Source of the DNA: an uncultured Clostridia bacterium
Lineage (GTDB): Bacteria; Bacillota; Clostridia; TANB77; CAG-508
NCBI GenBank assembly: GCA_934167685.1
Contig: CAKPLQ010000001.1
Coordinates: forward strand, 2,624-66,623
Reading direction: 5' to 3'
DNA length: 64,000 nt
This document shows, one piece after another, positions 1 to 64,000 of the stretch (positions within the stretch are counted from its first letter, which is position 1; every line of letters begins with the position of its first letter). A model generated the notes under the pieces. It did no database searches. It saw nothing but the letters and a program-made list of their open reading frames with translations, and had not been told where the DNA came from. Position numbers and translations under genes: made by a program.

Positions 1-283
1 GAATGCATACATGCATTTGAAGAATATAAAAAGGAGAGCGGAGTAATATACTAAAATTGATCAAGATGGAACAAAAAAGTACCATTCTTGTGAGCAAAAC
101 AGAACCGGTCCATAATGTGTGTAAACAAGGTTGGCTCTGCATACCTTGAAAAGTCTTTTAATTAAAAAAGAAGAACCGGCACATTATTAAGGTGGCGGTT
201 CTTTGTTGATTCTTGACATAGCAGCAAAAATTCAATTAATCAATTGCTTTATACTTTATAATAGAACATAATTTTAAAATATA

Positions 284-577
284 TTATTTCTTTAAATTTC
301 CACATTTTTGACATCTTCCTGTTAAAGTAGCACAAGTATTACAAATTACAGGAACAGCTGTATTCGAATTAATATATGAATTTCCACATAATTTACAACT
401 CCATGATGTAAATGCAGCTCCAGCCGGTGACAATTGATGTCCATCACATTGAATGTTTCCGAAAATTTCAGTTGCTTTTTTATTCAAGGTAAGTAGTTTT
501 ACTCCAATAATTAAAGTAATTATAGCTACTATTATACTTACAATTGTAATAAATTTCTTTTTTAATTTTGTATTCAT
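284..577 (-). CDS. hypothetical small membrane protein with C-terminal Cys-rich (4x CxxC-like) zinc-ribbon region
   Basis: 97-aa ORF with an N-terminal hydrophobic helix and a C-terminal CDGH...CKLCG...CNTC...CQKCG cysteine pattern. No recognisable family. Confidence 0.35.
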   Translation of the reverse strand: MNTKLKKKFITIVSIIVAIITLIIGVKLLTLNKKATEIFGNIQCDGHQLSPAGAAFTSWSCKLCGNSYINSNTAVPVICNTCATLTGRCQKCGNLKK

Positions 578-771
578 AAAATAATTACCTCCAAAATATT
601 ATTACTTCCTATATTATACTATAAATTTGTTTAAACAATAATGAATTGACAAAATTATAATATTTGGTTCTAAAACACTTAAACATTCTTCTAATTAAAT
701 ATAAAGGCAAAAAAATCAATCTTTTATAGTTTATTCCGTGATTTTCACTTGGTGTGACGATTCAATTTTCA

Positions 772-1124
772 TGGTGGAGATGAGGGGAGTCGAACCCCTG
801 TCCACAACACCATCCACACAAACTTCTCCGAGTGCAGTTTATTATTAAAATTCATCTAACAAGCATTAATAAACAAACGATTGATAGATATATCTGCAAG
901 ATACCCACTGTTTTTGCAGAGAAAACAGCTTTGTTTCCCACTAAAATGACACCAAATTAAAATATGTGGGGATATTTTAACAGGCGATGCTGCAATTAGG
1001 CAGCAAATGCTAATTCTGTATTATCAGCGTTTATATTTAGTTTTCTCGTTTTTTTAAGTGGCAAACGAGAATCCACTACTCGCTATTTGTGCTTCCAATG
1101 TAATGTCGAAACCATTACATCCCC
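772..1124 (-). ncRNA. ssrA: tmRNA (SsrA)
   Basis: The minus strand reads 5' GGGGATGTAATGGTTTCGACATTACATTGGAAGCAC... and ends with the tRNA-like GGGGTTCGACTCCCCTCATCTCCACCA. An internal tag reading frame, GCT GAT AAT ACA GAA TTA GCA TTT GCT GCC TAA, encodes (A)DNTELAFAA followed by a stop, as expected for a proteolysis tag. Confidence 0.85.
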
Positions 1125-1140
1125 ATGTAATACAATAATT

Positions 1141-1169
1141 ATTATAATATATTTTTAAATTAAATTCAA
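1141..1169 (-). promoter_or_regulatory. sigma-A-type promoter for ssrA (TTGAAT-17-TATAAT on the minus strand)
   Basis: The reverse complement of 1141-1169 gives TTGAAT, a 17-nt spacer and TATAAT, about 16 nt upstream of the tmRNA 5' end. Confidence 0.5.
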
Positions 1170-1323
1170 GTTTTTTAAAATTGAATTTTGTATAAAATGC
1201 AAATTATTGATACTTGAAATAAAGATGTTAGAACTTATAATTTGAAAAAATAATTTTGAAAAAAGGTATTTACAAAATAAAAAATGTTTTATATAATTAG
1301 TATAGAATTAATATAAAGGAGAA

Positions 1324-2256
1324 ATGGAAAAAATGGATAAAGAAAGAGAAAAATGTGCTGAAATTTTAAAAAGAACAGGGGTACCTGAAAATTTAATAAA
1401 TACACCAGCTATATTTGAAGATTGTTTTAAAAATTATTGTAAAAATGAGAAAAAAGAAAATATAAGGGCAGTAGTACCAAAAGATAATGAATTTACATTT
1501 TTAGGTACTAGATATGTACTAAAAGATGATAATACATTAGAAGAAGAATATAATGATTTCTATGATCCAAAATGTGAAAATTATGCAGAAATATTAAAAA
1601 AAGAAAAATTGAATAAATACGGTATTGCTGAAAAATGTTCATACAACATGTGTGCGTATGGCAGATTAGATTTTGGGATGACTGATAATCATGTAGTTGA
1701 AAGAAAAAATGGAAAAATAATAACTATTTATGGATTTTATCAAAATAAAATAAATTCTATTGACAGCGGTGTAATTGATTTGAACTCTCAAGCTAGTTTT
1801 TTGGAAAGAAAAAAAGAAGAAAAAATTGATTTAAAATCTACATTGGATACATTTGATAAAAATGCTAAAGATGCAGTTGAAAATTATCCACAATTAAAAG
1901 AATACTATGATGAATTAAGAAAAGGTGTTATTGCTGAATTAAAAGACCAATATTTGTTAAATATTGACTCATTTATAGTAGATGATGATAATATTCAAAT
2001 ACTTGGAATAACAGATGAGGACTATAGAAAAAAATTAACTGAATTATCAGAACAATTAACTGAATTATCAGAACAATTAGATGAAGCAAATGAAAAAAAT
2101 AAAAAATTAAAGAGAGATAATGCATCTTTAACTTCAAAATTGAAATCAACTTTAGAATTTTGTGAAGATGTAAAAAATAGTAAATTTGGAAGTCTTTTCT
2201 TTGGCAGAAAAATTAAAAAATTGAATGGCATTCAGGAACAACAAGAAGAAAGATAG
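1324..2256 (+). CDS. hypothetical coiled-coil protein with a tandem LTELSEQ repeat
   Basis: 310-aa ORF with a good RBS (AAGGAGAAATG). It is Lys/Glu-rich, its C-terminal region has coiled-coil character, and it contains an exact 21-nt tandem duplication at 2035-2076. No family recognised. Confidence 0.5.
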   Translation: MEKMDKEREKCAEILKRTGVPENLINTPAIFEDCFKNYCKNEKKENIRAVVPKDNEFTFLGTRYVLKDDNTLEEEYNDFYDPKCENYAEILKKEKLNKYGIAEKCSYNMCAYGRLDFGMTDNHVVERKNGKIITIYGFYQNKINSIDSGVIDLNSQASFLERKKEEKIDLKSTLDTFDKNAKDAVENYPQLKEYYDELRKGVIAELKDQYLLNIDSFIVDDDNIQILGITDEDYRKKLTELSEQLTELSEQLDEANEKNKKLKRDNASLTSKLKSTLEFCEDVKNSKFGSLFFGRKIKKLNGIQEQQEER

Positions 2257-2661
2257 AAGTTAATGTAAAATCTAGTAATAACAAAGGTTTTTCCTATAAA
2301 CAATTTAGTAAAAATCATAAATTTTCAAATATTTAAAAGATGAATTGTAAAAAATATATACAAGTTCATCTTTTTTTGAATTTATAATAACAATTTTTAA
2401 ATTTAATAATACAAAAAATACAATTAGCACAACAAAAAGCGGTAATTTTTGCAAATATAACATTATTAGATTTGTATTGGGAAGGTTATTCAAGTATAAA
2501 CTTGAAATATATGAGCTAATTTGCAAAAACATATTCTAATTATTTAGATGTAAAAGATGTACAGAAGAGATAGAATTTTAACAAAATTTTGATAAAAATG
2601 TATAAAATTTTCCTCTTTTGAGATAATAAAATTAGACTTGAAATTAAAGGAGGAAAAAAGA

Positions 2662-3216
2662 ATGAAAGCAACAGGAGTTGTAAGAAGAATAGACGATTTA
2701 GGTAGAGTAGTAATACCAAAAGAAATAAGAAAAACATTACGTATAAAAGAAGGCGAGCCTTTAGAAATATTTACAGATAGAGAAGGCCAAGTAATATTAA
2801 AGAAATATTCACCAATAGGTGAACTATCAGAATTTGCATCAGGATATGCAGAAACATTGTCAAAAACAACTGGACATATAGCATGTATTACAGATAAAGA
2901 CACAGTAATAGCAATGTCTGGTGCACCTAAAAAAGAATTTTTAGAGCAAAATGTTAGTGAAGAGTTAGAACAATTAATGGAAGATAAAGAAATATATACA
3001 AGTAAAGAAAATAGTGATGTTGCAGTTCCTATAACAAAAAATGATAATAATGAAAGAAAATATAATGCACAAGTAGTATACCCAATAATTTCAAATGGGG
3101 ATACAATTGGAACAGTAATTTTATTGTCTAAAGAATCAAATACAAAAATGAATGAAGTCGAAAAAAAGGTTGCTCAGTCAGCTGCAAGTTTTTTGGGAAG
3201 TCAAATGGAAATATAA
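2662..3216 (+). CDS. spoVT: stage V sporulation protein T (AbrB/SpoVT N-domain plus GAF domain)
   Basis: The N-terminus MKATGVVRRIDDLGRVVIPKEIRKTLRIKEGEPLEIFTD is a canonical AbrB/SpoVT swapped-hairpin domain. It is followed by a GAF-like region of about 130 aa. The RBS AGGAGGAAAAAAGAATG precedes it. Start chosen at the first ATG after the RBS; the ORF track begins at an upstream TTG. Confidence 0.85.
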   Translation: MKATGVVRRIDDLGRVVIPKEIRKTLRIKEGEPLEIFTDREGQVILKKYSPIGELSEFASGYAETLSKTTGHIACITDKDTVIAMSGAPKKEFLEQNVSEELEQLMEDKEIYTSKENSDVAVPITKNDNNERKYNAQVVYPIISNGDTIGTVILLSKESNTKMNEVEKKVAQSAASFLGSQMEI

Positions 3217-3226
3217 ATTCTAAAAG

Positions 3227-3301
3227 TGAACGGATGGGACCGGTTCTCAACGGTGCAGTAAACATAAAAATGCACCGTTGAGAACCGGCCCCAAACGTTC
3301 A
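3227..3301. repeat. palindromic repeat element copy A (hairpin dimer of the 31-nt GAACCGGTCCC-core unit); probable bidirectional terminator between convergent spoVT and mutS2
   Basis: tgaacggatGGGACCGGTTCTCAACGGTGCA, a 13-nt loop gtaaacataaaaa, then TGCACCGTTGAGAACCGGCCCCaaacgttca. The mutS2 stop codon lies inside the right arm. The same unit recurs at 37622, 38583, 56743 and 60707. Confidence 0.8.
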
Positions 3302-5680
3302 TTTTATTTTTAAACTAACAATGGTAACTCCCATTTCGCCTTCGCCAAAAGTACCAAGGCGGAAACTACCAACAAATTTATTATTTTTTAAGTAACGATG
3401 TATGCCATTACGCAAAGCACCAGTACCTTTACCATGTACTATACGTATAGGAGAAAGTTTTGCAACAAAGCAGTCATCGATATATTTATCTATAAGTGGA
3501 ACTGCTTCATCAACTGTCAATCCTAACACATTGATTTCTGGTTTTACAGTTTGAGCTTTAAAACTAGAATTACCAAGTACTTTACCAGAACTTCCGATAT
3601 TTGATTTTTTACTAGTATGATTCTCTGATTTAGATTCATACAAATTCTTAATATCAATTTTCATCTTCATTATACCAACTTGAACTTGAACAGTATTATC
3701 TTTAGAAATATTAGAAACTACAACACCATCAGAACCTAAATTATTTATATAAACATTTAAACCAGGTTTGATATCTTCACGTTTAATAGATGGAAGCAAA
3801 TTATCAGAAAGTTCAACAGTATCTGAACCAGAAAGTGAAGATATTTCATCATTTAATTTATTTCTAAGTTTATTAGCCTTAGAGGCAGAAGTGGTAGTAT
3901 CTAAATCTTTTATAATAGAATTAGCAGTTTCTTTAGCATCAATCAAAATTTGTTTTGCCTCTTGTTTAGCATTTGCAACCAATTCTTTTTCTTTACTAGA
4001 AACATCAAAGTGCTGATTTTTTAAAGTTTTACGCAATTCTTCTGCTTCTTGCAAAGCGATAGAAGTATGGCGTTTTTCGTCTTCAATTTTAGATTTTTCG
4101 TCATAGATGTTTTTTAGCAAATCTTCAAGATTAACAGTTTCTTTATCAATCATAGAAGAAGCACGTTCTATAATTGCCTCATTTAAACCTAATTTTCTAC
4201 TTATCGCAAAAGCATTACTTTTACCAGGAATGCCTATTAATAGACGATAAGTAGGTTTTAAATTTTCTATGTCAAATTCTACACTGGCGTTTTTAAAACC
4301 AGGTGTAACTAAAGCATATTTTTTCAATTCTTGATAATGTGATGTTGCTACAGTAAGGCAACCAAGTTCTGTAAAGTATTGTAAAATGCTGATTGCAAGA
4401 TGTGCACCTTCAAGTGGGTCTGTACCAGAACCTAATTCATCCACAAGAATTAAGCTATCTGCAGTGGCTGTTTGAGTGATTTTAACAATGTTACTAATGT
4501 GAGATGAAAATGTACTTAAAGATTCAGTAATACTTTGTTCATCACCAATATCAGCGAAGATGTGGTCAAATACATAAATGCTAGAATGTTCATCTGCAGG
4601 GATATTTAAACCACTACATGCCATGGCTGATAAAAGACCGATTGTTTTTAATGATACAGTTTTTCCGCCAGTGTTTGGACCTGTAATAATCAAACTTGAA
4701 AAGTCAGTGCCTAGTACTAAAGAAATAGGTACAACTTTGTCCATATCAATTAAGGGATGACGGGCATTGTTTAAAATAATTTGCTTGTTGTTATTTATTT
4801 CTGGTGTAGTGCAGTGCAATTCTAAAGAATAATGTGCTTTGGCAAATATAAAATCAAGTTTTCCAATTAATTTAGCATTACTTTCAAGTTCTTTTGTGTA
4901 AGGGAATAGCAAACCACTCAAGTTTTGCAAAATTCTTTCAATTTCAAGTTCTTCTTCAATATGCAAGTTAGATAGTTCATTATTAAAGTCGAATACAGCT
5001 AATGGCTCGATAAATACAGTTGAACCACTACTTGACATGTCATGAACAAATCCTTTTACACAACTACGATATTCTTCCTTTACAGGTATTACAAAACGAC
5101 CATTACGAATTGTTACAAGGTTTTCTCTCATGTATTTTGAGTATGTGGAAGAGTGTAAAATGGTATTTAATTTGGCACGAATGTCTTGTTCAATTTTTCG
5201 TTCTTTTCGACGAATGTCTTGCAACTTAGCAGAAGCACTATCTGCGATTGTATATTCATCAACAATTGATTTTGCAAAAGTAGCAACAATGCTTGGATTT
5301 ACGTATAATTCTGTAAAGTATGGTTCAATGGCAGAGAAGTCTGAGGTTGCGAGAAAGTCTTTTGAAAGATATTCTTTTAAATCTGCTGACATTTGCAAAA
5401 TGTTTTGAAGTTCTAATAATGCTTTTATGCTAAGAGAACCACAGCCTTCTAATGTTTTTAAATATACTGTAATATCAGCAATTTCTCCAAGTGGTGGGGT
5501 ACTGTTTCTTTGCATTAAAATTACTCCTTGACTTGTTTCGTTTAGTATTTTTTGTACTTCTGCTTTGTCTTGTGATGGACGTAATTCTTCTGCATATTTT
5601 TTTCCTATATATGTTTTACAATAGTTTGATATGTTTTCTAATATTTTATCAAATTCTAGTTTTTTTAGATTGTTGTTCAT
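3299..5680 (-). CDS. mutS2: endonuclease MutS2 (MutS ATPase domain plus C-terminal Smr domain)
   Basis: 793 aa. It has a Walker A motif ITGPNTGGKT and the MutS signature LVDELGSGTDPLEGAHLA. The C-terminal Smr domain reads ...DLHGLTVDEA...IVHGKGTGALR. Confidence 0.9.
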   Translation of the reverse strand: MNNNLKKLEFDKILENISNYCKTYIGKKYAEELRPSQDKAEVQKILNETSQGVILMQRNSTPPLGEIADITVYLKTLEGCGSLSIKALLELQNILQMSADLKEYLSKDFLATSDFSAIEPYFTELYVNPSIVATFAKSIVDEYTIADSASAKLQDIRRKERKIEQDIRAKLNTILHSSTYSKYMRENLVTIRNGRFVIPVKEEYRSCVKGFVHDMSSSGSTVFIEPLAVFDFNNELSNLHIEEELEIERILQNLSGLLFPYTKELESNAKLIGKLDFIFAKAHYSLELHCTTPEINNNKQIILNNARHPLIDMDKVVPISLVLGTDFSSLIITGPNTGGKTVSLKTIGLLSAMACSGLNIPADEHSSIYVFDHIFADIGDEQSITESLSTFSSHISNIVKITQTATADSLILVDELGSGTDPLEGAHLAISILQYFTELGCLTVATSHYQELKKYALVTPGFKNASVEFDIENLKPTYRLLIGIPGKSNAFAISRKLGLNEAIIERASSMIDKETVNLEDLLKNIYDEKSKIEDEKRHTSIALQEAEELRKTLKNQHFDVSSKEKELVANAKQEAKQILIDAKETANSIIKDLDTTTSASKANKLRNKLNDEISSLSGSDTVELSDNLLPSIKREDIKPGLNVYINNLGSDGVVVSNISKDNTVQVQVGIMKMKIDIKNLYESKSENHTSKKSNIGSSGKVLGNSSFKAQTVKPEINVLGLTVDEAVPLIDKYIDDCFVAKLSPIRIVHGKGTGALRNGIHRYLKNNKFVGSFRLGTFGEGEMGVTIVSLKIK

Positions 5681-5835
5681 TTAAAAATCATTCCCTTCTA
5701 AAGCATCAGTGGCTTTATAACACTATTATTATGTCACAAAAATGAGAAAATTTCAACAAAACCTTGCCAAAAATAGTAATAAAAGGTATAATGAAGATAT
5801 ACTAAAAAAATATAACTAAGAGAGGAGCGATTTTT

Positions 5836-6360
5836 ATGCAAATAAAAATAACAGGAAAGGAACTAAAGGTAACAGAAGCAATAAACGATTATGTAGAAAG
5901 AAAAATGGAAAGAGTAGCAAAATATTTTGATGATGCTGAAGCAGATGTAATGCTAAAAGTAGAAAAAAACATACAAATAGCAGAAATTAAAGTATCAGCA
6001 AACGGAGAAATGTTTAGAGCTGTAACAGAAGATAAAGATTTATATGCATCTATAGATAAAGATATAGACATATTAGAAGGACAAATAAGAAAATCAAAAA
6101 CAAAGAAAGACAAAATGATGAGAGATGCAAGCTTAAAAGCTTTAGATGCTGAAGAAACAGTACATGAGGTTACAGATGAAATATTAAAAACAGAATATTA
6201 TGACATCAAACCTATGACACCTGAAGATGCAAAATTAAAATTGCAAGAAAGACCATCTCAAATGATCTTGGCTTTTGTTAATGTAGAAACTTCTAAAGTT
6301 AATGTTATTCATAAATTAAAAGATGGTAAAAATTATGGTTTAATTGAGCCAGAGGCTTAA
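5836..6360 (+). CDS. hpf: ribosome hibernation promoting factor (long-form HPF/RaiA)
   Basis: 174 aa. The N-terminal sequence MQIKITGKELKVTEAINDYVERKMERVAKYF is typical of YfiA/HPF, and a C-terminal dimerisation domain is present. RBS AGAGGAG. Confidence 0.9.
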   Translation: MQIKITGKELKVTEAINDYVERKMERVAKYFDDAEADVMLKVEKNIQIAEIKVSANGEMFRAVTEDKDLYASIDKDIDILEGQIRKSKTKKDKMMRDASLKALDAEETVHEVTDEILKTEYYDIKPMTPEDAKLKLQERPSQMILAFVNVETSKVNVIHKLKDGKNYGLIEPEA

Positions 6361-6382
6361 TGATAAATAAATATATAATAAA

Positions 6383-6425
6383 AAGTTGTTTTGGATAAGA
6401 AATTATTTAAAGCAACTTTTTTGTG
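6383..6425 (+). terminator. rho-independent terminator downstream of hpf
   Basis: AAAGTTGTTTT...AAAGCAACTTTTTTG: a stem AAGTTG/CAACTT followed by a T-run. Confidence 0.5.
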
Positions 6426-6492
6426 TATTAAAGATTTTTTTAAGATGGAAAAAATTACATTGATAAAGTTTGAAAATTTTTATTATAAAGTA

Positions 6493-6521
6493 TTGAATTT
6501 TTTTTAGCATAACGATATAAT
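6493..6521 (+). promoter_or_regulatory. sigma-A-type promoter (TTGAAT-17-TATAAT) in front of polysaccharide module A
   Basis: TTGAAT at 6493-6498, a 17-nt spacer and TATAAT at 6516-6521. The annotated ATG at 6531 would then be nearly leaderless. An alternative TTGATA-17-TTATAA lies about 35 nt upstream. Confidence 0.4.
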
Positions 6522-6530
6522 GAACTTGAT

Positions 6531-7037
6531 ATGAAAAAATTCGACAAGAAACAACAAATAAAGATAATAAAAATAATATTAATTATAATATGGATGGGAG
6601 TAGTATTTGCATTTTCAAATCAAGGTGGAACAAAATCGAGTGGTACAAGCTCAAAGGTGACAAGAGTAATTGTAAATATTGTAACAAAAGACAATGAAGA
6701 ACCCAATAAACAAACAATGGAACAAATAGAAAAAGTTGTAAGAAAAGTCGCACATTATACTATTTATACAATAGGTGGATTCTTAATAATGAACTATACA
6801 TATTCAATGGAGAAAACCAAAAAGCAAAAGGTATTAGGAAGTTTACTTTTTGGCGTATTTTATGCGTCTACAGATGAATTACATCAATATTTTGTGCCTG
6901 GCAGAAGTGCAAGACTTTTTGATGTAGGAATTGATACACTAGGAGTTCTTACAGGAATTTTAGCATATTTAGTAATTAGAAAGTTAATAAAAAATATTGA
7001 TATACAAGTTAGGATTCATGGAAAAGAGGAAAAATGA
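6531..7037 (+). CDS. VanZ-like family membrane protein
   Basis: 168 aa, polytopic. The C-terminal segment ...TDELHQYFVPGRSARLFDVGIDTLGVLTG... matches the VanZ-like (PF04892) signature D-E-xHQ...PGR. Confidence 0.55.
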   Translation: MKKFDKKQQIKIIKIILIIIWMGVVFAFSNQGGTKSSGTSSKVTRVIVNIVTKDNEEPNKQTMEQIEKVVRKVAHYTIYTIGGFLIMNYTYSMEKTKKQKVLGSLLFGVFYASTDELHQYFVPGRSARLFDVGIDTLGVLTGILAYLVIRKLIKNIDIQVRIHGKEEK

Positions 7038-8977
7038 AAAGAGTTAATGATTTATTGAGAAAAAAATTCTCTAAGATAATAATTTTTATGTTACTAGATG
7101 TTAGTGTTATGCTAGTTGCCACATTTTTAGCGGTTGCTTTAAGATTTGACTTTATAAATATACCATTACAATATTTAGAAGTAGCCTTTAAGTATGTTGC
7201 TTTAGATATTGCTATTATGGTAACATCTTTTTCATTGTATAATTTGTATACATCAGTATGGAGATATGCTTCAATTACAGAACTAATTAATATTGTAATG
7301 GCTTGTGGTACAACAGAAATAATTTGTTTTGCATACAAAAAGTTTTTAGGAATATCAATGCCAAGAAGTTATTATTTAATTAGAGTATTACTATTAGTGC
7401 TTCTAATTACTTCAGTTAGATTTTCATTTAGAATATTAAGAACTCTTATTATAAAGATTGAAAATAAAAAGAAAAATAATAATATAATGATAATAGGTGC
7501 TGGAGAAGCTGCCAGATTATTAATAGATGAAATATCAAGAAATAAAAAATATTTTGATTCGAAAATAGTTTGTATAATAGATGATAACAAAGAAAAAATT
7601 GGAACATATTTAAGAGGAATACAAATTGTTGGAACAAGAAAGAAAATTAAGCAAGCATCTGAAACATATCAAGTTAATCAAATTATAATTGCAATTCCAT
7701 CAGCTCCAAAAGAGGAAATTTCTAAAATAGTTACAGAGTGCCAAAAGACCACTTGTGAATTAAAGATATTACCTTCAATTTATTTAACGATGAATGAAAA
7801 AGAAAATAATATTGTTAATAATATAAGACCAATATCATATGAAGACTTTTTAGGAAGAAGCCAAATCGTTGTTGATATTAATGAAATTTCTGATAATATT
7901 ACAGATAAAGTTATAATGGTAACTGGAGGAGGAGGTTCAATAGGTTCTGAACTTTGCAGACAGATTGCAAAATGTAATCCAAAGCAATTAATTATATTTG
8001 ATATTTACGAAAACAATGCATATGATATTCAAATGGAACTTTTAAGGGACTATCCAAAACTTGATTTACATGTTATAATTGGTTCAGTTAGAGATTATGA
8101 CAGATTAGAAAGAGTATTTAGGGAATATAAACCAAATCAAGTTTTCCATGCTGCAGCACATAAACATGTGCCATTAATGGAAATGAGTCCTAATGAGGCA
8201 ATAAAAAATAATTGTTTAGGAACGTTAAATTGTGCTAAATTAGCAGATAAATATAAAGTTGCAAAATTTGTACTAATTTCAACAGATAAAGCAGTAAGAC
8301 CAACGAATATAATGGGAGCATCAAAAAGAATTTGTGAAATGATAATTCAGAGCTATGATAAAAAAAGCAAAAATACATCTTATGTAGCAGTAAGATTTGG
8401 AAATGTGTTAGGTTCAAATGGTTCTGTAATTCCATTATTTTTAAAGCAGATAGAAAATGGAGGGCCTGTGACTGTTACACATAAAGATATAACTAGATTT
8501 TTTATGACAATACCAGAAGCAGTAAGTTTAGTGCTACAAGCAAGCGTTTATGCCGAAGGTGGAGAAATATTTGTTTTAGATATGGGACAACCTGTTAAAA
8601 TATATGATTTAGCAAAACAGATTATAAGATATAAAGGTTTTGAACCAAATGTAGATATAAAAATAGAAATTACAGGCTTAAGACCTGGAGAAAAATTATA
8701 TGAAGAAATTTTAATGGATGAGGAAGGTTTAAAAGAAACTCCTAATAAATTAATCCATATTGGCAAACCAATTGAAATAGATAAAAATTTCTTTAGAGAT
8801 TTGGATTTATTAATAAAAGCTTCATATAATAATGAGCCAAATATAAAAAAGAAAGTGGCTAGAATTGTAAAGACGTATAGAATAGATGAAAATATAAATT
8901 CTGAGAATAAAAATTATGAAACAAAAGTAATAAAGAATAATTTTGAAATAACAGAATTAAGAGAAGTAAATGCTTAA
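7034..8977 (+). CDS. membrane-anchored UDP-GlcNAc 4,6-dehydratase (CapD/PglF/WbpM family)
   Basis: 647 aa. Four N-terminal transmembrane helices are followed by a Rossmann motif VTGGGGSIGSEL, a YxxxK catalytic motif and a CapD C-terminal domain. A 4-nt overlap with the upstream gene suggests operon coupling. Confidence 0.8.
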   Translation: MKRVNDLLRKKFSKIIIFMLLDVSVMLVATFLAVALRFDFINIPLQYLEVAFKYVALDIAIMVTSFSLYNLYTSVWRYASITELINIVMACGTTEIICFAYKKFLGISMPRSYYLIRVLLLVLLITSVRFSFRILRTLIIKIENKKKNNNIMIIGAGEAARLLIDEISRNKKYFDSKIVCIIDDNKEKIGTYLRGIQIVGTRKKIKQASETYQVNQIIIAIPSAPKEEISKIVTECQKTTCELKILPSIYLTMNEKENNIVNNIRPISYEDFLGRSQIVVDINEISDNITDKVIMVTGGGGSIGSELCRQIAKCNPKQLIIFDIYENNAYDIQMELLRDYPKLDLHVIIGSVRDYDRLERVFREYKPNQVFHAAAHKHVPLMEMSPNEAIKNNCLGTLNCAKLADKYKVAKFVLISTDKAVRPTNIMGASKRICEMIIQSYDKKSKNTSYVAVRFGNVLGSNGSVIPLFLKQIENGGPVTVTHKDITRFFMTIPEAVSLVLQASVYAEGGEIFVLDMGQPVKIYDLAKQIIRYKGFEPNVDIKIEITGLRPGEKLYEEILMDEEGLKETPNKLIHIGKPIEIDKNFFRDLDLLIKASYNNEPNIKKKVARIVKTYRIDENINSENKNYETKVIKNNFEITELREVNA

Positions 8978-9005
8978 AATTAGATAGAAAAGAGAATGAC
9001 AAGAG

Positions 9006-10238
9006 ATGAAAAATATAAAACCTTTTGAAAATAAAGTATGGTTAAGTTCACCAACAATGCATGGAGATGAAATAAAATGGGTTGAAGAGGCATATAGAAC
9101 AAATTGGATGAGCACAGTTGGTGAAAACATTAATGAAGTTGAAAAGATGACATGTAAAAAAGTTGGGTGCAAATATGCTGTTGCATTATCTTCTGGAACG
9201 GCATCATTGCATTTAGCAATGAAATTAGCAGGAATCAAAAAAGATGAAAAGGTATTTTGTAGTGATATGACATTTAGTGCAACAGTAAATCCTATTATAT
9301 ATGAGGGTGGAATACCTGTATTTATTGATACAGAATATGATTCATGGAATATGGACCCAGTAGCCTTAGAAAAGGCATTTGAACTTTACCCAGAGGTTAG
9401 AGTGATAGTTGTTGTTCATTTATATGGAACACCTGCAAAAATGGATGAAATAATAAAAATTGCTAAAAAACATAATGCTATTGTTATAGAAGATTCAGCT
9501 GAAAGCTTGGGGGCTACATATAAAGGAAAACAAACTGGAGCATTTGGAAAATATAATTGTATTTCATTTAATGGAAATAAGATTATAACAGGTTCAAGTG
9601 GAGGAATGTTGTTAACAGACGACTTAAATGCTGCTAATAAGGCAAGAAAATGGTCAACACAAGCAAGAGAAAATGCACCATGGTATCAGCATGAAGAAAT
9701 AGGTTATAATTACAGAATGAGCAATGTTATAGCAGGTGTAGTTAGAGGGCAATATCCACATTTAGAAGAGCATATAGCCCAAAAGAAGGCCATATATGAA
9801 AGATATAAAGAAGGATTAAAAGGATTACCATTAAAAATGAATCCGATTCCAGATAATTGTGAGCCTAATTATTGGTTGTCTTGCATGATAATAGATAAAG
9901 ACGCTATGTGCAAGCAAGTAAGAGGCGAACAAGAAGCTCTTTATATAAGTCAAAAAGGAAAATCTTGCCCAACAGAAATACTAGAAAAAATAGCAAGTAT
10001 AAATGCAGAAGGAAGACCAATTTGGAAACCAATGCACATGCAACCTATTTTTAGAATGAATCCATTTGTTACTGGACATGGTAATGGCAGAGCAAATACA
10101 AATGCATATATTGCAGGAGAAAGTCAAGATATTGGTATGGATATATTTAATAGAGGATTGTGTTTACCTTCTGATAATAAGATGACACCAGAACAACAAG
10201 ATAAAATTATAGATGTTATAAGAGGATGTTTTGAATGA
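9006..10238 (+). CDS. DegT/DnrJ/EryC1/StrS-family PLP-dependent sugar 4-aminotransferase (PglE/Cap/WbpE-like)
   Basis: 410 aa. Family motifs are present, including ...VALSSGTASLHLAL... and the lysine-containing ...SFNGNKIITGSSGG... Confidence 0.85.
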   Translation: MKNIKPFENKVWLSSPTMHGDEIKWVEEAYRTNWMSTVGENINEVEKMTCKKVGCKYAVALSSGTASLHLAMKLAGIKKDEKVFCSDMTFSATVNPIIYEGGIPVFIDTEYDSWNMDPVALEKAFELYPEVRVIVVVHLYGTPAKMDEIIKIAKKHNAIVIEDSAESLGATYKGKQTGAFGKYNCISFNGNKIITGSSGGMLLTDDLNAANKARKWSTQARENAPWYQHEEIGYNYRMSNVIAGVVRGQYPHLEEHIAQKKAIYERYKEGLKGLPLKMNPIPDNCEPNYWLSCMIIDKDAMCKQVRGEQEALYISQKGKSCPTEILEKIASINAEGRPIWKPMHMQPIFRMNPFVTGHGNGRANTNAYIAGESQDIGMDIFNRGLCLPSDNKMTPEQQDKIIDVIRGCFE

Positions 10239-10912
10239 TGGAACATAAAAAAGGAATATATGAAAATTACATAAAGAGAATATTGGACATTATTTTAAGC
10301 CTAGTTGCTTTGGCATGTTTATCTCCTATTTTATTGATTGTTGCAATTTTGGTAAGAGTAAGATTAGGTAGTCCAGTTCTTTTTAAACAGAAAAGACCTG
10401 GAAAGGATGAAAAGATTTTTACTTTATATAAGTTTAGAACTATGACGGATGAAAGAGATAAATCAGGTAATTTATTACCTGATTCTCAAAGATTGACTAA
10501 GTTTGGTAAGTTCTTGAGAAGTACTAGTTTGGACGAGTTGCCAGAATTGATTAATATTATTAAAGGCGATATGAGTATTGTGGGGCCAAGGCCACAACTT
10601 GTGAGAGATATGCTGTTTATGACTGATGAACAAAGAAAAAGACATTCTGTTAGACAAGGCTTAACAGGGCTTGCTCAAGTTAATGGAAGAAATAATATAA
10701 CTTGGGAAGATAAGCTTAATTATGATTTAGAGTACATACAAAATATAACATTTATTGGAGATTTAAAGATAATTCTAAAAACTGTTTTGAAAGTTTTTAG
10801 AAAAGATGATATAAATACTGATGGAATGGATACAGCAGAGGATTTGTGTGATTATCTGTTAAGAACTAAACAAATATCAGAAGAAGAATATAAAGAAAAG
10901 TTGAAAATATAA
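10235..10912 (+). CDS. undecaprenyl-phosphate sugar phosphotransferase, small PglC/WecP-like bacterial sugar transferase
   Basis: 225 aa. It has a single N-terminal transmembrane helix (RILDIILSLVALACLSPILLIVAIL) and the motifs KFRTM and DELPQLINIIKGDMSIVGPRP. Confidence 0.85.
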   Translation: MMEHKKGIYENYIKRILDIILSLVALACLSPILLIVAILVRVRLGSPVLFKQKRPGKDEKIFTLYKFRTMTDERDKSGNLLPDSQRLTKFGKFLRSTSLDELPELINIIKGDMSIVGPRPQLVRDMLFMTDEQRKRHSVRQGLTGLAQVNGRNNITWEDKLNYDLEYIQNITFIGDLKIILKTVLKVFRKDDINTDGMDTAEDLCDYLLRTKQISEEEYKEKLKI

Positions 10913-10925
10913 TTAGGGAGATAGA

Positions 10926-11717
10926 ATGGAAGAAGAGTTAGTATCGATTATAATGCCTTCATATAATACAGGAAAATTTATAGAAAAAACAATTAATTCT
11001 GTAATTAATCAAACATATAACAATTGGGAACTGATAATTGTTGATGATTGCTCAAATGATAATACAGACGAGATTGTAAAAAGTATTAATGATAGCAGAA
11101 TTGTTTACTTAAAAAATGAAAGAAATAGCGGAGCGGCTGTTAGTAGAAATAAAGCATTAAAAGAGGCTAAAGGAAGATGGATTGCATTTTTGGATAGTGA
11201 TGACTTATGGAAAAAAGATAAATTGCAAAAACAAATTGATTTTATGAAGGAAAACAATTATTGTTTTAGCTATACTAATTATATTGAAATTGATGAAAAT
11301 GATAATTCAAATGGAAAAATAATAACAGGGCCTAAAAGAATAACTAAAACAGCGATGTTTAATTATTGCTGGCCTGGTTGTTTGACTGTAATGTATGATG
11401 CAAAAAAAATTGGGTTAATCCAAATAGAAGATATAAAAAAGAATAATGATTATGCTATGTGGTTAAAGGTTTGCAAGAAAGCAGATTGCTATTTGCTAAA
11501 TGAAGAATTAGCTATGTATAGAAGAAGAAGCGGAAGCATAAGCAATCATAGTTATATAACATTAATTAAATGGCATTATAAATTATATAGAGAAGCTGAA
11601 CATCAGAATGTGATTTATAGTTTGTTTAATACTTGTAGGAATATGGTGTTTGGAATACATAAGAAGAAAAAATATTGTAATTTGTTTGATGTGGAGAAAA
11701 AAAGTGGAAAGAGATAA
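10926..11717 (+). CDS. glycosyltransferase family 2
   Basis: The N-terminus VSIIMPSYNTGKFIEKTINSVINQTY...IIVDDCSND and a DxD motif at DSDD are classic GT-A/GT2 features. Confidence 0.8.
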   Translation: MEEELVSIIMPSYNTGKFIEKTINSVINQTYNNWELIIVDDCSNDNTDEIVKSINDSRIVYLKNERNSGAAVSRNKALKEAKGRWIAFLDSDDLWKKDKLQKQIDFMKENNYCFSYTNYIEIDENDNSNGKIITGPKRITKTAMFNYCWPGCLTVMYDAKKIGLIQIEDIKKNNDYAMWLKVCKKADCYLLNEELAMYRRRSGSISNHSYITLIKWHYKLYREAEHQNVIYSLFNTCRNMVFGIHKKKKYCNLFDVEKKSGKR

Positions 11718-12597
11718 TATTTTATACAAAATTAGAAGAAAATGTCAAGTAATAGCACATAAAATTTTTAGTAATGAATTTATGTCCAAGCTGTATTTTA
11801 AAATTGTGTTGAGGGAAAAATTAGATTTAAAAAATCCAAAAACTTTCAATGAGAAATTGCAATGGCTAAAATTATATTATTATCCAAATAATGATTTAGT
11901 AATAAAGTGTGCTGATAAATATAGAGTTAGAGAATATATTAAAGAAAAAGGATATTATGATACATTAGTTCCATTAATTGGATGTTGGGAAAATACAAAA
12001 GAGATAAAATGGAATGATTTACCAAACCAATTTGTGTTAAAATGTAATCATGGCTGTGCATATAATATTATTTGTTATGATAAAGAAAAATTTGATAAAG
12101 AGAGTTCAATAAAATTGTTAGACAAGTGGATGAAGGAAGATTTTGGAGCATTTAATATTGAATTACATTATTCAAAAATAAAACAACATAGAATAATATG
12201 TGAAGAATTTTTGGGTGAAAATCTTGTGGATTACAAATTCTTTTGTTTTAATGGGCAAGTAAAATATATGTATGTTGCAAGCGATTCTCTTCATGATAGA
12301 CAATGTAAAATGGGATTTTTTAATTTAGATGGTTCAAAAATGGAGATACAAAGAGATGATTATGACAACATTGAAGAAATAACATTTCCAGAATTTTATA
12401 ATGAAATGCTGGATATGGCTCAAAATATCTGTAAAGATTTTATTTTTGTAAGAGTTGATTTTTTTGTAACTGAATATAAGTATTATTTCGCAGAATTGAC
12501 TTTTACACCAAGCGCTTGTATGATGCCATTTAATCCAAAGAATGTAGATTTGGAATGGGGAAAATTATTAAATATAAGTGATTTGACTAAAAAATAA
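11689..12597 (+). CDS. TupA-like ATP-grasp protein (PF14305 teichuronopeptide-type), paralog 1
   Basis: Carries the family-typical NPKTFNEKLQWLKLYY motif and an ATP-grasp-like C-terminal half. It is a paralog of 14263-15120. Start set at the first in-frame ATG (MWRKK) after the GT2 stop; the ORF track begins further upstream. Confidence 0.6.
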   Translation: MWRKKVERDNILYKIRRKCQVIAHKIFSNEFMSKLYFKIVLREKLDLKNPKTFNEKLQWLKLYYYPNNDLVIKCADKYRVREYIKEKGYYDTLVPLIGCWENTKEIKWNDLPNQFVLKCNHGCAYNIICYDKEKFDKESSIKLLDKWMKEDFGAFNIELHYSKIKQHRIICEEFLGENLVDYKFFCFNGQVKYMYVASDSLHDRQCKMGFFNLDGSKMEIQRDDYDNIEEITFPEFYNEMLDMAQNICKDFIFVRVDFFVTEYKYYFAELTFTPSACMMPFNPKNVDLEWGKLLNISDLTKK

Positions 12598-12609
12598 GGA
12601 GGAAGAGGT

Positions 12610-13134
12610 ATGGCAAAAATGAATATTAGTCCAAATAACTTTTGGATTAAGAAACTTATGGGCATTATACAACATTATGATTCAGATAAATATTGGAAAA
12701 GAAGAAAAATTGTTGTCAATCCTGCTGATAAAACAAATAAGCTAATCAAATTATATTACCTTTTCTATATAAAGAAATGTGATGCATACAACAATGCTTC
12801 AATGGGAACAGACTTAAATCAAGGAGCAATATTTGAAACAAGACCAGAATTACCACATGGGTTAAATGGAATTATTGTACATTTAAAAGCTCATATAGGA
12901 GCAAATGCAGTAATATGGCAACAAGTTACTATTGGTAGCTCTGGAGGTGGAACTCCATGGATTGGTGATAATTGTAAAATTGGTGCAGGAGCGAAAATTT
13001 TAGGCAAGATTAAAATAGGAAATAATGTTACAATTGGTGCAAACACAGTTGTAACCAAAGATATTCCGGATAATTGTACTGTGGTTGGTCAACAAATGAG
13101 AATACTTGAAAATAAAAATATTGATAAGAAATAA
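12610..13134 (+). CDS. hexapeptide-repeat (LbH) O-acetyltransferase (WcaB/CysE-like)
   Basis: 174 aa. Hexapeptide repeats run through GANAVIWQQVTIGSSGGGTPWIGDNCKIGAGAKILGKIKIGNNVTIGANTVV. RBS GGAGGAAGAGG. Confidence 0.8.
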   Translation: MAKMNISPNNFWIKKLMGIIQHYDSDKYWKRRKIVVNPADKTNKLIKLYYLFYIKKCDAYNNASMGTDLNQGAIFETRPELPHGLNGIIVHLKAHIGANAVIWQQVTIGSSGGGTPWIGDNCKIGAGAKILGKIKIGNNVTIGANTVVTKDIPDNCTVVGQQMRILENKNIDKK

Positions 13135-13171
13135 TAAATTAAGCATATATGTGAATTTAATGGAGGAGAAT

Positions 13172-14266
13172 ATGAATATTCTATATTTATCAAATTTGAC
13201 CGGAAATTTATTTGCAGGTCCTAATAATAGTGTTCCTGCACAAATAAGTGCACAATCTAAAATAGATAATGTTTTTTGGTATAATATAAATAATATAAAA
13301 AGAGATGAGTGGAAAGAATTAAATTGCTTTAATTTAAATGATTATCCCACAGGGAGGTTAAAAGATTTACCAGAACCATTTAATAAACCAGATATAATTG
13401 TTATTGAAGAATTTTACTGCTTTCCATTTTGCAAACTAATTTATGATGCAATTGAATGTAAAATTCCATATATTATTATTCCAAGAAGTGAATTAACAGA
13501 AAATGCCCAGAAAAAAAAGTATATTAAGAAATTTTTTGGAAATATAGTATATTTTAAAAAAATGGCTAAAAGAGCAGCTGCAATTCAGTTTTTATCTCTT
13601 CAGGAAAAGTTAGATACTAGTGAAAAATGGAACAAAAAATATATGATTATTCCAAATGGTGTTGAGATTTCTAACAATAAGAAAGAAGTATTTTCAAAAA
13701 ATGAAATTAAGGCTACATATATAGGACGATATGAGTTATATCAGAAAGGATTAGATATTTTGATAGATGCTATTGCAAATACTCAAGATATATTAAGACA
13801 AAATAATTTTATATTGAATATGTATGGAGTTGATCAAGAGGGGACAATAAAGATTATAGAAAAAAAAATAATAGAATATGGTATAAGTGATTTGGTAAAG
13901 ATTAATAGTGCTGTTTTTGGAGAGGAAAAGAAGAAGATTATCTTGGAATCTGATGTTTTTGTTTTAACATCAAGATTTGAAGGAATGCCAATGGGACTTA
14001 TTGAGGCATTATCATATGGTATTCCTTGCTTAGTGACAAAAGGTACTAATATGAGTGAAGATATTAATAGCTATAATGCAGGTTGGATTTCAGATAATAC
14101 AGTAGAAAACTTAAAAGATGCTATAAAAAAAATGTTAAAAGATAAAGAAAAATTAAAAATAATAGGCGATAATGCAAAAAAATTATCTTTAAAATATTCT
14201 TGGAAACAGATAGCAGAAAAAACACATAATGAATTCGAAAAAATTATTCTGGAGGAATTGAAATGA
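13172..14266 (+). CDS. glycosyltransferase family 4 (GT-B)
   Basis: The C-terminal EX7E-type motif ...SRFEGMPMGLIEALSYGIPCLVT... is present. Start chosen at MNILYL, 6 nt after GGAGGAG. Confidence 0.8.
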   Translation: MNILYLSNLTGNLFAGPNNSVPAQISAQSKIDNVFWYNINNIKRDEWKELNCFNLNDYPTGRLKDLPEPFNKPDIIVIEEFYCFPFCKLIYDAIECKIPYIIIPRSELTENAQKKKYIKKFFGNIVYFKKMAKRAAAIQFLSLQEKLDTSEKWNKKYMIIPNGVEISNNKKEVFSKNEIKATYIGRYELYQKGLDILIDAIANTQDILRQNNFILNMYGVDQEGTIKIIEKKIIEYGISDLVKINSAVFGEEKKKIILESDVFVLTSRFEGMPMGLIEALSYGIPCLVTKGTNMSEDINSYNAGWISDNTVENLKDAIKKMLKDKEKLKIIGDNAKKLSLKYSWKQIAEKTHNEFEKIILEELK

Positions 14267-15120
14267 ACATAATCAAAAATTTATTAAAGATATTACCAGA
14301 TAAGTTATATTTGCAGCTGATGTATTTTAAACATTTTAGAAAATTTATTAATTTTAATAATCCAAAAAGTTTTAACGAAAAAATTCAATTTTTAAAATTG
14401 AAATATAGAAGCAATGAACTTACAGAAATGGCTGATAAATATAAAGTTAAACAATATGTTTCTCAATTAATAGGAAATGAATATGTTATTCCAACATTAG
14501 GAGTTTGGAATACTACTGAGGAAATTAACTTTGATGAGCTTCCAGAAAAATTTGTTTTGAAGTGTAATAATGATTCTGGAGGAGTTGTCATATGTAAAGA
14601 CAAACAAGCTCTTAATATAGAAGAGACAAAAAAATTTTTAAACTCTCGCTTAAATAATAATGGATTTTGGTATGGAAGAGAATGGCCATATAAAAACATT
14701 AAGCCTTGTATAATTGCAGAAAAATATATGGAGAATAATGGTCAAAATGAATTAATTGATTATAAGTTTTTTTGTTTTAATGGTCAACCAAAAGTTGTTT
14801 TAGTGTGTTCAGAAAGATTTGCATCTAATAATATGTGCAAAACATATTTTGATGAAGATTGGAACTTATTAAATATAATGGAAGCTAATCACAGGACTGA
14901 TAAAGAACAAAAAAAACCACAAAGTTTTGAAAAGATGAAGACAATCTCTCAAAAATTAGCTAAAGATATGCCTTTTGTAAGAATTGATTTCTATGAAATT
15001 GAAGGTAAGCTATATTTTGGTGAAATAACATTTTTCCCAGCCTCAGGATTAGAAAAATTTAAACCAGAAAAATGGAATAACATATTTGGAGATATGATAG
15101 ATATTAGTAAATATAAATAA
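14263..15120 (+). CDS. TupA-like ATP-grasp protein (PF14305), paralog 2
   Basis: Has the NPKSFNEKIQFLKL motif and a C-terminal half collinear with the 11689 paralog (YKFFCFNGQ... conserved). Confidence 0.6.
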   Translation: MNIIKNLLKILPDKLYLQLMYFKHFRKFINFNNPKSFNEKIQFLKLKYRSNELTEMADKYKVKQYVSQLIGNEYVIPTLGVWNTTEEINFDELPEKFVLKCNNDSGGVVICKDKQALNIEETKKFLNSRLNNNGFWYGREWPYKNIKPCIIAEKYMENNGQNELIDYKFFCFNGQPKVVLVCSERFASNNMCKTYFDEDWNLLNIMEANHRTDKEQKKPQSFEKMKTISQKLAKDMPFVRIDFYEIEGKLYFGEITFFPASGLEKFKPEKWNNIFGDMIDISKYK

Positions 15121-15135
15121 AAGTATGGAGGATAT

Positions 15136-16233
15136 ATGAAAAAGAAAGTACTACATATTTCATGTGGTGGATTAGGATATGGTGGAGTTAGTTCAGTAAT
15201 ATTTTCAATTGTTGAAAAACTGTATTCTAGATTTGATTTTGAATGCATTGTTTTTAAAAAAAGATGTAATAGAGAAAAAGAATTTTTAAAATATGGAAAA
15301 TTGCATAGAATACAAGCATATAATGATGATGGAAAAAGACATTTAATGGAATTAATTTTAAGACCGTTTAGATTGTATATAAATATCTTTAAAATTTGTA
15401 AGAAAGAACAATATTATGTGGTACATGCTCATAATTACTTTGATGAAGGAATATGTCTATGGGCTGCTAAAAATGCTGGAGTTCCAATCAGAATTGCTCA
15501 TAGTCATAGTACAATGTCACCTCATAAAAAAAGATTCTTGGTTAAATTACAAGAAAAAATAAATAAATCAATGATAAAAAGATTTGCAACACATAGAATA
15601 GGATGTTCTGATGCTGCTTGCAAAGATTTTTTCGGTGATATAGAATATAATGTAATTTTCAACTCAGTAAATTTAGAAAAATTTGCCCCTAAAATGTCAA
15701 AGAATAATGAAGTTTTAACATTTATTCATGTTGGTAGGTATACATATCAAAAAAACCAAGAATTTGTTATAAAAATATTTTACAATATTAAGAAAAAAAT
15801 ATCAAAAAGTAGACTAATGCTTGTTGGGTTTGGAGAAGATAAAGAAAAATTAATTAAGTTGGTTAATGAATTAAACTTAAGTGAGTCAGTTTTTTTTATT
15901 CCCGGAGACAAAGGAGATATTTCGAGAGTTTACGATGAAGCAGATTATATGATTTTTCCTTCAATATATGAAGGATTTGGAATTGTTTTGTTGGAAGCTC
16001 AATCAAAAAGAATTCCATGCTTTGTTTCGGAAGCAATTCAAAAGGAAGTTGATGTAGGACTACTAAATTATATAAACTTAAGTGAGTCGGAAGAGGACTG
16101 GGCAGAGAAAATTTTATTATACATCAATAAGAAATGTAAAATTAATGACAACACAATATCAGAGAACTTAAAAAAATTTAGTATAAGTACAATATGTGAG
16201 CAATATGCTAACATATATGGAGGAAACATATGA
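15136..16233 (+). CDS. glycosyltransferase family 4 (GT-B)
   Basis: Has ...FPSIYEGFGIVLLEAQSKRIPCFVSE... (E-x7-E). RBS GGAGGATATATG. Confidence 0.8.
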   Translation: MKKKVLHISCGGLGYGGVSSVIFSIVEKLYSRFDFECIVFKKRCNREKEFLKYGKLHRIQAYNDDGKRHLMELILRPFRLYINIFKICKKEQYYVVHAHNYFDEGICLWAAKNAGVPIRIAHSHSTMSPHKKRFLVKLQEKINKSMIKRFATHRIGCSDAACKDFFGDIEYNVIFNSVNLEKFAPKMSKNNEVLTFIHVGRYTYQKNQEFVIKIFYNIKKKISKSRLMLVGFGEDKEKLIKLVNELNLSESVFFIPGDKGDISRVYDEADYMIFPSIYEGFGIVLLEAQSKRIPCFVSEAIQKEVDVGLLNYINLSESEEDWAEKILLYINKKCKINDNTISENLKKFSISTICEQYANIYGGNI

Positions 16234-17633
16234 AAAAAATTAAAGAACAAGGTTTTAGTAAATTAATATTTTTTATATTTGAGATATTTTCTATAATTTC
16301 TTGTATCACATGTATGATATTTATAAATATTGAAAATAAAATTTTTATAACATTATTGCCTTTTGGCTTTTTACTAATAACTTTGCTATTTTATAAAAAT
16401 TATAAAATTGCAAAAGATAATGTTACATTTTTAATAATTGAAACTTTATATTTTATAAGATTATCGCTTTTGCCTTTTTTATACTCTTTTAACTGTAATA
16501 TTCAATTGTTTGAGGGAAAAAAATATGTAGGCTCGTTTATAAATAAAAGTTGTTTATTAATGTTGTATGAATTTTTGGCTATACAATTTATAATATACTT
16601 ACATATATATTTAAAAAATATTAATAAAATCAAAGTTGTATATTCAAGAGTTAAAGGAGACATAAGTAAGTTTCTTATTATTGGAATTAGTTGTTTTATT
16701 ATAATAATATATATTTTCATGCCACAATATTCTGCAAAGTTTAAAAATATTTTTGATTTATCAGATACAAATTTTACAATTGCAGAGTCTAATATAACAT
16801 ATCAAATAGGAACAGTAGGAAGGATTATAAAAACACTTTTTTCGATGTGTTTTCAAATTCTTAGAATACTGTTTCCAGCATATATTATTAGAAAGTTATA
16901 TGAAAAAAAGTCAAATTCAAAATGGATTATGGTAACATTATTAATAGCTTGTCTAACACAATTTTTATTTTTAACATCTACCTTTGCGGAAGCAATAGTA
17001 GCATGTTTAGCAATTATTTTATATTATATACATTTATTCCCAGAAAAAAGGAAGAAAATGTTTACTTTAGTTATAATATGCACATTAGGAATAATGATAC
17101 TTTATTTTTCGGTTAGATATTTTGTAAAAATAGATACGAGCTTATATAGTAAATCAAATGGTCCAATATTATATATGACACAAATAATTAGTGCATATTT
17201 TACTGGTGTTGATAATGTAGCAGCAATCTTTAATGTTGATAAGTCATTTAAACTAGAGGCTTTTAAAGCTGGATTACTAGGAGCAATTCCATTTAATTCA
17301 ACGTTGTTTGGAAATAGAGGAAATAAACTACAATATTTTTATAATAATTATAATGGAGCTTATGGACAAATTCCACCTACAATAGGTGCAGGGTATTATT
17401 ATTTCGGAACATTTTTGGCTCCAATAATATCAATGCTCTTTGTAAAATTAAGCTTAGTATATTATGATAAAGCACAAAAGACTGATAAATCAATAAAATA
17501 TATTGCTGAAATTTTTTGCAGCATAATTTTTGCACTAGGAACAGTTATGTACAGCCCGTCAATTACTTTAGCATGGTTTTTTTGTTGGGGAATACCTATG
17601 CTAATTTTGACATCATTCACTGGTGAAAAGTAA
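16230..17633 (+). CDS. Wzy-type oligosaccharide repeat-unit polymerase (polytopic membrane protein)
   Basis: 467 aa with about 10-12 predicted transmembrane helices and a large extracytoplasmic loop. Its position between the GTs and wzx is typical of wzy. No conserved catalytic motifs. Confidence 0.55.
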   Translation: MKKIKEQGFSKLIFFIFEIFSIISCITCMIFINIENKIFITLLPFGFLLITLLFYKNYKIAKDNVTFLIIETLYFIRLSLLPFLYSFNCNIQLFEGKKYVGSFINKSCLLMLYEFLAIQFIIYLHIYLKNINKIKVVYSRVKGDISKFLIIGISCFIIIIYIFMPQYSAKFKNIFDLSDTNFTIAESNITYQIGTVGRIIKTLFSMCFQILRILFPAYIIRKLYEKKSNSKWIMVTLLIACLTQFLFLTSTFAEAIVACLAIILYYIHLFPEKRKKMFTLVIICTLGIMILYFSVRYFVKIDTSLYSKSNGPILYMTQIISAYFTGVDNVAAIFNVDKSFKLEAFKAGLLGAIPFNSTLFGNRGNKLQYFYNNYNGAYGQIPPTIGAGYYYFGTFLAPIISMLFVKLSLVYYDKAQKTDKSIKYIAEIFCSIIFALGTVMYSPSITLAWFFCWGIPMLILTSFTGEK

Positions 17634-17646
17634 CAAGGAGGACTAC

Positions 17647-19158
17647 GTGAAAAAAGTTTTAAAGAATATATTTGCAAGTGCACTACCTCAAATAATGAAT
17701 ATAATAACCAATTTAATACTTCCATCAATGATAATTATGAGATTCGGGTCGGAGATTAATGGATTAATTTCTTCAATAAAAGTAATTATTTCATATGTTA
17801 GTATTATTGGAGCTGGTATAGCAACGGCTACAACACAAAAACTATATGAACCAGTTGCAAAAAATGATATAGATACAGTAAAAGGAATGATAAATGCATC
17901 TAATAGAATGTTTAATAAATTTGGTTTTATGTACTGCCTTATAGTATTAGTTGTTGCCATTTTATATCCGCTTTCTTTAGAAACTGATATAGAATATATA
18001 ACTATAGTTTTATTAATGCTAGTAATGAGTATTTCAGGAGCATCAGAATTTTTTGCAGTAGGAAGATGTCGTTCATTATTATATGCTAATCAAAAAACTT
18101 ATGTGTGTACTACAGTACAAGCATTAAGTATATTTATTAGTCTTGTATTAGCAATATTTATGTTAAAATTTAATATGAATATTATAATAGTTCAATTGGC
18201 AATTTCTTTAGTATATGTTTTTAGAGCAATATTCTTGCTTGGATATATAAAAACAAATTATCCTGATTTATCAGATTATAAAAAGACAAAACCAATAAAT
18301 TCAGTTGTAGAAAAAAGAAAAGATGCTATGGTTCATCAACTTTCAGGTTTAGTAGTATCTGGTTCTCAGGCAACAATACTTACTGCAACATTAGGATTAG
18401 AAGCTGCTAGTGTTTATGCCGTTTATAATATTATATTTTCAGGGCTTCAATCAATTTGTTCTAATTTAATAACGGCACTCACACCTTTTCTTGGAAGAGA
18501 GTATGCTCTTAACAATCGAGAAAAATTACTAAAGATGTATGACTTTATAGAATTTATGTTTTTTAATATAGTAACTTTTATCTATTCAGTTACAATGCTT
18601 ATGATAGTTCCGTTTGTAACTATTTATACATATAATGCAGATATAAACTATATTTATCCAATATTTGCAGTTATTTTTGTATATACATCGGCTTTTTATA
18701 TTTTAAAAATGCCAAGTAATGCATTGATTAATATATCGGGGCATTTTAAAGAAACACGATGGAGAGCCATACTGGAAGCAATATTAACATTAGTATTAAG
18801 TTTTATATTTATCCAAAAGATGGGAATCAATGGAGTAGTATTGGGGACAGGTATTGCATTAGGATGGAGATGTATAGATACAATATTATATACTAATAAA
18901 AAAATATTACTTTGCAAAAATGATAAAACCTTTTTTAGATTAATAAGAGTTTTTATATTATTGAGTATTACAGCATACATTTCATTGAAGTTCCAAATAG
19001 AAATAACAAGTCTAATAGAATGGAGCAAATATGCTATAATTTATTCTATAGTAATTTTTGTTTTTTTAACAATTAATATTGTAATTTTTGACTCTTTTAC
19101 ATTGAAAGAATTATCAAAAATAATAAAAAAATTTATCAATAACAGAAAGAAATTATAA
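17647..19158 (+). CDS. Wzx flippase (MOP-superfamily polysaccharide biosynthesis protein)
   Basis: About 500 aa with 12-14 transmembrane helices. The N-terminal ...KKVLKNIFASALPQIMNIITNLILPSMIIMRFGSEINGLIS is typical of PF01943. Start chosen at a GTG 4 nt after AAGGAGGA; the ORF track begins 24 nt upstream inside wzy. Confidence 0.75.
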   Translation: MKKVLKNIFASALPQIMNIITNLILPSMIIMRFGSEINGLISSIKVIISYVSIIGAGIATATTQKLYEPVAKNDIDTVKGMINASNRMFNKFGFMYCLIVLVVAILYPLSLETDIEYITIVLLMLVMSISGASEFFAVGRCRSLLYANQKTYVCTTVQALSIFISLVLAIFMLKFNMNIIIVQLAISLVYVFRAIFLLGYIKTNYPDLSDYKKTKPINSVVEKRKDAMVHQLSGLVVSGSQATILTATLGLEAASVYAVYNIIFSGLQSICSNLITALTPFLGREYALNNREKLLKMYDFIEFMFFNIVTFIYSVTMLMIVPFVTIYTYNADINYIYPIFAVIFVYTSAFYILKMPSNALINISGHFKETRWRAILEAILTLVLSFIFIQKMGINGVVLGTGIALGWRCIDTILYTNKKILLCKNDKTFFRLIRVFILLSITAYISLKFQIEITSLIEWSKYAIIYSIVIFVFLTINIVIFDSFTLKELSKIIKKFINNRKKL

Positions 19159-19191
19159 TTTTATTAATTAATTATAGAAAGAGAGAATATA

Positions 19192-20220
19192 ATGAAAAAA
19201 TATTTTATCACAGGCATAGCCGGTTTTATCGGCTCAAACCTTGCAAAAAGAATTTTAGAAGAAGAAAAAGACGTTCAAGTCATAGGACTAGACAACATGA
19301 ACGAATACTATGATATAAAAATAAAAGAATGGAGACTAGCTGAATTAAATAAATTTGATAACTTCAAATTTATAAAAGGAGATTTATCAGACAAAGAAAC
19401 AGTAGAAAATATATTCAAAAAATATCATCCAGAAATAGTAGTAAACTTAGCAGCACAAGCAGGAGTTCGTTATAGTATTACAAATCCAGATGCATATATT
19501 CAATCAAATTTAATAGGATTTTATAATATATTAGAATGTTGTAGACATTATCCAGTAGAGCATTTAGTATATGCATCAAGTTCATCTGTATATGGAAGTA
19601 ATAAAAAAGTACCATATTCAACAGATGACAAAGTGGACAATCCTGTATCATTATATGCTGCAACAAAAAAATCAAATGAACTTATGGCACATAGCTATTC
19701 AAAATTGTACAATATACCATCAACAGGATTAAGATTTTTTACAGTATATGGACCAGCGGGAAGACCAGACATGGCATATTTTGGTTTTACTAATAAATTA
19801 ATTAAAGGCGAAACAATTAAAATATTTAATTATGGAAATTGTAAAAGAGATTTTACATACATAGATGATATTGTTGAAGGTGTTATGCGTGTTATGAAAA
19901 AGGCTCCAGAAAAGAAAAAAGGAGAAGATGGATTACCAATTCCACCATATAAAATATATAACATAGGAAATAGCAGTCCAGAAAATTTGTTGGATTTTGT
20001 GCAAATATTACAAGAAGAACTAATAAGAGCAGGGGTATTACCAAAAGATTATGACTTTGAAGCACATAAGGAATTAGTACCAATGCAACCAGGTGATGTG
20101 CCTGTAACTTATGCAGATACCAAACCTTTAGAAGAGGATTTTGGATTTAGACCTAATACACCATTAAGAGAAGGTTTAAGAAAATTTGCTGAATGGTATA
20201 AAGAGTTTTATATGCAGTAA
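19192..20220 (+). CDS. NAD-dependent epimerase, UDP-glucuronate 4-epimerase-like (CapI/Gla/WbnF family)
   Basis: Has a Rossmann motif GIAGFIGSNL, the active-site motif YAATKKSNE (YxxxK) and the motif FFTVYGPAGRPDMA characteristic of UDP-GlcA 4-epimerases. Confidence 0.7.
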   Translation: MKKYFITGIAGFIGSNLAKRILEEEKDVQVIGLDNMNEYYDIKIKEWRLAELNKFDNFKFIKGDLSDKETVENIFKKYHPEIVVNLAAQAGVRYSITNPDAYIQSNLIGFYNILECCRHYPVEHLVYASSSSVYGSNKKVPYSTDDKVDNPVSLYAATKKSNELMAHSYSKLYNIPSTGLRFFTVYGPAGRPDMAYFGFTNKLIKGETIKIFNYGNCKRDFTYIDDIVEGVMRVMKKAPEKKKGEDGLPIPPYKIYNIGNSSPENLLDFVQILQEELIRAGVLPKDYDFEAHKELVPMQPGDVPVTYADTKPLEEDFGFRPNTPLREGLRKFAEWYKEFYMQ

Positions 20221-20244
20221 TGTTTTAAATAGGAGGTGTCTAAC

Positions 20245-21411
20245 ATGAAAATCGCAGTAGCAGGAACAGGCTATGTAGGCCTATCAATAGCATGCCTACT
20301 AGCACAAAAAAATGAAGTAATTGCATTAGATGTAATAAAAGAAAAAGTAGACATGATAAATGCAGGAAAATCACCAATAAGAGACAAAGAAATCGAAGAT
20401 TTTCTTACAAACAAAAAACTAGATTTAAAAGCAACATTAGATTATAAAGAAGCATTTCAAGGAGCAAAATTTATTGTAATATCAACACCAACAAACTATG
20501 ATGACGAAACAAAACATTTCGACACATCATCAGTTGAGGATATAATAGAAAAAGTAATATCAATGAATATAGATACAACAATGGTAATAAAATCAACAAT
20601 ACCAGTTGGCTATGTTGAATCAATAAAAAAGAAATATGGAATTGATAATATAATGTTTAGTCCGGAATTTTTAAGAGAAGGACGAGCTTTATATGACAAT
20701 TTATATCCATCAAGAATAATTGTTGGAGAAAAATCAGAAAGAGCTATTGAATTTGCAAAATTGTTGCAACAGGGTGCATTAAAAGAAAATGTTGAAACAA
20801 AATACATGAATTCAACAGAAGCAGAAGCAGTTAAATTATTTGCAAATACTTATCTGGCATTAAGAGTATCATATTTCAACGAACTTGACACATATGCAGA
20901 AACAAAAGGATTAAATACAAAGGATATTATAGATGGAATATGTTTAGATCCAAGAATAGGAACTCATTATAATAATCCATCTTTTGGATATGGAGGATAT
21001 TGTTTACCAAAGGATACAAAACAATTATTGGCAAATTTCGATAATGTACCCCAAAATTTAATTCGTGCAATTGTTAGTTCAAATGATACAAGAAAAGAAC
21101 ATATTGCAAAAATGATTATGCAAAGAAAACCTAATGTTGTTGGTATTTATAGACTAACTATGAAAGCTGACTCAGATAATTTCAGATTCAGTGCAATTCA
21201 AGGAGTTATTCAAAAATTAAAAGAACATAATGTTCCAATTATTATATATGAACCAACATTAAAAGATAAAGAATTTAAAGATTGTGAAGTAATAAATGAC
21301 TTTAGCCAATTTGCAGAAAAAGCTGATATTATTGTGGCTAATAGGTATGAAGAGCAATTGTTTGAAGTTAGAAATAAAGTATATACAAGGGATTTATATA
21401 GTCGAGATTAG
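20245..21411 (+). CDS. ugd: UDP-glucose 6-dehydrogenase (about 390-aa type)
   Basis: Has the N-terminal MKIAVAGTGYVGLS NAD motif and the catalytic cysteine region GFGGYCLPKDT. RBS AGGAGGTG. The ORF track begins at an upstream GTG. Confidence 0.85.
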   Translation: MKIAVAGTGYVGLSIACLLAQKNEVIALDVIKEKVDMINAGKSPIRDKEIEDFLTNKKLDLKATLDYKEAFQGAKFIVISTPTNYDDETKHFDTSSVEDIIEKVISMNIDTTMVIKSTIPVGYVESIKKKYGIDNIMFSPEFLREGRALYDNLYPSRIIVGEKSERAIEFAKLLQQGALKENVETKYMNSTEAEAVKLFANTYLALRVSYFNELDTYAETKGLNTKDIIDGICLDPRIGTHYNNPSFGYGGYCLPKDTKQLLANFDNVPQNLIRAIVSSNDTRKEHIAKMIMQRKPNVVGIYRLTMKADSDNFRFSAIQGVIQKLKEHNVPIIIYEPTLKDKEFKDCEVINDFSQFAEKADIIVANRYEEQLFEVRNKVYTRDLYSRD

Positions 21412-21479
21412 TGCATAAATATAAAAAAATAACAAAATATTTTAAGTCAAAATTTATAAAAAAAAATTTCAAAAAACTA

Positions 21480-21508
21480 TTGCACAAAAAGCGACTAAAT
21501 GTTATAAT
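21480..21508 (+). promoter_or_regulatory. consensus sigma-A promoter (TTGCAC-17-TATAAT) for the sortase-substrate/sortase pair
   Basis: TTGCAC at 21480-21485, a 17-nt spacer and TATAAT at 21503-21508, about 40 nt before the RBS GAAAGGAAG of the 21550 ORF. Confidence 0.6.
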
Positions 21509-21549
21509 CAAAATGTAAAAAATAAAACAAAAGAAAGGAAGAAAATAAA

Positions 21550-22071
21550 ATGAAAAAAAGTTTTATAATATCAATATTAACAGCCATAATAGTAATGGCA
21601 TGTGCAACATTAGTAAATGCTGCAACAACATCTACATTAGCAGATGAATTATATGCAAAAGGACAAAAATACGGAATGACAACAGCCGAAAAAGTAAAAG
21701 TAGAAAGATATTTATCAGAATATCCAGTAACAGATGAACAAGCAGATGCAATACTTGCAAAAGCAGATGAAGCAATAGCTGTAATGGAAGAAGCAGGAAC
21801 AACTGACTACAGACAATTAACATCAGCACAAGCAGACAAATTAAAATCAATAGCTAATTCAGCAGCAGATTTAATTGATGCAAATGTTGTATTCAAAAAA
21901 GGTTATGCAGAAATATATAAAAATGGTAAGTTAGTAGAAACAATTGGACAAAATACTAAAAAATTAGCATATACAGGAAATAACGTTAATGTTGTTTTAA
22001 CTAGTTCTGTAATAGCAATAATTGCCCTTGCTATCGCTGTTGTAACAAAGAGAACTGTGCATGAAAAATAA
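21550..22071 (+). CDS. secreted surface protein with a C-terminal LAxTG-type cell-wall sorting signal
   Basis: 173 aa. It has an N-terminal signal peptide (..CATLVNA|ATT). The C-terminus reads KLAYTGNN, then a 21-aa hydrophobic stretch, then KRTVHEK. This motif / transmembrane segment / positive tail architecture is that of a sortase substrate. The sortase gene overlaps its stop codon. Confidence 0.55.
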   Translation: MKKSFIISILTAIIVMACATLVNAATTSTLADELYAKGQKYGMTTAEKVKVERYLSEYPVTDEQADAILAKADEAIAVMEEAGTTDYRQLTSAQADKLKSIANSAADLIDANVVFKKGYAEIYKNGKLVETIGQNTKKLAYTGNNVNVVLTSSVIAIIALAIAVVTKRTVHEK

Positions 22072-22696
22072 ATTTGGACAATCAGTAAAAGCAACTATTA
22101 GTAGTATAATAGTTGCTTTATTAATTGTAGTAACATTACTTTTAGGAATAAAACTATTTTTAGGGCGAAAAATAGACGAAATATTTAGGCTTGTAAACAA
22201 AGTTTCAATCGCAATAGCATCAAAAGCAGAACAAGCAGAAGCAACAATTAGTACAGATGCAGAAACAGAAAAGAATACAGTCAAAAATTATCCAGAATAT
22301 GGAACGCAATATGCAACAATAGAAATTAATAAAATAAATGTAAATTTACCTGTATATTATGGTGATACACTTGAAATATTAAAAAAAGGAGTTGGCCATT
22401 CTAGTGGAAGTTATTTTCCAGGAGAAGGTGGTTCAATAGTATACATGGGGCATAACTCGAAGAATATGTTTAGAAGATTTTCAGAATTACAAAATGGTGA
22501 TGAAATAAAAGTGACAACATCATATGGTGAATATGTATATAAAATCTATGATATGCAATTAATAAAAGAGACAGAATTGGATAAATTACCAATTCAAAGA
22601 GATAAAGAAATTTTGATGGTATATACATGTTATCCATTCAACAATATAGGATATGCAACACAAAGATATGTTGTATATGCTGAATTGGAAAAGTAA
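22061..22696 (+). CDS. sortase (transpeptidase) family protein
   Basis: 211 aa with an N-terminal transmembrane anchor. It has the catalytic His (MGHNSK), the TLxTC-type motif LMVYTCYP and a downstream conserved Arg. An 11-nt overlap with the substrate gene suggests translational coupling. Confidence 0.8.
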   Translation: MKNKFGQSVKATISSIIVALLIVVTLLLGIKLFLGRKIDEIFRLVNKVSIAIASKAEQAEATISTDAETEKNTVKNYPEYGTQYATIEINKINVNLPVYYGDTLEILKKGVGHSSGSYFPGEGGSIVYMGHNSKNMFRRFSELQNGDEIKVTTSYGEYVYKIYDMQLIKETELDKLPIQRDKEILMVYTCYPFNNIGYATQRYVVYAELEK

Positions 22697-22725
22697 ATAT
22701 TGCATAATAAGAAAGGAAAATAAAA

Positions 22726-23574
22726 ATGAAAGTATTAATAAATCTTCTAAAATTTATACTTACAATGATATTAACAATTGCACTAATTTCTATAGGCTTA
22801 ATTACAATATTATTTTCTACTGTACTAGATAAAAATTATATAATGCAAAAACTAGAAGAAACAGATTTCTATTTAGGAACATATCAATTAGTAGAATCAA
22901 ATTTCGAAAATTATATAGACCAATCTGGTTTAGATGAGAATGTGCTTGAAAATATTTGTACGCAAGAAAAAGTAAAAAATGATATTAATATGATTTTATC
23001 AAATATATATAATGGAAAAAATCAAGTAATAGATACAACAGAAATTGAGACAAATTTAAATGCGAATATAGATAAATTAGGAATAAAAAATAATCAAAAT
23101 GAGGGAGCAATAAATCAATTTGTAAATCACATTTGCTCTGAATATAAAAATACGCTAATATATGCAAATTATTCAACAAAGATTACAGGTGTATATCAAA
23201 ATGCTGTAAGTAAGTTAAATAATGTGTATAAAATTATGTTAGGAGTTTTGGTGATTGATTTTATTGCGATTATTATAGTGAATAATAAAAAGATTTTAAA
23301 TGATGTTCAATCTTTAGGAACGGCATTATTAGCTTGTGGGGTTTTTGAAGTGTTGGCATGCCAAATAGTAGTTGCAAAAGTGAAAATACAAGGGATAAAA
23401 GTGTTTGATGATGCTTTTTCTAAAACTCTGGTTGCTATAATTCAAGAAGTGTTGCAGAAAATAAGTTCATTGGCAGTAGGCTCAATTATAATTGCGATAT
23501 TAGTTATTGCAATATATGCTGCTAGAACTATTAGTAAAAAAACAAAAGAAAATTTAAATACAGGAAGGGAATAA
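22726..23574 (+). CDS. hypothetical polytopic membrane protein
   Basis: 282 aa with one N-terminal and about three C-terminal transmembrane helices around an Asn-rich extracytoplasmic domain. No family recognised. Confidence 0.4.
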   Translation: MKVLINLLKFILTMILTIALISIGLITILFSTVLDKNYIMQKLEETDFYLGTYQLVESNFENYIDQSGLDENVLENICTQEKVKNDINMILSNIYNGKNQVIDTTEIETNLNANIDKLGIKNNQNEGAINQFVNHICSEYKNTLIYANYSTKITGVYQNAVSKLNNVYKIMLGVLVIDFIAIIIVNNKKILNDVQSLGTALLACGVFEVLACQIVVAKVKIQGIKVFDDAFSKTLVAIIQEVLQKISSLAVGSIIIAILVIAIYAARTISKKTKENLNTGRE

Positions 23575-23576
23575 TA

Positions 23577-24287
23577 ATGGAAGAAATAGATTTAAAAGAA
23601 TTATTACAAATGTTTTGGAGCAAGAAAGTACAAATAATAGTGGTAGTTGCTATATTTGCGATTATAGGTGGCGTTTATAGTTTGATGTTTGTAACGCCTA
23701 AATACCAAGCTTCTACAACATTGCTATTAGCAACTAATTCTTCTTCTAACAATGCTAATGGAGATTCTTCAATTACAACTACAGATGTTACATTAAATTC
23801 AAAATTAGTTTCTACATATAGCAAACTTGTAAAAAGTAATAAATTAGTAAGAACTGTAATTTCAAATTTATCATTAAAAATGGATGAAGACGAGCTTAAA
23901 AAAAGCGTAAGTGTAACAGCTGCTGAAGATACTGAAGTTATAGAAATATCTGTAAAAAATACAGACCCTGTTTTAGCAACTAAAATTGCAAATGAAATTG
24001 CAAAGGTCTTTATTGATAATATTAAGGAATTTTATGGAGTAGAAAATGTTCATGTTGTAGATGTGGCAGAAGTTCCACAAAGTCCATATAATATTAATCA
24101 CACAAAAGATATAATAATTTTTGCATTTATAGGTGCTATAATTGCTGTGGTGTATGTATTGCTTTCAAACATGTTAGATACTACTATAAAATCTGAAGAT
24201 GATATAGAAAAGAATTTTAAACTTACAGTATTAACTACAATTCCATTTTATGATGGGACAGAATACAAAAGAAGGAGGAGAAATTAG
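23577..24287 (+). CDS. Wzz/CpsC/CapA-type chain-length determinant (PCP2b transmembrane modulator)
   Basis: The N-terminal LLQMFWSKKVQIIVVVAIFAIIGGVYSLMFVTPKYQASTTLL matches the Wzz N-terminal motif. A second transmembrane helix lies near the C-terminus. The BY-kinase gene follows directly. Confidence 0.8.
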   Translation: MEEIDLKELLQMFWSKKVQIIVVVAIFAIIGGVYSLMFVTPKYQASTTLLLATNSSSNNANGDSSITTTDVTLNSKLVSTYSKLVKSNKLVRTVISNLSLKMDEDELKKSVSVTAAEDTEVIEISVKNTDPVLATKIANEIAKVFIDNIKEFYGVENVHVVDVAEVPQSPYNINHTKDIIIFAFIGAIIAVVYVLLSNMLDTTIKSEDDIEKNFKLTVLTTIPFYDGTEYKRRRRN

Positions 24288-24290
24288 AGG

Positions 24291-25325
24291 ATGAAGAGAG
24301 AATTGATAGCACATGAAGACCCTAAATCTTATGTGTCAGAATTATTTAGAACTTTAAGGACAAATGTGCAATTTATGAATTCCAATAAAAGTTTAAAAAC
24401 ATTATTAGTTACATCAACATTGCCAGGAGAAGGCAAGACTTGGGTTTCATCAAATTTAGCAATTACATTTGCTCAGACAGGAAAAAAAGTTGTTTTAATA
24501 GATGCTGATATGAGAAAATGCTGTTTGCACAATATTTTTAAAGTGGCTCCATATCCAGGATTATCAAATCTTTTGGCAGGAATAAATGATAATCCTCAAA
24601 AAACATATAGTTTAGAAAATTATTTAAGAAATACAGAAGTACCAAATTTGTTTTTGATACCATCTGGTAATGTACCACCAAATCCATCAGAATTGCTTTC
24701 AACACCTCAAATGAGTGCACTATTAGATGAACTAAAAAGAAATTTTGATTTAATAGTAATAGATGGTACACCATCAAAATTAGTAACAGATGCAGTAATT
24801 TTGTCTAGAGTGGTAGATTCTACAATAATTGTTACTGCTCATAATATGACTAAAAAAGACGATTTGACTAAGGTTATAAAAGATATTAAAAATGTTGGTG
24901 GACATATAGCAGGAGTTGTTTATAATAAAAAGCCTGTTTCTGGTAGAAAGGCTAATGAAACTTATTATTATGCTTCTGCACCAATCAAAATAGATGCAAA
25001 AAGACAAGGAGAATTAGAGTATGAGCGCAGACGCCAAATTCAACGTTCTAGAACTACAGAGATGTTAAATAGAGATAGAAATCCTAAAGAATATCAAAAA
25101 GAGGCTATTGCAAAACAAAAAGAAACTGAATCGGCAAAACCACAGCCACAGCCTAAGACACATCAAGAGACACAGCAAGAGTTGAGACAAACAGTTCAAA
25201 AAAGTATGGAAAATAGCGGGGCGAATATGGAGATGTCGCCAGAAGAAAGAGCAACAGAGATGTTGAAACAATTTAATGATTACTTACAAAAAGAAAAAGA
25301 AAATATGGATAAGAGGAACTTTTAA
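24291..25325 (+). CDS. BY-kinase (CpsD/CapB/YwqD-type tyrosine autokinase) with a ~115-aa charged C-terminal extension
   Basis: Has a Walker A motif STLPGEGKTWVSSNLA, an A' motif VLIDADMRK and a Walker B motif LIVIDGTP. The tyrosine cluster ETYYYAS lies at about residue 225, followed by a long Lys/Glu/Gln-rich tail. Confidence 0.85.
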   Translation: MKRELIAHEDPKSYVSELFRTLRTNVQFMNSNKSLKTLLVTSTLPGEGKTWVSSNLAITFAQTGKKVVLIDADMRKCCLHNIFKVAPYPGLSNLLAGINDNPQKTYSLENYLRNTEVPNLFLIPSGNVPPNPSELLSTPQMSALLDELKRNFDLIVIDGTPSKLVTDAVILSRVVDSTIIVTAHNMTKKDDLTKVIKDIKNVGGHIAGVVYNKKPVSGRKANETYYYASAPIKIDAKRQGELEYERRRQIQRSRTTEMLNRDRNPKEYQKEAIAKQKETESAKPQPQPKTHQETQQELRQTVQKSMENSGANMEMSPEERATEMLKQFNDYLQKEKENMDKRNF

Positions 25326-26056
25326 TGATAGATTTTCATTCACATATATTACCTAATATTGATGATGGCTCTAGGAGCATGGAAGAATCAATTAATTTAA
25401 TTAGAGAAGCCACTGAAGCAGGTTTTGCTGGAATAATATCTACATCACATTATTTACAAGATTATTATGAGTGTGATGAGCAAGAAAGAAGAAAGTTACT
25501 TGAAGATATTGATGATGAGGCTTCTAAGTTATCTAATAATATTGGAATGCAAATGCCTAAATTATATTTGGGTAGCGAAATTTATATAACAACGGATATG
25601 ATAAATCTTCTAGAAGAGAAAAAGGCGTCTACTATAAATAATACGAAATATGTTTTGTTTGAGTTGCCAATGAATTCAAGGCCATTATTTGTTAAAGACG
25701 TAGTATATAAATTAATTGAAGATGGATATAGACCGATTATAGCACATCCGGAAAGATATAGCTATGTAAAAGAAGATATAGGCTTTGTTAAAGAATTGAA
25801 AGATATGGGAGCACTATTTCAATCTAATTATGGTAGTATAATCGGAATGTATGGAAATTCTGCTAAAAAAACAGTAAAGAAATTGTTGAAAGAAAATTTG
25901 ATTAGTTTTTTGGGTTCTGATGTTCATAAAACAGGGCAGATATATCCTAAGATTCCAAAAATTTTGAAAAAGTTGAATAGATGGATACCTTCTGATATGG
26001 TCCAAAATCTTACAACTTTCAATGCTCAAAAAGTGTTAGAAAACCAGGAAATATAA
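25325..26056 (+). CDS. PHP-family protein-tyrosine phosphatase (CpsB/YwqE-type)
   Basis: The N-terminal MIDFHSHILPNIDDGS and the segment ...IAHPERY... are PHP-phosphatase motifs. There is a 1-nt overlap with the kinase gene. Confidence 0.85.
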   Translation: MIDFHSHILPNIDDGSRSMEESINLIREATEAGFAGIISTSHYLQDYYECDEQERRKLLEDIDDEASKLSNNIGMQMPKLYLGSEIYITTDMINLLEEKKASTINNTKYVLFELPMNSRPLFVKDVVYKLIEDGYRPIIAHPERYSYVKEDIGFVKELKDMGALFQSNYGSIIGMYGNSAKKTVKKLLKENLISFLGSDVHKTGQIYPKIPKILKKLNRWIPSDMVQNLTTFNAQKVLENQEI

Positions 26057-26097
26057 GAATTGGGATAACATATGCAAAATATTAATTTTATAATATA

Positions 26098-26195
26098 TTA
26101 AGGGTTTTAAGTATATAAATTCGTTATGAAAAAATTTGTATACTTTGAACCCTTTTTTGGCAATAGAAAAATCAAAAAACCTATTGCCAAAAAAC
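26098..26195 (+). terminator. two tandem hairpins downstream of the cpsB-like gene (terminator and/or operator)
   Basis: AAGGGTTTTAAGTATA...TATACTTTGAACCCTT is followed by a T-run. It is followed by a perfect 10-bp inverted repeat TTGGCAATAG-14nt-CTATTGCCAA flanked by T/A runs. Confidence 0.45.
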
Positions 26196-26290
26196 TAATA
26201 AAATGATATATTAAGTGGAGAAGAAAAAATTTCGACAAAAAGTACAAATAAACAACAAAATGTTTACTTCAATTATGGGGGGAGAAAAAA

Positions 26291-26995
26291 GTGGATATTA
26301 ATGTTGCAAATGATAATATTACTCAGGAAATTTCAAATTTATCTCCTAAGGTATATTCAAAAGTCTTGAGTGAAAGAAAAATATATGTATTTATGAAAAG
26401 AGTGGTAGATATTATAGGAGCAGTTTTTGGAATAATATTATTAGCTCCGATTACTTTAGGTATTTTTATAGCAAAAATTGTTTGCAAAGATAAGGGCTCT
26501 ATAATATATACTCAAAATAGAATTGGTAAAAATGGTAAAATATTTAAGATGTATAAATTCAGGTCTATGGTGGAAGGGGCAGACGAAATCTTAGAAGAGT
26601 ATTTAGCTCAAAACGACGAAGCAAGAGAAGAATATAAAATAAATAAAAAACTTAAAGATGATCCAAGAATAACTCGAATTGGTAAGTTTATTAGAAAAAC
26701 AAGCATTGATGAATTTCCACAATTCATAAATGTTTTTAAAGGTGACATGAGTTTAGTAGGACCAAGACCATATTTGGAAAAAGAGAAGGATGATATTGGT
26801 GGATATTATCCTTATATAACAGCTGTTAAACCTGGAATTACTGGCCTATGGCAAGTCTCTGGAAGAAATGATGTTCCTTTTGAAGAAAGATTAAAGCTAG
26901 ATGAAAAGTATTATGAGAAAAAAAGTGTTACAATGGATTTGAAAATTTTAGTTAAAACAGCAACAAAAGTTTTTAGTAGGGAAGGTGCGATTTAA
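26291..26995 (+). CDS. undecaprenyl-phosphate sugar phosphotransferase (bacterial sugar transferase, CpsE/WchA C-terminal-domain type)
   Basis: Has the motifs KMYKFRSM and DEFPQFINVFKGDMSLVGPRP. A GTG start follows GGGGGGAG. An alternative ATG at 26393 (MKRVVDIIGAVFGIILLAP) is also plausible. Confidence 0.8.
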   Translation: MDINVANDNITQEISNLSPKVYSKVLSERKIYVFMKRVVDIIGAVFGIILLAPITLGIFIAKIVCKDKGSIIYTQNRIGKNGKIFKMYKFRSMVEGADEILEEYLAQNDEAREEYKINKKLKDDPRITRIGKFIRKTSIDEFPQFINVFKGDMSLVGPRPYLEKEKDDIGGYYPYITAVKPGITGLWQVSGRNDVPFEERLKLDEKYYEKKSVTMDLKILVKTATKVFSREGAI

Positions 26996-27837
26996 TGACA
27001 ATAGATATAATTTGTCCACTGTATAATGCGGAAAATGATATAGAAAAATTAGATGAATCGTTAAAAAAACAAAAAAATATACAATTGAATTCAATTAAAT
27101 ATATATTAACAGAAAGCAAGGATAATACAGAAAAAAAATTAAGCGGATTAAATTTGAAATTCAAAAAAATAAAAAAAGAAGAGTTTTCACATAGTCTTAC
27201 TAGAGAAAAAGCGGCCTTTGATAGTGATGCAGATATTGTTGTATTTATTACACAAGATGTAAAAATAAAAAGGGATGACTGGCTATATTATTTAGTTAAA
27301 GATATAGAAGAAGGAACTGTGGATGCGTGCTATAGTAGGCAAATATGTGATAATAATACTATAGAAAAGTATACAAGAGAATGTAACTATCCTGCAACTT
27401 CAAAAATTGTATCTAAAGAAGATATTGAAAAATTAGGGTTAAAAACTTTCTTTTTTTCTGATGCAGCATCAGCCATAAAGAGAGAGACATTTGTAAAATT
27501 AAATGGATATGACCATAAAAATTTAATAATAAGTGAAGATATGTATATAGCTTACAAACTTATTATGAATGGATATAAAATTAAATATTGTGCAGAATCT
27601 CAAGTGGTTCATTCTCATGAGTTTACATTGAAACAATATTATAATAGATATAAAGATACGGGAAAGTTTTTTAAAGAAAATAGTTACTTGAATAAATATA
27701 AGGTAAATAAAGCAGGAGGAAGTATGGCAATTTATATTTTAAAAAGGGCTATACAGGATAGGAATTGGAATGTTTTAATAAAATATGTTCCAAATATGAT
27801 TACTAGATTTGTGGGAATGAAGATAGGAAAAATATAA
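26995..27837 (+). CDS. glycosyltransferase family 2
   Basis: GT-A-like features IDIICPLYNAEND and ...ITQD; 280 aa. Confidence 0.65.
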   Translation: MTIDIICPLYNAENDIEKLDESLKKQKNIQLNSIKYILTESKDNTEKKLSGLNLKFKKIKKEEFSHSLTREKAAFDSDADIVVFITQDVKIKRDDWLYYLVKDIEEGTVDACYSRQICDNNTIEKYTRECNYPATSKIVSKEDIEKLGLKTFFFSDAASAIKRETFVKLNGYDHKNLIISEDMYIAYKLIMNGYKIKYCAESQVVHSHEFTLKQYYNRYKDTGKFFKENSYLNKYKVNKAGGSMAIYILKRAIQDRNWNVLIKYVPNMITRFVGMKIGKI

Positions 27838-28844
27838 TGAATGAATTAGTAAGTATTATACTTCCAGTATATAAAGTTGAAAAATATCTCGAAAAATGTA
27901 TAGAAACATTGATTAGACAAACATATAAAAATATAGAAATAATATTGATTGACGATGGTTCACCAGATAAATGTGGTGTTATTTGTGATGAGTATTCTAA
28001 AAAAGATGAGAGAGTAAAGGTAGTACATAATTTGAATAAGGGAGTGTCTAATGCAAGAAATACAGGCTTAAAAATGGCAAAAGGAAGATATATTTGCTTT
28101 GTGGATCCAGATGATTATGTAGCAGAAGATTATATAGAATATTTGTATAAAATATTATTAGAAAACAATGCCGATATATCTTGTTGTAATTTTGAATATG
28201 TGTACGAAAATGCTCAAGAAAACATAGAAACTTTAAAAGAAAAGGAAAATATAAAAATATATAATACAATAGATGGATTAGAGGATTTATTGTATCAGAA
28301 AAATATAGATACATCATCATGGGGAAAATTATTTAAAAGAGAAGCATTTAGTAATATTTTATTTCCAGAAGGAAAAATATATGAAGATTTCGGAACTATT
28401 TATAAAGTTATTATGAAATTGAATGTGATAGTATATAGCAATCAAAAAAAATACTATTATTTGCAAAGAAAAGAAAGTACAATAGGAAGAGCATTTAAAG
28501 AAAAAGATTTTGATATGTTAGAATTATCAAAAGAGATGGAAAGGTATATTTTAGATGAATATCCACAGCTAGATAAAGCTGTGAAAAGTAGAATTCTTAA
28601 TATGGACTTCTATTTTTTGCGAAGAATGGATAAGAAAGAGTACAAAAAACAATACAATGATATTAAATGCAATATAAAGCAAATAAGAAAAGATGTATAC
28701 AGTAGTCCAAAAATCAAAATGAAAACTAAAATTGCTATTATTATTTCATATATTAATATAGATTTAGTTAAATATATATACTATATTTCAACTAAAATTA
28801 AATTTTTTGGCTTAAATAAATATGTAACTAAATATAAGAAGTGA
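27837..28844 (+). CDS. glycosyltransferase family 2
   Basis: VSIILPVYKVEKYLEKCIETLIRQTYKNIEIILIDDGSPD and a DPDD DxD motif. Confidence 0.8.
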   Translation: MNELVSIILPVYKVEKYLEKCIETLIRQTYKNIEIILIDDGSPDKCGVICDEYSKKDERVKVVHNLNKGVSNARNTGLKMAKGRYICFVDPDDYVAEDYIEYLYKILLENNADISCCNFEYVYENAQENIETLKEKENIKIYNTIDGLEDLLYQKNIDTSSWGKLFKREAFSNILFPEGKIYEDFGTIYKVIMKLNVIVYSNQKKYYYLQRKESTIGRAFKEKDFDMLELSKEMERYILDEYPQLDKAVKSRILNMDFYFLRRMDKKEYKKQYNDIKCNIKQIRKDVYSSPKIKMKTKIAIIISYINIDLVKYIYYISTKIKFFGLNKYVTKYKK

Positions 28845-28853
28845 GGAATATAA

Positions 28854-29810
28854 ATGATTAGCAAATTAATGATAGGAAGGCTTGGAAACCAAATGTTTCA
28901 ATATGCAACAATGAGAGCTTTTCAAGAAGAAAACAATATTGTTGAAAAATTTAATATGGAGTTTTCGAATGTAAGAAAGAATGGAAGTCCAGAAGAAGGT
29001 TTTATAAATCAATTAGATTGTTTTAAATTGAATGATGAAAAATATGTAATAGATGAAAAGATACATATATCAATATGGCAAAAAATATTATTGGGAATAT
29101 ATTTTATTACATATAAAATAATAAAAGTATTTTCTAAAAAAGAAAGTTACGAAAATAATAAGCAAAAATATGAAGCAAAGATACAGAAATTTTATAATAA
29201 AAATGGATTATATTTATATAATTTTGGTTATTATGATTTTAAAAATTCTAAAAGTGAAGATAAATTGTTTATAGGCTATTATGAAGCTTCTAAATATTTT
29301 GACAAAATAAAACAACAAATTCAAGAGGAGTTTACACCAAAGTATCCTAAAATAGAAAAAAATCTTAAATTATATGATATAATCGAAAATACAGAATCTG
29401 TATGTATATCTATAAGAAGAGGGGATTTTTTAAGTAACGCAAATAAAGGAGTTTGCTATGTGTGTACCCCAGAGTATTTTAATAAGGCAATTGAGAAAAT
29501 AAAAGAAGAAGTAAAGGAACCTAGATTTATAGTTTTTTCAGATGATGTAGATTGGGTTAGAAATAATATGAACTTTCCAGATGGAACAGAATATGAAGAA
29601 GGAAATGACCCTATTTGGGAAAAGTTAAGATTAATGTATAGTTGTAAACACTTTGTAATATCAAATAGTTCATTTAGTTGGTGGGCTCAGTATTTGTCAA
29701 GAAACGAAAAGAAAGTAGTTGTTGCACCCAATAAGTGGAGAAATTATGGGTATGATTCAAAAGATATATATATGAATAATTGGATATTGATTAATACAGA
29801 TAAAGAATAA
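28854..29810 (+). CDS. alpha-1,2-fucosyltransferase-like glycosyltransferase (GT11 family)
   Basis: The N-terminal IGRLGNQMFQYA matches GT11 motif I. The C-terminal HFVISNSSFSWWAQYL matches GT11 motif IV. Confidence 0.65.
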   Translation: MISKLMIGRLGNQMFQYATMRAFQEENNIVEKFNMEFSNVRKNGSPEEGFINQLDCFKLNDEKYVIDEKIHISIWQKILLGIYFITYKIIKVFSKKESYENNKQKYEAKIQKFYNKNGLYLYNFGYYDFKNSKSEDKLFIGYYEASKYFDKIKQQIQEEFTPKYPKIEKNLKLYDIIENTESVCISIRRGDFLSNANKGVCYVCTPEYFNKAIEKIKEEVKEPRFIVFSDDVDWVRNNMNFPDGTEYEEGNDPIWEKLRLMYSCKHFVISNSSFSWWAQYLSRNEKKVVVAPNKWRNYGYDSKDIYMNNWILINTDKE

Positions 29811-29814
29811 ACAT

Positions 29815-30933
29815 ATGGAGGAAGAAATGAAGGTATTATTTTGTATAGATAGTTTAACTAAAGGTGGAGCTGAGAGAGTAATCAGTAATTTAAGTAATTA
29901 TCTAGTAAAAAAAGAAGAAAATGAAATTAATGTATTAACTATTTTAAATACTAAAGTTCAATATGAGTTTGATGAGAGAGTAAAGATTTCTAGTTTGGAA
30001 GATGAAAAAATAGAAAAGTTAAATAAAGTTTCAAAATTTATTCAAAGAATAAAAAAAATGAGACAATATATAAAAGAGAACAATCCTGATGTTATTTTGG
30101 CATTTTTACCATATACATCTTTTATAGTGATGTTGGCTAATAGAAAATTAAAAAAGCCTGTGATTATTTCTGTAAGAAATGACCCAAAAGAAGAATACAA
30201 TTGTAAAAAATATAAAATTTTAAAAGATAAATTCTATCCTAAAGCTGATGGATTTGTATTCCAAACTCAAGAAGCAAAAGAGTTTTTTCAACAGGAAATA
30301 CAAGATAAATCAGTTGTAATAGCTAACCCTATTAATCCAGAGTTTATCGAACCACCATTTGATGGTGAACGTGAAAAAAACATTGTATCAGTTGGAAGAT
30401 TGTATGAACAGAAAAATCAAAAATTATTAATAGATGCTTTTACACAAATTTCTGATGAGTATAAAGACTATAATTTAATAATATATGGAGAAGGATATTT
30501 AAGACAAGAATTAGAAAACCATGTGAAAGAATTAAACATGACTGAAAGAATATCATTACCAGGAAGAGTTGATAATGTAAAAGAAAAAATATATAAGTCA
30601 AGTTTATTTGTATTATCATCAGATTTTGAGGGAATGCCAAATGCATTAATGGAAGCAATGGCTTTAGGTTTGCCAGTTATTTCAACAGATTGCCCATGTG
30701 GAGGACCTAAATTTTTGATAGATAATAACAAAAATGGAATGTTGGTAGAAGTTGGTAATGTAAAAGAATTAAGTCAGGCAATAAAAAAGATGTTGGACAA
30801 TCCGGAAGAGGCAAAAATGATGGGGAATGAAGCAAATAAAATTTCAGAAAGATTAGCACCAGAAAAAATTAATAAATTATGGGAAGATTATATAATAGAA
30901 ATAGCAAAGAATAGGAGAAAAAATGGAAAATAG
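29815..30933 (+). CDS. glycosyltransferase family 4 (GT-B)
   Basis: Has ...SDFEGMPNALMEAMALGLPVISTD... (E-x7-E). The N-terminus LFCIDSLTKGGAERV is typical of GT4. Confidence 0.8.
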   Translation: MEEEMKVLFCIDSLTKGGAERVISNLSNYLVKKEENEINVLTILNTKVQYEFDERVKISSLEDEKIEKLNKVSKFIQRIKKMRQYIKENNPDVILAFLPYTSFIVMLANRKLKKPVIISVRNDPKEEYNCKKYKILKDKFYPKADGFVFQTQEAKEFFQQEIQDKSVVIANPINPEFIEPPFDGEREKNIVSVGRLYEQKNQKLLIDAFTQISDEYKDYNLIIYGEGYLRQELENHVKELNMTERISLPGRVDNVKEKIYKSSLFVLSSDFEGMPNALMEAMALGLPVISTDCPCGGPKFLIDNNKNGMLVEVGNVKELSQAIKKMLDNPEEAKMMGNEANKISERLAPEKINKLWEDYIIEIAKNRRKNGK

Positions 30934-32158
30934 TAAAAATGAAAAAATATTAGACAGTATTAATTTAATTTTAATTTTTCTATTATTTATTTCATACTTA
31001 GGATATAGTTATAATAAAAAGATATATTATGCAATGACTCTAATTACTGCAGTATTTGCAATTGCAAAGTTGATATTTATAGATAAGTTTAAAGTGAAAA
31101 TAAGTAGACATTTTGTGTGGTATTTTTTGTTTTTTATTTTTTCAAGTTTATCTATAATGTGGACCATAGATACAAACTATACTTTTGATGGAATAAAAAA
31201 TGTTTTGTTGATATTAGTAAATATATTTGCTATATTAGAGTATACACAAGACAAAAAAAGAACAATACAAGTGTTAGATATTTATATAATAGCTTGTTTA
31301 TACATGTGTATTAGATTGATATTCTTTGAAACAGCACAACCAAGAGTAACAAATGATTATGGACAAATTTGTGGATTATATTTTAACACAATAGCATTTA
31401 CTTTGGCTATTGGAGTTTTTGTATGTTTATATATGATATTAGAAAAAAAAGAGATAGGTAGAAAAAAATTATTATACTTAATACCAATTGTTATATTTTA
31501 TTACATAATATATGTAACAGGCTCAAGAAAAGGATTATTATTTCCAATAATTGCTAGCCCTGCATTAATTATATTATATATAAGAAAAAACAGAAAAATG
31601 TTAATTAAATCTTTAATTGGCATAGGAATAGCAATAGTAATGATAACAATATTTATATTTACTGATAAGACATTAACAAAAAGAATAATTAATCTTGGTA
31701 AATCTATTGTTGGAATACAAGTGGAAGATAAAAGTGTGGAAGAAAGAAGTTTTTATAGAAAAACTGCTATGCAATTATTTGGAGAAAGTCCAATTATAGG
31801 AAAAGGATTAAATTCCTTTACTGCATATATGGAACAAATAAATTATAAACATGTTGCATACTCACACTGTAATTTTACTGAATTATTATCAAGTCTTGGA
31901 ATAATTGGTTTTGCAATTTATTATATGCAATATATTTATATAATTGTAAAATCTGGAAAAAAGATAAAAGAAAATGATTTGGAAAATATTTTTGCATTAG
32001 TATATGTAATATTAATTAGTATTTTTGAATATGGAATAGTTTCTTATTATGATTTTTCATATCAGATTATACTAGCATTAGTTTTTTCACTTATAGATAA
32101 GTCAGAAAAAATAGATTGTAAAGCTAAAGTTTTAGAAAAATTTTCAAAAAATAAATAA
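30923..32158 (+). CDS. Wzy / O-antigen-ligase-family polytopic membrane protein (repeat-unit polymerase of module B)
   Basis: 411 aa with about 10 transmembrane helices and a larger periplasmic loop near the C-terminal third. It lies between the GTs and wzx. Confidence 0.55.
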   Translation: MENSKNEKILDSINLILIFLLFISYLGYSYNKKIYYAMTLITAVFAIAKLIFIDKFKVKISRHFVWYFLFFIFSSLSIMWTIDTNYTFDGIKNVLLILVNIFAILEYTQDKKRTIQVLDIYIIACLYMCIRLIFFETAQPRVTNDYGQICGLYFNTIAFTLAIGVFVCLYMILEKKEIGRKKLLYLIPIVIFYYIIYVTGSRKGLLFPIIASPALIILYIRKNRKMLIKSLIGIGIAIVMITIFIFTDKTLTKRIINLGKSIVGIQVEDKSVEERSFYRKTAMQLFGESPIIGKGLNSFTAYMEQINYKHVAYSHCNFTELLSSLGIIGFAIYYMQYIYIIVKSGKKIKENDLENIFALVYVILISIFEYGIVSYYDFSYQIILALVFSLIDKSEKIDCKAKVLEKFSKNK

Positions 32159-32194
32159 TGAGTGAAAAGTCACTCGCAAATGAAAGGTGAAAAA

Positions 32195-33710
32195 ATGAGA
32201 AGCAAAAAAGCAATAAAAAATATAATTGCATCATTATTGCAACAGGCAATAACAATAATATGTGGGTTAATATTACCTAGAGCCATTATAAAGACATATG
32301 GCTCTAGTGTAAATGGTTTAGTTTCATCTATAACACAATTTTTAGCATATATAGTGTTATTAGAAGCGGGAATTGGACCAGTAATAAAATCAGTTTTATA
32401 TAAACCAATAGCTAATAATGATAAGGAACAAATAGAAAAAATTTTAAAATCTGCACAAAGATTTTTTAATGTAATTTCATATATTTTTATAGCATATCTA
32501 TGTGTATTGTGTTTTGTGTATCCAAGATTAGTTAATAATGAATTTTCAACAGGTTATACGGTATCATTATTATTGATAATCTCAATAAGCACATTTGCTG
32601 AATACTTTTTTGGGATGGTGTATAATTTGTATTTACAGGCAGACCAAAAAACATATGTTACAACTAATATACAAAGTGCTACAACAATATTAAATACGGT
32701 TTTATGTATTGTTTTGATAAAACTTGGAATGAGTATACAAATTGTAAAACTTGTTAGTGCATTTGTTTTTGTGCTTAGACCAATTCTTCAAAATTTATAT
32801 GTAAGAAAGAAATATAATATAAATTTAAGAAATGTAAAAGAAAAATATGAATTAAAACAAAAATGGGATGGTTTAGTTCAGCATATTGCATCTGTAATTC
32901 ATGATAATACAGATGTTACACTATTAACAATATTAGGGGAGACTAAAGAAATTTCGGTATATTCAGTATATTTGTTAGTATTAAAAGGTATAAAAAGTTT
33001 AGCACAATCTCTTGTAAATGGTGTTATTGCATCATTTCGGAAATATGTATGCTAAAAATGAACATGAAAGTTTAAATAGAAGTTTTAATATATATGAATT
33101 ATTTTATTTTACAATGATAACTATTATATTTTCTTGTACGATGTGTTTGATAATACCATTTGTAAAAGTATATACAATAGGAATTGTTGATGTGAACTAT
33201 GTTAGACCATTGTTTGCTTGCTTAATTGTAATTGCAGAATATATGTGGGCAATAAGACAACCATATAGTGGTATAACATTAGCCGTTGGGCATTTTAAGG
33301 AAACAAGAAAAGGGGCATGGGTTGAAACATTAACGAATATAGTAGTTTCTTCTGTATTAGTGGTGAAACTAGGACTTGTTGGAGTTGCTATAGGTACTCT
33401 AGTGGCTATGACAATTAGAACTATTGAATTTATGTATCATTCTGCAAAATATATCTTGAAAAGAAAGCAAATAAATGGCTTTTTACATTTAGGAATTGCT
33501 TCTATAGAAATAACTACAATATATTTTATTGTTAATTGTATAATAAAAAAAGTAGTATTTACAAGTTATATTGTATGGATGAAATATGCAATAATTTCAG
33601 CAATAATTTCATCAATAATAACAATAGGAATTAATTGTGCTGTGTATAGAAATGAGACAAAAGGTATAATTGATATAATAAAAAAGAATTTAAAAAGAAA
33701 AGAGGTTTAA
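32195..33710 (+). pseudogene. wzx flippase gene interrupted by a +1/-1 frameshift near 33018-33055 (split into 297-aa and 230-aa ORFs)
   Basis: ORF 1 (...SLVNGVIASFRKYVC*) and ORF 2 (HHFGNMYAKNEHESLNRSFNIYELFYF...) are collinear with the intact Wzx at 17647 (...LGREYALNNREKLLKMYDFIEFMFF...). The two frames overlap by 38 nt. The combined length of about 510 aa equals that of the intact paralog. Confidence 0.6.
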
Positions 33711-33711
33711 C

Positions 33712-34686
33712 ATGAAAACGTATTTTATTACAGGTGGAGCAGGATTTATAGGTTCAAGCTTAACAAAAAAATTGTTAGAAAATGGTGACAAAGTAGTAAC
33801 AATCGATAATTTTTGTGACTTTTATAACCCAAAAATAAAAGAGAAAAATGTTAAAGAATTTGAAGAAAATGAAAATTATAAAATGTATAAAGCCGATATT
33901 AGAGATAGACAAATTATAAGACAAATATTTGATGAAAATAAAATAGATATTGTAATGCATTTGGCTGCTATGGCAGGTGTAAGACCATCAATAGAAAATC
34001 CAATACTATATCAAGAAGTAAATTGCCTAGGAACACAGAATATTTTAGAAGAAATGAAAGAACATAATGTTAAGAATTTGGTAATGGCATCATCAAGTAG
34101 TGTGTATGGAAATTGCAAAGAGGTTCCATTTAGAGAAGATATGATTGTAGATTTTGCAATAAGTCCTTATGCGGCAACCAAAAAAGCAAATGAAGTAATG
34201 ACACATGTATATCATAAGTTATTCAATATGAATGTAATGATGTTGAGATTTTTTACTGTTTATGGTCCTAAACAGAGACCTGATTTAGCAATAAACAAAT
34301 TTACACGTTTAATGCTAAATGATGAGGAAATTCCAATGTTTGGAGATGGAACAACATCAAGAGATTATACTTATATAGATGATATAGTTGATGGAATAAG
34401 AAAATCATGTGAGTATTGTATGAATAATGAAAATACATATGAAATATTAAATATTGGAAATTCTTCACCAGTGACATTGAAAGAAATGATTATGACTATA
34501 GGAAAGGCATTAGGAAAGCAACCTAAAATAAAACAATTGCCAATGCAACCAGGAGATGTTGATAGAACATTTGCAGATATTAGCAAAGCTAAAAAATTAA
34601 TAGGATATGAGCCAAGGGTATCTTTTGAACATGGAATAACAAATTTTGTAGAATGGTATAAAAAGAATTTTGAAATGTATATATAA
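33712..34686 (+). CDS. NAD-dependent epimerase/dehydratase, UDP-glucuronate 4-epimerase-like (second copy)
   Basis: Has GGAGFIGSSL, YAATKKANE and FFTVYGPKQRPDLA. About 40% identical over its full length to the 19192 paralog. Confidence 0.7.
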   Translation: MKTYFITGGAGFIGSSLTKKLLENGDKVVTIDNFCDFYNPKIKEKNVKEFEENENYKMYKADIRDRQIIRQIFDENKIDIVMHLAAMAGVRPSIENPILYQEVNCLGTQNILEEMKEHNVKNLVMASSSSVYGNCKEVPFREDMIVDFAISPYAATKKANEVMTHVYHKLFNMNVMMLRFFTVYGPKQRPDLAINKFTRLMLNDEEIPMFGDGTTSRDYTYIDDIVDGIRKSCEYCMNNENTYEILNIGNSSPVTLKEMIMTIGKALGKQPKIKQLPMQPGDVDRTFADISKAKKLIGYEPRVSFEHGITNFVEWYKKNFEMYI

Positions 34687-34708
34687 ATGAGAGGAGACAT
34701 AGTTTACG

Positions 34709-36031
34709 ATGAAAATAACGGTAGCTGGAACAGGATATGTTGGATTAGTGGCTGGGGTATGTTTTGCTGAGAAAGGCCATAACGTATTATGTGTAGATGT
34801 AGATGAAAATAAAGTAAAATTAATGAAACAGGGAAAATCTCCAATATATGAAGAGGGATTAGAAGAACTACTTGCTAAAAATTATAAAGAAGGAAGATTA
34901 GATTTTACAACAGATTATAAAATGGCATATAAGGATGCTGACGCAATATTTATAGGAGTTGGAACACCTGAACAACCAGATGGTTCTGCAAATCTAAGTT
35001 ATGTAGCAACAGTGTCAAGACAGATTGCTGAAAGTGTCGAAAAAGATTGTATTGTTGTTGTAAAATCAACAGTTCCAATAGGAACTAATGATAAGGTAGA
35101 ACAATTTATAGAAGATTCTTTGGTACATGATGTAAAAATTGAGGTAGCAAGTAATCCAGAATTTTTAGCTCAAGGACGAGCTGTAAAAGACACATTAGAA
35201 GCTAAAAGAATTGTAATAGGTACAGAATCTGAAAATGCTGAAAAAGTTTTAAGAGAAATTTATAAACCATTTAATTTACCAATAGTGTCTGTAAATAGAA
35301 GAAGTGCAGAAATGATTAAATATGCATCAAATGATTTTCTAGCATTAAAAATTTCGTATATGAATGATATTGCAAATTTATGTGAATTAGTTGGAGCAGA
35401 TATAGAAGATGTTGCTAGAGGAATGAGTTATGACCTAAGAATAGGAGCAAATTTCCTAAATGCTGGTATTGGATATGGAGGAAGCTGTTTTCCTAAAGAT
35501 ACAAAAGCTTTGAAATATTTGGCAAATCAACATGGATATGAACTAAAAACAGTTGAAGCTGCTGTTGATGTTAATACTGCACAAAAAACAAAATTATTCA
35601 GAAAAGCGTCAAAAAGAATGATAACATTCAAGGGACTAAAAATTGCAATATTAGGATTGACATTTAAACCAGGTACAGATGATTTACGAGAGGCACCTTC
35701 ATTAGATAATGTAAAATTGCTATTAGAAAGTGGAGCTGATAATATATATGCATATGACCCCGTAGGAATTGAGAATTTTAAAAAGAAATATCCAGATGAA
35801 TTAAAATATGTTGAAACACCAGAAGAAGCTCTTGAAAATGCTAATATATGTTTTATATTTACTGAATGGAATGAAATAAAATCTATAAAACCAGAAACAT
35901 ATAAGAAATTGATGAAAACACCATTAGTGTATGACGGAAGAAATATATATCAAGGTAAAGATATGCAAAAAGAAGGAATAGAATATTATTCTATTGGAAG
36001 ACAAGATGTAAATAGCAAAAAATTAGATTAA
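34709..36031 (+). CDS. UDP-glucose 6-dehydrogenase, long (~440-aa, TuaD/YwqF-like) form
   Basis: Has MKITVAGTGYVGLV and the catalytic cysteine region GYGGSCFPKDT, plus a C-terminal UDP-binding domain. RBS GAGGAG. Confidence 0.8.
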   Translation: MKITVAGTGYVGLVAGVCFAEKGHNVLCVDVDENKVKLMKQGKSPIYEEGLEELLAKNYKEGRLDFTTDYKMAYKDADAIFIGVGTPEQPDGSANLSYVATVSRQIAESVEKDCIVVVKSTVPIGTNDKVEQFIEDSLVHDVKIEVASNPEFLAQGRAVKDTLEAKRIVIGTESENAEKVLREIYKPFNLPIVSVNRRSAEMIKYASNDFLALKISYMNDIANLCELVGADIEDVARGMSYDLRIGANFLNAGIGYGGSCFPKDTKALKYLANQHGYELKTVEAAVDVNTAQKTKLFRKASKRMITFKGLKIAILGLTFKPGTDDLREAPSLDNVKLLLESGADNIYAYDPVGIENFKKKYPDELKYVETPEEALENANICFIFTEWNEIKSIKPETYKKLMKTPLVYDGRNIYQGKDMQKEGIEYYSIGRQDVNSKKLD

Positions 36032-36054
36032 CCCAAAAGAAAAGAGGTATAGAT

Positions 36055-37113
36055 ATGGGAAAACATAGTGAAGAAAAAACAAAAACAAAATCAAAGGCGC
36101 TAAAAGTATTTTTGAGAATATTGTTAGTATTATTAATAATATTTGTGATATTAGCAGGGATTGCAGCAGGATTTATTGCCAATAAACTTGGTAAAATTAA
36201 TGTAGAAGAAATAGATGAGACAGCAATAGGAATAAGTGAAGAAACCAAGGAAGAATTATCTGGGTATAGAAATATTGCGTTATTAGGAATAGATAGTAGA
36301 GCAGATGATTATGGATTAGGCAATAGAAGTGATTGTATGATAATAGCAAGTTTAGACCAAAAAACAAAAAATATCAAACTAATTTCAGTATATAGAGATA
36401 CTTATATGCAAGTAGAAGAACACGGAAAACAAGTTTTAGATAAAGTAACACATGCATATTCATATGGAGGAGCACAAAATACGTTAAAAGCTTTAAATAC
36501 AAACTTGGACTTAAATATATCTGAATATGTTACAGTGAATTTTGATGCAGTTATTGCAGCTGTTGATGCAATGGGAGGAGTAACTATTGATATTGATAGT
36601 TCTGAAATAAAATATATTAATGATTATATAGAAGCAACTTCACAAAGTTCTGGAGTAAAATCTTCTCAAATTACAAAAACAGGAAAGCAAACTTTAGATG
36701 GTGTTCAAGCTGTTGCATATTCGAGAATTAGGTATACTGCTGGTGGAGATTATAAAAGAACAGAAAGAATGAGGACAGTTATAGAGGCAATGTTATCAAA
36801 AGCCAAAACTTTGAGTGTTGGAAAATTAAACAAATTAGTAGATACAATTTTACCAAAGATAAGCACCAACATTTCTTCAACAGAAATATTAGGTTTAGCA
36901 CCAAGCATTGCATCATACAATATAACAGACAGTTTAGGTTGGCCATATGAAACAAAAGGAATAACATTAGATAGATGGTATGGAGTTCCTATAACACTTC
37001 AGAGCAATGTAGAACAATTGCACAAAGAAGTATTTGACCAGAAAGATTATGTTGCAAATGATACAATAAAAGATATAAGCAATCAGATTATAAAAAAGAC
37101 AAATTATAAATAA
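36055..37113 (+). CDS. LytR-CpsA-Psr (LCP) family glycopolymer-to-peptidoglycan ligase
   Basis: Has a cytoplasmic Lys-rich N-terminus, one transmembrane helix and an LCP domain with ...NIALLGIDSRADDYGLGNRSDCMIIASLD... and ...YSRIRYTAGGDYKRTERMRTV... Confidence 0.85.
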   Translation: MGKHSEEKTKTKSKALKVFLRILLVLLIIFVILAGIAAGFIANKLGKINVEEIDETAIGISEETKEELSGYRNIALLGIDSRADDYGLGNRSDCMIIASLDQKTKNIKLISVYRDTYMQVEEHGKQVLDKVTHAYSYGGAQNTLKALNTNLDLNISEYVTVNFDAVIAAVDAMGGVTIDIDSSEIKYINDYIEATSQSSGVKSSQITKTGKQTLDGVQAVAYSRIRYTAGGDYKRTERMRTVIEAMLSKAKTLSVGKLNKLVDTILPKISTNISSTEILGLAPSIASYNITDSLGWPYETKGITLDRWYGVPITLQSNVEQLHKEVFDQKDYVANDTIKDISNQIIKKTNYK

Positions 37114-37117
37114 CAGA

Positions 37118-37146
37118 AAAGGCAGGAGCACATCTCCTGCCTTTAT
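37118..37146. terminator. bidirectional rho-independent terminator between the convergent LCP and SASP genes
   Basis: Perfect 11-bp stem AAAGGCAGGAG-cacat-CTCCTGCCTTT, with T-runs on both strands. Confidence 0.7.
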
Positions 37147-37276
37147 GTATGCTCAAACAAAAAACATATATAAAATCAAGAAAAATACTTCTACCATTAC
37201 TTATATTATATGCAAATAATGCACAAATATACATATTTAGAATATGATTAGTAAATATTAAGCGTAACTAGTAAAA

Positions 37277-37486
37277 TTACTTATTAGCCATATTATTTTC
37301 AACTTGTTGAATCATTTTTCTAACCATATTTCCACCTATTTTACCAGCATCTTTAGCTGATATATCACCATTGTACCCATCTTTTAAAGTTACACCTACT
37401 TCTGAAGCAACTTCATATTTAAATTTATCTAAAGCGCTCATAGCTTCTGGAACTAATTTTTTGTTACTATTGTTTGAGTTTGCCAT
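37277..37486 (-). CDS. alpha/beta-type small acid-soluble spore protein (SASP)
   Basis: MANSNNSNKKLVPEAMSALDKFKYEVASEVGV...GGNMVRKMIQQ carries both conserved SASP alpha/beta blocks. RBS AGGAGGTG. The ORF track start (MKNM...) is a GTG inside the RBS. Confidence 0.85.
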   Translation of the reverse strand: MANSNNSNKKLVPEAMSALDKFKYEVASEVGVTLKDGYNGDISAKDAGKIGGNMVRKMIQQVENNMANK

Positions 37487-37526
37487 GTTTTTCACCTCCT
37501 GTTATATATAACATTTAATTGTTTTG

Positions 37527-37557
37527 TTTAGAAAAAACTATTGCTTTTTCTAAACTT
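37527..37557. promoter_or_regulatory. perfect 11-bp inverted repeat GTTTAGAAAAA-8nt-TTTTTCTAAAC in the SASP / cof divergent control region
   Basis: Seen directly in the sequence, about 40-70 nt upstream of the SASP start on the minus strand. Possible operator or RNA hairpin. Confidence 0.35.
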
Positions 37558-37621
37558 ATGATATACAATTTTTTTGAAAATACACAGGAAATTTTTTGAA
37601 AAAAGTTTTAAAATGTTAAAT

Positions 37622-37702
37622 TGCACGTTTGGGACCGGTTCTTAACGGTGCAGTATTATAATTAGAAAAAATGCACCGTTAAGAACCGGTCCCAACGGTG
37701 CA
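37622..37702. repeat. palindromic repeat element copy B (hairpin dimer: unit - 19-nt A-rich loop - inverted unit)
   Basis: TGCACGTTTGGGACCGGTTCTTAACGGTGCA ... TGCACCGTTAAGAACCGGTCCCAACGGTGCA. It ends 22 nt before the cof-like start codon. Confidence 0.85.
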
Positions 37703-37724
37703 AAAAAGAAAGGAAAAAATAATT

Positions 37725-38681
37725 ATGTATAAATTAGCAACAATAGACTTAGATGGAACAATGTTAAATCAGTATGGAGTAGTAACAAACAGAACTAAAG
37801 AGGCAATAAAGAAAGCCAAAGAAAGAGGAATAGAAACAATAATTGCATCAGGCAGGCCAATAGATTCAATAAAGACAATTGCGCAAGAGATTGAAAGTGA
37901 TAAATATTTTATTTCTGGCAATGGAGCCATAATATATGATATTCAAAAAGATGAAATTATATACGAAAATACTCTAAAAAAATCGAAAGTTTTAGATATA
38001 ATCAAAATTTGTGAAGAAAATAGTATATATTATAATATTTATACAGAAAAAGAAATATTAGCAAAAAACCTACAGTGCAATGTTTTGTATTACTACAAAG
38101 AAAATTTGAACAAAGCAGAAAAGGATAAAACACATATAACTTTGATTGATGATATATATAAATATATAAGTGAAAGAGAAGAAAAGATTTTGAAAATAAC
38201 TGTATGTGATAGCACAAGAATAATATTCAATTCAATAATACGAAAATTAAAAGAAATAGATGAGGTAGAAGTATTGGACGTGTCACATATGTCAAGAAAA
38301 ATCATAAAGCAAGGAACAGAAGAGATACCAATAGAATATTTTTATACCGAAATTTCGGCTAAAAATGTCGATAAATGGAACGCAATACAAGTTTTAAAAG
38401 AAATTATGAATATAAAAACAGAGGAAATTATTGCAATAGGTGACAACATTAATGATAAAAAAATGATAGAAAATGCAGGATTGGGAATAGCAATGGGGCA
38501 AAGTACACCGCAAATAAAAGAAATAGCAAATCAGATTACAGATTCGAATTGCGAAGATGGTGTGGCTACGTTTTTAGAAAAGTGCACCGATGAGAACCGG
38601 TCCCAACGGTGCAAAAAATTGCACGGCAGAGAACCGGTCCCAACGGTGCAAACCTATAATTTTAAGGAAATGCACCGATAA
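37725..38681 (+). CDS. Cof-type HAD-IIB phosphatase with a repeat-derived C-terminal extension
   Basis: The N-terminal YKLATIDLDGTMLNQYGVVTNRTKEAIKKAKERGIETIIASGRP is HAD motif I/II. Near the C-terminus, ...IAIGDNINDKKMIENAGLGIAMGQS... is motif IV. The last ~34 codons (CTDENRSQRCKKLHGREPVPTVQTYNFKEMHR) are translated from the repeat array. Confidence 0.75.
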   Translation: MYKLATIDLDGTMLNQYGVVTNRTKEAIKKAKERGIETIIASGRPIDSIKTIAQEIESDKYFISGNGAIIYDIQKDEIIYENTLKKSKVLDIIKICEENSIYYNIYTEKEILAKNLQCNVLYYYKENLNKAEKDKTHITLIDDIYKYISEREEKILKITVCDSTRIIFNSIIRKLKEIDEVEVLDVSHMSRKIIKQGTEEIPIEYFYTEISAKNVDKWNAIQVLKEIMNIKTEEIIAIGDNINDKKMIENAGLGIAMGQSTPQIKEIANQITDSNCEDGVATFLEKCTDENRSQRCKKLHGREPVPTVQTYNFKEMHR

Positions 38682-38755
38682 GAACCGGTCCCAAACGTGC
38701 AAAAAGATGCCAAAAAAACAAAAATGCACGGCAGAGAACCGGTCCCAACGGTGCA
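38583..38755. repeat. array of four direct copies of the 31-nt GAACCGGTCCC-core unit (copy C1-C4) separated by 6-, 20- and 23-nt spacers
   Basis: Units are at 38583-38613, 38620-38650, 38671-38701 and 38725-38755, all in the same orientation. They overlap the 3' end of the cof-like ORF. Confidence 0.85.
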
Positions 38756-38882
38756 ATATTACAAAAATATTACAAAAATATTAAATTTATATTACAATAC
38801 ATGTATAATGTTGATTTTAGATGTAAAAAGAGGTAAAATTAATAAAGATAGCAATTAATGCGAAAATAAGGAGGAAATAAAG

Positions 38883-40202
38883 ATGGCGTCAAATCCAATG
38901 CAAAGAAAAGCAAGAAATTCATTCTTATTAGGAATGATAATAACACTATTAATAGCGGGAGTAATAATAGCTTTATTATTTGTGCAATTAAAACAAAAAT
39001 CAGATCAATTAAAGGCTGAGGCAAATGCAAAGAGAAATGTGTATGTTTTAAACCAGGATGTAAAATCAGGACAAGTTATAACAGAGGATATGTTTACAAC
39101 ACAACAGGTTAATAAAGATGCAATACCAAGTAATGCAACTGCAACAGCTTCTGTAATAAGTACGTGGTACGTTCAAACAAAAGATGGAAAAACTTTTAAT
39201 TCAGATTCTTACAATAACATAACTAATACAACTTTTAGCCAACCAACACAAGGGCTATACATAAATGAACCTGATTCAATTTTAGAAGTTGTTGAGATTG
39301 ATGGAAAAAAGTATAAATGTGTAGATAAATATACAGGCGATAAGAGTGGACTTGTTGAGGTTTCTTCAAGAGAAGAAGTTTCTCAAGATGATGATGGTGC
39401 ATATATTGTAGATTCTACAAATAGTTCTGATAAAATTACAAGAGTATATCAAGAGGCTACAACAGGAGAGTATTATGTGTATAAAATTGATACTGCTTCT
39501 ATGACAACAGGAAGTACTAAAACAAGAGTGAAAGAGTATTTGCCTTTGACTAATGTGCCTGTAGTTGCCAAAGTATCTATGAACAAAAATACTGTTGTTA
39601 CACCATATTTAGTAGTTCAATCTGATGAAGTTGTAACAGATGATGTAAGACAACAAGAATATAATATGGTAGTTTTACCTGTGGATTTAATGACAAATGA
39701 TTACATTGATATAAGATTGATGACACCTACTGGACAAGACTTTATTGTAGTATCTAAAGCTAAAGTTGATGTACCAATGAACACAGATGGTACATATGTA
39801 ACAGATACTATAAGAGTTAATCTAAGAGAAGATGAGATTTTATCTATGTCTAGTGCAATAGTAGAAGCTTATGGATTGTTAGGTTCAAAATTATATGCTA
39901 CAAAATATGTAGAGGCAGGAATGCAAGAACCATCATTACCAACATATACACCAAATGCAGCTGTAACAGCACAAATACAATCTGACCCTAATATCGTATC
40001 AGTAGCAAGCGAAGAATTGGCTTCAAGATATTCTGAACCAGCTAAAAAAGCTAGAAATGATTATTTACAATCTTTGATAAATAATTCAGAAGATTATAAT
40101 GAAAATATTCAAGACAAGGCAGATGAAAAAATAACAAATCAAACTACAGCAAGACAAAAATACTTGGAATCTCTAGCAAATGGTGGAGCAACAACAAATT
40201 AA
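38883..40202 (+). CDS. CpaB/RcpC-like Flp-pilus assembly protein (N-terminal transmembrane helix plus SAF-like domain) with a Thr/Val-rich extension
   Basis: Has an N-terminal transmembrane helix (FLLGMIITLLIAGVIIALLFV). The segment ...NVYVLNQDVKSGQVITEDMFTTQQV... resembles the CpaB SAF domain. It is the first gene of the Tad-like cluster. RBS AAGGAGGAAATAAAGATG. Confidence 0.45.
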   Translation: MASNPMQRKARNSFLLGMIITLLIAGVIIALLFVQLKQKSDQLKAEANAKRNVYVLNQDVKSGQVITEDMFTTQQVNKDAIPSNATATASVISTWYVQTKDGKTFNSDSYNNITNTTFSQPTQGLYINEPDSILEVVEIDGKKYKCVDKYTGDKSGLVEVSSREEVSQDDDGAYIVDSTNSSDKITRVYQEATTGEYYVYKIDTASMTTGSTKTRVKEYLPLTNVPVVAKVSMNKNTVVTPYLVVQSDEVVTDDVRQQEYNMVVLPVDLMTNDYIDIRLMTPTGQDFIVVSKAKVDVPMNTDGTYVTDTIRVNLREDEILSMSSAIVEAYGLLGSKLYATKYVEAGMQEPSLPTYTPNAAVTAQIQSDPNIVSVASEELASRYSEPAKKARNDYLQSLINNSEDYNENIQDKADEKITNQTTARQKYLESLANGGATTN

Positions 40203-40299
40203 TTAAAACAAAAGAGCAAGGGCTGACATTAATAAAAGCCCTTGCTATGTGAAATTTAAAACAAATTTTTAAATTAATGCAAGAAAGGAAAACTAAAAT

Positions 40300-40986
40300 A
40301 TGAAAAAAATCGGGTTTATAGGCGCTTGTGATAAGACTAATGTAATATTAAGTGTAGCTAAAGTTCTAACAATGGCTAACAGAAAAGTTCTAGTGTTGGA
40401 TAATACTATAACGCAAAAATGCAAATATGTAGTACCAGTTATAAACCCAACAAAATCATATATTACAACTTATGAAGATATAGATGTTGCAGTAGGGTTT
40501 GAAAATTTTGAGAATATAAGACAATATATGGGACTGGATGAAAACGAAAACTTTAATTATGATTATATCTTGGTGGATGTAGATAGTTTTGAAGGAATTC
40601 AAAAGTTTGGATTACAGTCTGCAGATAAAGCATATTTCGTAACATCATTTGACATGTATTCGTTGAAAAGGGGAGCAGAAATTATAAACCAATTAGGAGT
40701 TCCTACTAAAATGACCAGAATATTTTATTCAAAAGATTTATTAAAAGAAGAAGAAGAATACTTCGATTTTTTAATGTTGGGGTCAAAAGCAATATGGAAC
40801 GAAGAAAAAGTATATTTTGTTTTAGAAAATGGAGATTGGCCAGCAATAATGGAAAATGAACGTATTTCTAAAATTAAATTCAAAAACTTGAGCAATGAAT
40901 ATAAGGCAAATATTACTTTTTTAGTAAATGATATAGATGAAGGAATAGGAAATAAGGCAATAAAGAATATTATAAAAAGTCTTTAA
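40300..40986 (+). CDS. TadZ/CpaE-like ParA/MinD-fold protein with a degenerate Walker A (paralog 1)
   Basis: The N-terminus KIGFIGACDKTNVILSVAKVL is a deviant P-loop with a MinD/ParA-like architecture. It lies immediately upstream of a paralog and the CpaF-like ATPase. Confidence 0.45.
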   Translation: MKKIGFIGACDKTNVILSVAKVLTMANRKVLVLDNTITQKCKYVVPVINPTKSYITTYEDIDVAVGFENFENIRQYMGLDENENFNYDYILVDVDSFEGIQKFGLQSADKAYFVTSFDMYSLKRGAEIINQLGVPTKMTRIFYSKDLLKEEEEYFDFLMLGSKAIWNEEKVYFVLENGDWPAIMENERISKIKFKNLSNEYKANITFLVNDIDEGIGNKAIKNIIKSL

Positions 40987-41002
40987 TTAAAGGAGTTAAG
41001 AT

Positions 41003-41869
41003 ATGGCAATTGTAACATTTTGGAATAATGATAGAGAACAATCCGGAAAGACTCTAACAGCGGTTGCTGTTGCAACTAAAATGGCTATAGAACGCAATTA
41101 TAAAATTTTATTAATTTCAACAAGTTTTCAAGATACAACATTAAGAAATTGCTTTTGGGAAAATGAAACGCAAAGAACATTAAAATTGTTTGGAATGAAA
41201 AGTAATAATATAGCTGTTGAAACTGGGATTGAGGGACTGGCAAAACTTATATCAGCAAATAAGTTAACGCCAACTACAATTACAGATTATACAAAAGTAA
41301 TTTTTAAAGGAAGATTAGAAGTTATAAGTGGATTTATGGGAGCAAAAGAACTTACTAGAGCGACAAATTATGCAGAATATGAAAAAATACAAAAAATTTA
41401 TGTTGATTTAATTAAAACAGCCAATCAATACTATGATATGGTATTAGTTGACTTAGATAAATATATGCCAGAAGATTTGACAAAAGAAATTTTGAAATTA
41501 TCAAATTTGAATGTAATAGTTTTCTCTCAGAGAAAAGAAAGCTTAGACAGATATATGATGTTAAGAGAAAAAGACCCTATAATAAATAGTCCAAAAACTT
41601 TGCCAGTTGTTGGAAAGTATATGGATAAAACTAAATATAATATGAAAAATATAATGAAATATTTAGGCAATAGAAAAGATTTAAGCGTAATTCCTCTTAA
41701 TATGTTATATTTTGAAGCTTCAGAAGAAGCAGCAGTACCAGATTTGTTTTTAAGATTGCAGAATGTAAAAGACACATCAGATGAAAATTACATTTTTATG
41801 CGAGATGTGCTAGAACTTATGGAGAAAATTATAAATAGATTGCAAGAATTGCAAATGAAAATGAGGTGA
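41003..41869 (+). CDS. TadZ/CpaE-like ParA/MinD-fold protein with a degenerate Walker A (paralog 2)
   Basis: The N-terminus IVTFWNNDREQSGKTLTAVAVATKMA is a deviant P-loop. The protein has a ParA-like length and position. Confidence 0.45.
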   Translation: MAIVTFWNNDREQSGKTLTAVAVATKMAIERNYKILLISTSFQDTTLRNCFWENETQRTLKLFGMKSNNIAVETGIEGLAKLISANKLTPTTITDYTKVIFKGRLEVISGFMGAKELTRATNYAEYEKIQKIYVDLIKTANQYYDMVLVDLDKYMPEDLTKEILKLSNLNVIVFSQRKESLDRYMMLREKDPIINSPKTLPVVGKYMDKTKYNMKNIMKYLGNRKDLSVIPLNMLYFEASEEAAVPDLFLRLQNVKDTSDENYIFMRDVLELMEKIINRLQELQMKMR

Positions 41870-41873
41870 AAAA

Positions 41874-43793
41874 ATGACGCTAACTAATATATTATTAACA
41901 ATAGTTGTTATAATACTTGCCGGAGGAGGCATAGCATATTTTGTAAAAAGAAATAAAAATGCCGAAGTTGAAGAACAAATAGAAAAAGACGAGAAAACAT
42001 ATACTTTAGATGCTATGAGAAACTATATTAAAAAGAGATTAGACGAAATAACTAAAGTAAACTTGTATGATATTGGATTGTCAGAAGAGGAATTAAAACG
42101 TAGAAAAAACAAAAAGTACGCATTAAAAAAGGCCTTAAAAGGTTGTACTTATGGAGACGTTAATGACAAAAGATATGTAAAAGAGCTTATTTCAGATTTA
42201 TTATCAAAAGAGTATGGTGTAAATGAAGCCAATATATCAAGTGCAATTCCATTTGATATGCCATCATTACTAACATCTCAAGATAAATTTGATATATTAA
42301 TATATGTCTATAAAAAAGAATTTGGATATGAAGCATTAACACAATTGATAAAAAGATATAACTTAGCAACTTTAAAATATTTAGAAGGTGAAACAAAACC
42401 TTGTTATGTAATAACAGATGATGAGATTGATCAAATATTTGAAAAAGAAAAAATCACATTGTCATTCCAAGATAAACTAGAAGTTGTAGTACAAAGAATA
42501 TATCAACATTATAAAGGTTATAGCTCAATAGATGAGATAAGAGATATGAACATAGATGGTGTATCTGGTGGTGTATCTGGTTTACCAGAAAGCTTTTTAA
42601 GCCAAGTAGCACAAACAGATGGAGATTATTTAGACCAAGTAGCTGAACACAAAGTACCAAGAGCTTGTGACAGTATATGGATATTCTTCCAAGGTAAATC
42701 AATACGTTTAGCATTCTTATCATTTGGCACAGAATCAGAATTAAAAAGAGTATGTCAAAATATTTATAAATACAATAACCCAGGACAGTTATCAGATACA
42801 AATGGTTATAAAATCAATGAAATGAAAGATGGTTCTCGTGTTGTTGTAGTAAGACCATCAATGTCAGAAACATGGGCATTCTTTGTAAGAAAGTTCGATG
42901 TAAAAAGAGCAACAGTTGAACAATGGACTGGTAACATGCCAGGAAATGATAAAGTAATTGATTTACTAAAATTCTTAGTAAAAGGAGCAAGAATTACATC
43001 AATCACTGGTGAGCAGGGTTGTGGTAAAACAACACTACTTATGGGTATGATTGAAAATATATATGAAACAATGAACTTACGTATTACAGAAACTGCTTTC
43101 GAGTTGCACTTAAGAAAAGTTTATCCAACAAGAAACATTTTGTCAATGCGTGAAACAGATACAATATCTGGACAAGAGTGTTTGGACGTACAGAAAAAAA
43201 CTGACGGTTCTGTAAACATCATAGGTGAGGTTGCAACAGACCCCGTAGCATCTTGGATGATTCAATCTGCACAGGTTGCATCTAAATTTACATTATTTAC
43301 TCACCATGCTAAAACATTCCCAGACTTAGTAACTGCACTACGTAACTCAATGTTAAGAGCTGGAGTATTCAAAAATGAAAAAACAGCAGAAGAGCAAGTA
43401 GTTCAAGTACTAAATTTCGACATACATCTACAAAAAGACTTTAGAGGTAGAAGATACATAGAAAGAGTAACAGAATGTATTCCAATTGTAGACCAAAAGA
43501 CATATGATTATGACTATAAAGGTGAAAAAACTATGGATGGAAAAGTTCAAAAATTCTTTGAAAATGCAACAACATATTTCTCAAAAGTAACAGAGCAAAA
43601 TCTATATAGATATCAAAATATATTGGAATATGTAGATGGAGAATATCAAATAACAAATAAAATAACAGATAAAAACTTAGCAGAAATGAGAGCTAATATG
43701 GACGAATCTGATATAGAAGAATTTGACAGCTTTGTTGATACATATTGGGGAGACCAAATTAGAAAAGAAAAAAAGGCTAAAGTGCAGAAGTAG
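41874..43793 (+). CDS. CpaF/TadA-family secretion ATPase (VirB11-like) with an N-terminal transmembrane anchor
   Basis: Walker A motif ITGEQGCGKTTLLMGM, an Asp box, and a Walker B motif within ...GSVNIIGEVATDP.... The His box lies near ...LFTHHAKT.... Residues 5-24 (ILLTIVVIILAGGGIAYFV) form a predicted transmembrane helix. Confidence 0.75.
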   Translation: MTLTNILLTIVVIILAGGGIAYFVKRNKNAEVEEQIEKDEKTYTLDAMRNYIKKRLDEITKVNLYDIGLSEEELKRRKNKKYALKKALKGCTYGDVNDKRYVKELISDLLSKEYGVNEANISSAIPFDMPSLLTSQDKFDILIYVYKKEFGYEALTQLIKRYNLATLKYLEGETKPCYVITDDEIDQIFEKEKITLSFQDKLEVVVQRIYQHYKGYSSIDEIRDMNIDGVSGGVSGLPESFLSQVAQTDGDYLDQVAEHKVPRACDSIWIFFQGKSIRLAFLSFGTESELKRVCQNIYKYNNPGQLSDTNGYKINEMKDGSRVVVVRPSMSETWAFFVRKFDVKRATVEQWTGNMPGNDKVIDLLKFLVKGARITSITGEQGCGKTTLLMGMIENIYETMNLRITETAFELHLRKVYPTRNILSMRETDTISGQECLDVQKKTDGSVNIIGEVATDPVASWMIQSAQVASKFTLFTHHAKTFPDLVTALRNSMLRAGVFKNEKTAEEQVVQVLNFDIHLQKDFRGRRYIERVTECIPIVDQKTYDYDYKGEKTMDGKVQKFFENATTYFSKVTEQNLYRYQNILEYVDGEYQITNKITDKNLAEMRANMDESDIEEFDSFVDTYWGDQIRKEKKAKVQK

Positions 43794-43822
43794 TAAATAA
43801 ACATAGGAGGTGTTCTTAGAAC

Positions 43823-45892
43823 ATGAGTACTCAAATGCTAAAATATATAATGATTATAACAGTTGTATTGTTTGTAGGAATCATTATAGCATATGTAATT
43901 TTAAAAAAGATGATGGGAAAATCAGAATATGCAAAGATGAAGAAACTACAAGAAGGAACAAAGGCTGACGGATTTTCATCAGATATATTATACCAAAAAA
44001 TATATATAACGCTTATTAGGACACCTTTTCTAAAAAGATATTTATTCAAATTAAGAAGAAGACTAGAAATAGTCAATATAGATGATGAATATACAACCAG
44101 AAAAGAAGCAGCGCAAATAATGACAAAAGCAATATTAATATTCTTTTTTATAGCGTTGCTAACCATTCTTATTACACACAATAACTGGTTATTAATGTCA
44201 ATATTATTGATTTTTGAGTTATTTATTGTAGATACAATGGTACAAGGAATGGTTGATAAAATTGATAATAACTTACTTAAAGAGCAGATAGATTTCTTTG
44301 CAGAAATAAGACATGCTTACCATGAGTATAACATGGTTGAAGAAGCAATTTATCAAGTATCACTTGATGATGAAAAAAATGTTTCTAAACAAGGTGAAAA
44401 AATATATGAAATATTATGTTCAGATGACCCAGAAACAGAATTAGAAAAATATTATGATGTAGCACCAAATGATTATTTAAAAGAATTTGCTGGTATATCT
44501 TATTTAACACAAGAATTTGGAGATAGAAGAGGAGATGACGGTTCTTCTTTATATCTAAAAAATGTTGATAATATAACACAAGAAATGCAATTAGAGATAT
44601 TAAAAAGAGATAAATTGAACTATGTATTCCAGAGTTTAACATTTATTTCAATAGCTCCAGTATTGCTATTGGAACCATTAAAATCTTGGGCAGTATCGAA
44701 CTTCTATTTTACAACAAGTTTTTATAATGACAAATTAGGATTAGTAGCACAGATTTTAATAGTACTTTTAACAGTAGTGTCATACATAATGACAAGAAAA
44801 TTAAAAGATAATGGTGGTGTTCAAGTACAAATATCTCATAATGACCACCCATGGCAAGAAAAAGTATACAAAATACCAGTATTAAAACAAGCAATAAATT
44901 GTTTTATACCAAAGCCGGGAACTAAAGATTATAGAACAATGCAACAACTTATGAAAGATTCGGCATCAAAAGCTAAAATGGAATGGATTTACATTAACAG
45001 ATTAGCACTGACAATTGTTACATTTATATGTTCAATATTTTTCTTTATAATATTACATAAAGTAGCAATTAATTATGTTTATACAAATCCTACAACAGAA
45101 CAAACTGTGCTGGGGTCTTTGTCGGAAAAGAACCAGAAAAAAGCAGAAGACTTAACTAAGCAAGATAACTACTTCTTAGACAAATTAAAAGGAGACTTAA
45201 AAATAACTCAAGACAAAGTTGAAAGAGAAATGATAAAATCTCCATATTATGAAGAAGATGATAAAAATTTAGAAACAGATGCAAAAAGAATAATGACTAA
45301 ATTAAAAGTTGTAAATTCTGAGCAAATGCAGTGGTTTGAAATATTATTAGCTTGCGGGTTTGCTTTAATTGGATATATGGCACCTGTTTGGATGATGTAT
45401 TTCCAAAAATTCATGAGAAAGCTAGAAATGGAAAATGAAGTAATGCAGTTCCAAACAATTATATTAATGCTTATGAAAATAGAGAGAATAAGTGTAGAAA
45501 TGATTTTGGAATGGCTAGAAAGATATGCAAATATTTATAAAGAGCCTATCTCTAGGTGTGTAAATAATTACGAAGCAGGAGCATGGGAAGCATTAGAAGA
45601 GCTTAAAAACTCTGTAACAAATCAAGATATGATAAGAATTGTAGAAAGTCTACAAGCAGCAGTAGAAAAAATACCAATCAAAGAAGCATTTGATGAATTA
45701 GATGCAGATAGAGATTATCACCAACAAAAGAGAAAAGATACTAATGACCAATTAGTATCAAGAAAAGGCTTAATAGGAAAGGGTGTAGGCTTTGCACCAA
45801 TGATTTGTTTATTTGTGGGATATTTGATTATACCATTAGTTGTAATAGGTATGACGTCTATGTCATCTACATTTACTCAATTAGGTGCTTAA
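43823..45892 (+). CDS. fused two-domain TadB/TadC-like (T2SSF-type) inner-membrane platform protein
   Basis: 689 aa with an N-terminal transmembrane helix and two clusters of transmembrane helices separated by cytoplasmic helical domains. Its position directly after the ATPase is typical of platform proteins. Confidence 0.55.
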   Translation: MSTQMLKYIMIITVVLFVGIIIAYVILKKMMGKSEYAKMKKLQEGTKADGFSSDILYQKIYITLIRTPFLKRYLFKLRRRLEIVNIDDEYTTRKEAAQIMTKAILIFFFIALLTILITHNNWLLMSILLIFELFIVDTMVQGMVDKIDNNLLKEQIDFFAEIRHAYHEYNMVEEAIYQVSLDDEKNVSKQGEKIYEILCSDDPETELEKYYDVAPNDYLKEFAGISYLTQEFGDRRGDDGSSLYLKNVDNITQEMQLEILKRDKLNYVFQSLTFISIAPVLLLEPLKSWAVSNFYFTTSFYNDKLGLVAQILIVLLTVVSYIMTRKLKDNGGVQVQISHNDHPWQEKVYKIPVLKQAINCFIPKPGTKDYRTMQQLMKDSASKAKMEWIYINRLALTIVTFICSIFFFIILHKVAINYVYTNPTTEQTVLGSLSEKNQKKAEDLTKQDNYFLDKLKGDLKITQDKVEREMIKSPYYEEDDKNLETDAKRIMTKLKVVNSEQMQWFEILLACGFALIGYMAPVWMMYFQKFMRKLEMENEVMQFQTIILMLMKIERISVEMILEWLERYANIYKEPISRCVNNYEAGAWEALEELKNSVTNQDMIRIVESLQAAVEKIPIKEAFDELDADRDYHQQKRKDTNDQLVSRKGLIGKGVGFAPMICLFVGYLIIPLVVIGMTSMSSTFTQLGA

Positions 45893-45906
45893 ACATGGAG
45901 GTTTAG

Positions 45907-46689
45907 ATGGAGAATGTAACAAAGGCACTGCTTATAGCTGCTGGAATACTATTAGCAATTATGATTTTAACTTTACTCATAGTATTCTGGGGACAATTAT
46001 CAGGATATTATACGCAACAACATAATGATAAAATTGTTGAACAAGAGGCTAAAATCAATGCAAAATTTGAAAATTATAATGGACAAACAATAAGAGGAAA
46101 TGAATTAGTTTCAGTTATGAATATGGTTATCGACTATAATAATGCTGTAGCAGAAATGGACGGATTTGATAAAGTAATTATGTCTGTTGATTTTAAAGGA
46201 TGCCAGAACAAATCAAAAGATAATTTTAAATATAGTGATTCAGATAGAAGCATATTTTCTGGAAACATTCTTACAAATTCACAATCAAGTGATGCAAATT
46301 TAAAAAATGTAGCAAATATTCCAGAGACAATACGTTTAAAGTTACAAAATGCAGGATTTGATAATGTTACTGATGCACAACTTCAAAAATTGTCTGCAAA
46401 TATATATAATATTGTAAATATCAATTCTGCAGATACAAATGGTATTAATACCAGAAACAGAAAACTTCAAAATATTCTTTTATTAAGTGATGATGAAGTA
46501 AGAGCATTATCAGCGTCAAAAATTTCTACAATAGAAGAAGTAACTAAACAATATTATCAATATACACAATTTAAAAGAGCTATGTTTAAGTGCACAGGTG
46601 TTGAACACAATACAACCGGAAATGCAAGAGTAAATAAAATAACATTTGATATAGTATTATTAGATAATGGAAGTGCAAAATTTAATTAA
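45907..46689 (+). CDS. leaderless Flp/pilin-like protein, paralog 1 (MENVTKALLIAAGILLAIMIL...)
   Basis: An in-frame TAG lies directly before the ATG. RBS GGAGG 6 nt upstream. The N-terminal 25 aa are conserved with three downstream paralogs. 260 aa in total. Confidence 0.5.
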   Translation: MENVTKALLIAAGILLAIMILTLLIVFWGQLSGYYTQQHNDKIVEQEAKINAKFENYNGQTIRGNELVSVMNMVIDYNNAVAEMDGFDKVIMSVDFKGCQNKSKDNFKYSDSDRSIFSGNILTNSQSSDANLKNVANIPETIRLKLQNAGFDNVTDAQLQKLSANIYNIVNINSADTNGINTRNRKLQNILLLSDDEVRALSASKISTIEEVTKQYYQYTQFKRAMFKCTGVEHNTTGNARVNKITFDIVLLDNGSAKFN

Positions 46690-46705
46690 TTGAAAGGATA
46701 CTTGT

Positions 46706-47152
46706 ATGGAAAATGCGGTTAAAGCCTTGTATATAGCAGCCGGAGTGTTAATTGCAGTAATGATTTTGTCTTTAGCTGCTGTAGTATATTCAAGTTTGCA
46801 AGGTTATGTAGAAAATACAAATCAACAGATAGAATTTAATGAAATAAATAGTTTTAATACGCAATATCTTGATTATGCTAATAAAGATGTTTCTATTCAA
46901 GATATAGTAACAGTTGCAGGCAATGCATATGAAAACAATTATTCATATAGTCCAGATATTAATCAATGGAATATTTCTGATAAATCTTTTTATGTGCAAG
47001 TTTTATTAAATGGAACTAGAATAGACCAAAATATTAATGATATAATGGTTAACTTATTAGAAAATAACAAGGATAAAGTATTTGTAACTGATGATATATC
47101 ATATGCAAAAGACACTTCAAAAGTGTGCAGTATAAGTTTTAAAACAAAGTAA
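46706..47152 (+). CDS. leaderless Flp/pilin-like protein, paralog 2 (MENAVKALYIAAGVLIAVMIL...)
   Basis: An in-frame TGA lies 15 nt upstream, with no alternative start possible in between. The N-terminus is conserved with the paralogs. Confidence 0.5.
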   Translation: MENAVKALYIAAGVLIAVMILSLAAVVYSSLQGYVENTNQQIEFNEINSFNTQYLDYANKDVSIQDIVTVAGNAYENNYSYSPDINQWNISDKSFYVQVLLNGTRIDQNINDIMVNLLENNKDKVFVTDDISYAKDTSKVCSISFKTK

Positions 47153-47199
47153 AAAAATGTTGCAATTTAAAAAATTAAATGTTATAATGAGGGAAAATA

Positions 47200-47637
47200 A
47201 TGAAAAAAGTAATTATGTTTTTAGCTATTATTGTAATTATTATAGTTACTTTAGTAGGATATAGATATATTTCTTATAAAAATCATTATAAGGAAATTCA
47301 AAAAGAAAATTCTGATTTTGATAAATATAAAGACCAAGAAGTATATGGCTTAGATGTAGCCTCATTAATAAATATGGCTATAGATAAGAATACTAAAAAT
47401 AAAATTGAAAAAGATGATAATGGAAACTTTATTACAAATGAAGAAAATTCTATAGAAATTGAAATTTATATGACAGATAATGATACTACATATAAAATGG
47501 AAAGTATTAGTAATTCTGGAATAGAGCAATTTCTACAGTATTATAAAGACATAAAATTTAAATGTTCAAAAATAGAGTATCATAAAAACACAGGAAGAGT
47601 TAAATATATACTATTTGAACAACAAGAAAACAGTTAA
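47200..47637 (+). CDS. small N-terminally anchored membrane protein of the Tad-like locus (TadE/pseudopilin-like?)
   Basis: MKKVIMFLAIIVIIIVTLVGY: a single N-terminal transmembrane helix followed by a ~120-aa extracytoplasmic domain. Confidence 0.35.
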   Translation: MKKVIMFLAIIVIIIVTLVGYRYISYKNHYKEIQKENSDFDKYKDQEVYGLDVASLINMAIDKNTKNKIEKDDNGNFITNEENSIEIEIYMTDNDTTYKMESISNSGIEQFLQYYKDIKFKCSKIEYHKNTGRVKYILFEQQENS

Positions 47638-47694
47638 TAAAGTTCAGCGAGAGCTGATTATGATAAACAAAAGTATAAAAAGGGGGGAGAAACT

Positions 47695-48105
47695 ATGGAA
47701 AACGCAACAAAGGCATTATTAATTGCAGCAGCAGTTTTAATAGCTATCTTAATTATCTCTTTAGGATTAGTTGTTTATAATAACTCTGCAAACACTGTTA
47801 ATCAAGCAAACTTATCATCACAAGAGATACAAGCTCAAAATGAGAAGTTTACAAGATATAATGGTAAATACAAAAGAGGTTCTGAAGTAAACTCTTTATT
47901 ACAAACAGCATTAAACTATAATTTAAATACTACAGACGATGGAAATAAAGTTACAGTGAATTATGGAAAAGAGACGCTAGTAGATAGTAGTTCTACAAGC
48001 ATAGAAAAACAAATGGACACAAGTAAATTATATGACATTAAAGTTAATTATGGTGGAGCTGGAGGACTTGTAGATACAATTACAATAACTGATGCAGCAA
48101 AATAA
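47695..48105 (+). CDS. leaderless Flp/pilin-like protein, paralog 3 (MENATKALLIAAAVLIAILII...)
   Basis: RBS GGGGGGAG 5 nt upstream. The N-terminal motif is conserved. The C-terminus is Gly-rich (YGGAGGLVD). Confidence 0.5.
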   Translation: MENATKALLIAAAVLIAILIISLGLVVYNNSANTVNQANLSSQEIQAQNEKFTRYNGKYKRGSEVNSLLQTALNYNLNTTDDGNKVTVNYGKETLVDSSSTSIEKQMDTSKLYDIKVNYGGAGGLVDTITITDAAK

Positions 48106-48135
48106 TAAAATTAATGAGTGAAAGGGGATATACTT

Positions 48136-48843
48136 ATGGAAAATGCGATAGAAGCTTTAAAAATTGCAGGAGCAGTATTAATGTTTGTATTGGCATTGAC
48201 ATTAAGTATATCTTCTTTGTCTCAAGCCAATTCAGCAGTTAGTAGTATTGCAACAATGTATGATAAAGATGCACAATCTACTTATGTTCAGCCAGCACAA
48301 GACTTAACAAGAGTAGTAGGAATGGAAACAATAATTCCTACAATGTATAAAGCTTATGAAGAAAACATAGAAATATATTTCTTTAAAGCAGATGGAAGTC
48401 CACTACCAATATATTATAAAACAAATCAATATGGTAGTAGAGTGGATTCAGAAGGTAAATCTGTAGCCAATAGCAATCCTAATGCTGTAACAGTAAATTA
48501 TATAGACTTATCTAAAGAAAGTTTTGGAACAGAAAATGGAAAAGAAGCTACACAAGTGGCAACAGAGCACTTAAGCTTAATATTAGCTGGTGGAAACAAG
48601 TGGAAAAATCAATATAGAAATAACCAAGAAATGTTAAATTTATTAGATGAGAAAAAATATGGAAATCAATTAATGGATACAGAATATCCAAATGGTTTTT
48701 ATGCATATTTAAATGGTAAAAAATTTGTCGAAAATTTAGGTGAATATTATCAAGGTTCAAATCAAGATGAAGACGAGAGTTTAGCAAGTACAACTGCTAC
48801 GAAAATTAAAAAAAGAGTTATAACATACAAATTAACAAACTAA
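48136..48843 (+). CDS. leaderless Flp/pilin-like protein, paralog 4 (MENAIEALKIAGAVLMFVLAL...)
   Basis: Start at the ATG following AAAGGGGA. The ORF track begins at an upstream GTG (MKGDIL...). The N-terminal motif is conserved. Confidence 0.45.
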   Translation: MENAIEALKIAGAVLMFVLALTLSISSLSQANSAVSSIATMYDKDAQSTYVQPAQDLTRVVGMETIIPTMYKAYEENIEIYFFKADGSPLPIYYKTNQYGSRVDSEGKSVANSNPNAVTVNYIDLSKESFGTENGKEATQVATEHLSLILAGGNKWKNQYRNNQEMLNLLDEKKYGNQLMDTEYPNGFYAYLNGKKFVENLGEYYQGSNQDEDESLASTTATKIKKRVITYKLTN

Positions 48844-48856
48844 AAGGAGAAAACAG

Positions 48857-49417
48857 ATGGAAGATACATCTATGGATATAATAGGAATATTGTTTGGTGC
48901 AATATTAATGTTTGTAGTTCCACTATTTTTAATTGCGAATAAATCTGATGATATATCTCAATTAGTAGCACAATCTGCTACATCTGAGTTCGTAAATGAG
49001 GTTGTAAGGTCTGGACAAATTACTGCAGATGAATATCAAAGTTTTATGACCACATTAAACACATCTGGAAATACATTTGACATAGATATACATGTTCAAA
49101 TTCTAGATGAAACACCATCAAAAATGGTAACAGATGCAGATGCACAAAAGATAGGAACAAACTCATATTACTCATTATACACAACTCAAGTTGAGAGCAA
49201 AATTGGAAACTCTTCTGCAACAACGTCCAATAATAGAGTTGGAAAACTTATATTAAAACAAGGAGACCAAGTTTCTGTAACAGTAAAAAATAGTAGTAAA
49301 ACACTATCTCAAGCTTTAAGAAATGTATATTACAATGTAACAGGAAATGATATACATATAATTGCAGCTGCAGCATCAGGTACTGTAACAATAAATGGTT
49401 CTACAGGAACAATATAA
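48857..49417 (+). CDS. small N-terminally anchored membrane protein of the Tad-like locus
   Basis: MEDTSMDIIGILFGAILMFVVPLFLIANKSDD: one transmembrane helix followed by a ~150-aa Ser/Thr-rich extracytoplasmic domain. RBS AAGGAGAAAACAGATG. Confidence 0.35.
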   Translation: MEDTSMDIIGILFGAILMFVVPLFLIANKSDDISQLVAQSATSEFVNEVVRSGQITADEYQSFMTTLNTSGNTFDIDIHVQILDETPSKMVTDADAQKIGTNSYYSLYTTQVESKIGNSSATTSNNRVGKLILKQGDQVSVTVKNSSKTLSQALRNVYYNVTGNDIHIIAAAASGTVTINGSTGTI

Positions 49418-49511
49418 AAAGACTAATTAATGAAAAAAATTTAATTAGTCTTTTTTTGTGTATAAAAAATTTTTAAGTACTAATAATAAAAAACAAAGGA
49501 GTGAAAAATTC

Positions 49512-50570
49512 ATGAAAACACTCAAAAAAATACTTTTTTTATTTGTACTAATTTTTTTATATGTATTTTTATTAACAAGAGGCTATTATCCAGAAACAAT
49601 AGCAGTAAAAGGCGAAGAAATTCGATTATCAGATATTCAAGTAATTCCAATAGGGCAAGTTGCAGGAATAAAATTATATACAAGTGGAGTACTAGTTGTA
49701 GGGACATCTGGAATTCAAAGTACGGATGGCAAAACATACAAACCTTATGAAAATACTGGAATACAAGAAGGTGATTCAATAAATTCAATTAATGACATTA
49801 TAGTAAATAATACAGAAGAATTAATAGATGCAGTCAATTTGTATGAAGGAAAAACAGTACATGTAAAATATACAAGAGATAATCAAGAAAAAACTTGTGA
49901 AATAACTCCAGTAAAAGACAGAAGTGGAAAATATAAATTAGGTTTATGGGTTAGAGATAGTGCTGCAGGAGTTGGAACTATAACCTTTTATTATGAAGAA
50001 AACAATACATTTGCAGGATTAGGACATGGAATAACTGACATAGATACAGGAGATATAATACAAACATCTTCTGGAGAAATAGATGAAGCAAGTATTGTAT
50101 CTATAGTAAAAGGCAAGGATGGAGAACCTGGGAAAATTCAAGGAAGTATAAAACAAGATAGTGTTATTGGAAGTATTTACAAAAATACTCCATATGGAAT
50201 TTATGGGATGATAAAAGAACCTAATAATATAAAAATAGATACTTCTAGAAAAATAAATGTGGCACCTAGACAAGAAATAAGTCTAGGAGAAGCAACAATT
50301 TTATCTAATATTAGTGGAGACCTAAAAGAATATAAAATCGAAATACAGAAAACTTATTTAAATAATAATTATGATAACAAAAGTATGGTACTAAAAGTTG
50401 TAGACCCACAATTATTAGAATTAACAGGCGGAATAATTCAAGGAATGAGTGGTTCGCCAATTATACAAAACAATAAATTTATAGGAGCTGTAACACATGT
50501 TTTTGTAAAAGATTCTAGTATTGGTTATGCTGTTTTTGCAGATAGAATGGTTAGTGAAATATGCAGATAA
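49512..50570 (+). CDS. spoIVB: SpoIVB-family serine peptidase (PDZ plus S55 peptidase)
   Basis: Has a signal anchor (KKILFLFVLIFLYVFLL) and a PDZ segment (GIQEGDSINSINDIIVNNTEELIDAVN). The peptidase S55 motif ...GIIQGMSGSPIIQNNKFIGAVTHVF... is present. Start chosen at MKTLKK after the RBS AAAGGAGTG. Confidence 0.75.
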   Translation: MKTLKKILFLFVLIFLYVFLLTRGYYPETIAVKGEEIRLSDIQVIPIGQVAGIKLYTSGVLVVGTSGIQSTDGKTYKPYENTGIQEGDSINSINDIIVNNTEELIDAVNLYEGKTVHVKYTRDNQEKTCEITPVKDRSGKYKLGLWVRDSAAGVGTITFYYEENNTFAGLGHGITDIDTGDIIQTSSGEIDEASIVSIVKGKDGEPGKIQGSIKQDSVIGSIYKNTPYGIYGMIKEPNNIKIDTSRKINVAPRQEISLGEATILSNISGDLKEYKIEIQKTYLNNNYDNKSMVLKVVDPQLLELTGGIIQGMSGSPIIQNNKFIGAVTHVFVKDSSIGYAVFADRMVSEICR

Positions 50571-50602
50571 AAATGCATAATATATAAGAAAAATCAAAAT
50601 CT

Positions 50603-50641
50603 TAAAGATATAAAATAGTAAATTAAAAAAACAGTTTTTGC
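50603..50641 (+). terminator. rho-independent terminator after the spoIVB-like gene
   Basis: AAAAACAGTTTTTGCAAAAAAAGCTGTTTTTTTG: a stem AACAG...CTGTT followed by a T-run. Confidence 0.5.
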
Positions 50642-50709
50642 AAAAAAAGCTGTTTTTTTGACACTTTTTGTGATATTATAGTATATATAATAATAGAGGG
50701 AGTAGATAA

Positions 50710-51279
50710 ATGAAAATTTCTAATATATTTAAACACATTAATTTAGTAATGCACCATAAATGGGTGGTTTTTAAATTATGCTGTAAAGTGGGAATTCCAT
50801 GGAGAGGATTTATGCATGACTGGTCTAAGTTTTCTCCAACTGAATTTTGGGAAGGTGTAAAATATTATAATGGTCATAGAAGCCCAATTACAGTATGTAA
50901 AGAAAAAAATGGGTATTCAGAAGCATGGCTACATCATAAAGGAAGAAATAAACATCATTTCCAATACTGGGTGGATTTAGCATTACCACAACCTGCAATA
51001 ATAATGCCATATAAATATGCGGCAGAGATGGTGTGTGACCAGTTGGCAGCAGGAATAGTTTATAATGGAAAGAATTGGACACCAAATACGCAGTTAGAAT
51101 ATTATATGCATAGAGAAGTAAGAAATATTATACATCCACAAGTAGATAAATTTTTAACAGCTGTCTTTACAGGTATTAGCCAAAATGGACTTGATGCTAC
51201 TTTGACAAAGAAAAATATCAGAAGTTTATATGAAAAATATTGTATTAGAATGGAGAATTTAGATGAGAATAAGATTTAA
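50710..51279 (+). CDS. hypothetical protein (His/Trp-rich, conserved-looking; no family assigned)
   Basis: 189 aa with the segment ...WLHHKGRNKHHFQYW.... RBS AGAGGGAGTAGATAAATG. Its 3' end overlaps the trmB start by 17 nt. Confidence 0.4.
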   Translation: MKISNIFKHINLVMHHKWVVFKLCCKVGIPWRGFMHDWSKFSPTEFWEGVKYYNGHRSPITVCKEKNGYSEAWLHHKGRNKHHFQYWVDLALPQPAIIMPYKYAAEMVCDQLAAGIVYNGKNWTPNTQLEYYMHREVRNIIHPQVDKFLTAVFTGISQNGLDATLTKKNIRSLYEKYCIRMENLDENKI

Positions 51280-51928
51280 ACCATGGGCAAGACCAGAATT
51301 GGAAGCAAGTAGCTTTTATAGAGATAATCCAGAAGAATTAAAAAATAAATGGATAGAAGAATTTAAAAACAAAAATAATCCAATTCATTTGGAATTAGGT
51401 TGTGGAAAAGGACAATTTATATCAAAATTAGCAGTTCAAAATCCTAACATCAATTATATTGCAATAGATTTAGTTGATGCGATGTTAGGATTAGCTAAAA
51501 GAAATGTAGAAGAGACATACAAAGAGCAAGAAAAAGAAGTTGATAATCTTATATTAACAAGATTTGATATAGAAAGAATAATGCTTATTTTGGGAGAACA
51601 AGATAATGTTAGAAGAATATACATTAATTTTTGCAATCCATGGCCAAAGGGAAAACATAGAAAGAAAAGATTGACACATACAAGACAGTTAGAAAAATAT
51701 AAAACTTTTTTGGCTCCAAATGGAGAAATATATTTTAAAACTGACGATGACGACTTATTTAATAGTAGTTTAGGATATTTTGAAGAGGCAGGTTTTAAGA
51801 TTTTAAAGAAAACTTATGACTTACATAAAGAACCAATATGGGAAAATAATATAGAGACTGAGCATGAAAAAATGTTTAGTGAGCAAGGAATAAAAATAAA
51901 AGCATTAATAGCAACTAGAATATTATAA
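51263..51928 (+). CDS. trmB: tRNA (guanine46-N7)-methyltransferase
   Basis: The N-terminal sequence MRIRFKPWARPELEAS...IHLELGCGKGQFISKLA and the segment NFCNPWPKGKHRKKRL match the TrmB family. Confidence 0.85.
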   Translation: MRIRFKPWARPELEASSFYRDNPEELKNKWIEEFKNKNNPIHLELGCGKGQFISKLAVQNPNINYIAIDLVDAMLGLAKRNVEETYKEQEKEVDNLILTRFDIERIMLILGEQDNVRRIYINFCNPWPKGKHRKKRLTHTRQLEKYKTFLAPNGEIYFKTDDDDLFNSSLGYFEEAGFKILKKTYDLHKEPIWENNIETEHEKMFSEQGIKIKALIATRIL

Positions 51929-51991
51929 AAATTTCAAAAAATGTATTGTCAAAATAGAAATAATGTGATACTATATTAAAGTAATTGACGT

Positions 51992-52066
51992 AGGGGTATA
52001 GTGTTAATGGTAGCACATCGGTCTCCAAAACCGCCTGTGTGGGTTCGAATCCTACTACCCCTGCCA
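51992..52066 (+). tRNA. tRNA-Trp (anticodon CCA)
   Basis: AGGGGTA acceptor stem / TACCCCT. The anticodon loop is CTCCAAA, with CCA at positions 34-36. The T-arm is GTGGGTTCGAATCCTAC and the 3' end is GCCA. A terminator hairpin (AACAGATTTTTTTAATCTGTTTTTT) follows at 52088-52115. Confidence 0.85.
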
Positions 52067-52149
52067 TTTATTTATAATTTAGGGGGCAAAAACAGATTTT
52101 TTTAATCTGTTTTTTGTGTTGGTAACTGAACTCTCGGAAAGGACCCTAA

Positions 52150-52725
52150 ATGAATAAATTAATAGCAAGAATAGTTTTATTTTCAATAATAATTTGTTTT
52201 CTATTTATCCCAACAATGTCTAATGGAAGCAATATACAGCCAATAAAAAAAGGAGAAATAATTTACTTAGGAAATTCAAGTTATGCTTGGCCAATACCAG
52301 GTTATACTCGAATATCATCACCATTTGGAAAAAGAGTAGCGCCAACCACTGGGGCATCAACATTCCATAAAGGAACAGATATACCTGCACCAGAAGGAAC
52401 AGCACTAATTGCCACTTGCGATGGAGAGATTACGTTTACTGGATTCCTTGGCGGAGGAGGATATACAATAACAATTACAAATGCAGAAGGCATAAAAATT
52501 TCATATTGTCATGTTTCGCCAAATTACATTGTATCTGTTGGGCAAATGGTGGAACAAGGTGAGATAATAGGAAATGTAGGACCGAAATATGTTTATGGAG
52601 TGGTAGGAAACAATTATAAAGATTCAACTGGGAATCCTACAAATGGAGCAACTACGGGTTGCCATTTGCATATTGGATTTCGAGAAGATGGGGAATATAT
52701 GAACCCTATGGATTATTTAAAATAG
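52150..52725 (+). CDS. M23-family (LytM-domain) peptidoglycan peptidase
   Basis: Has a signal peptide. The motifs HKGTDI, DGEI and HLHIGF are the M23 His/Asp/His zinc-ligand triad. Confidence 0.8.
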   Translation: MNKLIARIVLFSIIICFLFIPTMSNGSNIQPIKKGEIIYLGNSSYAWPIPGYTRISSPFGKRVAPTTGASTFHKGTDIPAPEGTALIATCDGEITFTGFLGGGGYTITITNAEGIKISYCHVSPNYIVSVGQMVEQGEIIGNVGPKYVYGVVGNNYKDSTGNPTNGATTGCHLHIGFREDGEYMNPMDYLK

Positions 52726-52775
52726 TTTACACATATAAAAAACTATGTTATTATATAGCACAAGGAGATGAGAAA

Positions 52776-54491
52776 ATGTCATTTGATGGAATTGTAACAA
52801 AATCAATAGTTACAGAATTGCAAGAAATTATAGGAAGTAAAATTGATAAAATCCATGAGCCAGATAAAAATACAATAGTATTAGGATTATATCTAAATGG
52901 AAAAAATTATGCCTTAAATATTTGCATAGATTCGCATAATTGTAGGATAAACTTAACAACACATCAAAAGGAAAATCCATTAGTTGCACCTAATTTTTGC
53001 ATGCTATTAAGAAAGCATTTAATTGGTGGGAGAGTTTCAAATATTTCTATGCTTGACTTAGAAAGACTTGTAAAAATAGAGATAGAAACAATAAATGAAT
53101 TTAATGAAATTGAAGTAAAGACATTAATTGTAGAGCTTATGGGAAAGCACAGTAATATTATATTAGTAAACTCAAATGAAAAAATAATAGATTCTATGAG
53201 GCATATAGACTCAAAAAATTCATATAGAGAAATATTACCTTCAAGGATATATATTTTACCAAAATCAGAAAAGTTTGATTTTATAAAATTAAAAGATTTT
53301 AATGAATTTAAAGAAAAATTGCAAAGCTTAGACGAATCGAATATATTATCAAATATGAATTCTGACGATATAAGTAAGAGGATTGCAAACGCATTTACTG
53401 GTTTTAGTTATGTATTTGCAAAATCAGCAGTGAAAGGTCGAGATTTACACCAAACATATCAGTATATTTGTAAAATTATCGACGGAAAAGAAAATTTAGA
53501 ATTTGATTATATATATAAAGAAGATAAAATTTCGGACTATGTTTTAACAATTGGGAATGCTGACGATAATGCAGATAAGAGTCTGTTCCATTTAAACTTT
53601 TTTATAGATGATTTTTACTATCAAAGAGAGACTACAGAAGGTTTTAAAAATTATAGAAATACAGTATTAAGATTGATTTTGGAGACACTAAAAAAATATA
53701 ATAAACGTTTAGAAAATATCAATTTAAAACTTAAAGAATGTGATGATATGGATACATATAGGTTATATGGAGAGTTAATAACAGCCAATCTATATAGATT
53801 GTCCAATAATCATTCGGAAAGTATAGAAGTAGAAAATTATTATGAAAATAATAATAAAATAACAATTCCTATGGATGTAAGGTATACACCGAATATAAAT
53901 GCCAAAAGATATTTTAAAAAGTATTCAAAATTAAAAAATGCATTTGAAATTGTATCTAAGCAAAAATCTGAGACAGAGAAAGAATTAAATTATATAGAAA
54001 GTATAGTATATGAATTAGAAAATAGTTCATGTATAGAAGATGTTCAAGACATATTCGAGGAAATTAGTGAAAATGTTGTGTTTAAAGAAAGGTTAAAGAA
54101 AAAAGAAAAGAAAAAAAAGGTAAGCAAAAAGAAAAAGCAACAAAATTTTGCACCAATTGAATATGATGTTGAAGGATTTAAAGTTTATGTTGGAAGAAAT
54201 AATAAAGAAAATGATTGGCTAACATTATCATTTGCCAATAAAACAGATATATGGTTTCATACAAAAGACATACATGGAAGTCATGTTATTTTAAAAACTG
54301 ATAAAAATGTTCCAGATGATATTTTAGTAAAATGTGCAGAAATTGCGGCAAAACATAGCAAAGCTAAGGATCCATCAAATGTGCCTGTAGATTATTGCAA
54401 AGTACAATATGTAAAAAAGCCAAATGGTGCAAAGCCAGGAATGGTTATTTTTACTAATAATAAAACTTTAAATGTAAAGCCGGCAAAATGA
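52776..54491 (+). CDS. rqcH: NFACT-family ribosome quality control protein (RqcH / FbpA-like)
   Basis: NFACT-N (MSFDGIVTKSIVTELQE...GKNYALNICIDS...RINLT), a coiled-coil middle region and NFACT-R/C (...FKVYVGRNNKENDWLT...WFHTKDIHGSHVIL). Start at the ATG after AAGGAGATGAGAAA. Confidence 0.8.
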   Translation: MSFDGIVTKSIVTELQEIIGSKIDKIHEPDKNTIVLGLYLNGKNYALNICIDSHNCRINLTTHQKENPLVAPNFCMLLRKHLIGGRVSNISMLDLERLVKIEIETINEFNEIEVKTLIVELMGKHSNIILVNSNEKIIDSMRHIDSKNSYREILPSRIYILPKSEKFDFIKLKDFNEFKEKLQSLDESNILSNMNSDDISKRIANAFTGFSYVFAKSAVKGRDLHQTYQYICKIIDGKENLEFDYIYKEDKISDYVLTIGNADDNADKSLFHLNFFIDDFYYQRETTEGFKNYRNTVLRLILETLKKYNKRLENINLKLKECDDMDTYRLYGELITANLYRLSNNHSESIEVENYYENNNKITIPMDVRYTPNINAKRYFKKYSKLKNAFEIVSKQKSETEKELNYIESIVYELENSSCIEDVQDIFEEISENVVFKERLKKKEKKKKVSKKKKQQNFAPIEYDVEGFKVYVGRNNKENDWLTLSFANKTDIWFHTKDIHGSHVILKTDKNVPDDILVKCAEIAAKHSKAKDPSNVPVDYCKVQYVKKPNGAKPGMVIFTNNKTLNVKPAK

Positions 54492-54556
54492 GAAGAGAGC
54501 ATCTATTATAGATGCTCTCGATTTTGATATAGCCACGATAACTATAGTCTTAAATT

Positions 54557-54922
54557 TTATTTAGAGCTATTGTTTTTGGCCTGTTCACAATGAAACAGCA
54601 AAAAATTCCAAACTATCTTATAGAACCGCATAAACTTCATGCAGTGTGGAACCTCATCACCGAAACTCTGATATTCAAAAAATGGAATATCCTGAGTTTG
54701 GATAATGTCATTGTTTACGGTTATGCTTTCCATGTTAGGAAGCAACTCGCATAACCTAGTTGCATTTTCATTGCAACCTGGATACCAACTAACCATATGT
54801 TCCATCTGATTGATGAAAGAGGCTCTATCAATTGTTGTATGATAAGTTTTCCCTTTCTCTACATAAGTTAAACTGATTGGTTCATTTTTGTTTAATATTG
54901 TTTTTTTAGCTACATCTCTCAT
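54557..54922 (-). CDS. hypothetical protein
   Basis: 121-aa ORF on the strand opposite its neighbours, with locally higher GC. RBS AGGAGGACAAAATAATG. No family recognised. Confidence 0.4.
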   Translation of the reverse strand: MRDVAKKTILNKNEPISLTYVEKGKTYHTTIDRASFINQMEHMVSWYPGCNENATRLCELLPNMESITVNNDIIQTQDIPFFEYQSFGDEVPHCMKFMRFYKIVWNFLLFHCEQAKNNSSK

Positions 54923-55037
54923 TATTTTGTCCTCCTGATTTTATTAAAAAGTTTAAGAGTTGCACTAACTCATTTGAGTTACAAATGTTATTATATCATA
55001 TTTTTTAGAAAAATACTAGTTTTTTTAGAAAAATTAA

Positions 55038-55066
55038 TTGACAACTAGAAAATAAAAGAATATAAT
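55038..55066 (+). promoter_or_regulatory. consensus sigma-A promoter (TTGACA-17-TATAAT) of the glyQS T-box leader
   Basis: TTGACA at 55038-55043, a 17-nt spacer and TATAAT at 55061-55066. Confidence 0.65.
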
Positions 55067-55072
55067 ATTGCC

Positions 55073-55312
55073 AATTAAAGAGTTACGGAGAAAAAGAAAA
55101 ATTATGTGGAATTACAAATAGAGAGCTGATGATGGTGGAATATCAGTAGTAAAGAAGCATAAGGGGAGCTTTGGAGTAATATAAATTAAGGTGCTTGATT
55201 GTTGTATTAGAAAAATCAAGAAATAGGGTGGAACCGCGGAAATATAGACTTTCGTCCCTAGCGCATGTATTTTTATATTTGTGCTAGGTGCGAAAGTTTT
55301 TTTGTATGCAAA
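55073..55312 (+). promoter_or_regulatory. T-box riboswitch leader (glycine-type) with intrinsic terminator
   Basis: The conserved T-box sequence AATAGGGTGGAACCGCGG lies at 55221-55238. It is followed by a terminator hairpin GACTTTCG...CGAAAGT plus T7 (55253-55312), immediately upstream of glyQS. Confidence 0.75.
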
Positions 55313-55353
55313 AATTGAAATTGCCTAGCAAAAAAGATTAAGGAGGAATAAAA

Positions 55354-56736
55354 ATGGTAAAATCAATGGACACAATAGTAAACTTATGTAAAGCAAGAGG
55401 ATACATTTATCCTGGTTCAGAAATTTATGGAGGACTTGCAAACACTTGGGATTATGGACCTTTAGGAGTAGAGTTGAAAAACAATGTAAAAAAATTATGG
55501 AGAAAAAAATTCATACAAGAAAGTAAATATAATGTAGGATTAGATGCAGCAATATTAATGAACCCACAAACTTGGGTTGCATCTGGACATGTTGGAGGAT
55601 TTTCAGACCCATTAATAGATTGCAAAGAATGTAAAACAAGACATAGAGCAGACAAATTAATAGAAGAATGGGCACATGAGCAAGGAAAAGACATGATAGC
55701 AGATGGAATGTCAGACGAAGAAATGGTAAAATTCTTAGATGACAACAACATCCCATGTCCAAGCTGTGGAAAGCACAATTTTACATCAATACGTAAATTC
55801 AACTTAATGTTTAAAACATTCCAAGGAGTTACAGAAGATGCAAAAGCAGAAATATATTTAAGACCGGAAACAGCACAAGGAATATTTGTAAACTTCAAAA
55901 ATGTAATGAGAACAACAAGAAAAAAACTACCAATGGGAATAGCACAAATAGGAAAAGCATTCAGAAACGAAATAACACCAGGAAACTTTACATTTAGAAC
56001 AAGAGAATTTGAGCAGATGGAACTAGAATTTTTCTGCAAACCAGGAACAGACTTAGAATGGCATGAATACTGGAAGAAATTCTGTGAAGATTGGTTATTA
56101 GGATTAGGAATGAAAAAAGAAAATATTCGTTTAAGAGACCACAGTCCAGAAGAATTAGTATTTTACAGTAAAGCAACAACAGACATAGAATATGCATTTC
56201 CATTTGGATGGGGAGAATTATGGGGAATTGCAGACAGAACAGACTATGACCTAACAAATCATATGAATATGTCAAAAGAAGACTTCACATATTTAGACCC
56301 AGAAACAAACGAAAGATATGTACCATACTGTATAGAGCCATCACTTGGTGCTGACAGAGTAGCACTTGCATTTTTATGCAGCGCATATGATGAAGAAGAA
56401 ATAGCAGAAGGAGACACAAGAACAGTATTACACTTACATCCAGCATTAGCACCATACAAAGTAGCAGTATTGCCATTATCAAAGAAATTATCAGAAAAAG
56501 CAGAAGAAGTATATACACAATTATCAAAGAAATTTATGTGTGAATATGACGAAACAGGTTCAATAGGAAAACGTTATAGAAGAGAAGACGAAATAGGAAC
56601 ACCATACTGTGTAACAGTTGACTTTGACACATTAGAAGATAATACTGTAACAATAAGAGACAGAGATACAATGGAACAAATCAGAGTAAAAATTGACGAA
56701 TTAGATGCTTGGATAAGTAACAAGGTAGAATTTTAA
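55354..56736 (+). CDS. glyQS: glycine--tRNA ligase (class II, alpha2-type GlyQS)
   Basis: 460 aa. The N-terminal sequence [38 protein letters not shown] is highly conserved in GlyRS. Class II motifs 2 and 3 are present ([25 protein letters not shown]; GADR). Confidence 0.9.
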
Positions 56737-56742
56737 TTTTTT

Positions 56743-56773
56743 TGCACGTTTGGGACCGGTTCTCATCGGTGCA
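56743..56773. repeat. palindromic repeat element copy D (single 31-nt unit) directly after the glyQS stop
   Basis: TGCACGTTTGGGACCGGTTCTCATCGGTGCA, 7 nt after the TAA. Confidence 0.8.
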
Positions 56774-56795
56774 TTTTTACGAAAGGAAAAGAAAA

Positions 56796-57500
56796 ATGGA
56801 GAATAAGCGAGTAATTATATCGATTTTGATAGTTTTATTTTTAATTATTGGAATAGTGGTTGGAATGTATATGTTTAGTGGATTTAGTAAAGAGCAGACC
56901 AAGTTGTTGACTGATGAAACTAATAAGATTTTGCAATCAGATATAGCAACTGAAAACATTGATTTGAATATTAAAACAAATAAAAACTACGCTGTAGTAG
57001 AAAAAGCGGTTAAAGAATATGTCTCTGAGTTAAAGAATATATATGTAGAAATGGTTGAATTAAATACGGGAATAAATCCTAATAATATTTTTACAGCTCA
57101 AAACATGAGTAATAAAGATTTAAGCGAAATTGATGATATAATTAAAGATTATAAAGATAAAAGCCAAAATGCTATTGAAGACTTAGAGGAATTATTAACT
57201 GAAGAAAAAATTGCAGAAAACATTAATAAAAGAGAATTTTCGAATAGAAAAGATTACTATATAGATTTATATAATACTATTATGACTAGCGATTCTATGA
57301 AAGAACAATATAATGCAATAGAAGAAAAAATTAAAGATGAAAAAAGCAAGTTGACTGATAAGGTTAACCAGATAAATAAAATAGCAGAGTTCTTGAAAAA
57401 GAATTCTGATGCATGGGAAATTAAAGAGGATAAAATACAGTTTACTAATTTAAATAGAATGACGGAATATTATAGTCTATTAAACAAATTGATAGATTAG
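56796..57500 (+). CDS. hypothetical N-terminally anchored coiled-coil protein
   Basis: MENKRVIISILIVLFLIIGIVVGMYMF: one transmembrane helix followed by a Lys/Glu-rich helical region. The ORF track start lies inside the repeat and is probably spurious. Confidence 0.45.
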   Translation: MENKRVIISILIVLFLIIGIVVGMYMFSGFSKEQTKLLTDETNKILQSDIATENIDLNIKTNKNYAVVEKAVKEYVSELKNIYVEMVELNTGINPNNIFTAQNMSNKDLSEIDDIIKDYKDKSQNAIEDLEELLTEEKIAENINKREFSNRKDYYIDLYNTIMTSDSMKEQYNAIEEKIKDEKSKLTDKVNQINKIAEFLKKNSDAWEIKEDKIQFTNLNRMTEYYSLLNKLID

Positions 57501-57527
57501 TAGAAGTAGAAAGGATTGTGAGAAATA

Positions 57528-58886
57528 ATGAGAAAATACTTTGGAACAGATGGGATTCGTAGAATTGCTAATACAGAATTATCACCTGAGTTGGTATATA
57601 GAGTTGCAAAAGCAGGAGCATATGTGTTGTCAAAACATACTAATAAAGCTCCAACGATATTGATAGGAAGAGATACACGTCTTTCTGGAACTTTGATAGA
57701 GAGTGCTATGGTTGCTGGTTTTTTGAGCTATGGTGCTAATGTAAAATTGTTGGAGGTTATTCCAACACCGGGAGTTGCTTATTTAACAAGAAAACTTCAA
57801 GCAGATGCAAGTGTTGTAATATCAGCATCTCATAATACATTTGAATTTAATGGAATAAAATATTTTAGCAATAAGGGAATGAAAATTCCTGATAGTATAG
57901 AAGAAGAAATTGAAGATGTTATGGACTCTGGCAAGCTAGATGAACTAACTGCAGTAAGTGAAAAAATAGGCGTGTCTGAAATAAGAACTGATTTATTAGA
58001 TGAATATGTATACTTTTTTAGAAAGAATTTTGATGATAATATTGCTAAGTTTAATAGACCAGATTTTAAAGTTGTAATTGATACTGCAAATGGTGCGACA
58101 TATAAAGTGGCTGAAAAGGTATTTTCAATTCTTGGTATAAACCATGTAATAATAAATAACCATCCTAATGGTATTAATATTAATGATGGATGTGGTTCAA
58201 CACATCTTGAGATGTTAAAGGACTATGTTGTAAAAAACAAAATGAGTCTTGGAATTGCTTATGATGGTGATGGAGATAGATGTTTGGCTGTTGATGAAAA
58301 TGGTGAAGAAATTGATGGAGATAAATTGTTGGCTATTATTTCTAATTATTTAAAGAAACAAGGCAAACTTAATAAAGATACTATAGTTGCTACAGTTATG
58401 AGTAATTTAGGATTAAATAAATATGCTGAAAAAGAAGGATTGAATTTTATTCAGACAAAAGTTGGAGATAGATATGTTTTAGAAGAAATGCTTAAAAATG
58501 GCTATAATCTAGGCGGGGAACAATCTGGACACGTAATATTATTGGATTATAATCCTACAGGAGATGGAATTTTGACTTCATTGATGCTTATTCAAGCTAT
58601 ATTAAAAAGTGGAAAAAAGGCTTCAGAATTAGGTGGAATGGTGCAAAAATATCCTCAGGTTTTAGTTAATGCAAAGGTAGATTCTGATAAAAAATATGCT
58701 TATAAAGATGATGCGGAAATTCAAAAAGCAATTGAGGAATTAGAAAAAGAATTTTCTGGAAATGGTAGAGTTTTGATTAGACCTTCTGGAACAGAGCCTC
58801 TTGTAAGAGTTATGATTGAAGGAAAAGATGAAAAAGTTATAGAACAAAAAGCAAGAAAAATTGCAGATATGATAGAAAAACAGTAA
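57528..58886 (+). CDS. glmM: phosphoglucosamine mutase
   Basis: MRKYFGTDGIRR..., the active-site segment SASHNTFEFNGIKYF (phospho-Ser loop), and a Mg site at AYDGDGDRC. Confidence 0.9.
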   Translation: MRKYFGTDGIRRIANTELSPELVYRVAKAGAYVLSKHTNKAPTILIGRDTRLSGTLIESAMVAGFLSYGANVKLLEVIPTPGVAYLTRKLQADASVVISASHNTFEFNGIKYFSNKGMKIPDSIEEEIEDVMDSGKLDELTAVSEKIGVSEIRTDLLDEYVYFFRKNFDDNIAKFNRPDFKVVIDTANGATYKVAEKVFSILGINHVIINNHPNGININDGCGSTHLEMLKDYVVKNKMSLGIAYDGDGDRCLAVDENGEEIDGDKLLAIISNYLKKQGKLNKDTIVATVMSNLGLNKYAEKEGLNFIQTKVGDRYVLEEMLKNGYNLGGEQSGHVILLDYNPTGDGILTSLMLIQAILKSGKKASELGGMVQKYPQVLVNAKVDSDKKYAYKDDAEIQKAIEELEKEFSGNGRVLIRPSGTEPLVRVMIEGKDEKVIEQKARKIADMIEKQ

Positions 58887-59015
58887 TTTACATAACTTGA
58901 CAAAATTGATAAATATTTGTATAATAAAATTATTGTTTAGTTATATGGTTCAGAAATAATTTTAGAATCAATTAAACAACTAACATCTTTTAGTTATTTT
59001 TAACGGAGGAGAAAA

Positions 59016-59687
59016 ATGGAACAGTTGCTTAAGAAAAAAGAAGAAACCTATTGGAACAAAAATAATGTGAAACTTGTGGGAACAATAGAGGAAGATTTGG
59101 AATTCGATAATAGAGTTCAAAGAATCGATTTCTATATGACCAAAATAAAAGTTACACGGAAGAGTGGGAAAATTGACCATATACCACTTATGATTTCTGA
59201 AGAATTACTGAAAAATAGAAATATACAAAAAAGTGAATTAAAAGATAAGAAAGTGTGTATTTATGGGCAGTTTAGAACCTATGACAAAAATATTCCAGAT
59301 GGGCAGTTTTTTGTAAAAATGTATGTGTTTGTAAATAAAATACATTTTTGTGATTTTGATATAATTGTAGATAACAATATAACTACAATTGATGGTTATA
59401 TCTGCAAAAAGCCAATTTTTCGGATTACTTCTTTAAGTAAGTCTAAAATAACTCAGTTATTAATAGCTGTAAATAGGAAAAATGATTCAGTAGATTATGT
59501 TCCATGCATCGCATGGAGTAAGATTGCAGAACGATCTTCAAAATTAAAGATAGGAACTCATGTTATTTGCAAAGGAAGATTACAGAGTAGAAAATATCCC
59601 AAGAAAAAGATGGATGAAGATGGAAATGTAATTGTAGAATGGAAGGAGACATATGAGATGTCGATTGTGAAAATTCATGAGGACTAG
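59016..59687 (+). CDS. hypothetical protein (possible OB-fold / SSB-like)
   Basis: 223 aa. The stretch NVKLVGTIEEDLEFDNRVQRIDFYMTKIKVTRKSGKIDHIPLMISEEL loosely resembles an SSB-type OB fold. RBS GGAGGAGAAAAATG. Confidence 0.35.
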   Translation: MEQLLKKKEETYWNKNNVKLVGTIEEDLEFDNRVQRIDFYMTKIKVTRKSGKIDHIPLMISEELLKNRNIQKSELKDKKVCIYGQFRTYDKNIPDGQFFVKMYVFVNKIHFCDFDIIVDNNITTIDGYICKKPIFRITSLSKSKITQLLIAVNRKNDSVDYVPCIAWSKIAERSSKLKIGTHVICKGRLQSRKYPKKKMDEDGNVIVEWKETYEMSIVKIHED

Positions 59688-59800
59688 GTAAGTGTAGAAT
59701 TTTATAAAAAATAACTAAAAGGTGGGGAGGAACATGTGAAATGTTCCTCTTGCTTTTTTTTATAAAAGATGTTAAAATACCAACAGAAAGAAGGATGATT

Positions 59801-60706
59801 ATGGGATTTTTTGATAAATTAAAACAAGGATTAAATAAAACAAAAGAATCAATAAATGAAAAAATAAATGATGTATTTAGTAATTTCAGAAAAGTAGATG
59901 AAGACTTTTTAGAAGAACTAGAAGAAGCTTTGATAATGTCAGACATAGGAATAGAAACATCAACAAAAATAATTTCTAATTTAAGAGAAAGAATGAAAAA
60001 AGAAAAAATAGAAGATGAAGAGCAAGTAAAAGAAGCATTAAGAGAAGAAATTGCGCAAATTTTAGAGATTTCAGATAATTCATTAAAATTAGAAACAAAA
60101 CCATCAGTAATTCTAGTAATAGGAGTAAATGGAGTAGGAAAAACAACATCAATAGGAAAAATGGCCGCAAGACTATCAAGAGATGGCAAAAAAGTAGTTG
60201 TTGCAGCAGCAGATACATTTAGAGCAGCTGCAGTAGAACAATTAGAAATTTGGGCTAAAAGAGCCGGAGCAGAAATTGTTAAAAGGGAAGAAGGAATAGA
60301 CCCTGCATCAGTAGTATATGATGCTATAGCGAAAACTAGAGAACTAGGGGCTGACATATTAATATGTGATACAGCAGGAAGATTGCATAACAAGAAATAC
60401 TTAATGGACGAGTTAAATAAAATCCAAAAAGTAATAAATAAAGAAATGCCAGAAGCATCAAAAGAAGTATTATTAGTAATAGATGCAGGAACTGGACAAA
60501 ATGCAATATCACAAGTAAAAGCATTTAAAGAACAAGCTGATATTACAGGTATAGTATTGACAAAATTAGATGGAACTGCAAAAGGAGGAGCTGTAATAGG
60601 GATTGTAGAGGAAAACCAAATACCTGTTAAATTCATAGGAGTTGGGGAACAAATAGATGATATGGAGATTTTCAACTCAAAAGATTTTGCAAAGGCAATT
60701 ATTTAG
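59801..60706 (+). CDS. ftsY: signal recognition particle receptor FtsY
   Basis: NG domain with VILVIGVNGVGKTTSIGKMA (G1), DTAGR (G3) and TKLDGTAKGG (G4). The short N-terminus is typical of Firmicutes. Start chosen at MGFFDKL after GAAGGA. Confidence 0.9.
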   Translation: MGFFDKLKQGLNKTKESINEKINDVFSNFRKVDEDFLEELEEALIMSDIGIETSTKIISNLRERMKKEKIEDEEQVKEALREEIAQILEISDNSLKLETKPSVILVIGVNGVGKTTSIGKMAARLSRDGKKVVVAAADTFRAAAVEQLEIWAKRAGAEIVKREEGIDPASVVYDAIAKTRELGADILICDTAGRLHNKKYLMDELNKIQKVINKEMPEASKEVLLVIDAGTGQNAISQVKAFKEQADITGIVLTKLDGTAKGGAVIGIVEENQIPVKFIGVGEQIDDMEIFNSKDFAKAII

Positions 60707-60781
60707 TGCACCGATGGGACCGGTTCTTAACGGTGCAGTATACATAAAAATGCACCGCTAAGAACCGGTCCCATCGGTGCA
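60707..60781. repeat. palindromic repeat element copy E (hairpin dimer) immediately after the ftsY stop
   Basis: TGCACCGATGGGACCGGTTCTTAACGGTGCA, the loop gtatacataaaaa, then TGCACCGCTAAGAACCGGTCCCATCGGTGCA. The loop is nearly identical to that of copy A. Confidence 0.85.
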
Positions 60782-60806
60782 GATGTGCCAAAAAAAGGAG
60801 AAAATA

Positions 60807-63527
60807 ATGGATACAAACAAATTTAGAATTAGTAAAAAAATGAGAGCAATAATTGTAATAGTATTTATTGCAATATATGCACTAGGTACATATATATCTT
60901 TAAGAGGACAATATTTAGAATATGTAGAATTGGGAGAACAGTATGTTCAAAAATTTTTTACAGACATAAAATATAAATATTCTATTATGGGAATAAGTTT
61001 TATATTATTAAGTATAATTTTCTATTTTACTAATAGAGGTATCAAAAAAGGGCTTAAACCATTTTTTGAACAAGAAAAAAGAGAAGTGCCAAAACTTCCT
61101 AATAAGTCAATAACACTTATAATTGCTGCAATTGCAAGTGTCATTATATCAAATCATTTGTTAGATAAAGTTTTGTTATTTGTAAGCAATGCATCTTTTG
61201 GAAAAACTGATATAATATTTAATTTAGATATTTCATATTATATGTTTATTAAGCCATTAGTTGAAACACTAATAAATTATTTTGTTACTTTAATGATTGC
61301 CGCAAGTGCTTATATGGCAGGATATTATATAATAATATTTAATTTATATTTTAAAGCTGTTGATAGAGAGTTGCTAGCCAAAAGTAAACTTATCAAAAAA
61401 TTATTAAGAAATGCTATTATTTTAGCTATAGGTGTTGGAGTGCAAACTGCTTTAAATACACAAAATATAGTAACAGGAAAGTTCTTGACACTAAGTAATG
61501 AAACTGAATTGACTGGAGCTGGAATTGTAGAATCAACTATTCAATTATATGGATATTTAATACTGGCTGTAGTTATTGTGATTTCCGTAATATTAGCTGT
61601 TAAGTATTTTGTGCAAAAGAAAAATAAAAAGATTGTATATCCAGTTGTGGCAATTCCTATATATTTAGTTGTTTTATTTTTAGTGATGGTTGGGTATGAT
61701 TTGATATTTGTTAAATCAAATGAATTTGATAAAGAGCGTAAATTTATATCAGAAAACATCAAGTCTACGCAGGAGGCTTATAATATAAATGCAGAAGAGA
61801 CAAGTGCAGACTATACTGGAACAATAAAAGAAAATGAAGTTGATGAGAATACTGATGTTATCAATAATATAACAATTGTAAACAAAGATTTAGTTCAAAA
61901 AAGTTTGAAAGATACACAAACAGAGACAGGATATTATACTTATAATAATGTATCTTTGGCTCAATATGAAATTGAAGGGAAGAAGCAATTGGTATATGTT
62001 GCACCAAGAGAAGCAGAAAATAATACAATATCATATAATAACAAGACTTATGAATATACTCATGGAATGGGACAAATTGTAGCTTCTGCAACATCTGTAA
62101 CAGAGGATGGAAATGTTGAATATTTACAAAAAGATATTGGTGGAGCTGATAATATTTATCAGATAACTCAACCTAGAATATATTATGGTGTTGAAACAAA
62201 TAGTGTTGCAGTAACAAACACTAAAAATAAATCAGAATATGATTATACAGATAATAGCGGAATAGAACATGTAAATAATTATGATGGAAATTCTGGTATT
62301 CAAGTAGGATTTTTCGATAGACTAATTTTAGCTATAAAAAATAAAGATATTAGACTTGCAATGGCAACATCAGTTTCTGAAGAAAGTAAAATTTTGACAA
62401 ATAGAAATATAATCAAAAGAGCCAAAGCAGTATTGCCAAACTTAATATATGATGAAAATCCGTATACTGTAATAAATGATGGTCAAATATATTGGGTGCT
62501 AGATGCTTATACAATATCTGATAAATATCCATATTCAACATACACAGAAATTGAATATGATGGAGCAAAACGTAGTATAAATTATATAAGAAATTCAGTA
62601 AAAGTTATTATAAATGCATACAATGGAGAAATGACATTTTATATAACAGATAGAAATGACCCTGTAATAATGGCATATTATAAATTGTATCCAACAATAT
62701 TTGCTGATTATGCAGGAAAAGAAATTCCAGAAGGAATAAAAGAACAATTAAAATATCCTAAATTTTTATATGAAATTCAGTCAGAAATGCTTATGGTATA
62801 CCATAATGTAAAAGAAGATGTATTATATAGAAATAGTGACATTTGGGCGTTACCTAAATATGGAACTGCAACGTCAAAAACTAAAACAGCAACATTGAAC
62901 CCATATTATGCCATGGTAAAAAATCCTAATAGCGATAAAGCAGAATTTGGTTTAGTGCAAATGTATACACAAGATACAAAATCAAATATTATTTCTTATC
63001 TTGTTGGAACATGCAATGGAACAGAATGTAAGCTAAAAATTTATAAATATCCAACAGATAGTAATATTTTAGGGCCAACTCAATTAGATAATCAAATAGA
63101 ACAAGATGAGACTATTTCTGCAGAATTATCTGCAATAAATGTTACAGGAAGTAAGATTTCGAAAGATATGAAAATAATACCTATAAATAATACTGTTCTG
63201 TATGTAGAGACAATTTATCAAACAATGGCAAATGAACCAAATCAACCAACAACTTTGAAAAAGGTTATTGTTGCATCTGGAACCAAAGTTGCAATAGGAG
63301 ATACTTTAAGTGAAGCTATTGCAAATTTATTATCACAATCAGCAGTAAGTATTGATGTAAATAATACTGAAGATATTGATGGGATGATACAGGCGATAAT
63401 AGATGCTAACAAAAATTTAACTGAATCTAATGATAGAAATGACTGGGAAATGATGGGCTCAGATTTGAAAAAATTGCAAGAGTTAATTGAGTCTTTAGAT
63501 AAGATGGTAAAAGAAGAAAATAAATAA
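60807..63527 (+). CDS. UPF0182-family large polytopic membrane protein
   Basis: About 900 aa. About seven N-terminal transmembrane helices are followed by a large extracytoplasmic domain. The size and architecture match UPF0182 proteins of Clostridia and Actinobacteria. Start chosen after AAAAAAGGAGAAAATAATG. Confidence 0.55.
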   Translation: MDTNKFRISKKMRAIIVIVFIAIYALGTYISLRGQYLEYVELGEQYVQKFFTDIKYKYSIMGISFILLSIIFYFTNRGIKKGLKPFFEQEKREVPKLPNKSITLIIAAIASVIISNHLLDKVLLFVSNASFGKTDIIFNLDISYYMFIKPLVETLINYFVTLMIAASAYMAGYYIIIFNLYFKAVDRELLAKSKLIKKLLRNAIILAIGVGVQTALNTQNIVTGKFLTLSNETELTGAGIVESTIQLYGYLILAVVIVISVILAVKYFVQKKNKKIVYPVVAIPIYLVVLFLVMVGYDLIFVKSNEFDKERKFISENIKSTQEAYNINAEETSADYTGTIKENEVDENTDVINNITIVNKDLVQKSLKDTQTETGYYTYNNVSLAQYEIEGKKQLVYVAPREAENNTISYNNKTYEYTHGMGQIVASATSVTEDGNVEYLQKDIGGADNIYQITQPRIYYGVETNSVAVTNTKNKSEYDYTDNSGIEHVNNYDGNSGIQVGFFDRLILAIKNKDIRLAMATSVSEESKILTNRNIIKRAKAVLPNLIYDENPYTVINDGQIYWVLDAYTISDKYPYSTYTEIEYDGAKRSINYIRNSVKVIINAYNGEMTFYITDRNDPVIMAYYKLYPTIFADYAGKEIPEGIKEQLKYPKFLYEIQSEMLMVYHNVKEDVLYRNSDIWALPKYGTATSKTKTATLNPYYAMVKNPNSDKAEFGLVQMYTQDTKSNIISYLVGTCNGTECKLKIYKYPTDSNILGPTQLDNQIEQDETISAELSAINVTGSKISKDMKIIPINNTVLYVETIYQTMANEPNQPTTLKKVIVASGTKVAIGDTLSEAIANLLSQSAVSIDVNNTEDIDGMIQAIIDANKNLTESNDRNDWEMMGSDLKKLQELIESLDKMVKEENK

Positions 63528-63539
63528 ATTTATGAATAA

Positions 63540-63572
63540 CAGAGTGGTTGCAAAATCCCTCTGTTTTTTCAT
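63540..63572 (+). terminator. rho-independent terminator
   Basis: AACAGAGTGGTTGCAAAATCCCTCTGTTTTTTCA. Confidence 0.5.
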
Positions 63573-63662
63573 GGAAAACCCTTGTAAAAATAATATAATT
63601 AGTGTAAAATAAAGTCAAAATGTAAATAATAAAAAAGAAGCAGAAAGAAATGAGGTAAAACA

Positions 63663-64000
63663 AATGAGATTTGTAACAGATGAGGAAAGTAAAAAAAAAT
63701 ATAAAGAATTTTTAGAAAGCCATGAGAGGTGCAATTTTCAACAATCACCAGAATGGGCGAAAGTAAAATCGAACTGGACAAATGAAGTTGTATTAGCAGA
63801 AGATGAAAATGGAAAAATAATAGGAGCAGTAAGTGTATTAATAAGAAAAATACCAATTTTCGGAAATATAATGTATTCATCAAGAGGACCAACATGTGAC
63901 ATACATGATATAGCTGTAATGAAGCAATTAACAGATGGAATTAAAGAATTAGCAAAAAAATATAATGCAATAGTATATAAGGCTGAACCAGATATATTAA
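63663..64000 (+). CDS. FemAB-family peptidoglycan interpeptide-bridge aminoacyltransferase (5' partial; continues beyond the window)
   Basis: MRFVTDEESKKKYKEFLESHERCNFQQSPEWAKVKSNWTNEVVLAEDENGKIIGAVSVLIRKIPIFGNIMYSSRGP matches the FemAB/FemX N-terminal region. The ORF is open at the window end. Confidence 0.7.

Follow-up and report, generated by a model that had tools for sequence, protein, structure and literature searches.

REP, BIME and REPIN repeats, together with their RAYT (TnpA-REP) transposases, have been described in Enterobacteria, Pseudomonas, Stenotrophomonas and Neisseria (PMC2817692, PMC3116915, PMC5581495; structure 4ER8), with abundant flanking repeats for RAYT groups 2 and 3 only (PMC5581495). 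Also described are the TIRYTs of the TIRtrons (Di Nocera et al. 2013, PMC3733652) and the TnpA-Y1 proteins of subclass 2.1 (Quentin et al. 2018, PMC6006769), whose genes were reported to lack identifiable REP-like structures close by (PMC6006769).

The family analysed here was noticed in 64 kb of DNA from an uncultured Clostridia bacterium (the window). Like REPs, BIMEs and REPINs, its units are short, imperfectly palindromic, extragenic and dense, and they occur as singles, long-hairpin inverted doublets and clusters. As in REP/RAYT systems, the repeats flank a single-copy HUH/Y1 transposase gene (a REPtron), the transposase is seemingly vertically inherited, with fixed synteny, and repeats tend to be specific to each transposase lineage. 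There are also differences. The host is a low-GC Clostridia lineage, whereas the RAYT/REPIN papers cited above concern Proteobacteria; the GTAG or CGTC head that marks classical REPs is missing, the invariant determinant being a 12-nt tip core above a variable mid-stem; direct tandem arrays are found as often as inverted doublets; and the transposase has a C-terminal extension and about 100 more residues.

Judged by its motifs, the enzyme appears similar to the TIRYTs and subclass 2.1, as a long RAYT-like protein with Y---NP and a putative helix-turn-helix-like C-terminal region. As for TIRYTs, the flanking inverted repeats contain a G-rich motif close to the TIR motif GGGGWSAS (GGGGACGG and GGGGTCGG of sister lineages match at 7/8 positions, TGGGACCG of the window family at 6/8), and some TIR families are likewise moderately repeated, as dimers or clusters. 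Unlike in subclass 2.1, the flanking units are hairpins and part of a dense, dispersed family. We read the units as REP-type non-autonomous repeats. Their cognate enzyme would be a RAYT-like (TIRYT-like) transposase of the Y1/HUH type, with a single-copy gene at a genomic position beyond the window. We put the probability of this reading at about 0.8.

Repeat units in the window and their structure

The window holds 11 units and one degenerate remnant, with ~0 expected by chance: GAACCGGTCCC at ≤1 mismatch gave 12 matches (0.04 expected), and the full 31-mer at ≤3 mismatches gave 10 (0 expected). The copies listed in an earlier note on this DNA were all found in place. Strands given below are those bearing GGGACCGGTTCT.

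A convergent, REPIN-like doublet lies between the convergent genes spoVT and mutS2 (3227–3257, plus, and 3271–3301, minus); its second unit, the eleventh of the set, is degenerate, with core GGGGCC, and contains the mutS2 stop (3299–3301) in its outer arm. The copy said to occupy a divergent region does so: it is a convergent doublet (37622–37652, plus; 37672–37702, minus) between a small minus-strand alpha/beta-type SASP-like gene (about 37277–37486, identified from its translation) and the plus-strand cof, ending ~23 nt upstream of the cof ATG. The third convergent doublet begins directly past the ftsY stop (60707–60737, plus), and its second unit (60751–60781, minus) lies upstream of the RBS of a UPF0182 gene. 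These inverted pairs form the 75–81-nt hairpins that had been proposed (–53 to –63 kcal/mol, z about –12). The near-identical 13-nt loops pointed out previously are the spacers gtaaacataaaaa and gtatacataaaaa, of a type found again at other loci on other contigs. A single unit (56743–56773, plus) sits 6 nt past the glyQS stop, followed by TTTTT, in terminator-like orientation, and is kept in 4 metagenome contigs 99.7–100% identical to the window.

Four direct copies, all on the minus strand, form a tandem array at cof (38583–38613, 38620–38650, 38671–38701 and 38725–38755). The cof stop had been placed beside this array, but the ORF has no stop before it: the reading frame runs through the first two units, which are translated as a C-terminal extension, and ends at a TAA (38679–38681) inside the third, so that the last ~33 Cof residues are repeat-encoded. 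Of the 318 residues, the Hydrolase_3 domain takes up those as far as 284. Examples of such repeat-encoded tails are the 33-aa one of Cof in the window and that of an ABC-2 permease in L144/L145. Translation of units within host proteins recalls the Rickettsia palindromic elements (RPE) and intragenic REPs; the difference is that only gene 3′ ends are affected, because the units displace the stop codon, and no in-frame insertions inside domains were seen. The other names given to neighbouring genes (SpoVT, MutS2, FtsY, GlyQS), like that of the Cof-type HAD, proved correct. The claim that full copies lie 0–7 nt from stop codons held for glyQS (6 nt), ftsY (0 nt) and mutS2 (TGA inside the unit), but not for spoVT (10 nt).

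What had been called a core-only remnant at ~103–113 is, at about 101–112, part of a degenerate unit (91–121, minus) of a second subfamily (TTACACACATTA TGGACCGGTTCT GTTTTGCTCAC). The unit sits at the edge of a 690-nt segment absent from the sister strain L074. The subfamily (arms ...ACATT / GTTTTGCTCAC) is abundant in a sister species.

The 31-nt unit had been defined by 9-bp outer arms. Comparison of 189 non-identical copies showed that the constant part is instead the 12-nt asymmetric core GGGACCGGTTCT at the hairpin tip, with consistent pairing of the arms in the outer 5 bp only. This foot covaries (TGCAC/GTGCA or GGTAC/GTACC): the pair (–9,21) is T-A or G-C, with 154 Watson–Crick pairs vs 118 in shuffles, and the pair (–7,19) is C-G or T-A, with 151 vs 109. 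Foot and core are separated by 4-nt segments of freely varying sequence, the mid 4 nt pairing at chance level only. Conservation at –7 to –5 and 17 to 19 is in part a product of the search itself, because the metagenome search pattern demanded the core plus part of the foot, which biased the sample. On the GGGACC strand, the unit may fold into the 5-bp foot, a variable 4x4 internal region, a 4-bp apical stem GGGA/TYCT (with an invariant G.T wobble) and a CCGGT loop, usually with a T-rich tail.

Distribution of the family and strain differences

Human-gut metagenomes and MAGs carrying the label uncultured Clostridia yielded at least 96 low-GC contigs (760 kb) with the family. As these amount to about 96 independent contigs, it is not confined to the region of the window, as the earlier note had considered it might be. 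No match to the repeat was found among plasmids, phages, Rfam families or the literature, and none to a known IS terminal repeat; the pattern search of viral contigs returned only two single raw matches. High-GC contigs matched by the same pattern had isolated, chance-like core matches.

The 96 contigs gave 189 distinct copies, at a density of about 0.2 to 1 unit per kb. Of the 118 distinct sites that these copies occupy, 48 hold a single unit, 41 a tandem array, 24 a convergent doublet, 2 a divergent doublet and 3 a mixed cluster. Array periods, unit plus linker, were about 32–42 nt. Both units of a doublet agreed at all 9 variable positions in 8/24 pairs, as against 2% of random pairs, and the doublet spacer ...ACATAAAAA recurred at different loci. 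With genes called as ORFs of at least 80 aa (small genes being missed), units scored as inside genes all lay no more than about 250 nt from the end of an ORF, none of them deep in a gene.

Comparison of sister strains, suggested earlier as a check, revealed both insertion and array copy-number differences. In the spoVT 5′ UTR of L074, the A-run carries a 41-nt insertion; L025 has the empty site. Strains 98% identical differ by one 41-nt unit step. The same site may hold one unit or two, or '<<' vs '><', in different strains.

A RAYT-like transposase and its link to the units

The search for a RAYT gene, also proposed earlier, identified one on related contigs of the same species-level group; within the 64-kb window, tblastn detected no transposase gene. 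In L021, L038, L138 and L144–146, units flank a 262-aa Y1/HUH transposase ORF, '>>' upstream and inverted copies downstream, in a REPtron arrangement. The protein matches Pfam Y1_Tnp above cut-off (E = 1.4e-9), and its best NCBIfam match is the REP-associated tyrosine transposase (57–63 bits, below the curated cut-off of 80). HUH (H60, H62) and Y119---N123 P124 are invariant among 24 homologues, Y---NP being the class-2 TnpA-REP signature (PMC6006769). The top PDB match of the AF2 model was 4ER8, the complex of E. coli RAYT with a REP hairpin. The C-terminal region is helix-turn-helix-like, with an HTH_23 match that is not significant (E = 0.099). The order YunB-RAYT-hydrogenase is kept across contigs about 78–79% identical in DNA; the gene occupies this one syntenic chromosomal context, and multiple mobile copies were not seen.

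The flanking units change along with the transposase lineage. Homologues 57–62% identical have flanking units of their own, two with a changed core and one with the core kept and new arms. The units at P0030 (61%) carry GGGACCGGGTAT, those at P0079 (57%) GGGGTCGGTTCT and those at P0048 (59–60%) GGGGACGGGATTG; P0038 (62%) has the same core with new arms. For P0166 and P0014, 77% identical to each other, the flanking core is the same and arms and period differ. On L149 and L147, unit copies also occur away from the transposase gene.

Window-type arms are present on L021/L144-type contigs. The OUQF and OLNW contigs are mutually 93–99.8% identical, the OLNW contig L074 and the window share 95.7% identity, and in samples ERZ28614911 and ERZ4567234 the same RAYT occurs together with window-identical genes. 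This species-level relationship and co-occurrence suggest that the window's own genome carries the transposase gene.

Origin of the units and effects on the host

The suggestion of a REP/BIME-like family, possibly bound by a RAYT, is thus supported by the count, the flanking RAYT-like gene and the strain polymorphism. The units might instead be mainly intrinsic Rho-independent terminators or RNA hairpins under expression selection, similar through function rather than mobility. In favor of this, G.U pairs extend the GGGACC-strand stem (–11.6 vs –6.2 kcal/mol for a single unit), a consensus scan flagged the unit 37702–37672 as terminator-like, about half of single units have at least 4 T within the next 6 nt, and the glyQS copy is correctly oriented and followed by a T-run. 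Yet most co-directional intergenic tandem arrays run antisense to the genes (22 vs 6), the corresponding singles are balanced (13 against 10), several copies lie in 5′ UTRs or promoter regions, and the genome also uses ordinary unique terminators (e.g., 37118–37144 and 54495–54519). Termination, moreover, does not need an invariant 12-nt apical sequence, and would leave the insertion polymorphism and the flanked transposase gene unexplained. We consider this account unlikely; the terminator or mRNA-stabiliser role proposed earlier is at best a side effect, the orientation to flanking genes not being terminator-like.

Less probable again is that the near-palindromic core nGnACCGGTnCn is a host-selected, double-stranded site for a DNA-binding protein (nucleoid, segregation, uptake or restriction-modification), even if the core stays unchanged between species with only about 79% identity in the flanking genes, the arm halves assort almost independently, as two half-sites might, and the transposase itself has the helix-turn-helix-like region. 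A symmetric dimer site would not need the asymmetry that the core always shows (GGGACC vs AGAACC); the foot covaries as base pairs, the transposase is the sole candidate protein linked to the units, and coding DNA is free of copies, unlike with Haemophilus-type uptake sequences. Least probable of the three, in our judgment, are MITEs or solo ends of a conventional IS (DDE, or IS200/IS605 with TnpB). MITEs are typically short elements with inverted repeats and polymorphic insertion, and the associated enzyme shares a superfamily with IS200/IS605 TnpA, but 31-nt units are far shorter than MITEs or PATEs, the sole filled site has no clear target duplication beyond the A-run, and the searches gave no match to IS, plasmids or phages, only the two raw pattern hits in viral contigs. 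The gene is seen in its single syntenic context instead of in multiple mobile copies, and the NCBIfam IS200 model scores far lower than the RAYT model (23 vs 57 bits).

For the REP-type reading, most likely the RAYT-like transposase mobilises and spreads the units. On the model of E. coli TnpA-REP and IS608 TnpA, the candidate enzyme would act on single-stranded DNA, probably at replication forks. It would recognise the hairpin together with the invariant asymmetric core, and cut and rejoin there. Single units, unit-plus-linker array steps and whole convergent doublets with conserved spacer (REPIN-like) would in this way be copied into A/T-rich intergenic DNA; array growth could alternatively come from slippage or recombination.

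Effects on the host are secondary. A hairpin with a T-run can terminate transcription in one orientation, long bidirectional hairpins come to lie between genes, and displaced stops give proteins such as Cof their repeat-encoded tails. Systems of this kind (REP/RAYT-type, TIRYT-like) are already known; the family, its Clostridia host group and its architecture are new.

The repeat units of the window

Reading the window sequence bore out every copy of the 31-nt unit listed in the earlier note, namely inverted pairs at 3227-3301, 37622-37702 and 60707-60781, four direct copies at 38583-38755, a single copy at 56743-56773 and a degenerate copy near 101-112. A search for GAACCGGTCCC with at most one mismatch returned 12 matches in the window (0.04 expected), and the 31-mer with at most three mismatches returned 10 (0 expected). 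The inverted pairs were predicted to form long hairpins, with energies of -53 to -63 kcal/mol and z about -12. The window has a GC content of 28%, and nearly all of its genes lie on the + strand.

The gene names given beside the units also held: SpoVT, MutS2, the Cof-type HAD hydrolase and FtsY were identified by Pfam and GlyRS by its Pfam families, and UPF0182 was a further Pfam-confirmed neighbor. Two of the stop codons said to lie within 0-7 nt of a unit were misplaced. The spoVT stop is 10 nt away, and there is no cof stop before the array, as the cof ORF (37725-38681) passes two units and terminates within the third. The HAD domain reaches only to residue 284 of 318, so that the last ~33 residues of Cof are repeat-encoded.

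The doublet at 37622 does lie in a divergent region, as had been proposed, next to a small minus-strand gene at about 37277-37486 that fell below our ORF threshold of 80 aa. This gene is preceded by a strong RBS, and its product, from the translation read by eye, resembles an alpha/beta-type small acid-soluble spore protein (SASP). Along with SpoVT, also encoded in the window, and with SpoVG, SipL and YunB, encoded in related contigs, the SASP-like gene suggests that the window lineage is probably a spore former.

Some other features of the window deserve mention. A block of ~28 kb (about 9000-37100) contains no units, versus 12 in the remainder; it shows glycosyltransferase-like internal similarities, ends in a LytR_cpsA_psr gene and looks like a surface-polysaccharide cluster, which may be a single long operon or a recent acquisition. 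The tmRNA gene (772-1124, minus strand) is flanked by segments 82-771 and about 1172-2645, both missing from the sister strain L074 (about 95-96% identical); in the other sister strain, L025 (about 88% identical), the missing part is about 1205-2582. A 310-aa ORF (1324-2256) without a significant match in Pfam lies on the larger segment; the smaller begins at the degenerate repeat unit and holds a 97-aa ORF without match. The two may represent an island inserted beside tmRNA. Finally, an A-rich sequence of about 40-60 nt, ending in TTGCA/TTGCC...N17...TATAAT, recurs at 5747-5810, 21463-21526, 26160-26212, 47151-47188 and 51927-51961, and looks like a common strong promoter with an upstream A-tract before several operons.

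Anatomy, distribution and mobility of the family

In a scan of one genome per species, units were found in three MAGs with an uncultured-Clostridia label: CAKPHD01, CAKPDZ01 and OV788638.1 (a 1.55-Mb chromosome). The two matches of the same scan in Lachnospiraceae and Gemmata were isolated, lay in GC-rich sequence, lacked the second arm and look like chance. For metagenomes, we used a pattern made of the core plus three bases of each foot, which matched at least 120 contigs; those of high GC contained isolated core matches only, again apparently by chance. The occurrence count that the earlier note had proposed thereby revealed units dispersed over at least 96 low-GC contigs, mostly from the human gut (760 kb, window included), with at least 219 core matches in at least 189 distinct contexts and at least about 42 non-overlapping regions. 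As the units are spread across these contigs in some 42 separate regions, the family is not local to the window.

Among the matches listed, 189 copies share an essentially invariant 12-nt core, GGGACCGGTTCT, between variable arms; conservation of the core and of three foot bases per side is partly by construction, since the search pattern fixed them. The same cannot be said of the covariation between the two sides of the foot, which is not a product of the pattern. Position pairs (-9,21), T-A or G-C, and (-7,19), C-G or T-A, gave Watson-Crick counts of 154 and 151, respectively, higher than in all 500 shuffles (means 118 and 109). The perfect 9-bp outer arms described previously are not a paired stem over their full length: in the 189 copies the outer five positions pair, the four inner ones pair no better than shuffled partners, and covariation along the whole arm is thus ruled out.

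The core itself can fold as GGGA/TYCT about a CCGGT loop, with a G1-T11 wobble that is nearly invariant (183/189 copies) and a position 12 that is C or T, either of which pairs with G0. This fold with its wobble makes the GGGACC strand, which carries the core, more stable than its complement (-11.6 vs -6.2 kcal/mol for a single unit). Neither a GTAG nor a CGTC head was apparent from the column composition of the 189 copies, whose feet, TGCAC or GGTAC, stand between T- or A-rich flanks.

At least 118 distinct sites were distinguished, comprising 48 singles, 41 tandem arrays (most with a period of 32-42 nt), 24 convergent doublets, 3 mixed clusters and only 2 divergent doublets. The partners of a doublet are inverted duplicates, all nine variable positions being identical in 8/24, as compared with 2% of random pairs, and the GTAAACATAAAAA-type spacer was found again at several unrelated loci. 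These two observations imply that the whole doublet, two facing units, acts as a repeated entity, similar to a REPIN.

Among the sites listed, no unit lies deep within a gene: apparent overlaps are at most about 250 nt from the ORF end, and several reflect stop codons shifted into the unit. An array is read through in an ABC-2 permease (contigs L144, 4252-5619, and L145, 1126-2544), whose length, 455 vs 472 aa between strains, tracks the array copy number. A run of N, i.e., a scaffold gap, occurs in L145 at about 4100-4112, right at a repeat array, and arrays may break or confuse the short-read assembly of these MAGs.

Comparison of sister strains, also suggested in the earlier note, disclosed insertion polymorphism. 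In the spoVT 5′ UTR, L025 is empty (…cttaaaaaacaaaaaggagg…), while L074 carries an insertion of 41 nt, made up of a unit and an A-rich linker, within an A-run. Orthologous sites hold one vs two or two vs three units, and the same position in different strains may hold a tandem pair or a convergent pair with different arms. Strains that are about 98% identical were distinguished by a single 41-nt unit step within an array.

If the units were primarily intrinsic terminators, GC-rich hairpins followed by a U-run would be oriented with the upstream gene, and some copies, such as the unit after glyQS, do fit this description. However, in co-directional intergenic regions the tandem arrays are antisense in 22 cases and sense in 6, and singles are balanced (13 vs 10), so that orientation is not aligned with genes; moreover, the window also has ordinary, unique terminators. 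The prevalence of antisense arrays counts against termination as the primary reason for the family. A terminator role, one of those put forward in the earlier note, is at best secondary, and terminator-like and protein-tail effects are side consequences. The orientation bias of the arrays may stem from replication or from transcription.

A derivation of the units from a MITE or an insertion sequence would entail terminal inverted repeats of a parent IS and a target-site duplication. No parent IS was found, and the filled spoVT site shows merely an ambiguous A-run. BLAST searches with the units against plasmids and phages returned no match, and a scan of viral contigs yielded two single raw pattern matches only. 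At Rfam gathering thresholds, only the tmRNA and one tRNA passed in the window; at relaxed E-values the units gave sub-threshold miRNA-precursor matches, generic to long hairpins. A literature search for the core string retrieved unrelated primer sequences only, and none of the papers searched gave an account of REP/RAYT systems in Clostridia. The units are not a CRISPR either, as they abut with no unique spacers between them, nor a DNA-uptake sequence, as copies are kept out of coding DNA and every unit forms a hairpin of its own.

A RAYT-like transposase flanked by the units

When the ORFs of the low-GC contigs were searched by phmmer, approximate IS200 and IS608 TnpA queries retrieved nothing, whereas an approximate E. 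coli RAYT query provided a first lead, a weak match (E = 0.0046) in the two most repeat-rich contigs, which was then borne out by Pfam, NCBIfam and the fold search. The corresponding 262-aa proteins matched the Pfam Y1_Tnp model (E = 1.4e-9; 38.6 bits, above the cut-off of 23). Their best NCBIfam model was that of the REP-associated tyrosine transposase, at 57-63 bits (below the cut-off of 80), compared with 23 bits only for the IS200 model. A RAYT-like gene, of the kind suggested in the earlier note, is present in related contigs (L021, L038, L138 and L144-146), where it is preceded by two or three direct units and followed by inverted ones, a REPtron layout. MAG GCA_964313985.1 has this transposase as well. 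No such gene was detected in the 64-kb window by a tblastn-type search.

In an alignment of 24 homologues, H60 and H62 (the HUH motif) and Y119…N123 P124 were invariant, and a YKWSSY motif was also present. The C-terminal region, of about 120 aa, is conserved and helical and ends in KTQVARxxRxxR. Foldseek, run with an AlphaFold model of the protein (mean pLDDT 73.7), gave 4ER8_A as the top PDB match (E = 6.8e-7), followed by the TnpA proteins of IS608, IS200 and ISDra2; 4ER8 was missed by a search of PDB sequences. This entry is the structure of the E. coli RAYT in complex with a REP hairpin. By homology to this protein and to IS608 TnpA, the transposase would bind and cleave the repeat as single-stranded DNA.

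The gene order YunB-RAYT-NuoE/HydB/HydA is retained in contigs sharing no more than about 78-79% DNA identity, with one context per lineage, which fits a vertically inherited single-copy gene. In L143, which has the context of the P0014 transposase, the hydrogenase genes downstream are replaced by opposite-strand genes for PGI and ribulose-phosphate epimerase, suggesting a rearrangement with its breakpoint at the REPtron.

Three observations tie the gene for the reference transposase (the L021/P0166 type) to the species-level group of the window. Contigs with this gene carry window-type arms. The OUQF and OLNW contigs are 93-99.8% identical to each other, and the window and the OLNW contig L074 share 95.7% identity. 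Finally, the P0166-type transposase co-occurs with window-identical genes in two samples. On these grounds, we infer that the genome of the window encodes the transposase elsewhere.

In five transposase lineages, with 57-77% identity to the reference, the flanking units have arms or cores of their own. The units of P0166 and P0014 (77% to each other) share an unchanged core and differ in their arms and in the period of their arrays (32 nt in L138). Relative to the L021/P0166 type, P0030 (61%) is flanked by units with core GGGACCGGGTAT and GCCCC/GGGGC arms, P0079 (57%) by core GGGGTCGGTTCT, P0048 (59-60%) by CATTTGGGGACGGGATTGAAATG and P0038 (62%) by an unchanged core with new arms. The homologues at 57-62% identity, each with its own hairpin repeats, are located in L149 (4780-5870), L147 (5835-7092), L168 (4791-5857) and L169 (4846-6182); three have altered cores (GGGACCGGGTAT, GGGGACGGGATTG, GGGGTCGGTTCT) and one an unaltered core with different arms. 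The flanking units recur elsewhere in the contig in L149 and L147, and the core pattern used for the metagenomes is blind to the unit families of these homologues. A pairing of each RAYT lineage with its own REP has been described (PMC2817692, PMC6006769), and the lineages with changed flanking units represent a natural series for specificity studies.

Relation to known REP systems

On the sequence evidence, we regard the units as a mobile family of REP type that is real and non-random and has a RAYT-like transposase as its cognate enzyme. Like REPs (about 20-40 nt), they are imperfectly palindromic, extragenic repeats of 31 nt in many copies, occurring as singles, inverted doublets (REPINs) and BIME-like clusters. 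The related contigs have a Y1/HUH gene flanked by inverted repeats, at low copy and in one syntenic context, whose product has the HUH motif, the catalytic Tyr in Y---NP and a RAYT-type fold; Y---NP is the signature of class-2 TnpA-REP proteins (PMC6006769). The differences are the absence of a GTAG or CGTC head, the Clostridia host group, the invariant apical core, the free mid-stem, the frequent direct arrays and a longer protein with a C-terminal extension. The kind (REP/BIME/REPIN with RAYT) is known; new are the family, the host group and the architecture.

Among described systems, the TIRYT/TIRtron entities and TnpA-Y1 subclass 2.1 come closest. TIRYT/TIRtron inverted repeats share GGGGWSAS (Di Nocera et al., PMC3733652), with which cores TGGGACCG, GGGGACGG and GGGGTCGG agree at 6-7 of 8 positions. 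Subclass 2.1 (Quentin et al.) consists of long, C-terminally extended Y1 proteins reported without REP-like structures (PMC6006769). The 262-aa protein may belong to this subclass; set against the C-terminal HTH domain of the class (Bac_DnaA_C, HTH_23 or HTH_28-like), it has an HTH_23 match with E = 0.099, which is not significant. In the survey by Bertels et al. (PMC5581495), abundant flanking repeats were found only for RAYT groups 2 and 3, and group 1 RAYTs in Clostridia had low-abundance 16-mers.

A more ambitious reading, to which we would give a probability of only about 0.15, is that of a REP population of spore-forming gut Clostridia, long-lived and inherited vertically, served by a RAYT of TIRYT/subclass-2.1 type, with a core under both transposase specificity and host selection, hence domesticated rather than purely selfish. 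A possible host function of the units would be that of an orientation-dependent insulator against antisense transcription between tightly packed genes.

Work on REP/REPIN-RAYT systems has dealt almost exclusively with Proteobacteria, with abundant populations tied to groups 2 and 3 in the main survey (PMC5581495). In practical terms, the repeats alter gene ends, may hamper MAG assembly and could act as strain-typing markers. Our finding extends the REP/RAYT system to Firmicutes, with a dense, polymorphic family in uncultured human-gut Clostridia and a different recognition layout, in which the apical core is invariant, the foot covaries and the mid-stem is free.

Follow-up and report, generated by a model that had tools for sequence, protein, structure and literature searches.

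Does the DNA at positions 6531 to 36031 of the stretch analysed here (the window, 64 kb) encode two separate acidic glycans, and would both of them be made? In an uncultured human-gut Clostridium, the region is probably a surface-polysaccharide locus that is bipartite and varies with serotype, two Wzx/Wzy-type modules (A and B) flanking one shared control operon. All genes named in a preliminary description of this DNA were found on the + strand where it had placed them, although several of them proved to belong to other units than those proposed.

Gene content of the modules and the central operon

The gene content and boundaries were observed directly. A conserved border gene on the left is followed by module A, an intact gene set spanning 7034-21411.

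6493-6521: promoter-like site, with the VanZ-like gene as the first gene 3' of it
6531-7037, +: VanZ-like membrane protein, conserved left border of the locus (PF04892, 83 bits), kept beside the deletion in L012
7034-8977, +: PglF/CapD-like membrane-anchored UDP-GlcNAc 4,6-dehydratase, conserved 5' block (PF02719, 410.8 bits; PseB/FnlA-like, with scores under equivalog cut-offs)
9006-10238, +: PglE-like sugar 4-aminotransferase (PF01041, 270.8 bits)
10235-10912, +: small PglC-type phosphoglycosyl transferase, primer of module A (PF02397, 218.7 bits)
10926-11717, +: GT2, TuaG-like (PF00535, 141.6 bits; NF047683 TuaG, 247.8 bits, under the cut-off of 400)
11704-12597, +: TupA-like ATP-grasp ligase 1 (PF14305, 130 bits), its start set after the gene call in L001
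12610-13134, +: hexapeptide acetyltransferase of CysE/EpsC/WcaB type (PF00132; NF041874 EpsC, 91 bits)
13172-14266, +: GT4 glycosyltransferase A1 (PF00534, 94 bits)
14263-15120, +: TupA-like ATP-grasp ligase 2 (PF14305, 230 bits)
15136-16233, +: GT4 glycosyltransferase A2, GT4_A2 (PF00534, PF13439)
16230-17633, +: Wzy-like repeat-unit polymerase candidate (TIGR04370, E 3.6e-5, full length, under cut-off)
17647-19158, +: WzxA, MOP-superfamily flippase (predicted fold)
19192-20220, +: EpiA, UDP-GlcA 4-epimerase-like SDR (PF01370; PDB 5u4q, 1e-115; 6zl6, 4e-40)
20245-21411, +: UgdA, 388-aa UDP-glucose 6-dehydrogenase, conserved 3' end of module A (TIGR03026, 330 bits, above cut-off; PRK15057, 568 bits)

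Module A had been thought to start with a transferase at 6531, where the gene is VanZ-like. The primer, GT2, two GT4, Wzy-like, Wzx, epimerase and ugd genes listed for it are all present, the last encoding 388 residues where a 390-aa type had been given, but five genes (7034, 9006, 11704, 12610 and 14263) had been omitted. The closest solved structures to the 9006 product are 1o61 and 4ztc (E 6e-78; labelled aminotransferase in the table of matches), which we take to be C. jejuni PglE, and the 10235 primer matches the diNAcBac-1-P transferase 8e37/8g1n over residues 6-203 (E 6e-67). In sequence, the 12610 acetyltransferase looks more like an O-acetyltransferase than like PglD, the NeuD/PglB match being only partial; unlike in the Campylobacter jejuni set, a PglD-type N-acetyltransferase and PglB are absent here. 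The polymerase of module A is weakly assigned from sequence: homologues of the 16230 protein carry the names O-antigen polymerase or repeat unit polymerase at NCBI and JGI, and its best match in a Foldseek fold search is a weak one, to WaaL (E 0.1). WzxA belongs to a 500-aa family with no Pfam match, and its AlphaFold model (pLDDT 83.5) matches MurJ, MATE and WzxE (TM 0.6-0.79, E 1e-7 to 1e-6).

The central operon follows directly.

21471-21508, +: promoter-like site (A-tract, TTGCAC, 17 nt, TGtTATAAT)
21550-22071, +: small secreted sortase substrate with LAYTG sorting signal, TM segment and basic tail (sequence read directly)
22061-22696, +: class-D-like sortase (PF04203, 100 bits; NF058671 SrtD, 127.9 bits, under the cut-off of 140)
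22726-23574, +: 282-aa membrane protein, 46-64% conserved in relatives, with no Pfam or NCBIfam match
23577-24287, +: CpsC/Wzz-type chain-length co-polymerase, only copy (PF02706, 71.9 bits; TIGR01006, 170 bits)
24291-25325, +: CpsD-type BY-kinase, only copy (TIGR01007, 197 bits, over the cut-off of 108); a YYY cluster is visible in its sequence, as is a long charged tail
25325-26056, +: CpsB PHP-type phosphotyrosine phosphatase, only copy (PF19567, 212.9 bits)
26100-26158, +: intrinsic terminator 3' of cpsB, a 21-bp interrupted stem and T6 tract (folding energy)

The span 21550-23574, with the sortase substrate, the sortase and the membrane protein, had been passed over, and the Wzz/kinase/phosphatase genes had been given to module B. 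The wzz gene begins 3 nt past the stop of the 22726 gene and, judged from this sequence context, the trio is part of a conserved sortase operon (21550-26056) and not module B's own; in relatives, this operon accompanies the upstream module, which it would serve. The promoter-like site at 21471 is kept in four lineages, L005, L006 and L007 having it 5' of their sortase-substrate genes, and L005-L007 and L034 all retain the substrate gene alongside the cassette. Hairpins had been proposed to separate the modules at two places. That at 26100-26154 is genuine (dG -20.8 kcal/mol, z -4.88, a stability reached by 0 of 200 shuffles, with U6 following) and falls within module B as first drawn, between cpsB and the primer gene, but none was found in 21411-21550, between ugdA and the central operon, where there is a promoter-like site only. 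Promoter-like hexamers are no more frequent in the locus than in shuffled sequence, and its transcription units are predicted ones.

Module B (26291-37113) occupies the remainder of the locus.

26175-26212, +: promoter-like site of module B (A-tract, TTGCCA, 17 nt, TGaTATATT)
26291-26995, +: WbaP-like priming transferase, catalytic domain only (PF02397, 217 bits; TIGR03022, 292 bits)
26995-27837, +: GT2 (Pfam)
27837-28844, +: second GT2 (Pfam)
28854-29810, +: GT11 (Pfam)
29827-30933, +: GT4 (Pfam)
30923-32158, +: WzyB polymerase, Wzy_C (PF04932, 60.1 bits, over the cut-off of 31.7)
32195-33710, +: wzxB, MOP-type flippase gene, broken into overlapping halves (32195-33055 and 33018-33710)
33712-34686, +: EpiB, UDP-GlcA 4-epimerase-like SDR (PDB 5u4q, 5e-78; 6zl6, 2e-58)
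34709-36031, +: UgdB, 440-aa TuaD-like UDP-glucose 6-dehydrogenase (TIGR03026, 461 bits; NF047673 TuaD, 527 bits, under the cut-off of 700)
36055-37113, +: LCP-family ligase, forming the conserved right end of module B and without a second copy in the window (PF03816, 125.9 bits; TIGR00350, 97.9 bits, over the cut-off of 62.3)
37118-37144, unstranded: GC-rich hairpin, right edge of the inserted segment 26057-37117 (dG -19.6 kcal/mol, z -5.7)

The gene list proposed for module B (Bac_transf, two GT2, GT11, GT4, Wzy_C, wzx, epimerase and 440-aa Ugd) stands, except that wzx is two ORFs, and the LCP ligase at 36055 is confirmed. GT11 enzymes normally use GDP-fucose; no GDP-fucose genes were found among the annotated genes, several ORFs being unannotated or without Pfam match. 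EpiB aligns with 6zl6, presumably the B. cereus UDP-GlcA 4-epimerase (labelled 'Epimerase domain-containing protein'), at the SSSSVYG, YxxxK and FFTVYGPxxRPD motifs.

Each module owns a priming transferase (Bac_transf at 10235 and 26291, as had been claimed), glycosyltransferases, a polymerase candidate, a MOP-type flippase gene, a UDP-glucose dehydrogenase and a UDP-GlcA-4-epimerase-like gene, and the 64-kb window holds one Wzz/kinase/phosphatase set and one LCP gene for the two modules. The prediction that two separate Und-P-linked assembly lines are encoded is supported by this gene content, and CpsBCD and the LCP ligase are predicted to serve both. Because each module has its own Ugd and epimerase-like gene, uronic acids are expected in both products, in agreement with the earlier prediction; the sugar identities are likewise predicted from the genes. 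EpiA and EpiB are 44% identical, close to the 40% reported before, and recent DNA duplication of the two epimerase-Ugd pairs is ruled out.

Variation among strains and related lineages

A comparison of sister strains, which had been suggested as a check on whether one module is variable, reveals that both are, and independently. Among same-species contigs (about 99% identical over 20245-27010), at least three gene sets lie between 11670 and 20245 (A types) and at least five between 27010 and 36018 (B types), and A and B alleles swap independently. The conservation of ~99% across strains runs from 20245 onward and, through the 26291 primer that is present in all B alleles, as far as 27010. The glycosyltransferases at 26995-30933 are allele-specific, this span holding other genes in other strains. 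The epimerase-Ugd ending, once taken as a hallmark of both modules, is limited among B alleles to the present one, the others ending in Glf.

Entire modules are also missing from some genomes. One strain (L012) has lost module A through a deletion of 7685-22894, whose junction shows 9 bp of microhomology. In four related lineages (L005, L006, L007 and L034), the segment 26057-37117 is exactly absent, cpsB joins the 37118 hairpin, and the sole polysaccharide module lies 5' of the sortase cassette. The upstream module of L034 has as its first gene a primer 72% identical to BacTransfB, and ends in wzx-epi-ugd with 80% DNA identity to 32195-36031. The junctions are clean, and no mobile-element genes were identified among the annotated ORFs of the locus. 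Since the alleles swap independently, A is lost in one strain and B is absent in four lineages, the modules are genetically separable. Module B would be an accessory block between the cpsB stop and the ancestral terminator, its ends being homologues of the one module found upstream in a related lineage (L034); the direction of the change, gain here versus loss in four relatives, is inferred from counts.

Such variation bears on whether the two modules contribute to one composite glycan, for instance a backbone carrying a side polymer in the manner of lactococcal rhamnan-PSP or enterococcal Epa, the 30 kb being one functional unit. The single CpsBCD set and single LCP for two modules, the location of every gene on one strand, and the failure to find a terminator between ugdA and the central operon would all fit such a product. 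However, primer, polymerase and flippase are separate in each module, a strong terminator and a separate promoter lie 5' of module B, and the two assort independently, with A deletable and B missing in four relatives, so that we consider a composite glycan very improbable.

The frame break in wzxB

Of the two gene sets previously called complete, module A is intact; module B is not complete in the present strain, because wzxB is frameshifted. The break, seen directly in the DNA, is one extra C at 33038 (TCA TTT C GGA), where L034 reads TCA TTT GGA. Both halves align to WzxA (32% identity to the wzxB product), and the 120 best homologues are intact single proteins of 499-513 aa that read ..ASFGDMY.. 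through, none of them sharing the break. The identical lesion is present in five assemblies (seen in L013, L015, L018 and L019), from at least four samples of different studies, and between the carriers of the present B allele there are 0-4 differences in 10 kb.

The break would cut the flippase after about 283 residues, in the C-lobe, within helix 259-295 of the 14-helix MOP model, and there is no SD-like sequence 5' of the ATG at 33018. Since the flippase is truncated in the C-lobe and its second half lacks a ribosome-binding site, it may be that only module A yields polymer here and that module B is a recently disabled remnant, a reading to which we assign slightly less than an even chance. 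The uniformly single-protein homologues are consistent with it, and the near-identity of the allele carriers means that the lesion can be young, but its presence in samples from different studies argues that it is not rapidly purged, all other module B genes are intact, and WzxA (32% identity) might substitute. A Wzx block with an active primer and active glycosyltransferases is, moreover, usually harmful in Wzx/Wzy pathways, since undecaprenyl phosphate is trapped. This reading overlaps the bipartite-locus explanation, sharpening its final step.

A second frame break concerns GT4_A2, which is a fused 365-aa gene here (T6 run at 15621-15626) and two overlapping ORFs with a T7 run in all other strains found (11 other contigs). 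This seemingly reciprocal frameshift in module A of other strains had a bearing on the earlier suggestion of phase-alternative capsules, which failed when tested: the frame 3' of the T7 break is under purifying selection (pN/pS 0.11-0.15), and the frameshift is a long-standing state kept by selection and does not act as an off switch.

These two are the only frame breaks seen in the locus, and both lie on UUU-CGG, CGG being the rarest sense codon of the window (5 of 18,804 codons). Their shared site is the single oddity of a locus that is otherwise ordinary. It is conceivable, although unlikely, that +1 ribosomal frameshifting at UUU-CGG (33035-33040) still yields full-length WzxB. With the rarest codon still to be decoded in the A site, peptidyl-tRNA-Phe would slip from UUU to UUC, and the ribosome would then read GGA AAU AUG, giving the conserved ..ASFGNMY.. 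sequence and rebuilding exactly the sequence of intact homologues. The selected downstream frame of GT4_A2 favors such a slip, as does the low chance of a random insertion making a UUU-CGG-type site (about 3e-4 to 1.6e-3), this coincidence argument being post hoc. There are precedents in E. coli, where an A-site CGG favors +1 shifts and TAT TTT CGG C (ygcH) is among the top FSscan candidates (PMC2790909), and in glass-sponge mitochondria, with a shift at a rare CGG_A arising from an insert 5' of GGA (PMC5009743). On the other hand, an SD-like stimulator 3-4 nt 5' of the wzxB site is absent, the break is not found in the 120 best homologues, one ordinary in-frame TTT-CGG occurs at 59418, and GT4_A2 is also explicable as a GT-B enzyme split at the interdomain linker, with its own ATG.

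Predicted products and comparison with known systems

The repeat unit of module A would start on undecaprenyl phosphate with a bacillosamine-type 2-acetamido-4-amino-2,4,6-trideoxyhexose, made and transferred by the PglF-, PglE- and PglC-like enzymes. The TuaG-like GT2 and the two GT4 would extend it from UDP-GlcA/UDP-GalA supplied by UgdA and EpiA, the two TupA-like ATP-grasp ligases would probably add amide-bonded decorations, and the 12610 enzyme would acetylate the unit, which would be flipped by WzxA and polymerised by the Wzy-like protein. The central operon is proposed to have its own conserved promoter and to end in the terminator. Module B, with its own promoter, would employ the WbaP-like primer, four glycosyltransferases, Wzy, Wzx, EpiB and UgdB, and its LCP ligase would link the polymer to peptidoglycan. 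Because of the one-nucleotide insertion in wzxB, there is probably little or no production of this second polymer, barring substitution by WzxA or ribosomal slippage over the break.

The PglF/PglE/PglC-like genes heading module A, and the sortase substrate encoded directly 3' of it, might instead point to a bacillosamine-primed oligosaccharide that glycosylates protein, for example the adjacent sortase-anchored one, as in the Pgl systems of Campylobacter and Neisseria. Module A, however, has no oligosaccharyltransferase of PglB or PglL type, a Wzy-like polymerase and a Wzz/BY-kinase set exist, and the sortase cassette of relatives adjoins modules with a WbaP-like primer instead, making such a role extremely improbable.

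The bipartite polysaccharide locus, which we prefer, has parallels in several known systems. The B. subtilis tua operon shares a TuaD-like Ugd, a TuaG-like GT2, a weak TuaC-like GT4 and an expected uronic acid in a wall-linked polymer, but all matches here are under the NCBIfam equivalog cut-offs, the gene order is different, and the presence of CpsBCD regulators speaks for a capsule-type pathway. In the S. pneumoniae cps locus (cpsABCD and a serotype-specific region), conserved regulators and a primer likewise precede a recombining hypervariable center, although there is one module per locus, LCP comes first and not last, and there are no sortase genes. The serotype 1 polysaccharide contains a 4-amino-trideoxyhexose and galacturonic acid, the latter made via ugd and an epimerase. 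Proteins like the starter enzymes PglF, PglE and PglC of Campylobacter jejuni head module A. In the capsule pathway of that species, the ATP-grasp domain of Cj1438C, a uronic-acid amidoligase with a TupA-like fold, amidates the C6 carboxylate of GlcA (PMC11800379), whereas the ATP-grasp proteins here are stand-alone, predicted ligases.

The cps1-cps2-cps3 region of L. plantarum WCFS1 (Remus et al. 2012, PMC3539956) also has several tandem Wzx/Wzy-type clusters in one variable region (49 kb there), some without their own chain-length/kinase genes, which are presumably borrowed. The polymerase of one cluster is split by a single-nucleotide insertion, comparable to that in wzxB. Its clusters are parted by transposase genes, none of which were identified in the annotated ORFs here. 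Compared by layout, C. perfringens CpCap, with regions Cap A and Cap B (Lacey et al. 2018, PMC5964661), likewise has two strain-variable regions, each with a primer, Wzy-like and Wzx-like proteins and glycosyltransferases. As in module B, its second region has a cpsE/wchA-type primer first and an LCP (Wzg/CpsA) gene last. Region A of some strains includes a UDP-GlcNAc 4,6-dehydratase, as in module A, most strains have a single cpsCD modulator set, as here, and an adhesion locus directly 3' of CpCap is counted as a further likeness. In turn, cpsCDE lies at the 5' end of Cap A, whereas the Wzz/kinase/phosphatase genes here lie between the modules, joined to the sortase operon, and Cap B carries phosphocholine genes where the present B allele has an epimerase and Ugd. 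The two-glycan arrangement, previously considered unusual, has the same layout in C. perfringens and L. plantarum, and by analogy with them the locus is an ordinary bipartite capsule locus of an already known design.

Layout of the locus and its central operon

The preliminary description read this region as two complete Wzx/Wzy gene sets in tandem, and all the genes that it named were found where it had placed them. Its observation stands as far as gene positions are concerned, but module B (26291–37113) is not a complete set, its flippase gene being broken, and the Wzz, kinase and phosphatase genes cannot be counted as part of it. Its interpretation is supported with regard to two Und-P-linked assembly lines, but not with regard to the trio as module B's own; judged from gene order in related contigs, the trio belongs to a conserved operon accompanying whatever module a contig has. 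The stretch 21550–23574, passed over previously, encodes a small secreted protein with an LAYTG signal for sorting, a sortase resembling class D and a membrane protein of 282 aa, which together with the trio form a six-gene unit, present in the window and in related contigs of other lineages:

21550–26056, + strand, window: LAYTG sortase substrate, class-D-like sortase, 282-aa membrane protein, Wzz, BY-kinase, CpsB
178–4638, contig L005: six-gene unit
3421–7756, contig L006: six-gene unit
8722–13252, contig L007: six-gene unit
14007–18626, contig L034: six-gene unit

The order of these genes is kept in at least five lineages, and the unit has its own conserved promoter. The 282-aa membrane protein belongs to no known family, and its stop codon is located 3 nt from wzz. 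CpsC (Wzz), CpsD (the BY-kinase) and CpsB are identified by PF02706 (71.9 bits), TIGR01007 (197 bits vs. a cut-off of 108) and PF19567 (212.9 bits), respectively, with the BY-kinase carrying a tyrosine cluster, YYY, at residues 225–227. The CpsBCD set is present in a single copy, between the modules. We know of no description of a sortase and its substrate that are co-operonic with a capsule tyrosine-kinase module.

Promoters and hairpins had been proposed at 21480 and at 26098–26195. The interval from ugdA, the last gene of module A, to the sortase-substrate gene has no hairpin. It does contain a promoter-like site, of the extended -10 kind (21481–21508), which is kept ahead of the sortase-substrate gene in three other lineages. 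At the second position both elements are present, namely a strong terminator after cpsB (26100–26154 followed by T6, dG -20.8 kcal/mol, z -4.9) and, after it, another promoter-like site of like design (26184–26212). A GC-rich hairpin (37118–37144) follows the LCP gene that closes module B. Promoter-like hexamers are no commoner in the window than in shuffled sequence, so the transcription units are predictions. The motif AAAAAMCTATTGC occurs in exactly three copies on the + strand (21471–21483, 26175–26187 and 37532–37544), each supplying the A-tract and -35 element of a promoter-like site whose -10 is extended. One such site precedes the sortase operon, another module B and the third the HAD gene, which suggests common regulation. 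Regulatory homopolymers vary in length between strains: the run at 21457, ahead of the sortase-operon promoter, is A9 or A10, and the T tract of the terminator that follows cpsB (26153–26158) is T6 or T7. No intergenic riboswitch or known RNA was detected, the Rfam matches in the window being limited to two:

772–1124, - strand: tmRNA
51992–52063, + strand: tRNA

The G+C content of the window is ~28%, and exact matches to its proteins are found in human-gut metagenome assemblies (Hadza/Nepal and other studies) and in one NCBI MAG, GCA_964313985.1. The flanks carry housekeeping or sporulation genes, with tmRNA, SpoVT, MutS2 and HPF to the left, and to the right a HAD hydrolase gene, SASP and an operon of the SAF/ATPase type that is conserved. 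The SASP gene (37277–37495, - strand) is positioned between the LCP and HAD genes, sharing the 37118–37144 hairpin as a bidirectional terminator. The operon that follows (38883–49417, + strand) encodes many proteins without a Pfam match besides a T2SSE-like ATPase and a protein with a SAF domain, and may specify a pilus-like or sporulation apparatus; at least its first five genes (38883–43793) are 46–95% identical to their counterparts in L005–L007, with the DNA match extending to ~45.2 kb. A GC-rich 22-nt element, GGGACCGGTTCTTAACGGTGCA, is present in nine copies in the window, with 0 expected by chance. Most copies are intergenic inverted pairs, like REP or terminator elements, and the element supplies two of the five CGG codons of the window.

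GGGACCGGTTCTTAACGGTGCA copies: 3236–3292, 37631–37693, 38583–38604, 38671–38692, 56752–56773, 60716–60772

The 3' end of the HAD hydrolase ORF (38569–38754) runs into two copies of this element. Relatives align up to 38568 and resume at 38755, so the last ~35 residues of the HAD protein look like an element insertion that altered its C terminus.

Predicted products of the two modules

Two assembly lines, both Und-P-linked, are proposed for the locus, with the sugar identities in both of them inferred from family membership of the enzymes. Module A (7034–21411) is richer than had been described, since it also includes genes for a PglF/CapD-like protein, a PglE-like aminotransferase, a CysE/EpsC-type acetyltransferase and two TupA-like ATP-grasp proteins. 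It begins as follows:

6531, + strand: VanZ-like gene, preceding the opening genes of module A
7034, + strand: PglF/CapD-like 4,6-dehydratase, first of the three opening genes

The other two opening genes encode the aminotransferase and the primer of the module. The closest solved relatives of the aminotransferase are 1o61/4ztc (E 6e-78), which we take to be C. jejuni PglE. The module A primer is a small polyprenyl-phosphate phosphoglycosyl transferase (PF02397, 218.7 bits vs. a cut-off of 27), with the diNAcBac-1-P transferase PglC (8e37/8g1n, E 6e-67) as its best solved relative. The Wzy-like protein of this module aligns with TIGR04370 over its full length at 22.9 bits, below the cut-off of 40, its homologues carry polymerase names at NCBI and JGI, and its best Foldseek match is WaaL (E 0.1, TM 0.31–0.35); it is weakly assigned as a candidate polymerase.

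The flippases of the two modules, WzxA and WzxB, belong to a 500-aa family (17647–19158 and 32195–33710) with no match in Pfam, checked even at E 1, or in NCBIfam, and their identity was therefore decided by fold. An AlphaFold model of WzxA based on an alignment of 36 homologues (pLDDT 83.5) matches MurJ, MATE and WzxE with TM 0.6–0.79, so that, as modeled, the assignment to the MOP superfamily holds at the level of fold, with the substrate only predicted. At least 2,889 relatives of this family were found at E<=1e-10 among the best 8,000 candidates scored, and its predicted fold is MOP/MurJ-like, with 14 helices.

UgdA and UgdB are nucleotide-sugar dehydrogenases of the three-domain kind (TIGR03026, 330 and 461 bits vs. 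a cut-off of 189.8) and come nearest to models specific for UDP-Glc, with far lower scores for both proteins against the UDP-ManNAc and UDP-GlcNAc dehydrogenase models. The best Ugd equivalogs stay below their cut-offs (PRK15057, 568 of 757; TuaD, 527 of 700), and an equivalog-level teichuronic acid (tua) operon, TuaA–H, is not present in the locus, which has only TuaD-, TuaG- and TuaC-like matches, all below cut-offs. The epimerases EpiA and EpiB are SDRs that align, together with the motifs of an extended SDR of the S/T-Y-K type, to PDB 6zl6 (4e-40 and 2e-58), presumably B. cereus UDP-GlcA 4-epimerase BcUGAepi, although the entry itself is not labeled as such. Neither reaches an NCBIfam equivalog. 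Both resemble UDP-GlcA 4-epimerase, with sequence matches compatible with GlcA, GlcNAcA or a hexose as the substrate. The closest structural relative of both, 5u4q, is deposited as 'dTDP-glucose 4,6-dehydratase', and a literature search returned no functional data on it. The second epimerase had been described as diverged from the first (~40% identity); the identity measured here is 44%. That the two epimerase–Ugd pairs arose by recent tandem duplication is rejected, the paired proteins being 44% and 34.5% identical, with only a 40-nt DNA repeat in common.

In the pathway proposed for module A, the PglC-like enzyme would transfer a 4-amino-4,6-dideoxy-HexNAc made from UDP-GlcNAc, after which GT2 and the two GT4 enzymes would extend the unit, including GlcA/GalA supplied by UgdA and EpiA. 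The two ATP-grasp enzymes would probably make amide bonds on uronic acid carboxylates, as does the TupA-like domain of C. jejuni Cj1438 (PMC11800379), or might alternatively acylate the 4-amino group. O-acetylation, flipping and polymerization of the unit would complete the process. The predicted product is a bacillosamine-type, uronic-acid, amide-decorated polymer, which could bear both charges if the 4-amino group remains free.

In module B, the primer is identified by PF02397 (217.4 bits), the polymerase by Wzy_C, PF04932 (60.1 bits vs. a cut-off of 31.7), and the LCP protein by its LytR_cpsA_psr domain (PF03816, 125.9 bits; TIGR00350, 97.9 bits vs. a cut-off of 62.3) together with an N-terminal membrane anchor. 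Here, a WbaP-like enzyme would start with a hexose-1-phosphate, and four transferases would extend the unit, with GlcA/GalA provided by UgdB and EpiB. The single CpsC/CpsD/CpsB set would presumably control the chain length of both polymers, and the single LCP protein would likewise attach the products of both modules.

Frame breaks in wzxB and GT4_A2

A one-nucleotide insertion at 33038 splits wzxB into two ORFs, 32195–33055 (286 aa) and 33018–33710 (230 aa), which align with the N- and C-terminal halves of WzxA, respectively, leaving module B with no intact flippase gene. The 120 best homologues listed are all single proteins of 499–513 aa, with DASFGDMY across the junction, and the intact gene of L034 (77% identical) has TCA TTT GGA at the place of TCA TTT C GGA in the window. 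The extra C recurs in four other assemblies (five in total), of which one departs from the window at four further sites within 9.9 kb; a sequencing error is thereby rejected, and the break is a real inherited lesion. No repaired allele was found in JGI metagenomes. In the 14-helix model the break lies in helix 259–295, and no ribosome-binding site precedes the second ORF. Module B, as encoded, should stall once its repeat unit has been synthesized.

The most likely outcome is that module B is effectively off. It is possible that WzxA, which is 32% identical to WzxB, substitutes for it, and also possible that ribosomes shift by +1 at UUU-CGG. The site is suited to such a shift, since the tRNA on UUU in the P site can re-pair with UUC, also a Phe codon, and the A site is occupied by the slow codon CGG, the rarest sense codon in the window (5 of 18,804 codons, 0.27 per 1000). 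A slip from UUU to UUC in wzxB would restore the exact conserved sequence, and the chance that a random insertion makes such a UUU-CGG site is 3e-4 to 1.6e-3. CGG in the A site is known to promote +1 shifts (PMC2790909), and in glass-sponge mitochondria shifts occur at CGG_A generated by inserts 5' of GGA (PMC5009743). Both frame breaks seen in the locus, in wzxB and in GT4_A2, fall on UUU-CGG. However, no homologue shares the wzxB break, and there is no SD-like sequence near it. A +1-shifted WzxB, which we consider an improbable product, is predicted to carry the junction peptide ..NGVIASFGNMYAK...

GT4_A2, the second GT4 gene of module A (15136–16233), is in the window a single gene of 365 aa with T6 at 15621–15626, a fused form that occurs only in the window lineage. 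T7 is found in 11 other contigs, four of the same species and seven further metagenome contigs (L008, L010, L011, L014/L025, L037–L043), in which module A is 90–99% identical to that of the window. The gene there reads GAT TTT TTT CGG TGA (UUU UUU CGG UGA) and yields two overlapping ORFs, with AAGGA 4 nt upstream of the site in 9 of the 11. Modules with the T7 form include some only 90–97% identical to the window. Comparison of three T7 allele groups gives pS of 0.14–0.17, pN of 0.018–0.025 and pN/pS of 0.11–0.15 for the sequence beyond the break, and the downstream frame is thus translated and under purifying selection. The T7 gene may encode a GT-B enzyme split at the interdomain linker, with its own ATG, or contain a +1 recoding site. 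Reciprocal switching (A off, B on), considered because T7 is found in strains with other B alleles, is rejected: T7 is common and old, as evidenced by its 11 contigs with module A only 90–99% identical, the frame past the break is under purifying selection, and the same-species contigs L009 and L024 have both modules apparently intact.

We can speculate, while regarding it as rather unlikely, that UUU-CGG is in this low-GC Clostridium lineage a +1 recoding site of glycan-assembly genes, kept in GT4_A2 of most strains, that has arisen again in wzxB. The 'broken' flippase would then be made at a low, tunable level instead of being dead, and breaks decoded by slippage would provide a rare bacterial example of +1 recoding via a hungry codon.

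Exchange of modules and comparison with known loci

Both modules vary within the species, a point for which the preliminary description had proposed a comparison of sister strains. Same-species contigs in which CpsB or the 282-aa protein is exactly that of the window share ~99% identity with it over 20245–27010 (ugdA through the module B primer), then diverge completely until ~36018, after which the LCP gene is 82–88% identical. The module B slot (27010–36018) holds at least five gene sets among them:

Set 1 (window): GT2-GT2-GT11-GT4-Wzy-wzx-epimerase-Ugd
Set 2: DUF4422-GT2-Stealth-Gtf3-Wzy-Wzx-Glf
Set 3: DUF4422-LicD-GT2-IspD-epimerase-Wzy-Wzx-Glf
Set 4: LicD/Glyphos_transf type
Set 5: pyruvyl/acyltransferase type

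Since the other sets differ, the epimerase–Ugd ending of module B is a property of the window's allele only. The middle of module A (~11670–20245) exists in at least three versions, including those of L009 and L024, all of which encode TupA-like ligases, a flippase of the Pfam-less family, an epimerase and Ugd. In L012, 7685–22894 is deleted (15.2 kb) and module A and the sortase genes are gone, whereas Wzz–kinase–CpsB and a module B are retained; the junction (1367–1375 in L012) is formed on the 9-bp microhomology AATCAAATT (7676–7684 and 22886–22894 in the window). One species thus has at least 3 × 5 combinations of two surface glycans, a diversity that bears on how phages and the immune system recognize an uncultured commensal of the gut.

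The core proteins of L005, L006, L007 and L034 are 46–95% identical to those of the window, and all four contigs have the order of one polysaccharide module, sortase substrate, sortase, membrane protein, Wzz, kinase, CpsB, SASP and HAD. In L005, L006 and L007, a hairpin homologous to that following the LCP gene is found within a few bases of the cpsB stop codon, the two being directly joined, so the segment 26057–37117 is exactly absent. In L034, the SASP gene starts ~50 nt after cpsB, with no module B between them. Its single upstream module has a primer 72% identical to that of module B in the window and ends with wzx-epimerase-Ugd, with 80% DNA identity over 3.9 kb to 32195–36031, about the background divergence of the flanks. 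Both ends of module B in the window are therefore homologous to what occupies the upstream position in a relative, and these alignments indicate that cassettes move between the two positions. In a more distant contig, L038 (13103–14013), no sortase cassette separates a module-A-like cluster (90% identical) from the Wzz gene directly after it (68% identical), hence the cassette is not universal. Annotation of the capsule region in these gut Clostridia should distinguish a variable module, a sortase and CpsBCD operon, and an optional second variable module ending with LCP, rather than two self-contained loci.

The arrangement had been considered unusual, but bipartite and tandem layouts are known in C. 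perfringens CpCap (PMC5964661) and L. plantarum (PMC3539956), and the present locus is an ordinary, though well-resolved, bipartite capsule locus. The closest described system is CpCap, where the Cap A region carries cpsCDE and variable genes, and Cap B opens with a second primer of the cpsE/wchA type, encodes a Wzy and a Wzx of its own and closes with an LCP gene (PMC5964661). In L. plantarum WCFS1, three cps clusters are arranged in tandem within 49 kb; two are without kinase or primer genes of their own, and in one the polymerase is interrupted by an insertion of a single base (PMC3539956). Two features of the window go beyond both descriptions: its only CpsBCD set is located within a sortase operon between the modules, in at least five lineages, and its second module is cleanly inserted between cpsB and its terminator.

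What the first reader, a model, noticed from the sequence alone, without database searches (positions are those of the whole stretch)
41874..45892. CpaF-like ATPase with an N-terminal transmembrane helix plus a fused single-polypeptide TadB/C platform
VirB11/CpaF-family ATPases are normally soluble and dock onto the platform. Here residues 5-24 of the ATPase (ILLTIVVIILAGGGIAYFV, then KRNK) form a clear signal-anchor. The Walker A is also unusual (GEQGCGKTT rather than GxxGSGKTT). The next gene encodes both T2SSF-like halves in one 689-aa protein. These are atypical architectural features for a bacterial Tad motor. They may indicate a distinct lineage that was horizontally acquired or is archaeal-like.
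Basis: partly seen in the sequence, partly recalled or inferred. Interest (0 to 1): 0.55.

Follow-up and report, generated by a model that had tools for sequence, protein, structure and literature searches.

The report
Divergent Tad-like pilus machine, membrane-anchored motor
This is the core of an uncharacterised but very widespread Firmicutes relative of the Tad (tight-adherence) pilus machine, whose ATPase motor is tethered to the membrane, whose two platform proteins are fused into one, and whose pilin-like subunits have no leader peptide; it is a new variant of a known machine, not an archaeal import.

Summary
The 639-aa ATPase (41874-43793) has a strongly hydrophobic stretch at residues 6-24, followed by KRNK. 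The same feature is present in 80 of 80 related gut and rumen Clostridia species and in 8 of 8 Bacillales plasmid homologues. It is absent from 2 Clostridium plasmid homologues and from 10 ordinary CpaF/TadA/VirB11 ATPases.

The 689-aa protein (43823-45892) has no Pfam T2SSF hit, and neither do 67 diverse relatives. Profile-profile comparison nevertheless shows a TadB-like N-half (P=1.5e-8) and a TadC-like C-half (P=1e-4 to 4e-6). The whole protein aligns end to end with two adjacent genes of C. sporogenes plasmid pNPD7. It is therefore a TadB-TadC fusion.

The "unusual" Walker A is a Cys/Ser swap at a variable position and is trivial.

The "archaeal-like or horizontally acquired" reading is not supported. 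CpaF is the only significant solved relative. The domain order follows the bacterial operon. GC content is unremarkable, and the 11-gene operon is syntenic across at least 80 species.

The locus also encodes a CpaB-like protein, two TadZ-like proteins and five paralogous pilin-like proteins. Four of the five start directly at MENA[ST]KAL, with no Gly-1 leader. No prepilin peptidase gene lies in the window.

Verdict: a new variant of a known kind, uncharacterised. Interest 0.6.

The parts
38883..40202 (+). CpaB/RcpC-like protein (439 aa): N-terminal TM helix, SAF domain and a conserved C-terminal region.
   Evidence: Pfam SAF, E = 1.1e-5, above its cut-off. TIGR03177 CpaB, E = 1.8e-6, below its cut-off. 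TM segment at residues 16-34. Conserved as the first gene of the operon in relatives and plasmids. hhalign against SAF/CpaB proteins of other Tad loci gives 3.4e-4, over the SAF region only.
40300..40986 (+). 228-aa ParA-fold protein with a degenerate P-loop (GACDKT). Weakly TadZ-like.
   Evidence: hhalign against a TadZ/CpaE profile gives 1.6e-3, and against p288 gives 6.8e-4. Conserved in plasmid loci. No Pfam family reaches its cut-off.
41003..41869 (+). 288-aa TadZ/CpaE-like ParA-fold protein with an atypical Walker A (EQSGKT).
   Evidence: hhalign against a TadZ/CpaE profile: probability 95.8%, P = 7.6e-9, 204 columns. Conserved position directly upstream of the ATPase.
41874..43793 (+). 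TadA/CpaF-like ATPase (639 aa): N-terminal signal-anchor, a helical N-terminal region conserved within this family (about residues 40-215), then the N2D and ATPase domains.
   Evidence: PDB CpaF, E = 1.8e-8 over query residues 268-553. Profile against PDB gives CpaF at 1.3e-9. TIGR03819 TadA-type, 1.8e-9, below its cut-off. Pfam T2SSE, 19.2 bits, below its gathering score of 24.9. Invariant K385, T386, E410, E452 and H478 in alignment A3.
41889..41945 (+). Codons for ATPase residues 6-24 (ILLTIVVIILAGGGIAYFV), the membrane anchor. KRNK follows.
   Evidence: Kyte-Doolittle mean 2.62. Hydrophobicity conserved in 80/80 relatives and 8/8 Bacillales plasmid homologues. Absent from 10 ordinary CpaF/TadA/VirB11 ATPases and from 2 Clostridium plasmid homologues.
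43008..43034 (+). Walker A, GEQGCGKTT (residues 379-387).
   Evidence: Position. Cys/Ser alternation in relatives, 63 versus 17. Plasmid homologues mostly have Ser at that position, one has Ala, and one reads GEQGSGKST.
43823..45892 (+). Fused TadB-TadC-like inner-membrane platform (689 aa), with 8 predicted TM helices, N-terminus outside and two cytoplasmic helical domains.
   Evidence: AF2 model with pLDDT 91.4 and pTM 0.86. TM segments. Positive-inside analysis on 103 sequences. End-to-end match to two adjacent pNPD7 genes: residues 1-330 against the 298-aa protein (2e-5) and residues 305-685 against the 359-aa protein (1.5e-12).
44105..44821 (+). TadB-like half (about residues 95-333).
   Evidence: hhalign of the family N-half against a 6-sequence TadB profile: probability 95.5%, P = 1.5e-8, 223 columns covering the Pfam T2SSF region of Rhizobium TadB. 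Against TadC, only 0.02. Reversed-profile controls, 0.15-0.33.
45338..45871 (+). TadC-like half (about residues 506-683).
   Evidence: hhalign of the family C-half against a TadC profile, P = 1.1e-4 (168 columns). Against TadB, 2.4e-3. Against a merged profile that includes Firmicute sequences, 4.2e-6 (probability 86.9%). Reversed controls, 0.04-0.38.
45907..46689 (+). Pilin-like protein (260 aa) that starts at MENVTKAL.
   Evidence: N-terminal motif and TM segment. Homologous to pil136, hhalign 4.3e-26. SD sequence before the ATG.
46706..47152 (+). Pilin-like protein (148 aa) that starts at MENAVKAL.
47200..47637 (+). 145-aa paralogue of the pilin-like proteins with a different N-terminus (MKKVIMFLAII...).
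   Evidence: hhalign against pil136, 1.3e-11, and against pil260, 3.2e-18. TM segment at residues 3-21.
47695..48105 (+). Pilin-like protein (136 aa), the best-conserved paralogue (30-61% identity between species). Candidate major subunit.
   Evidence: M1, E2, N3, K6, A7 and L8 are invariant in 39 sequences. AF2 model with pLDDT 85.9: helix 2-37, helix 42-53, then an alpha/beta domain. No significant Foldseek hit.
48136..48843 (+). Pilin-like protein (235 aa from ATG 48136, MENAIEAL). The ORF list gave a GTG start at 48118.
   Evidence: Orthologues start at MEN. An SD sequence precedes ATG 48136. hhalign against pil136, 5.1e-11.
48857..49417 (+). 186-aa membrane-anchored protein with a conserved ...MF(V)xP(L)...DR(N/T)DD N-terminus. 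Last gene of the operon and part of the conserved core.
   Evidence: Conserved in 80 loci and in plasmid loci. No family hit. No significant similarity to TadE.

Best explanation
The two genes are the motor and the platform of an 11-gene operon (38883-49417). The operon encodes a highly divergent, Firmicutes-specific relative of the Tad (Flp) type IV filament machine.

**Shown**
- The ATPase is a TadA/CpaF-type secretion ATPase with intact catalytic motifs.
- It carries an N-terminal hydrophobic segment with no charged residues before it and Lys/Arg after it. This pattern fits a reverse signal-anchor with the short N-terminus outside and the ATPase inside.
- The 689-aa protein is a head-to-tail fusion of a TadB-like and a TadC-like platform protein. 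It has 8 predicted TM helices, and both platform-like helical domains are on the cytoplasmic side.
- The operon also encodes a CpaB-like SAF protein, two TadZ-like ParA-fold proteins and five paralogous small proteins. All five have an N-terminal hydrophobic helix and fast-evolving C-terminal domains.

**Inferred**
- A hexamer of the ATPase is permanently tethered to the membrane next to or around the fused platform.
- ATP-driven conformational changes in the hexamer are transmitted to the cytoplasmic domains of the platform.
- The platform extracts the pilin-like subunits from the membrane and adds them to the base of a surface filament.
- The CpaB-like protein lines the passage through the wall, and the TadZ-like proteins scaffold or position the machine.
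- Because the subunits begin at Met-Glu-Asn with no leader and no Gly-1, they probably enter assembly without cleavage by a prepilin peptidase.
- The likely role in these gut Clostridia is adhesion or another surface-filament function.
For: **ATPase**
- CpaF is the only significant solved relative, covering the N2D and ATPase domains.
- The catalytic residues are invariant.
- The anchor is conserved in 88 of 90 family members examined and absent from 10 other CpaF/TadA/VirB11-type ATPases.

**Platform**
- N-half against TadB, P = 1.5e-8. C-half against TadC, 1.1e-4, and against the merged profile, 4.2e-6. Reversed controls are 0.04 or higher.
- The protein is collinear with two adjacent genes of pNPD7, at 2e-5 and 1.5e-12.
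- The AF2 model is confident, and charge distribution places both domains inside.

**Accessory genes**
- TadZ-like p288, 7.6e-9. SAF/CpaB hits.

**Subunits**
- A conserved N-terminus with a variable remainder.
- Mutual homology among the paralogues.
- A lollipop-like AF2 model.
- Start codons supported by SD sequences and by the absence of any upstream in-frame start.

**Operon and core**
- The operon is conserved across 80 species.
- A 7-gene core is shared with Bacillales and Clostridium megaplasmids.
Against: - No Pfam T2SSF hit in the protein or in 67 relatives.
- No PDB sequence hit and no Foldseek hit to GspF/PilC-type structures.
- The T2SSF link rests on small home-made profiles (6-16 sequences) and on pairwise hhalign P-values.
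- The two halves do not match each other significantly (0.075).
- The pilin-like model has no significant structural match to known pilins.
- The subunits lack the defining class III signal peptide.
- No filament, ATPase activity or membrane topology has been observed experimentally.
- No topology predictor could be run.
Confidence: 0.72

Rival explanations
1. This is the first reader's reading: an archaeal-like or recently horizontally acquired lineage, with a FlaI-like motor and a FlaJ-like platform that retains the ancestral two-domain form.
For: - A single-polypeptide two-domain platform is the archaeal and ancestral state according to Denise et al. 2019.
- Tad systems as a whole are proposed there to derive from an archaeal Epd-like system.
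- The family occurs on plasmids.
Against: - Only bacterial CpaF is a significant solved relative. No FlaI or archaeal GspE appears at E < 1.
- The N-half is TadB-like and the C-half TadC-like. This is the bacterial gene order and the reverse of the correspondence reported for archaeal platforms.
- A split intermediate exists in Clostridium.
- GC content is unremarkable.
- The operon and its flanks are syntenic across 80 species.
Confidence: 0.07
2. The machine does not build an adhesive pilus. Instead it builds a short pseudopilus that serves protein secretion or DNA uptake, like the T2SS or the Com system.
For: - The same core parts (ATPase, platform, pilin-like proteins) serve T2SS and Com pseudopili. 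This is established knowledge of the type IV filament superfamily (Denise 2019).
- A motor fixed to the membrane and several minor-pilin-like paralogues are compatible with a piston-like endopilus.
Against: - No ComEA/ComEC-like or secreted-substrate genes were recognised in the operon.
- The fast-evolving C-terminal domains of the subunits (21-61% identity against 75-93% for the ATPase) fit surface exposure.
- Nothing here distinguishes filament length.
Confidence: 0.13
3. It is a mating-pair or conjugation apparatus, as has been assumed for the plasmid-borne relatives.
For: - Homologous loci sit on large Bacillales and Clostridium plasmids, some typed MPF_T or MPF_F by MOB-suite and one next to a replication-relaxation gene.
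- C. botulinum type E plasmids carrying a relative were described generically as having conjugation genes (PMC4824171).
Against: - In the window and in 80 related genomes the operon is chromosomal. It lies between a HAD hydrolase gene and spoIVB, with no relaxase, coupling protein or VirB4 nearby.
- Most of the plasmids are typed non-mobilizable.
Confidence: 0.05
4. The 689-aa protein is not a T2SSF relative at all. It is an unrelated polytopic membrane protein recruited next to a CpaF-like ATPase, and the hhalign matches reflect helical or TM composition.
For: - No Pfam, NCBIfam, PDB-sequence or Foldseek hit.
- The C-half evidence is modest (1.1e-4).
- The profiles are small.
Against: - Forward scores exceed reversed-profile controls by 3-7 orders of magnitude.
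- The alignments are long (157-225 columns), collinear and cover the Pfam-defined T2SSF segment of real TadB/TadC.
- Each half prefers a different paralogue, in operon order.
- Scores rose steadily as canonical sequences were added.
- The gene position directly after the ATPase is the same as in Tad loci.
Confidence: 0.08
5. The N-terminal hydrophobic segment of the ATPase is a start-codon artefact or a cleaved secretion signal, not an anchor.
For: - Start-site errors do occur in this family. RefSeq starts for two plasmid homologues differ from the longest ORF.
Against: - The ORF opens 3 codons upstream of the ATG, and GAGGTG lies 5-10 nt before it.
- The segment is kept in 88/90 homologues despite sequence drift.
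- It has no positively charged n-region and is followed by KRNK/KKKK, the reverse of a Sec signal.
- Exporting a Walker ATPase would be pointless.
Confidence: 0.02

Closest known systems
Tad/Flp pilus system of bacteria (TadA/CpaF, TadB/CpaG, TadC/CpaH, TadZ/CpaE, RcpC/CpaB), e.g. Caulobacter crescentus Cpa and Aggregatibacter Tad
   Same: - The ATPase is most similar to CpaF.
- Platform halves are TadB-like and TadC-like, in operon order.
- A TadZ-like ParA-fold protein has an atypical P-loop.
- A SAF/CpaB-like protein is the first gene.
- A single ATPase gene is present in the operon.
   Different: - The ATPase has an N-terminal TM anchor and a family-specific N-terminal region of about 175 aa, and falls below the Pfam and NCBIfam cut-offs.
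- TadB and TadC are fused and are undetectable with PF00482.
- There are two TadZ-like genes.
- There is no Flp-type pilin (G/XXXXEY) and no recognisable TadE/F/G.
- No TadV peptidase is in the locus.
- The subunits are 136-260 aa with globular domains and no leader.
Split Tad-like locus of Clostridium sporogenes plasmid pNPD7 (SAF protein, 468-aa ATPase, 298-aa and 359-aa membrane proteins, KGG|LS prepilins)
   Same: - The 298-aa and 359-aa proteins match the N-part and C-part of the 689-aa family end to end.
- The ATPase is 24.6% identical.
- A SAF protein lies upstream.
- This is also a Firmicute locus unannotated by RefSeq.
   Different: - The platform is split, and the ATPase has no anchor.
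- The small proteins carry classical class III leaders with Gly-1.
- There is no TadZ-like pair.
Archaeal type IV pilus and archaellum motors (FlaI with two-domain FlaJ/TadC-like platforms)
   Same: A single-polypeptide platform with two homologous cytoplasmic domains and many TM helices.
   Different: - No significant similarity to FlaI among solved structures.
- The domain order is opposite to that reported for archaeal platforms.
- The organism is a bacterial spore-former.
PilC/GspF platforms of T4aP and T2SS
   Same: Two-domain, single-chain platform that pairs with a hexameric secretion ATPase.
   Different: - No sequence or Foldseek similarity detected.
- 8 predicted TM helices here, against 3 usually given for PilC/GspF (own knowledge).
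- The ATPase partner is CpaF-like, not PilB/GspE-like.

Membership tests
T2SSE / PilT-VirB11 secretion ATPase superfamily, CpaF/TadA branch | Walker A GxxxxGK[ST], Asp box, Walker B with catalytic Glu, His box | tested here: met
   G379-T387, E406/E410, E452 and T476/H478 are invariant in alignment A3 and align with the CpaF motifs.
T2SSE / PilT-VirB11 secretion ATPase superfamily, CpaF/TadA branch | Score above the curated family thresholds (Pfam PF00437; NCBIfam TadA-type) | tested here: not met
   PF00437, 19.2 bits against a gathering score of 24.9. TIGR03819, 37.2 bits against a cut-off of 373.
T2SSE / PilT-VirB11 secretion ATPase superfamily, CpaF/TadA branch | Significant full-domain similarity (N2D plus CTD) to a solved member | tested here: met
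   CpaF 8rkd/9e24, E = 1.8e-8 over residues 268-553. The profile search gives 1.3e-9.
T2SSE / PilT-VirB11 secretion ATPase superfamily, CpaF/TadA branch | Soluble cytoplasmic protein without TM segments (usual state; own knowledge) | tested here: not met
   Kyte-Doolittle mean 2.62 at residues 6-24. The 10 comparison ATPases peak at 1.58 or less.
T2SSF platform (PF00482; TadB/TadC, PilC, GspF) | Pfam T2SSF domain detected | tested here: not met
   No hit in the protein or in any of 68 family members at E <= 0.01. Canonical TadB/TadC controls scored 1.7e-17 to 4.5e-7.
T2SSF platform (PF00482; TadB/TadC, PilC, GspF) | Profile-profile homology to TadB and TadC across the T2SSF segment | tested here: met
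   N-half against TadB, P = 1.5e-8 (probability 95.5%). C-half against TadC, 1.1e-4, and against the merged profile, 4.2e-6. Reversed controls, 0.04-0.38. The profiles are small.
T2SSF platform (PF00482; TadB/TadC, PilC, GspF) | Structural match to solved GspF/PilC/TcpE cytoplasmic domains | tested here: inconclusive
   Foldseek of the full-length model (pLDDT 91.4) against PDB gave no hit with E < 0.2 and none to T2SSF entries among the 50 listed. Domain-level search was not possible.
T2SSF platform (PF00482; TadB/TadC, PilC, GspF) | Polytopic membrane protein with the helical domains on the cytoplasmic side | tested here: met
   8 hydrophobic segments. The K+R distribution over 103 sequences places residues 141-264 and 526-656 inside. 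This is a prediction only.
Tad/Flp pilus system | TadZ/CpaE-type ParA-fold protein | tested here: met
   p288 against a TadZ profile, P = 7.6e-9. p228 is weak, 1.6e-3.
Tad/Flp pilus system | Flp pilin with G/XXXXEY processing motif | tested here: not met
   None of the six small proteins has it. Four of them start at MENxxxAL.
Tad/Flp pilus system | Dedicated prepilin peptidase (TadV/CpaA, peptidase A24) | tested here: not met
   No polytopic ORF with a GxGD motif in the 64-kb window. No peptidase is annotated in four plasmid loci. The rest of the genome was not searchable.
Tad/Flp pilus system | TadE/TadF/TadG pseudopilins | tested here: not met
   hhalign of p186, pil136, p145, pil260 and pil241 against a TadE profile gives 0.06-0.28.
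Type IV pilins | Class III signal peptide: short positively charged leader ending in Gly-1 | tested here: not met
   The proteins begin at M-E-N-A-[ST]-K with no upstream in-frame start.
Type IV pilins | Conserved hydrophobic N-terminal alpha-helix followed by a variable globular domain | tested here: met
   N-terminal residues 1-24 are nearly invariant while the remainder is 21-61% identical. The AF2 model has helix 2-37 and helix 42-53, then an alpha/beta domain.
Type IV pilins | Acidic residue near the mature N-terminus (Glu5) | tested here: inconclusive
   Glu2 is invariant in 39 sequences. Whether it is equivalent to Glu5 is untested.
Type IV pilins | Structural similarity to solved pilins | tested here: not met
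   Foldseek against PDB: best E = 1.2, and no pilin among 48 matches.
Archaeal FlaI/FlaJ-type motor | ATPase closer to FlaI/archaeal GspE than to bacterial CpaF; platform with TadC-like N-domain and TadB-like C-domain | tested here: not met
   No FlaI or archaeal GspE hit at E < 1. The domain order here is TadB-like then TadC-like, the reverse of what Denise 2019 reports. No explicit phylogeny with archaeal sequences could be made.

The most novel reading that the evidence does not exclude
This family would be a distinct branch of the type IV filament superfamily that works without a prepilin peptidase. Its subunits are made 'pre-matured': they have no leader, they start at Met-Glu-Asn, and the invariant Glu2 takes the role of Glu5. 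They would be polymerised by a motor that is itself an integral membrane protein, bolted to a fused TadB-TadC platform. If so, leader cleavage, so far treated as universal in type IV filaments, is dispensable. A major and highly conserved surface filament of abundant uncultured gut Clostridia, and of Bacillales megaplasmids, would also have been overlooked because standard models miss its platform and its subunits.
Probability: 0.3. Interest if true: 0.8.

Novelty: new variant of a known kind. Interest (0 to 1): 0.6.

Why it matters
**For understanding the machines.** Type IV filament machines are defined by four parts: a soluble hexameric ATPase, a T2SSF platform, pilins with a cleavable class III leader, and a prepilin peptidase. 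Here the first three differ in one conserved system, and the fourth was not found in the locus. The motor is membrane-anchored, the Tad-type platform is re-fused, and the subunits are leaderless. This makes three questions directly testable:
- How does the motor dock on the platform?
- Does the TadB/TadC heterodimer work as one unit?
- Is leader processing mechanistically required?

**For scale and annotation.** The family is large. The platform has 1094 clusters at 50% identity, and at least 562 GTDB species carry a relative. It is extremely conserved in dominant uncultured gut and rumen Clostridia, where the ATPase is 75-93% identical across species. The platform is annotated 'hypothetical protein' in the four homologous RefSeq plasmid loci examined, and the pilin-like genes in those loci are annotated the same way. 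Recognising the family would improve both annotation and searches for adhesion or colonisation factors in the gut microbiota.

Tried and rejected
**Domain and structure searches on the platform that found nothing**
- Pfam and NCBIfam on the platform and on 68 family members: no T2SSF.
- hmmsearch of the family profile against PDB sequences: only chance hits.
- Foldseek of the full platform model against PDB: nothing.
- hhalign against single TadB or TadC sequences: not significant. The signal appeared only with multi-sequence profiles.
- N-half against C-half: 0.075, so internal duplication is not demonstrable by sequence.

**Searches that failed for technical reasons**
The ATPase alignment was used instead.
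It was redone with database hits.

**An early conclusion that was withdrawn**
- I first concluded that the anchor is missing from plasmid homologues.
- That alignment used RefSeq start codons that are too short for two of them. The upstream in-frame ATGs restore a TM segment.

**Other negative results**
- Pilin model against PDB: no pilin hit.
- p186 and the pilin-like proteins against TadE: not significant.
- The sigma-70 promoter scan is uninformative in this AT-rich DNA: 76 found against 92 expected.
- Literature searches found no description of this family, of a TM-anchored CpaF/TadA or of leaderless pilins.

Full report
**1. What is at the coordinates**

The window is low-GC DNA (about 28%) with no compositional break at the locus. 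It comes from a spore-former: SpoIVB lies at 49458-50570 (Pfam S55, 2e-79), and an alpha/beta-type SASP-like ORF lies at 37277-37495 on the minus strand. Identical or near-identical proteins come from human-gut assemblies named Clostridium sp. CAG:356 / 28_12.

ORFs 41874-43793 (639 aa) and 43823-45892 (689 aa) exist as described. Both have Shine-Dalgarno-like sequences. The ATPase frame opens only three codons before its ATG.

**2. The ATPase**

Standard models barely see this protein. Pfam T2SSE scores 19.2 bits against a gathering score of 24.9. The best NCBIfam model is a TadA-type family at 1.8e-9, far below its cut-off.

Against all solved structures, the only significant relative is Caulobacter CpaF. 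It scores E = 1.8e-8 over residues 268-553, which covers the N2D and ATPase domains, and 1.3e-9 with a 5-sequence profile. VirB11, PilT and DotB match only around the P-loop, and FlaI, PilB and GspE do not appear at E < 1.

Walker A (K385, T386), the Asp box (E406, E410), the Walker B glutamate (E452) and the His box (T476, H478) are invariant in the family alignment. An active enzyme is therefore expected.

The Walker A GEQGCGKTT (residues 379-387) is not unusual in any functional sense. The Cys occupies a free position of GxxxxGK[ST]. It alternates with Ser in close relatives, 63 against 17. Plasmid homologues mostly have Ser there, and one has Ala.

**3. The membrane anchor**

- Residues 6-24 have a Kyte-Doolittle mean of 2.62.
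- They are preceded by uncharged MTLTN and followed by KRNK. This is the pattern of a reverse signal-anchor, with the N-terminus out and the ATPase in.
- In 80 loci from different GTDB species (75-93% identical ATPases), every orthologue has an equivalent segment (2.2-3.5) followed by a run of Lys/Arg. The residues themselves drift. That pattern indicates selection for hydrophobicity rather than for sequence.
- Ten other CpaF/TadA/VirB11-type ATPases from Proteobacteria, Actinobacteria and Firmicutes peak at 1.58 or less.

I first concluded that plasmid homologues lack the anchor. That was an artefact of RefSeq start codons. In Thermobacillus pTHECO01 and A. pseudofirmus pBpOF4-01, an in-frame ATG directly abutting the upstream gene adds a TM segment. 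Six further Bacillales plasmid homologues have the segment as annotated. Only the two most divergent homologues lack it, and they have no room for it: the C. argentinense and C. botulinum type E plasmids, at 37-40% identity.

The anchor is therefore an old feature of most of the family. No topology predictor was available, so insertion itself is inferred.

**4. The 689-aa protein**

*Negative results.* Neither Pfam nor NCBIfam finds anything, and none of 68 family members sampled down to 20% identity hits T2SSF. Canonical TadB/TadC controls hit it at 1e-7 to 1e-17. The family profile finds nothing in PDB sequences. A confident AF2 model (pLDDT 91.4, pTM 0.86) finds nothing with Foldseek.

*Size of the family.* There are 1094 representatives at 50% clustering, almost all 640-700 aa and matching end to end.

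*The split relative.* C. sporogenes plasmid pNPD7 encodes a SAF protein and a 468-aa ATPase, followed by two unannotated membrane proteins of 298 and 359 aa. The 689-aa family profile aligns with these two proteins end to end:
- residues 1-330 against residues 1-298, at 2e-5;
- residues 305-685 against residues 2-359, at 1.5e-12.

The protein is therefore two adjacent genes in one.

*Link to TadB and TadC.* I took canonical TadB and TadC from annotated or ORF-derived Tad loci of Rhizobium (two loci), Azospirillum, Pimelobacter, Vibrio and Ralstonia.
- The N-half (residues 90-335) matches a 6-sequence TadB profile at P = 1.5e-8 (probability 95.5%, 223 columns). The alignment includes the Pfam-defined T2SSF segment. 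The same half matches TadC only at 0.02.
- The C-half (residues 480-689) matches TadC at 1.1e-4 and TadB at 2.4e-3. It matches a merged profile with four Firmicute sequences at 4.2e-6.
- Reversed-profile controls give 0.04-0.38.
- Scores rose steadily as sequences were added.
- The two halves do not match each other significantly (0.075).

*Topology.* Hydropathy gives 8 TM segments. Lys/Arg counts over 103 sequences put the N-terminus outside and both platform-like domains (residues 141-264 and 526-656) inside.

*Fusion or ancestral form.* The order TadB-like then TadC-like is the order of the bacterial genes. Denise et al. 2019 report that in archaeal two-domain platforms the N-domain corresponds to TadC and the C-domain to TadB, and that TadB/TadC arose by fission. 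Together with the split Clostridium relative, this favours a secondary fusion of bacterial tadB and tadC over retention of an archaeal form.

**5. The surroundings**

The two genes sit in an 11-gene, same-strand cluster, in this order:
- a CpaB-like SAF protein (38883-40202);
- a 228-aa ParA-fold protein with a degenerate P-loop;
- a 288-aa TadZ/CpaE-like protein (hhalign 7.6e-9);
- the ATPase;
- the platform;
- five small paralogues (hhalign between them 1e-10 to 4e-26);
- a 186-aa membrane-anchored protein.

The gene order HAD, then the operon, then spoIVB recurs in most of the 80 related loci. A 7-gene core is shared with megaplasmids of Thermobacillus and Alkalihalophilus and of Clostridium argentinense and C. 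botulinum: the CpaB-like gene, both ParA-like genes, the ATPase, the platform, a pilin-like gene and the 186-aa gene. Full-length ATPase homologues followed by an unannotated gene of about 680 aa also lie on Paenibacillus, Cohnella, Sporosarcina, Cytobacillus and Lysinibacillus plasmids. In the four fully examined plasmid loci RefSeq calls the platform 'hypothetical protein'.

**6. The pilin-like proteins**

Four of the small proteins begin M-E-N-A/V-x-x-A-L followed by a hydrophobic stretch.
- In 39 orthologues of the 136-aa member, M1, E2, N3, K6, A7, L8, I10 and A11 are invariant.
- The rest of these proteins is only 21-61% identical between species whose ATPases are 75-93% identical.
- The ORFs cannot start further upstream, and each ATG has an SD sequence. 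For the 241-aa ORF the real start is ATG 48136.
- The AF2 model of the 136-aa member (pLDDT 85.9) has helix 2-37 and helix 42-53, followed by a small alpha/beta domain. The general shape is pilin-like, but there is no significant Foldseek match.
- There is no leader and no Gly-1. The pNPD7 relatives, by contrast, have classical KGG|LS leaders.
- No A24-like ORF was seen in the window or annotated in the plasmid loci.

That these subunits assemble without prepilin-peptidase cleavage is an inference. It is the most novel reading, and I give it about 0.3.

**7. Mechanism (inferred)**

I propose a membrane-tethered CpaF-like hexamer that drives the fused TadB-TadC platform. The platform would extract leaderless pilin-like subunits from the membrane and polymerise them into a surface filament. 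The CpaB-like and TadZ-like proteins would act as conduit and scaffold.

Rival readings cannot be excluded from sequence: a pseudopilus for secretion or DNA uptake, a conjugation role on plasmids, or a platform unrelated to T2SSF. They are scored separately in this report.

**8. Known or new**

Automated annotation already calls the ATPase TadA/CpaF. Literature searches found no description of the following:
- this family;
- a TM-anchored CpaF/TadA;
- a fused bacterial TadBC;
- leaderless pilins.

I file it as a new variant of a known kind. It works like a Tad machine, but it fails several membership tests for canonical Tad: the Pfam thresholds, the Flp motif, the peptidase and the TadE-like proteins.

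Noticed in passing
window 38572-38764 and 37672-37702: A GC-rich palindromic element of about 31 nt (TGCACCG..GAACCGGTCCCAACGGTGCA) occurs four times in tandem between the HAD gene and the CpaB-like gene. It occurs once more as a terminator-like hairpin after the SASP gene. It looks like a REP-type intergenic repeat in a 28% GC genome. The HAD ORF runs into the first copies.
   Followed up: partly
window 38755-38797: An 11-nt unit (AATATTACAAA) is repeated three times in tandem, just upstream of the operon's first gene.
   Followed up: no
L001 8875-8956 (Thermobacillus pTHECO01) and L004 8926-9058 (A. pseudofirmus pBpOF4-01): The RefSeq start codons of the ATPase homologues appear too far downstream. 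In-frame upstream ATGs abutting the preceding gene add an N-terminal TM segment like the one in the window.
   Followed up: yes
window 48118-48843: The mechanical ORF starts at GTG 48118. Orthologues and an SD sequence indicate that the true start is ATG 48136 (MENAIEAL).
   Followed up: yes
L006 (C. sporogenes pNPD7) 6068-12530: This is a related but split Tad-like locus, unannotated by RefSeq. It encodes a SAF protein, a 468-aa ATPase without an anchor, 298-aa and 359-aa platform halves, and several small proteins with classical KGG|LS prepilin leaders. It is a useful intermediate between canonical Tad and the fused family.
   Followed up: partly
L001 16006-19764, L004 15331-19794, L003 1671-5912 and 16007-20084, L005 700-5445: The plasmid versions of the locus are flanked by very large S-layer-homology, DUF5704 or cell-wall-binding-repeat proteins. 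In the Clostridium plasmids a GGDEF protein is also present. These may be cargo, adhesins or regulators of the machine.
   Followed up: no
window 49458-50570 and loci L010-L089: spoIVB immediately follows the operon in most related species. Whether the operon is sporulation-regulated was not tested.
   Followed up: partly
window 772-1124 (-) and 51992-52066 (+): A tmRNA gene (tag ADNTELAFAA) and a tRNA-Trp gene.
   Followed up: no
window 32162-37113 (+ strand): Genes just upstream of the operon suggest surface-polysaccharide or cell-wall functions: an NAD-dependent epimerase/dehydratase-family protein at 33712-34686 (best Pfam hit GDP-mannose 4,6-dehydratase), an LCP protein at 36055-37113, and polytopic membrane proteins at 32162-33055 and 33018-33710. 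The 440-aa ORF at 34709-36031 resembles a nucleotide-sugar dehydrogenase on reading its translation only. Genes further upstream were not examined.
   Followed up: no
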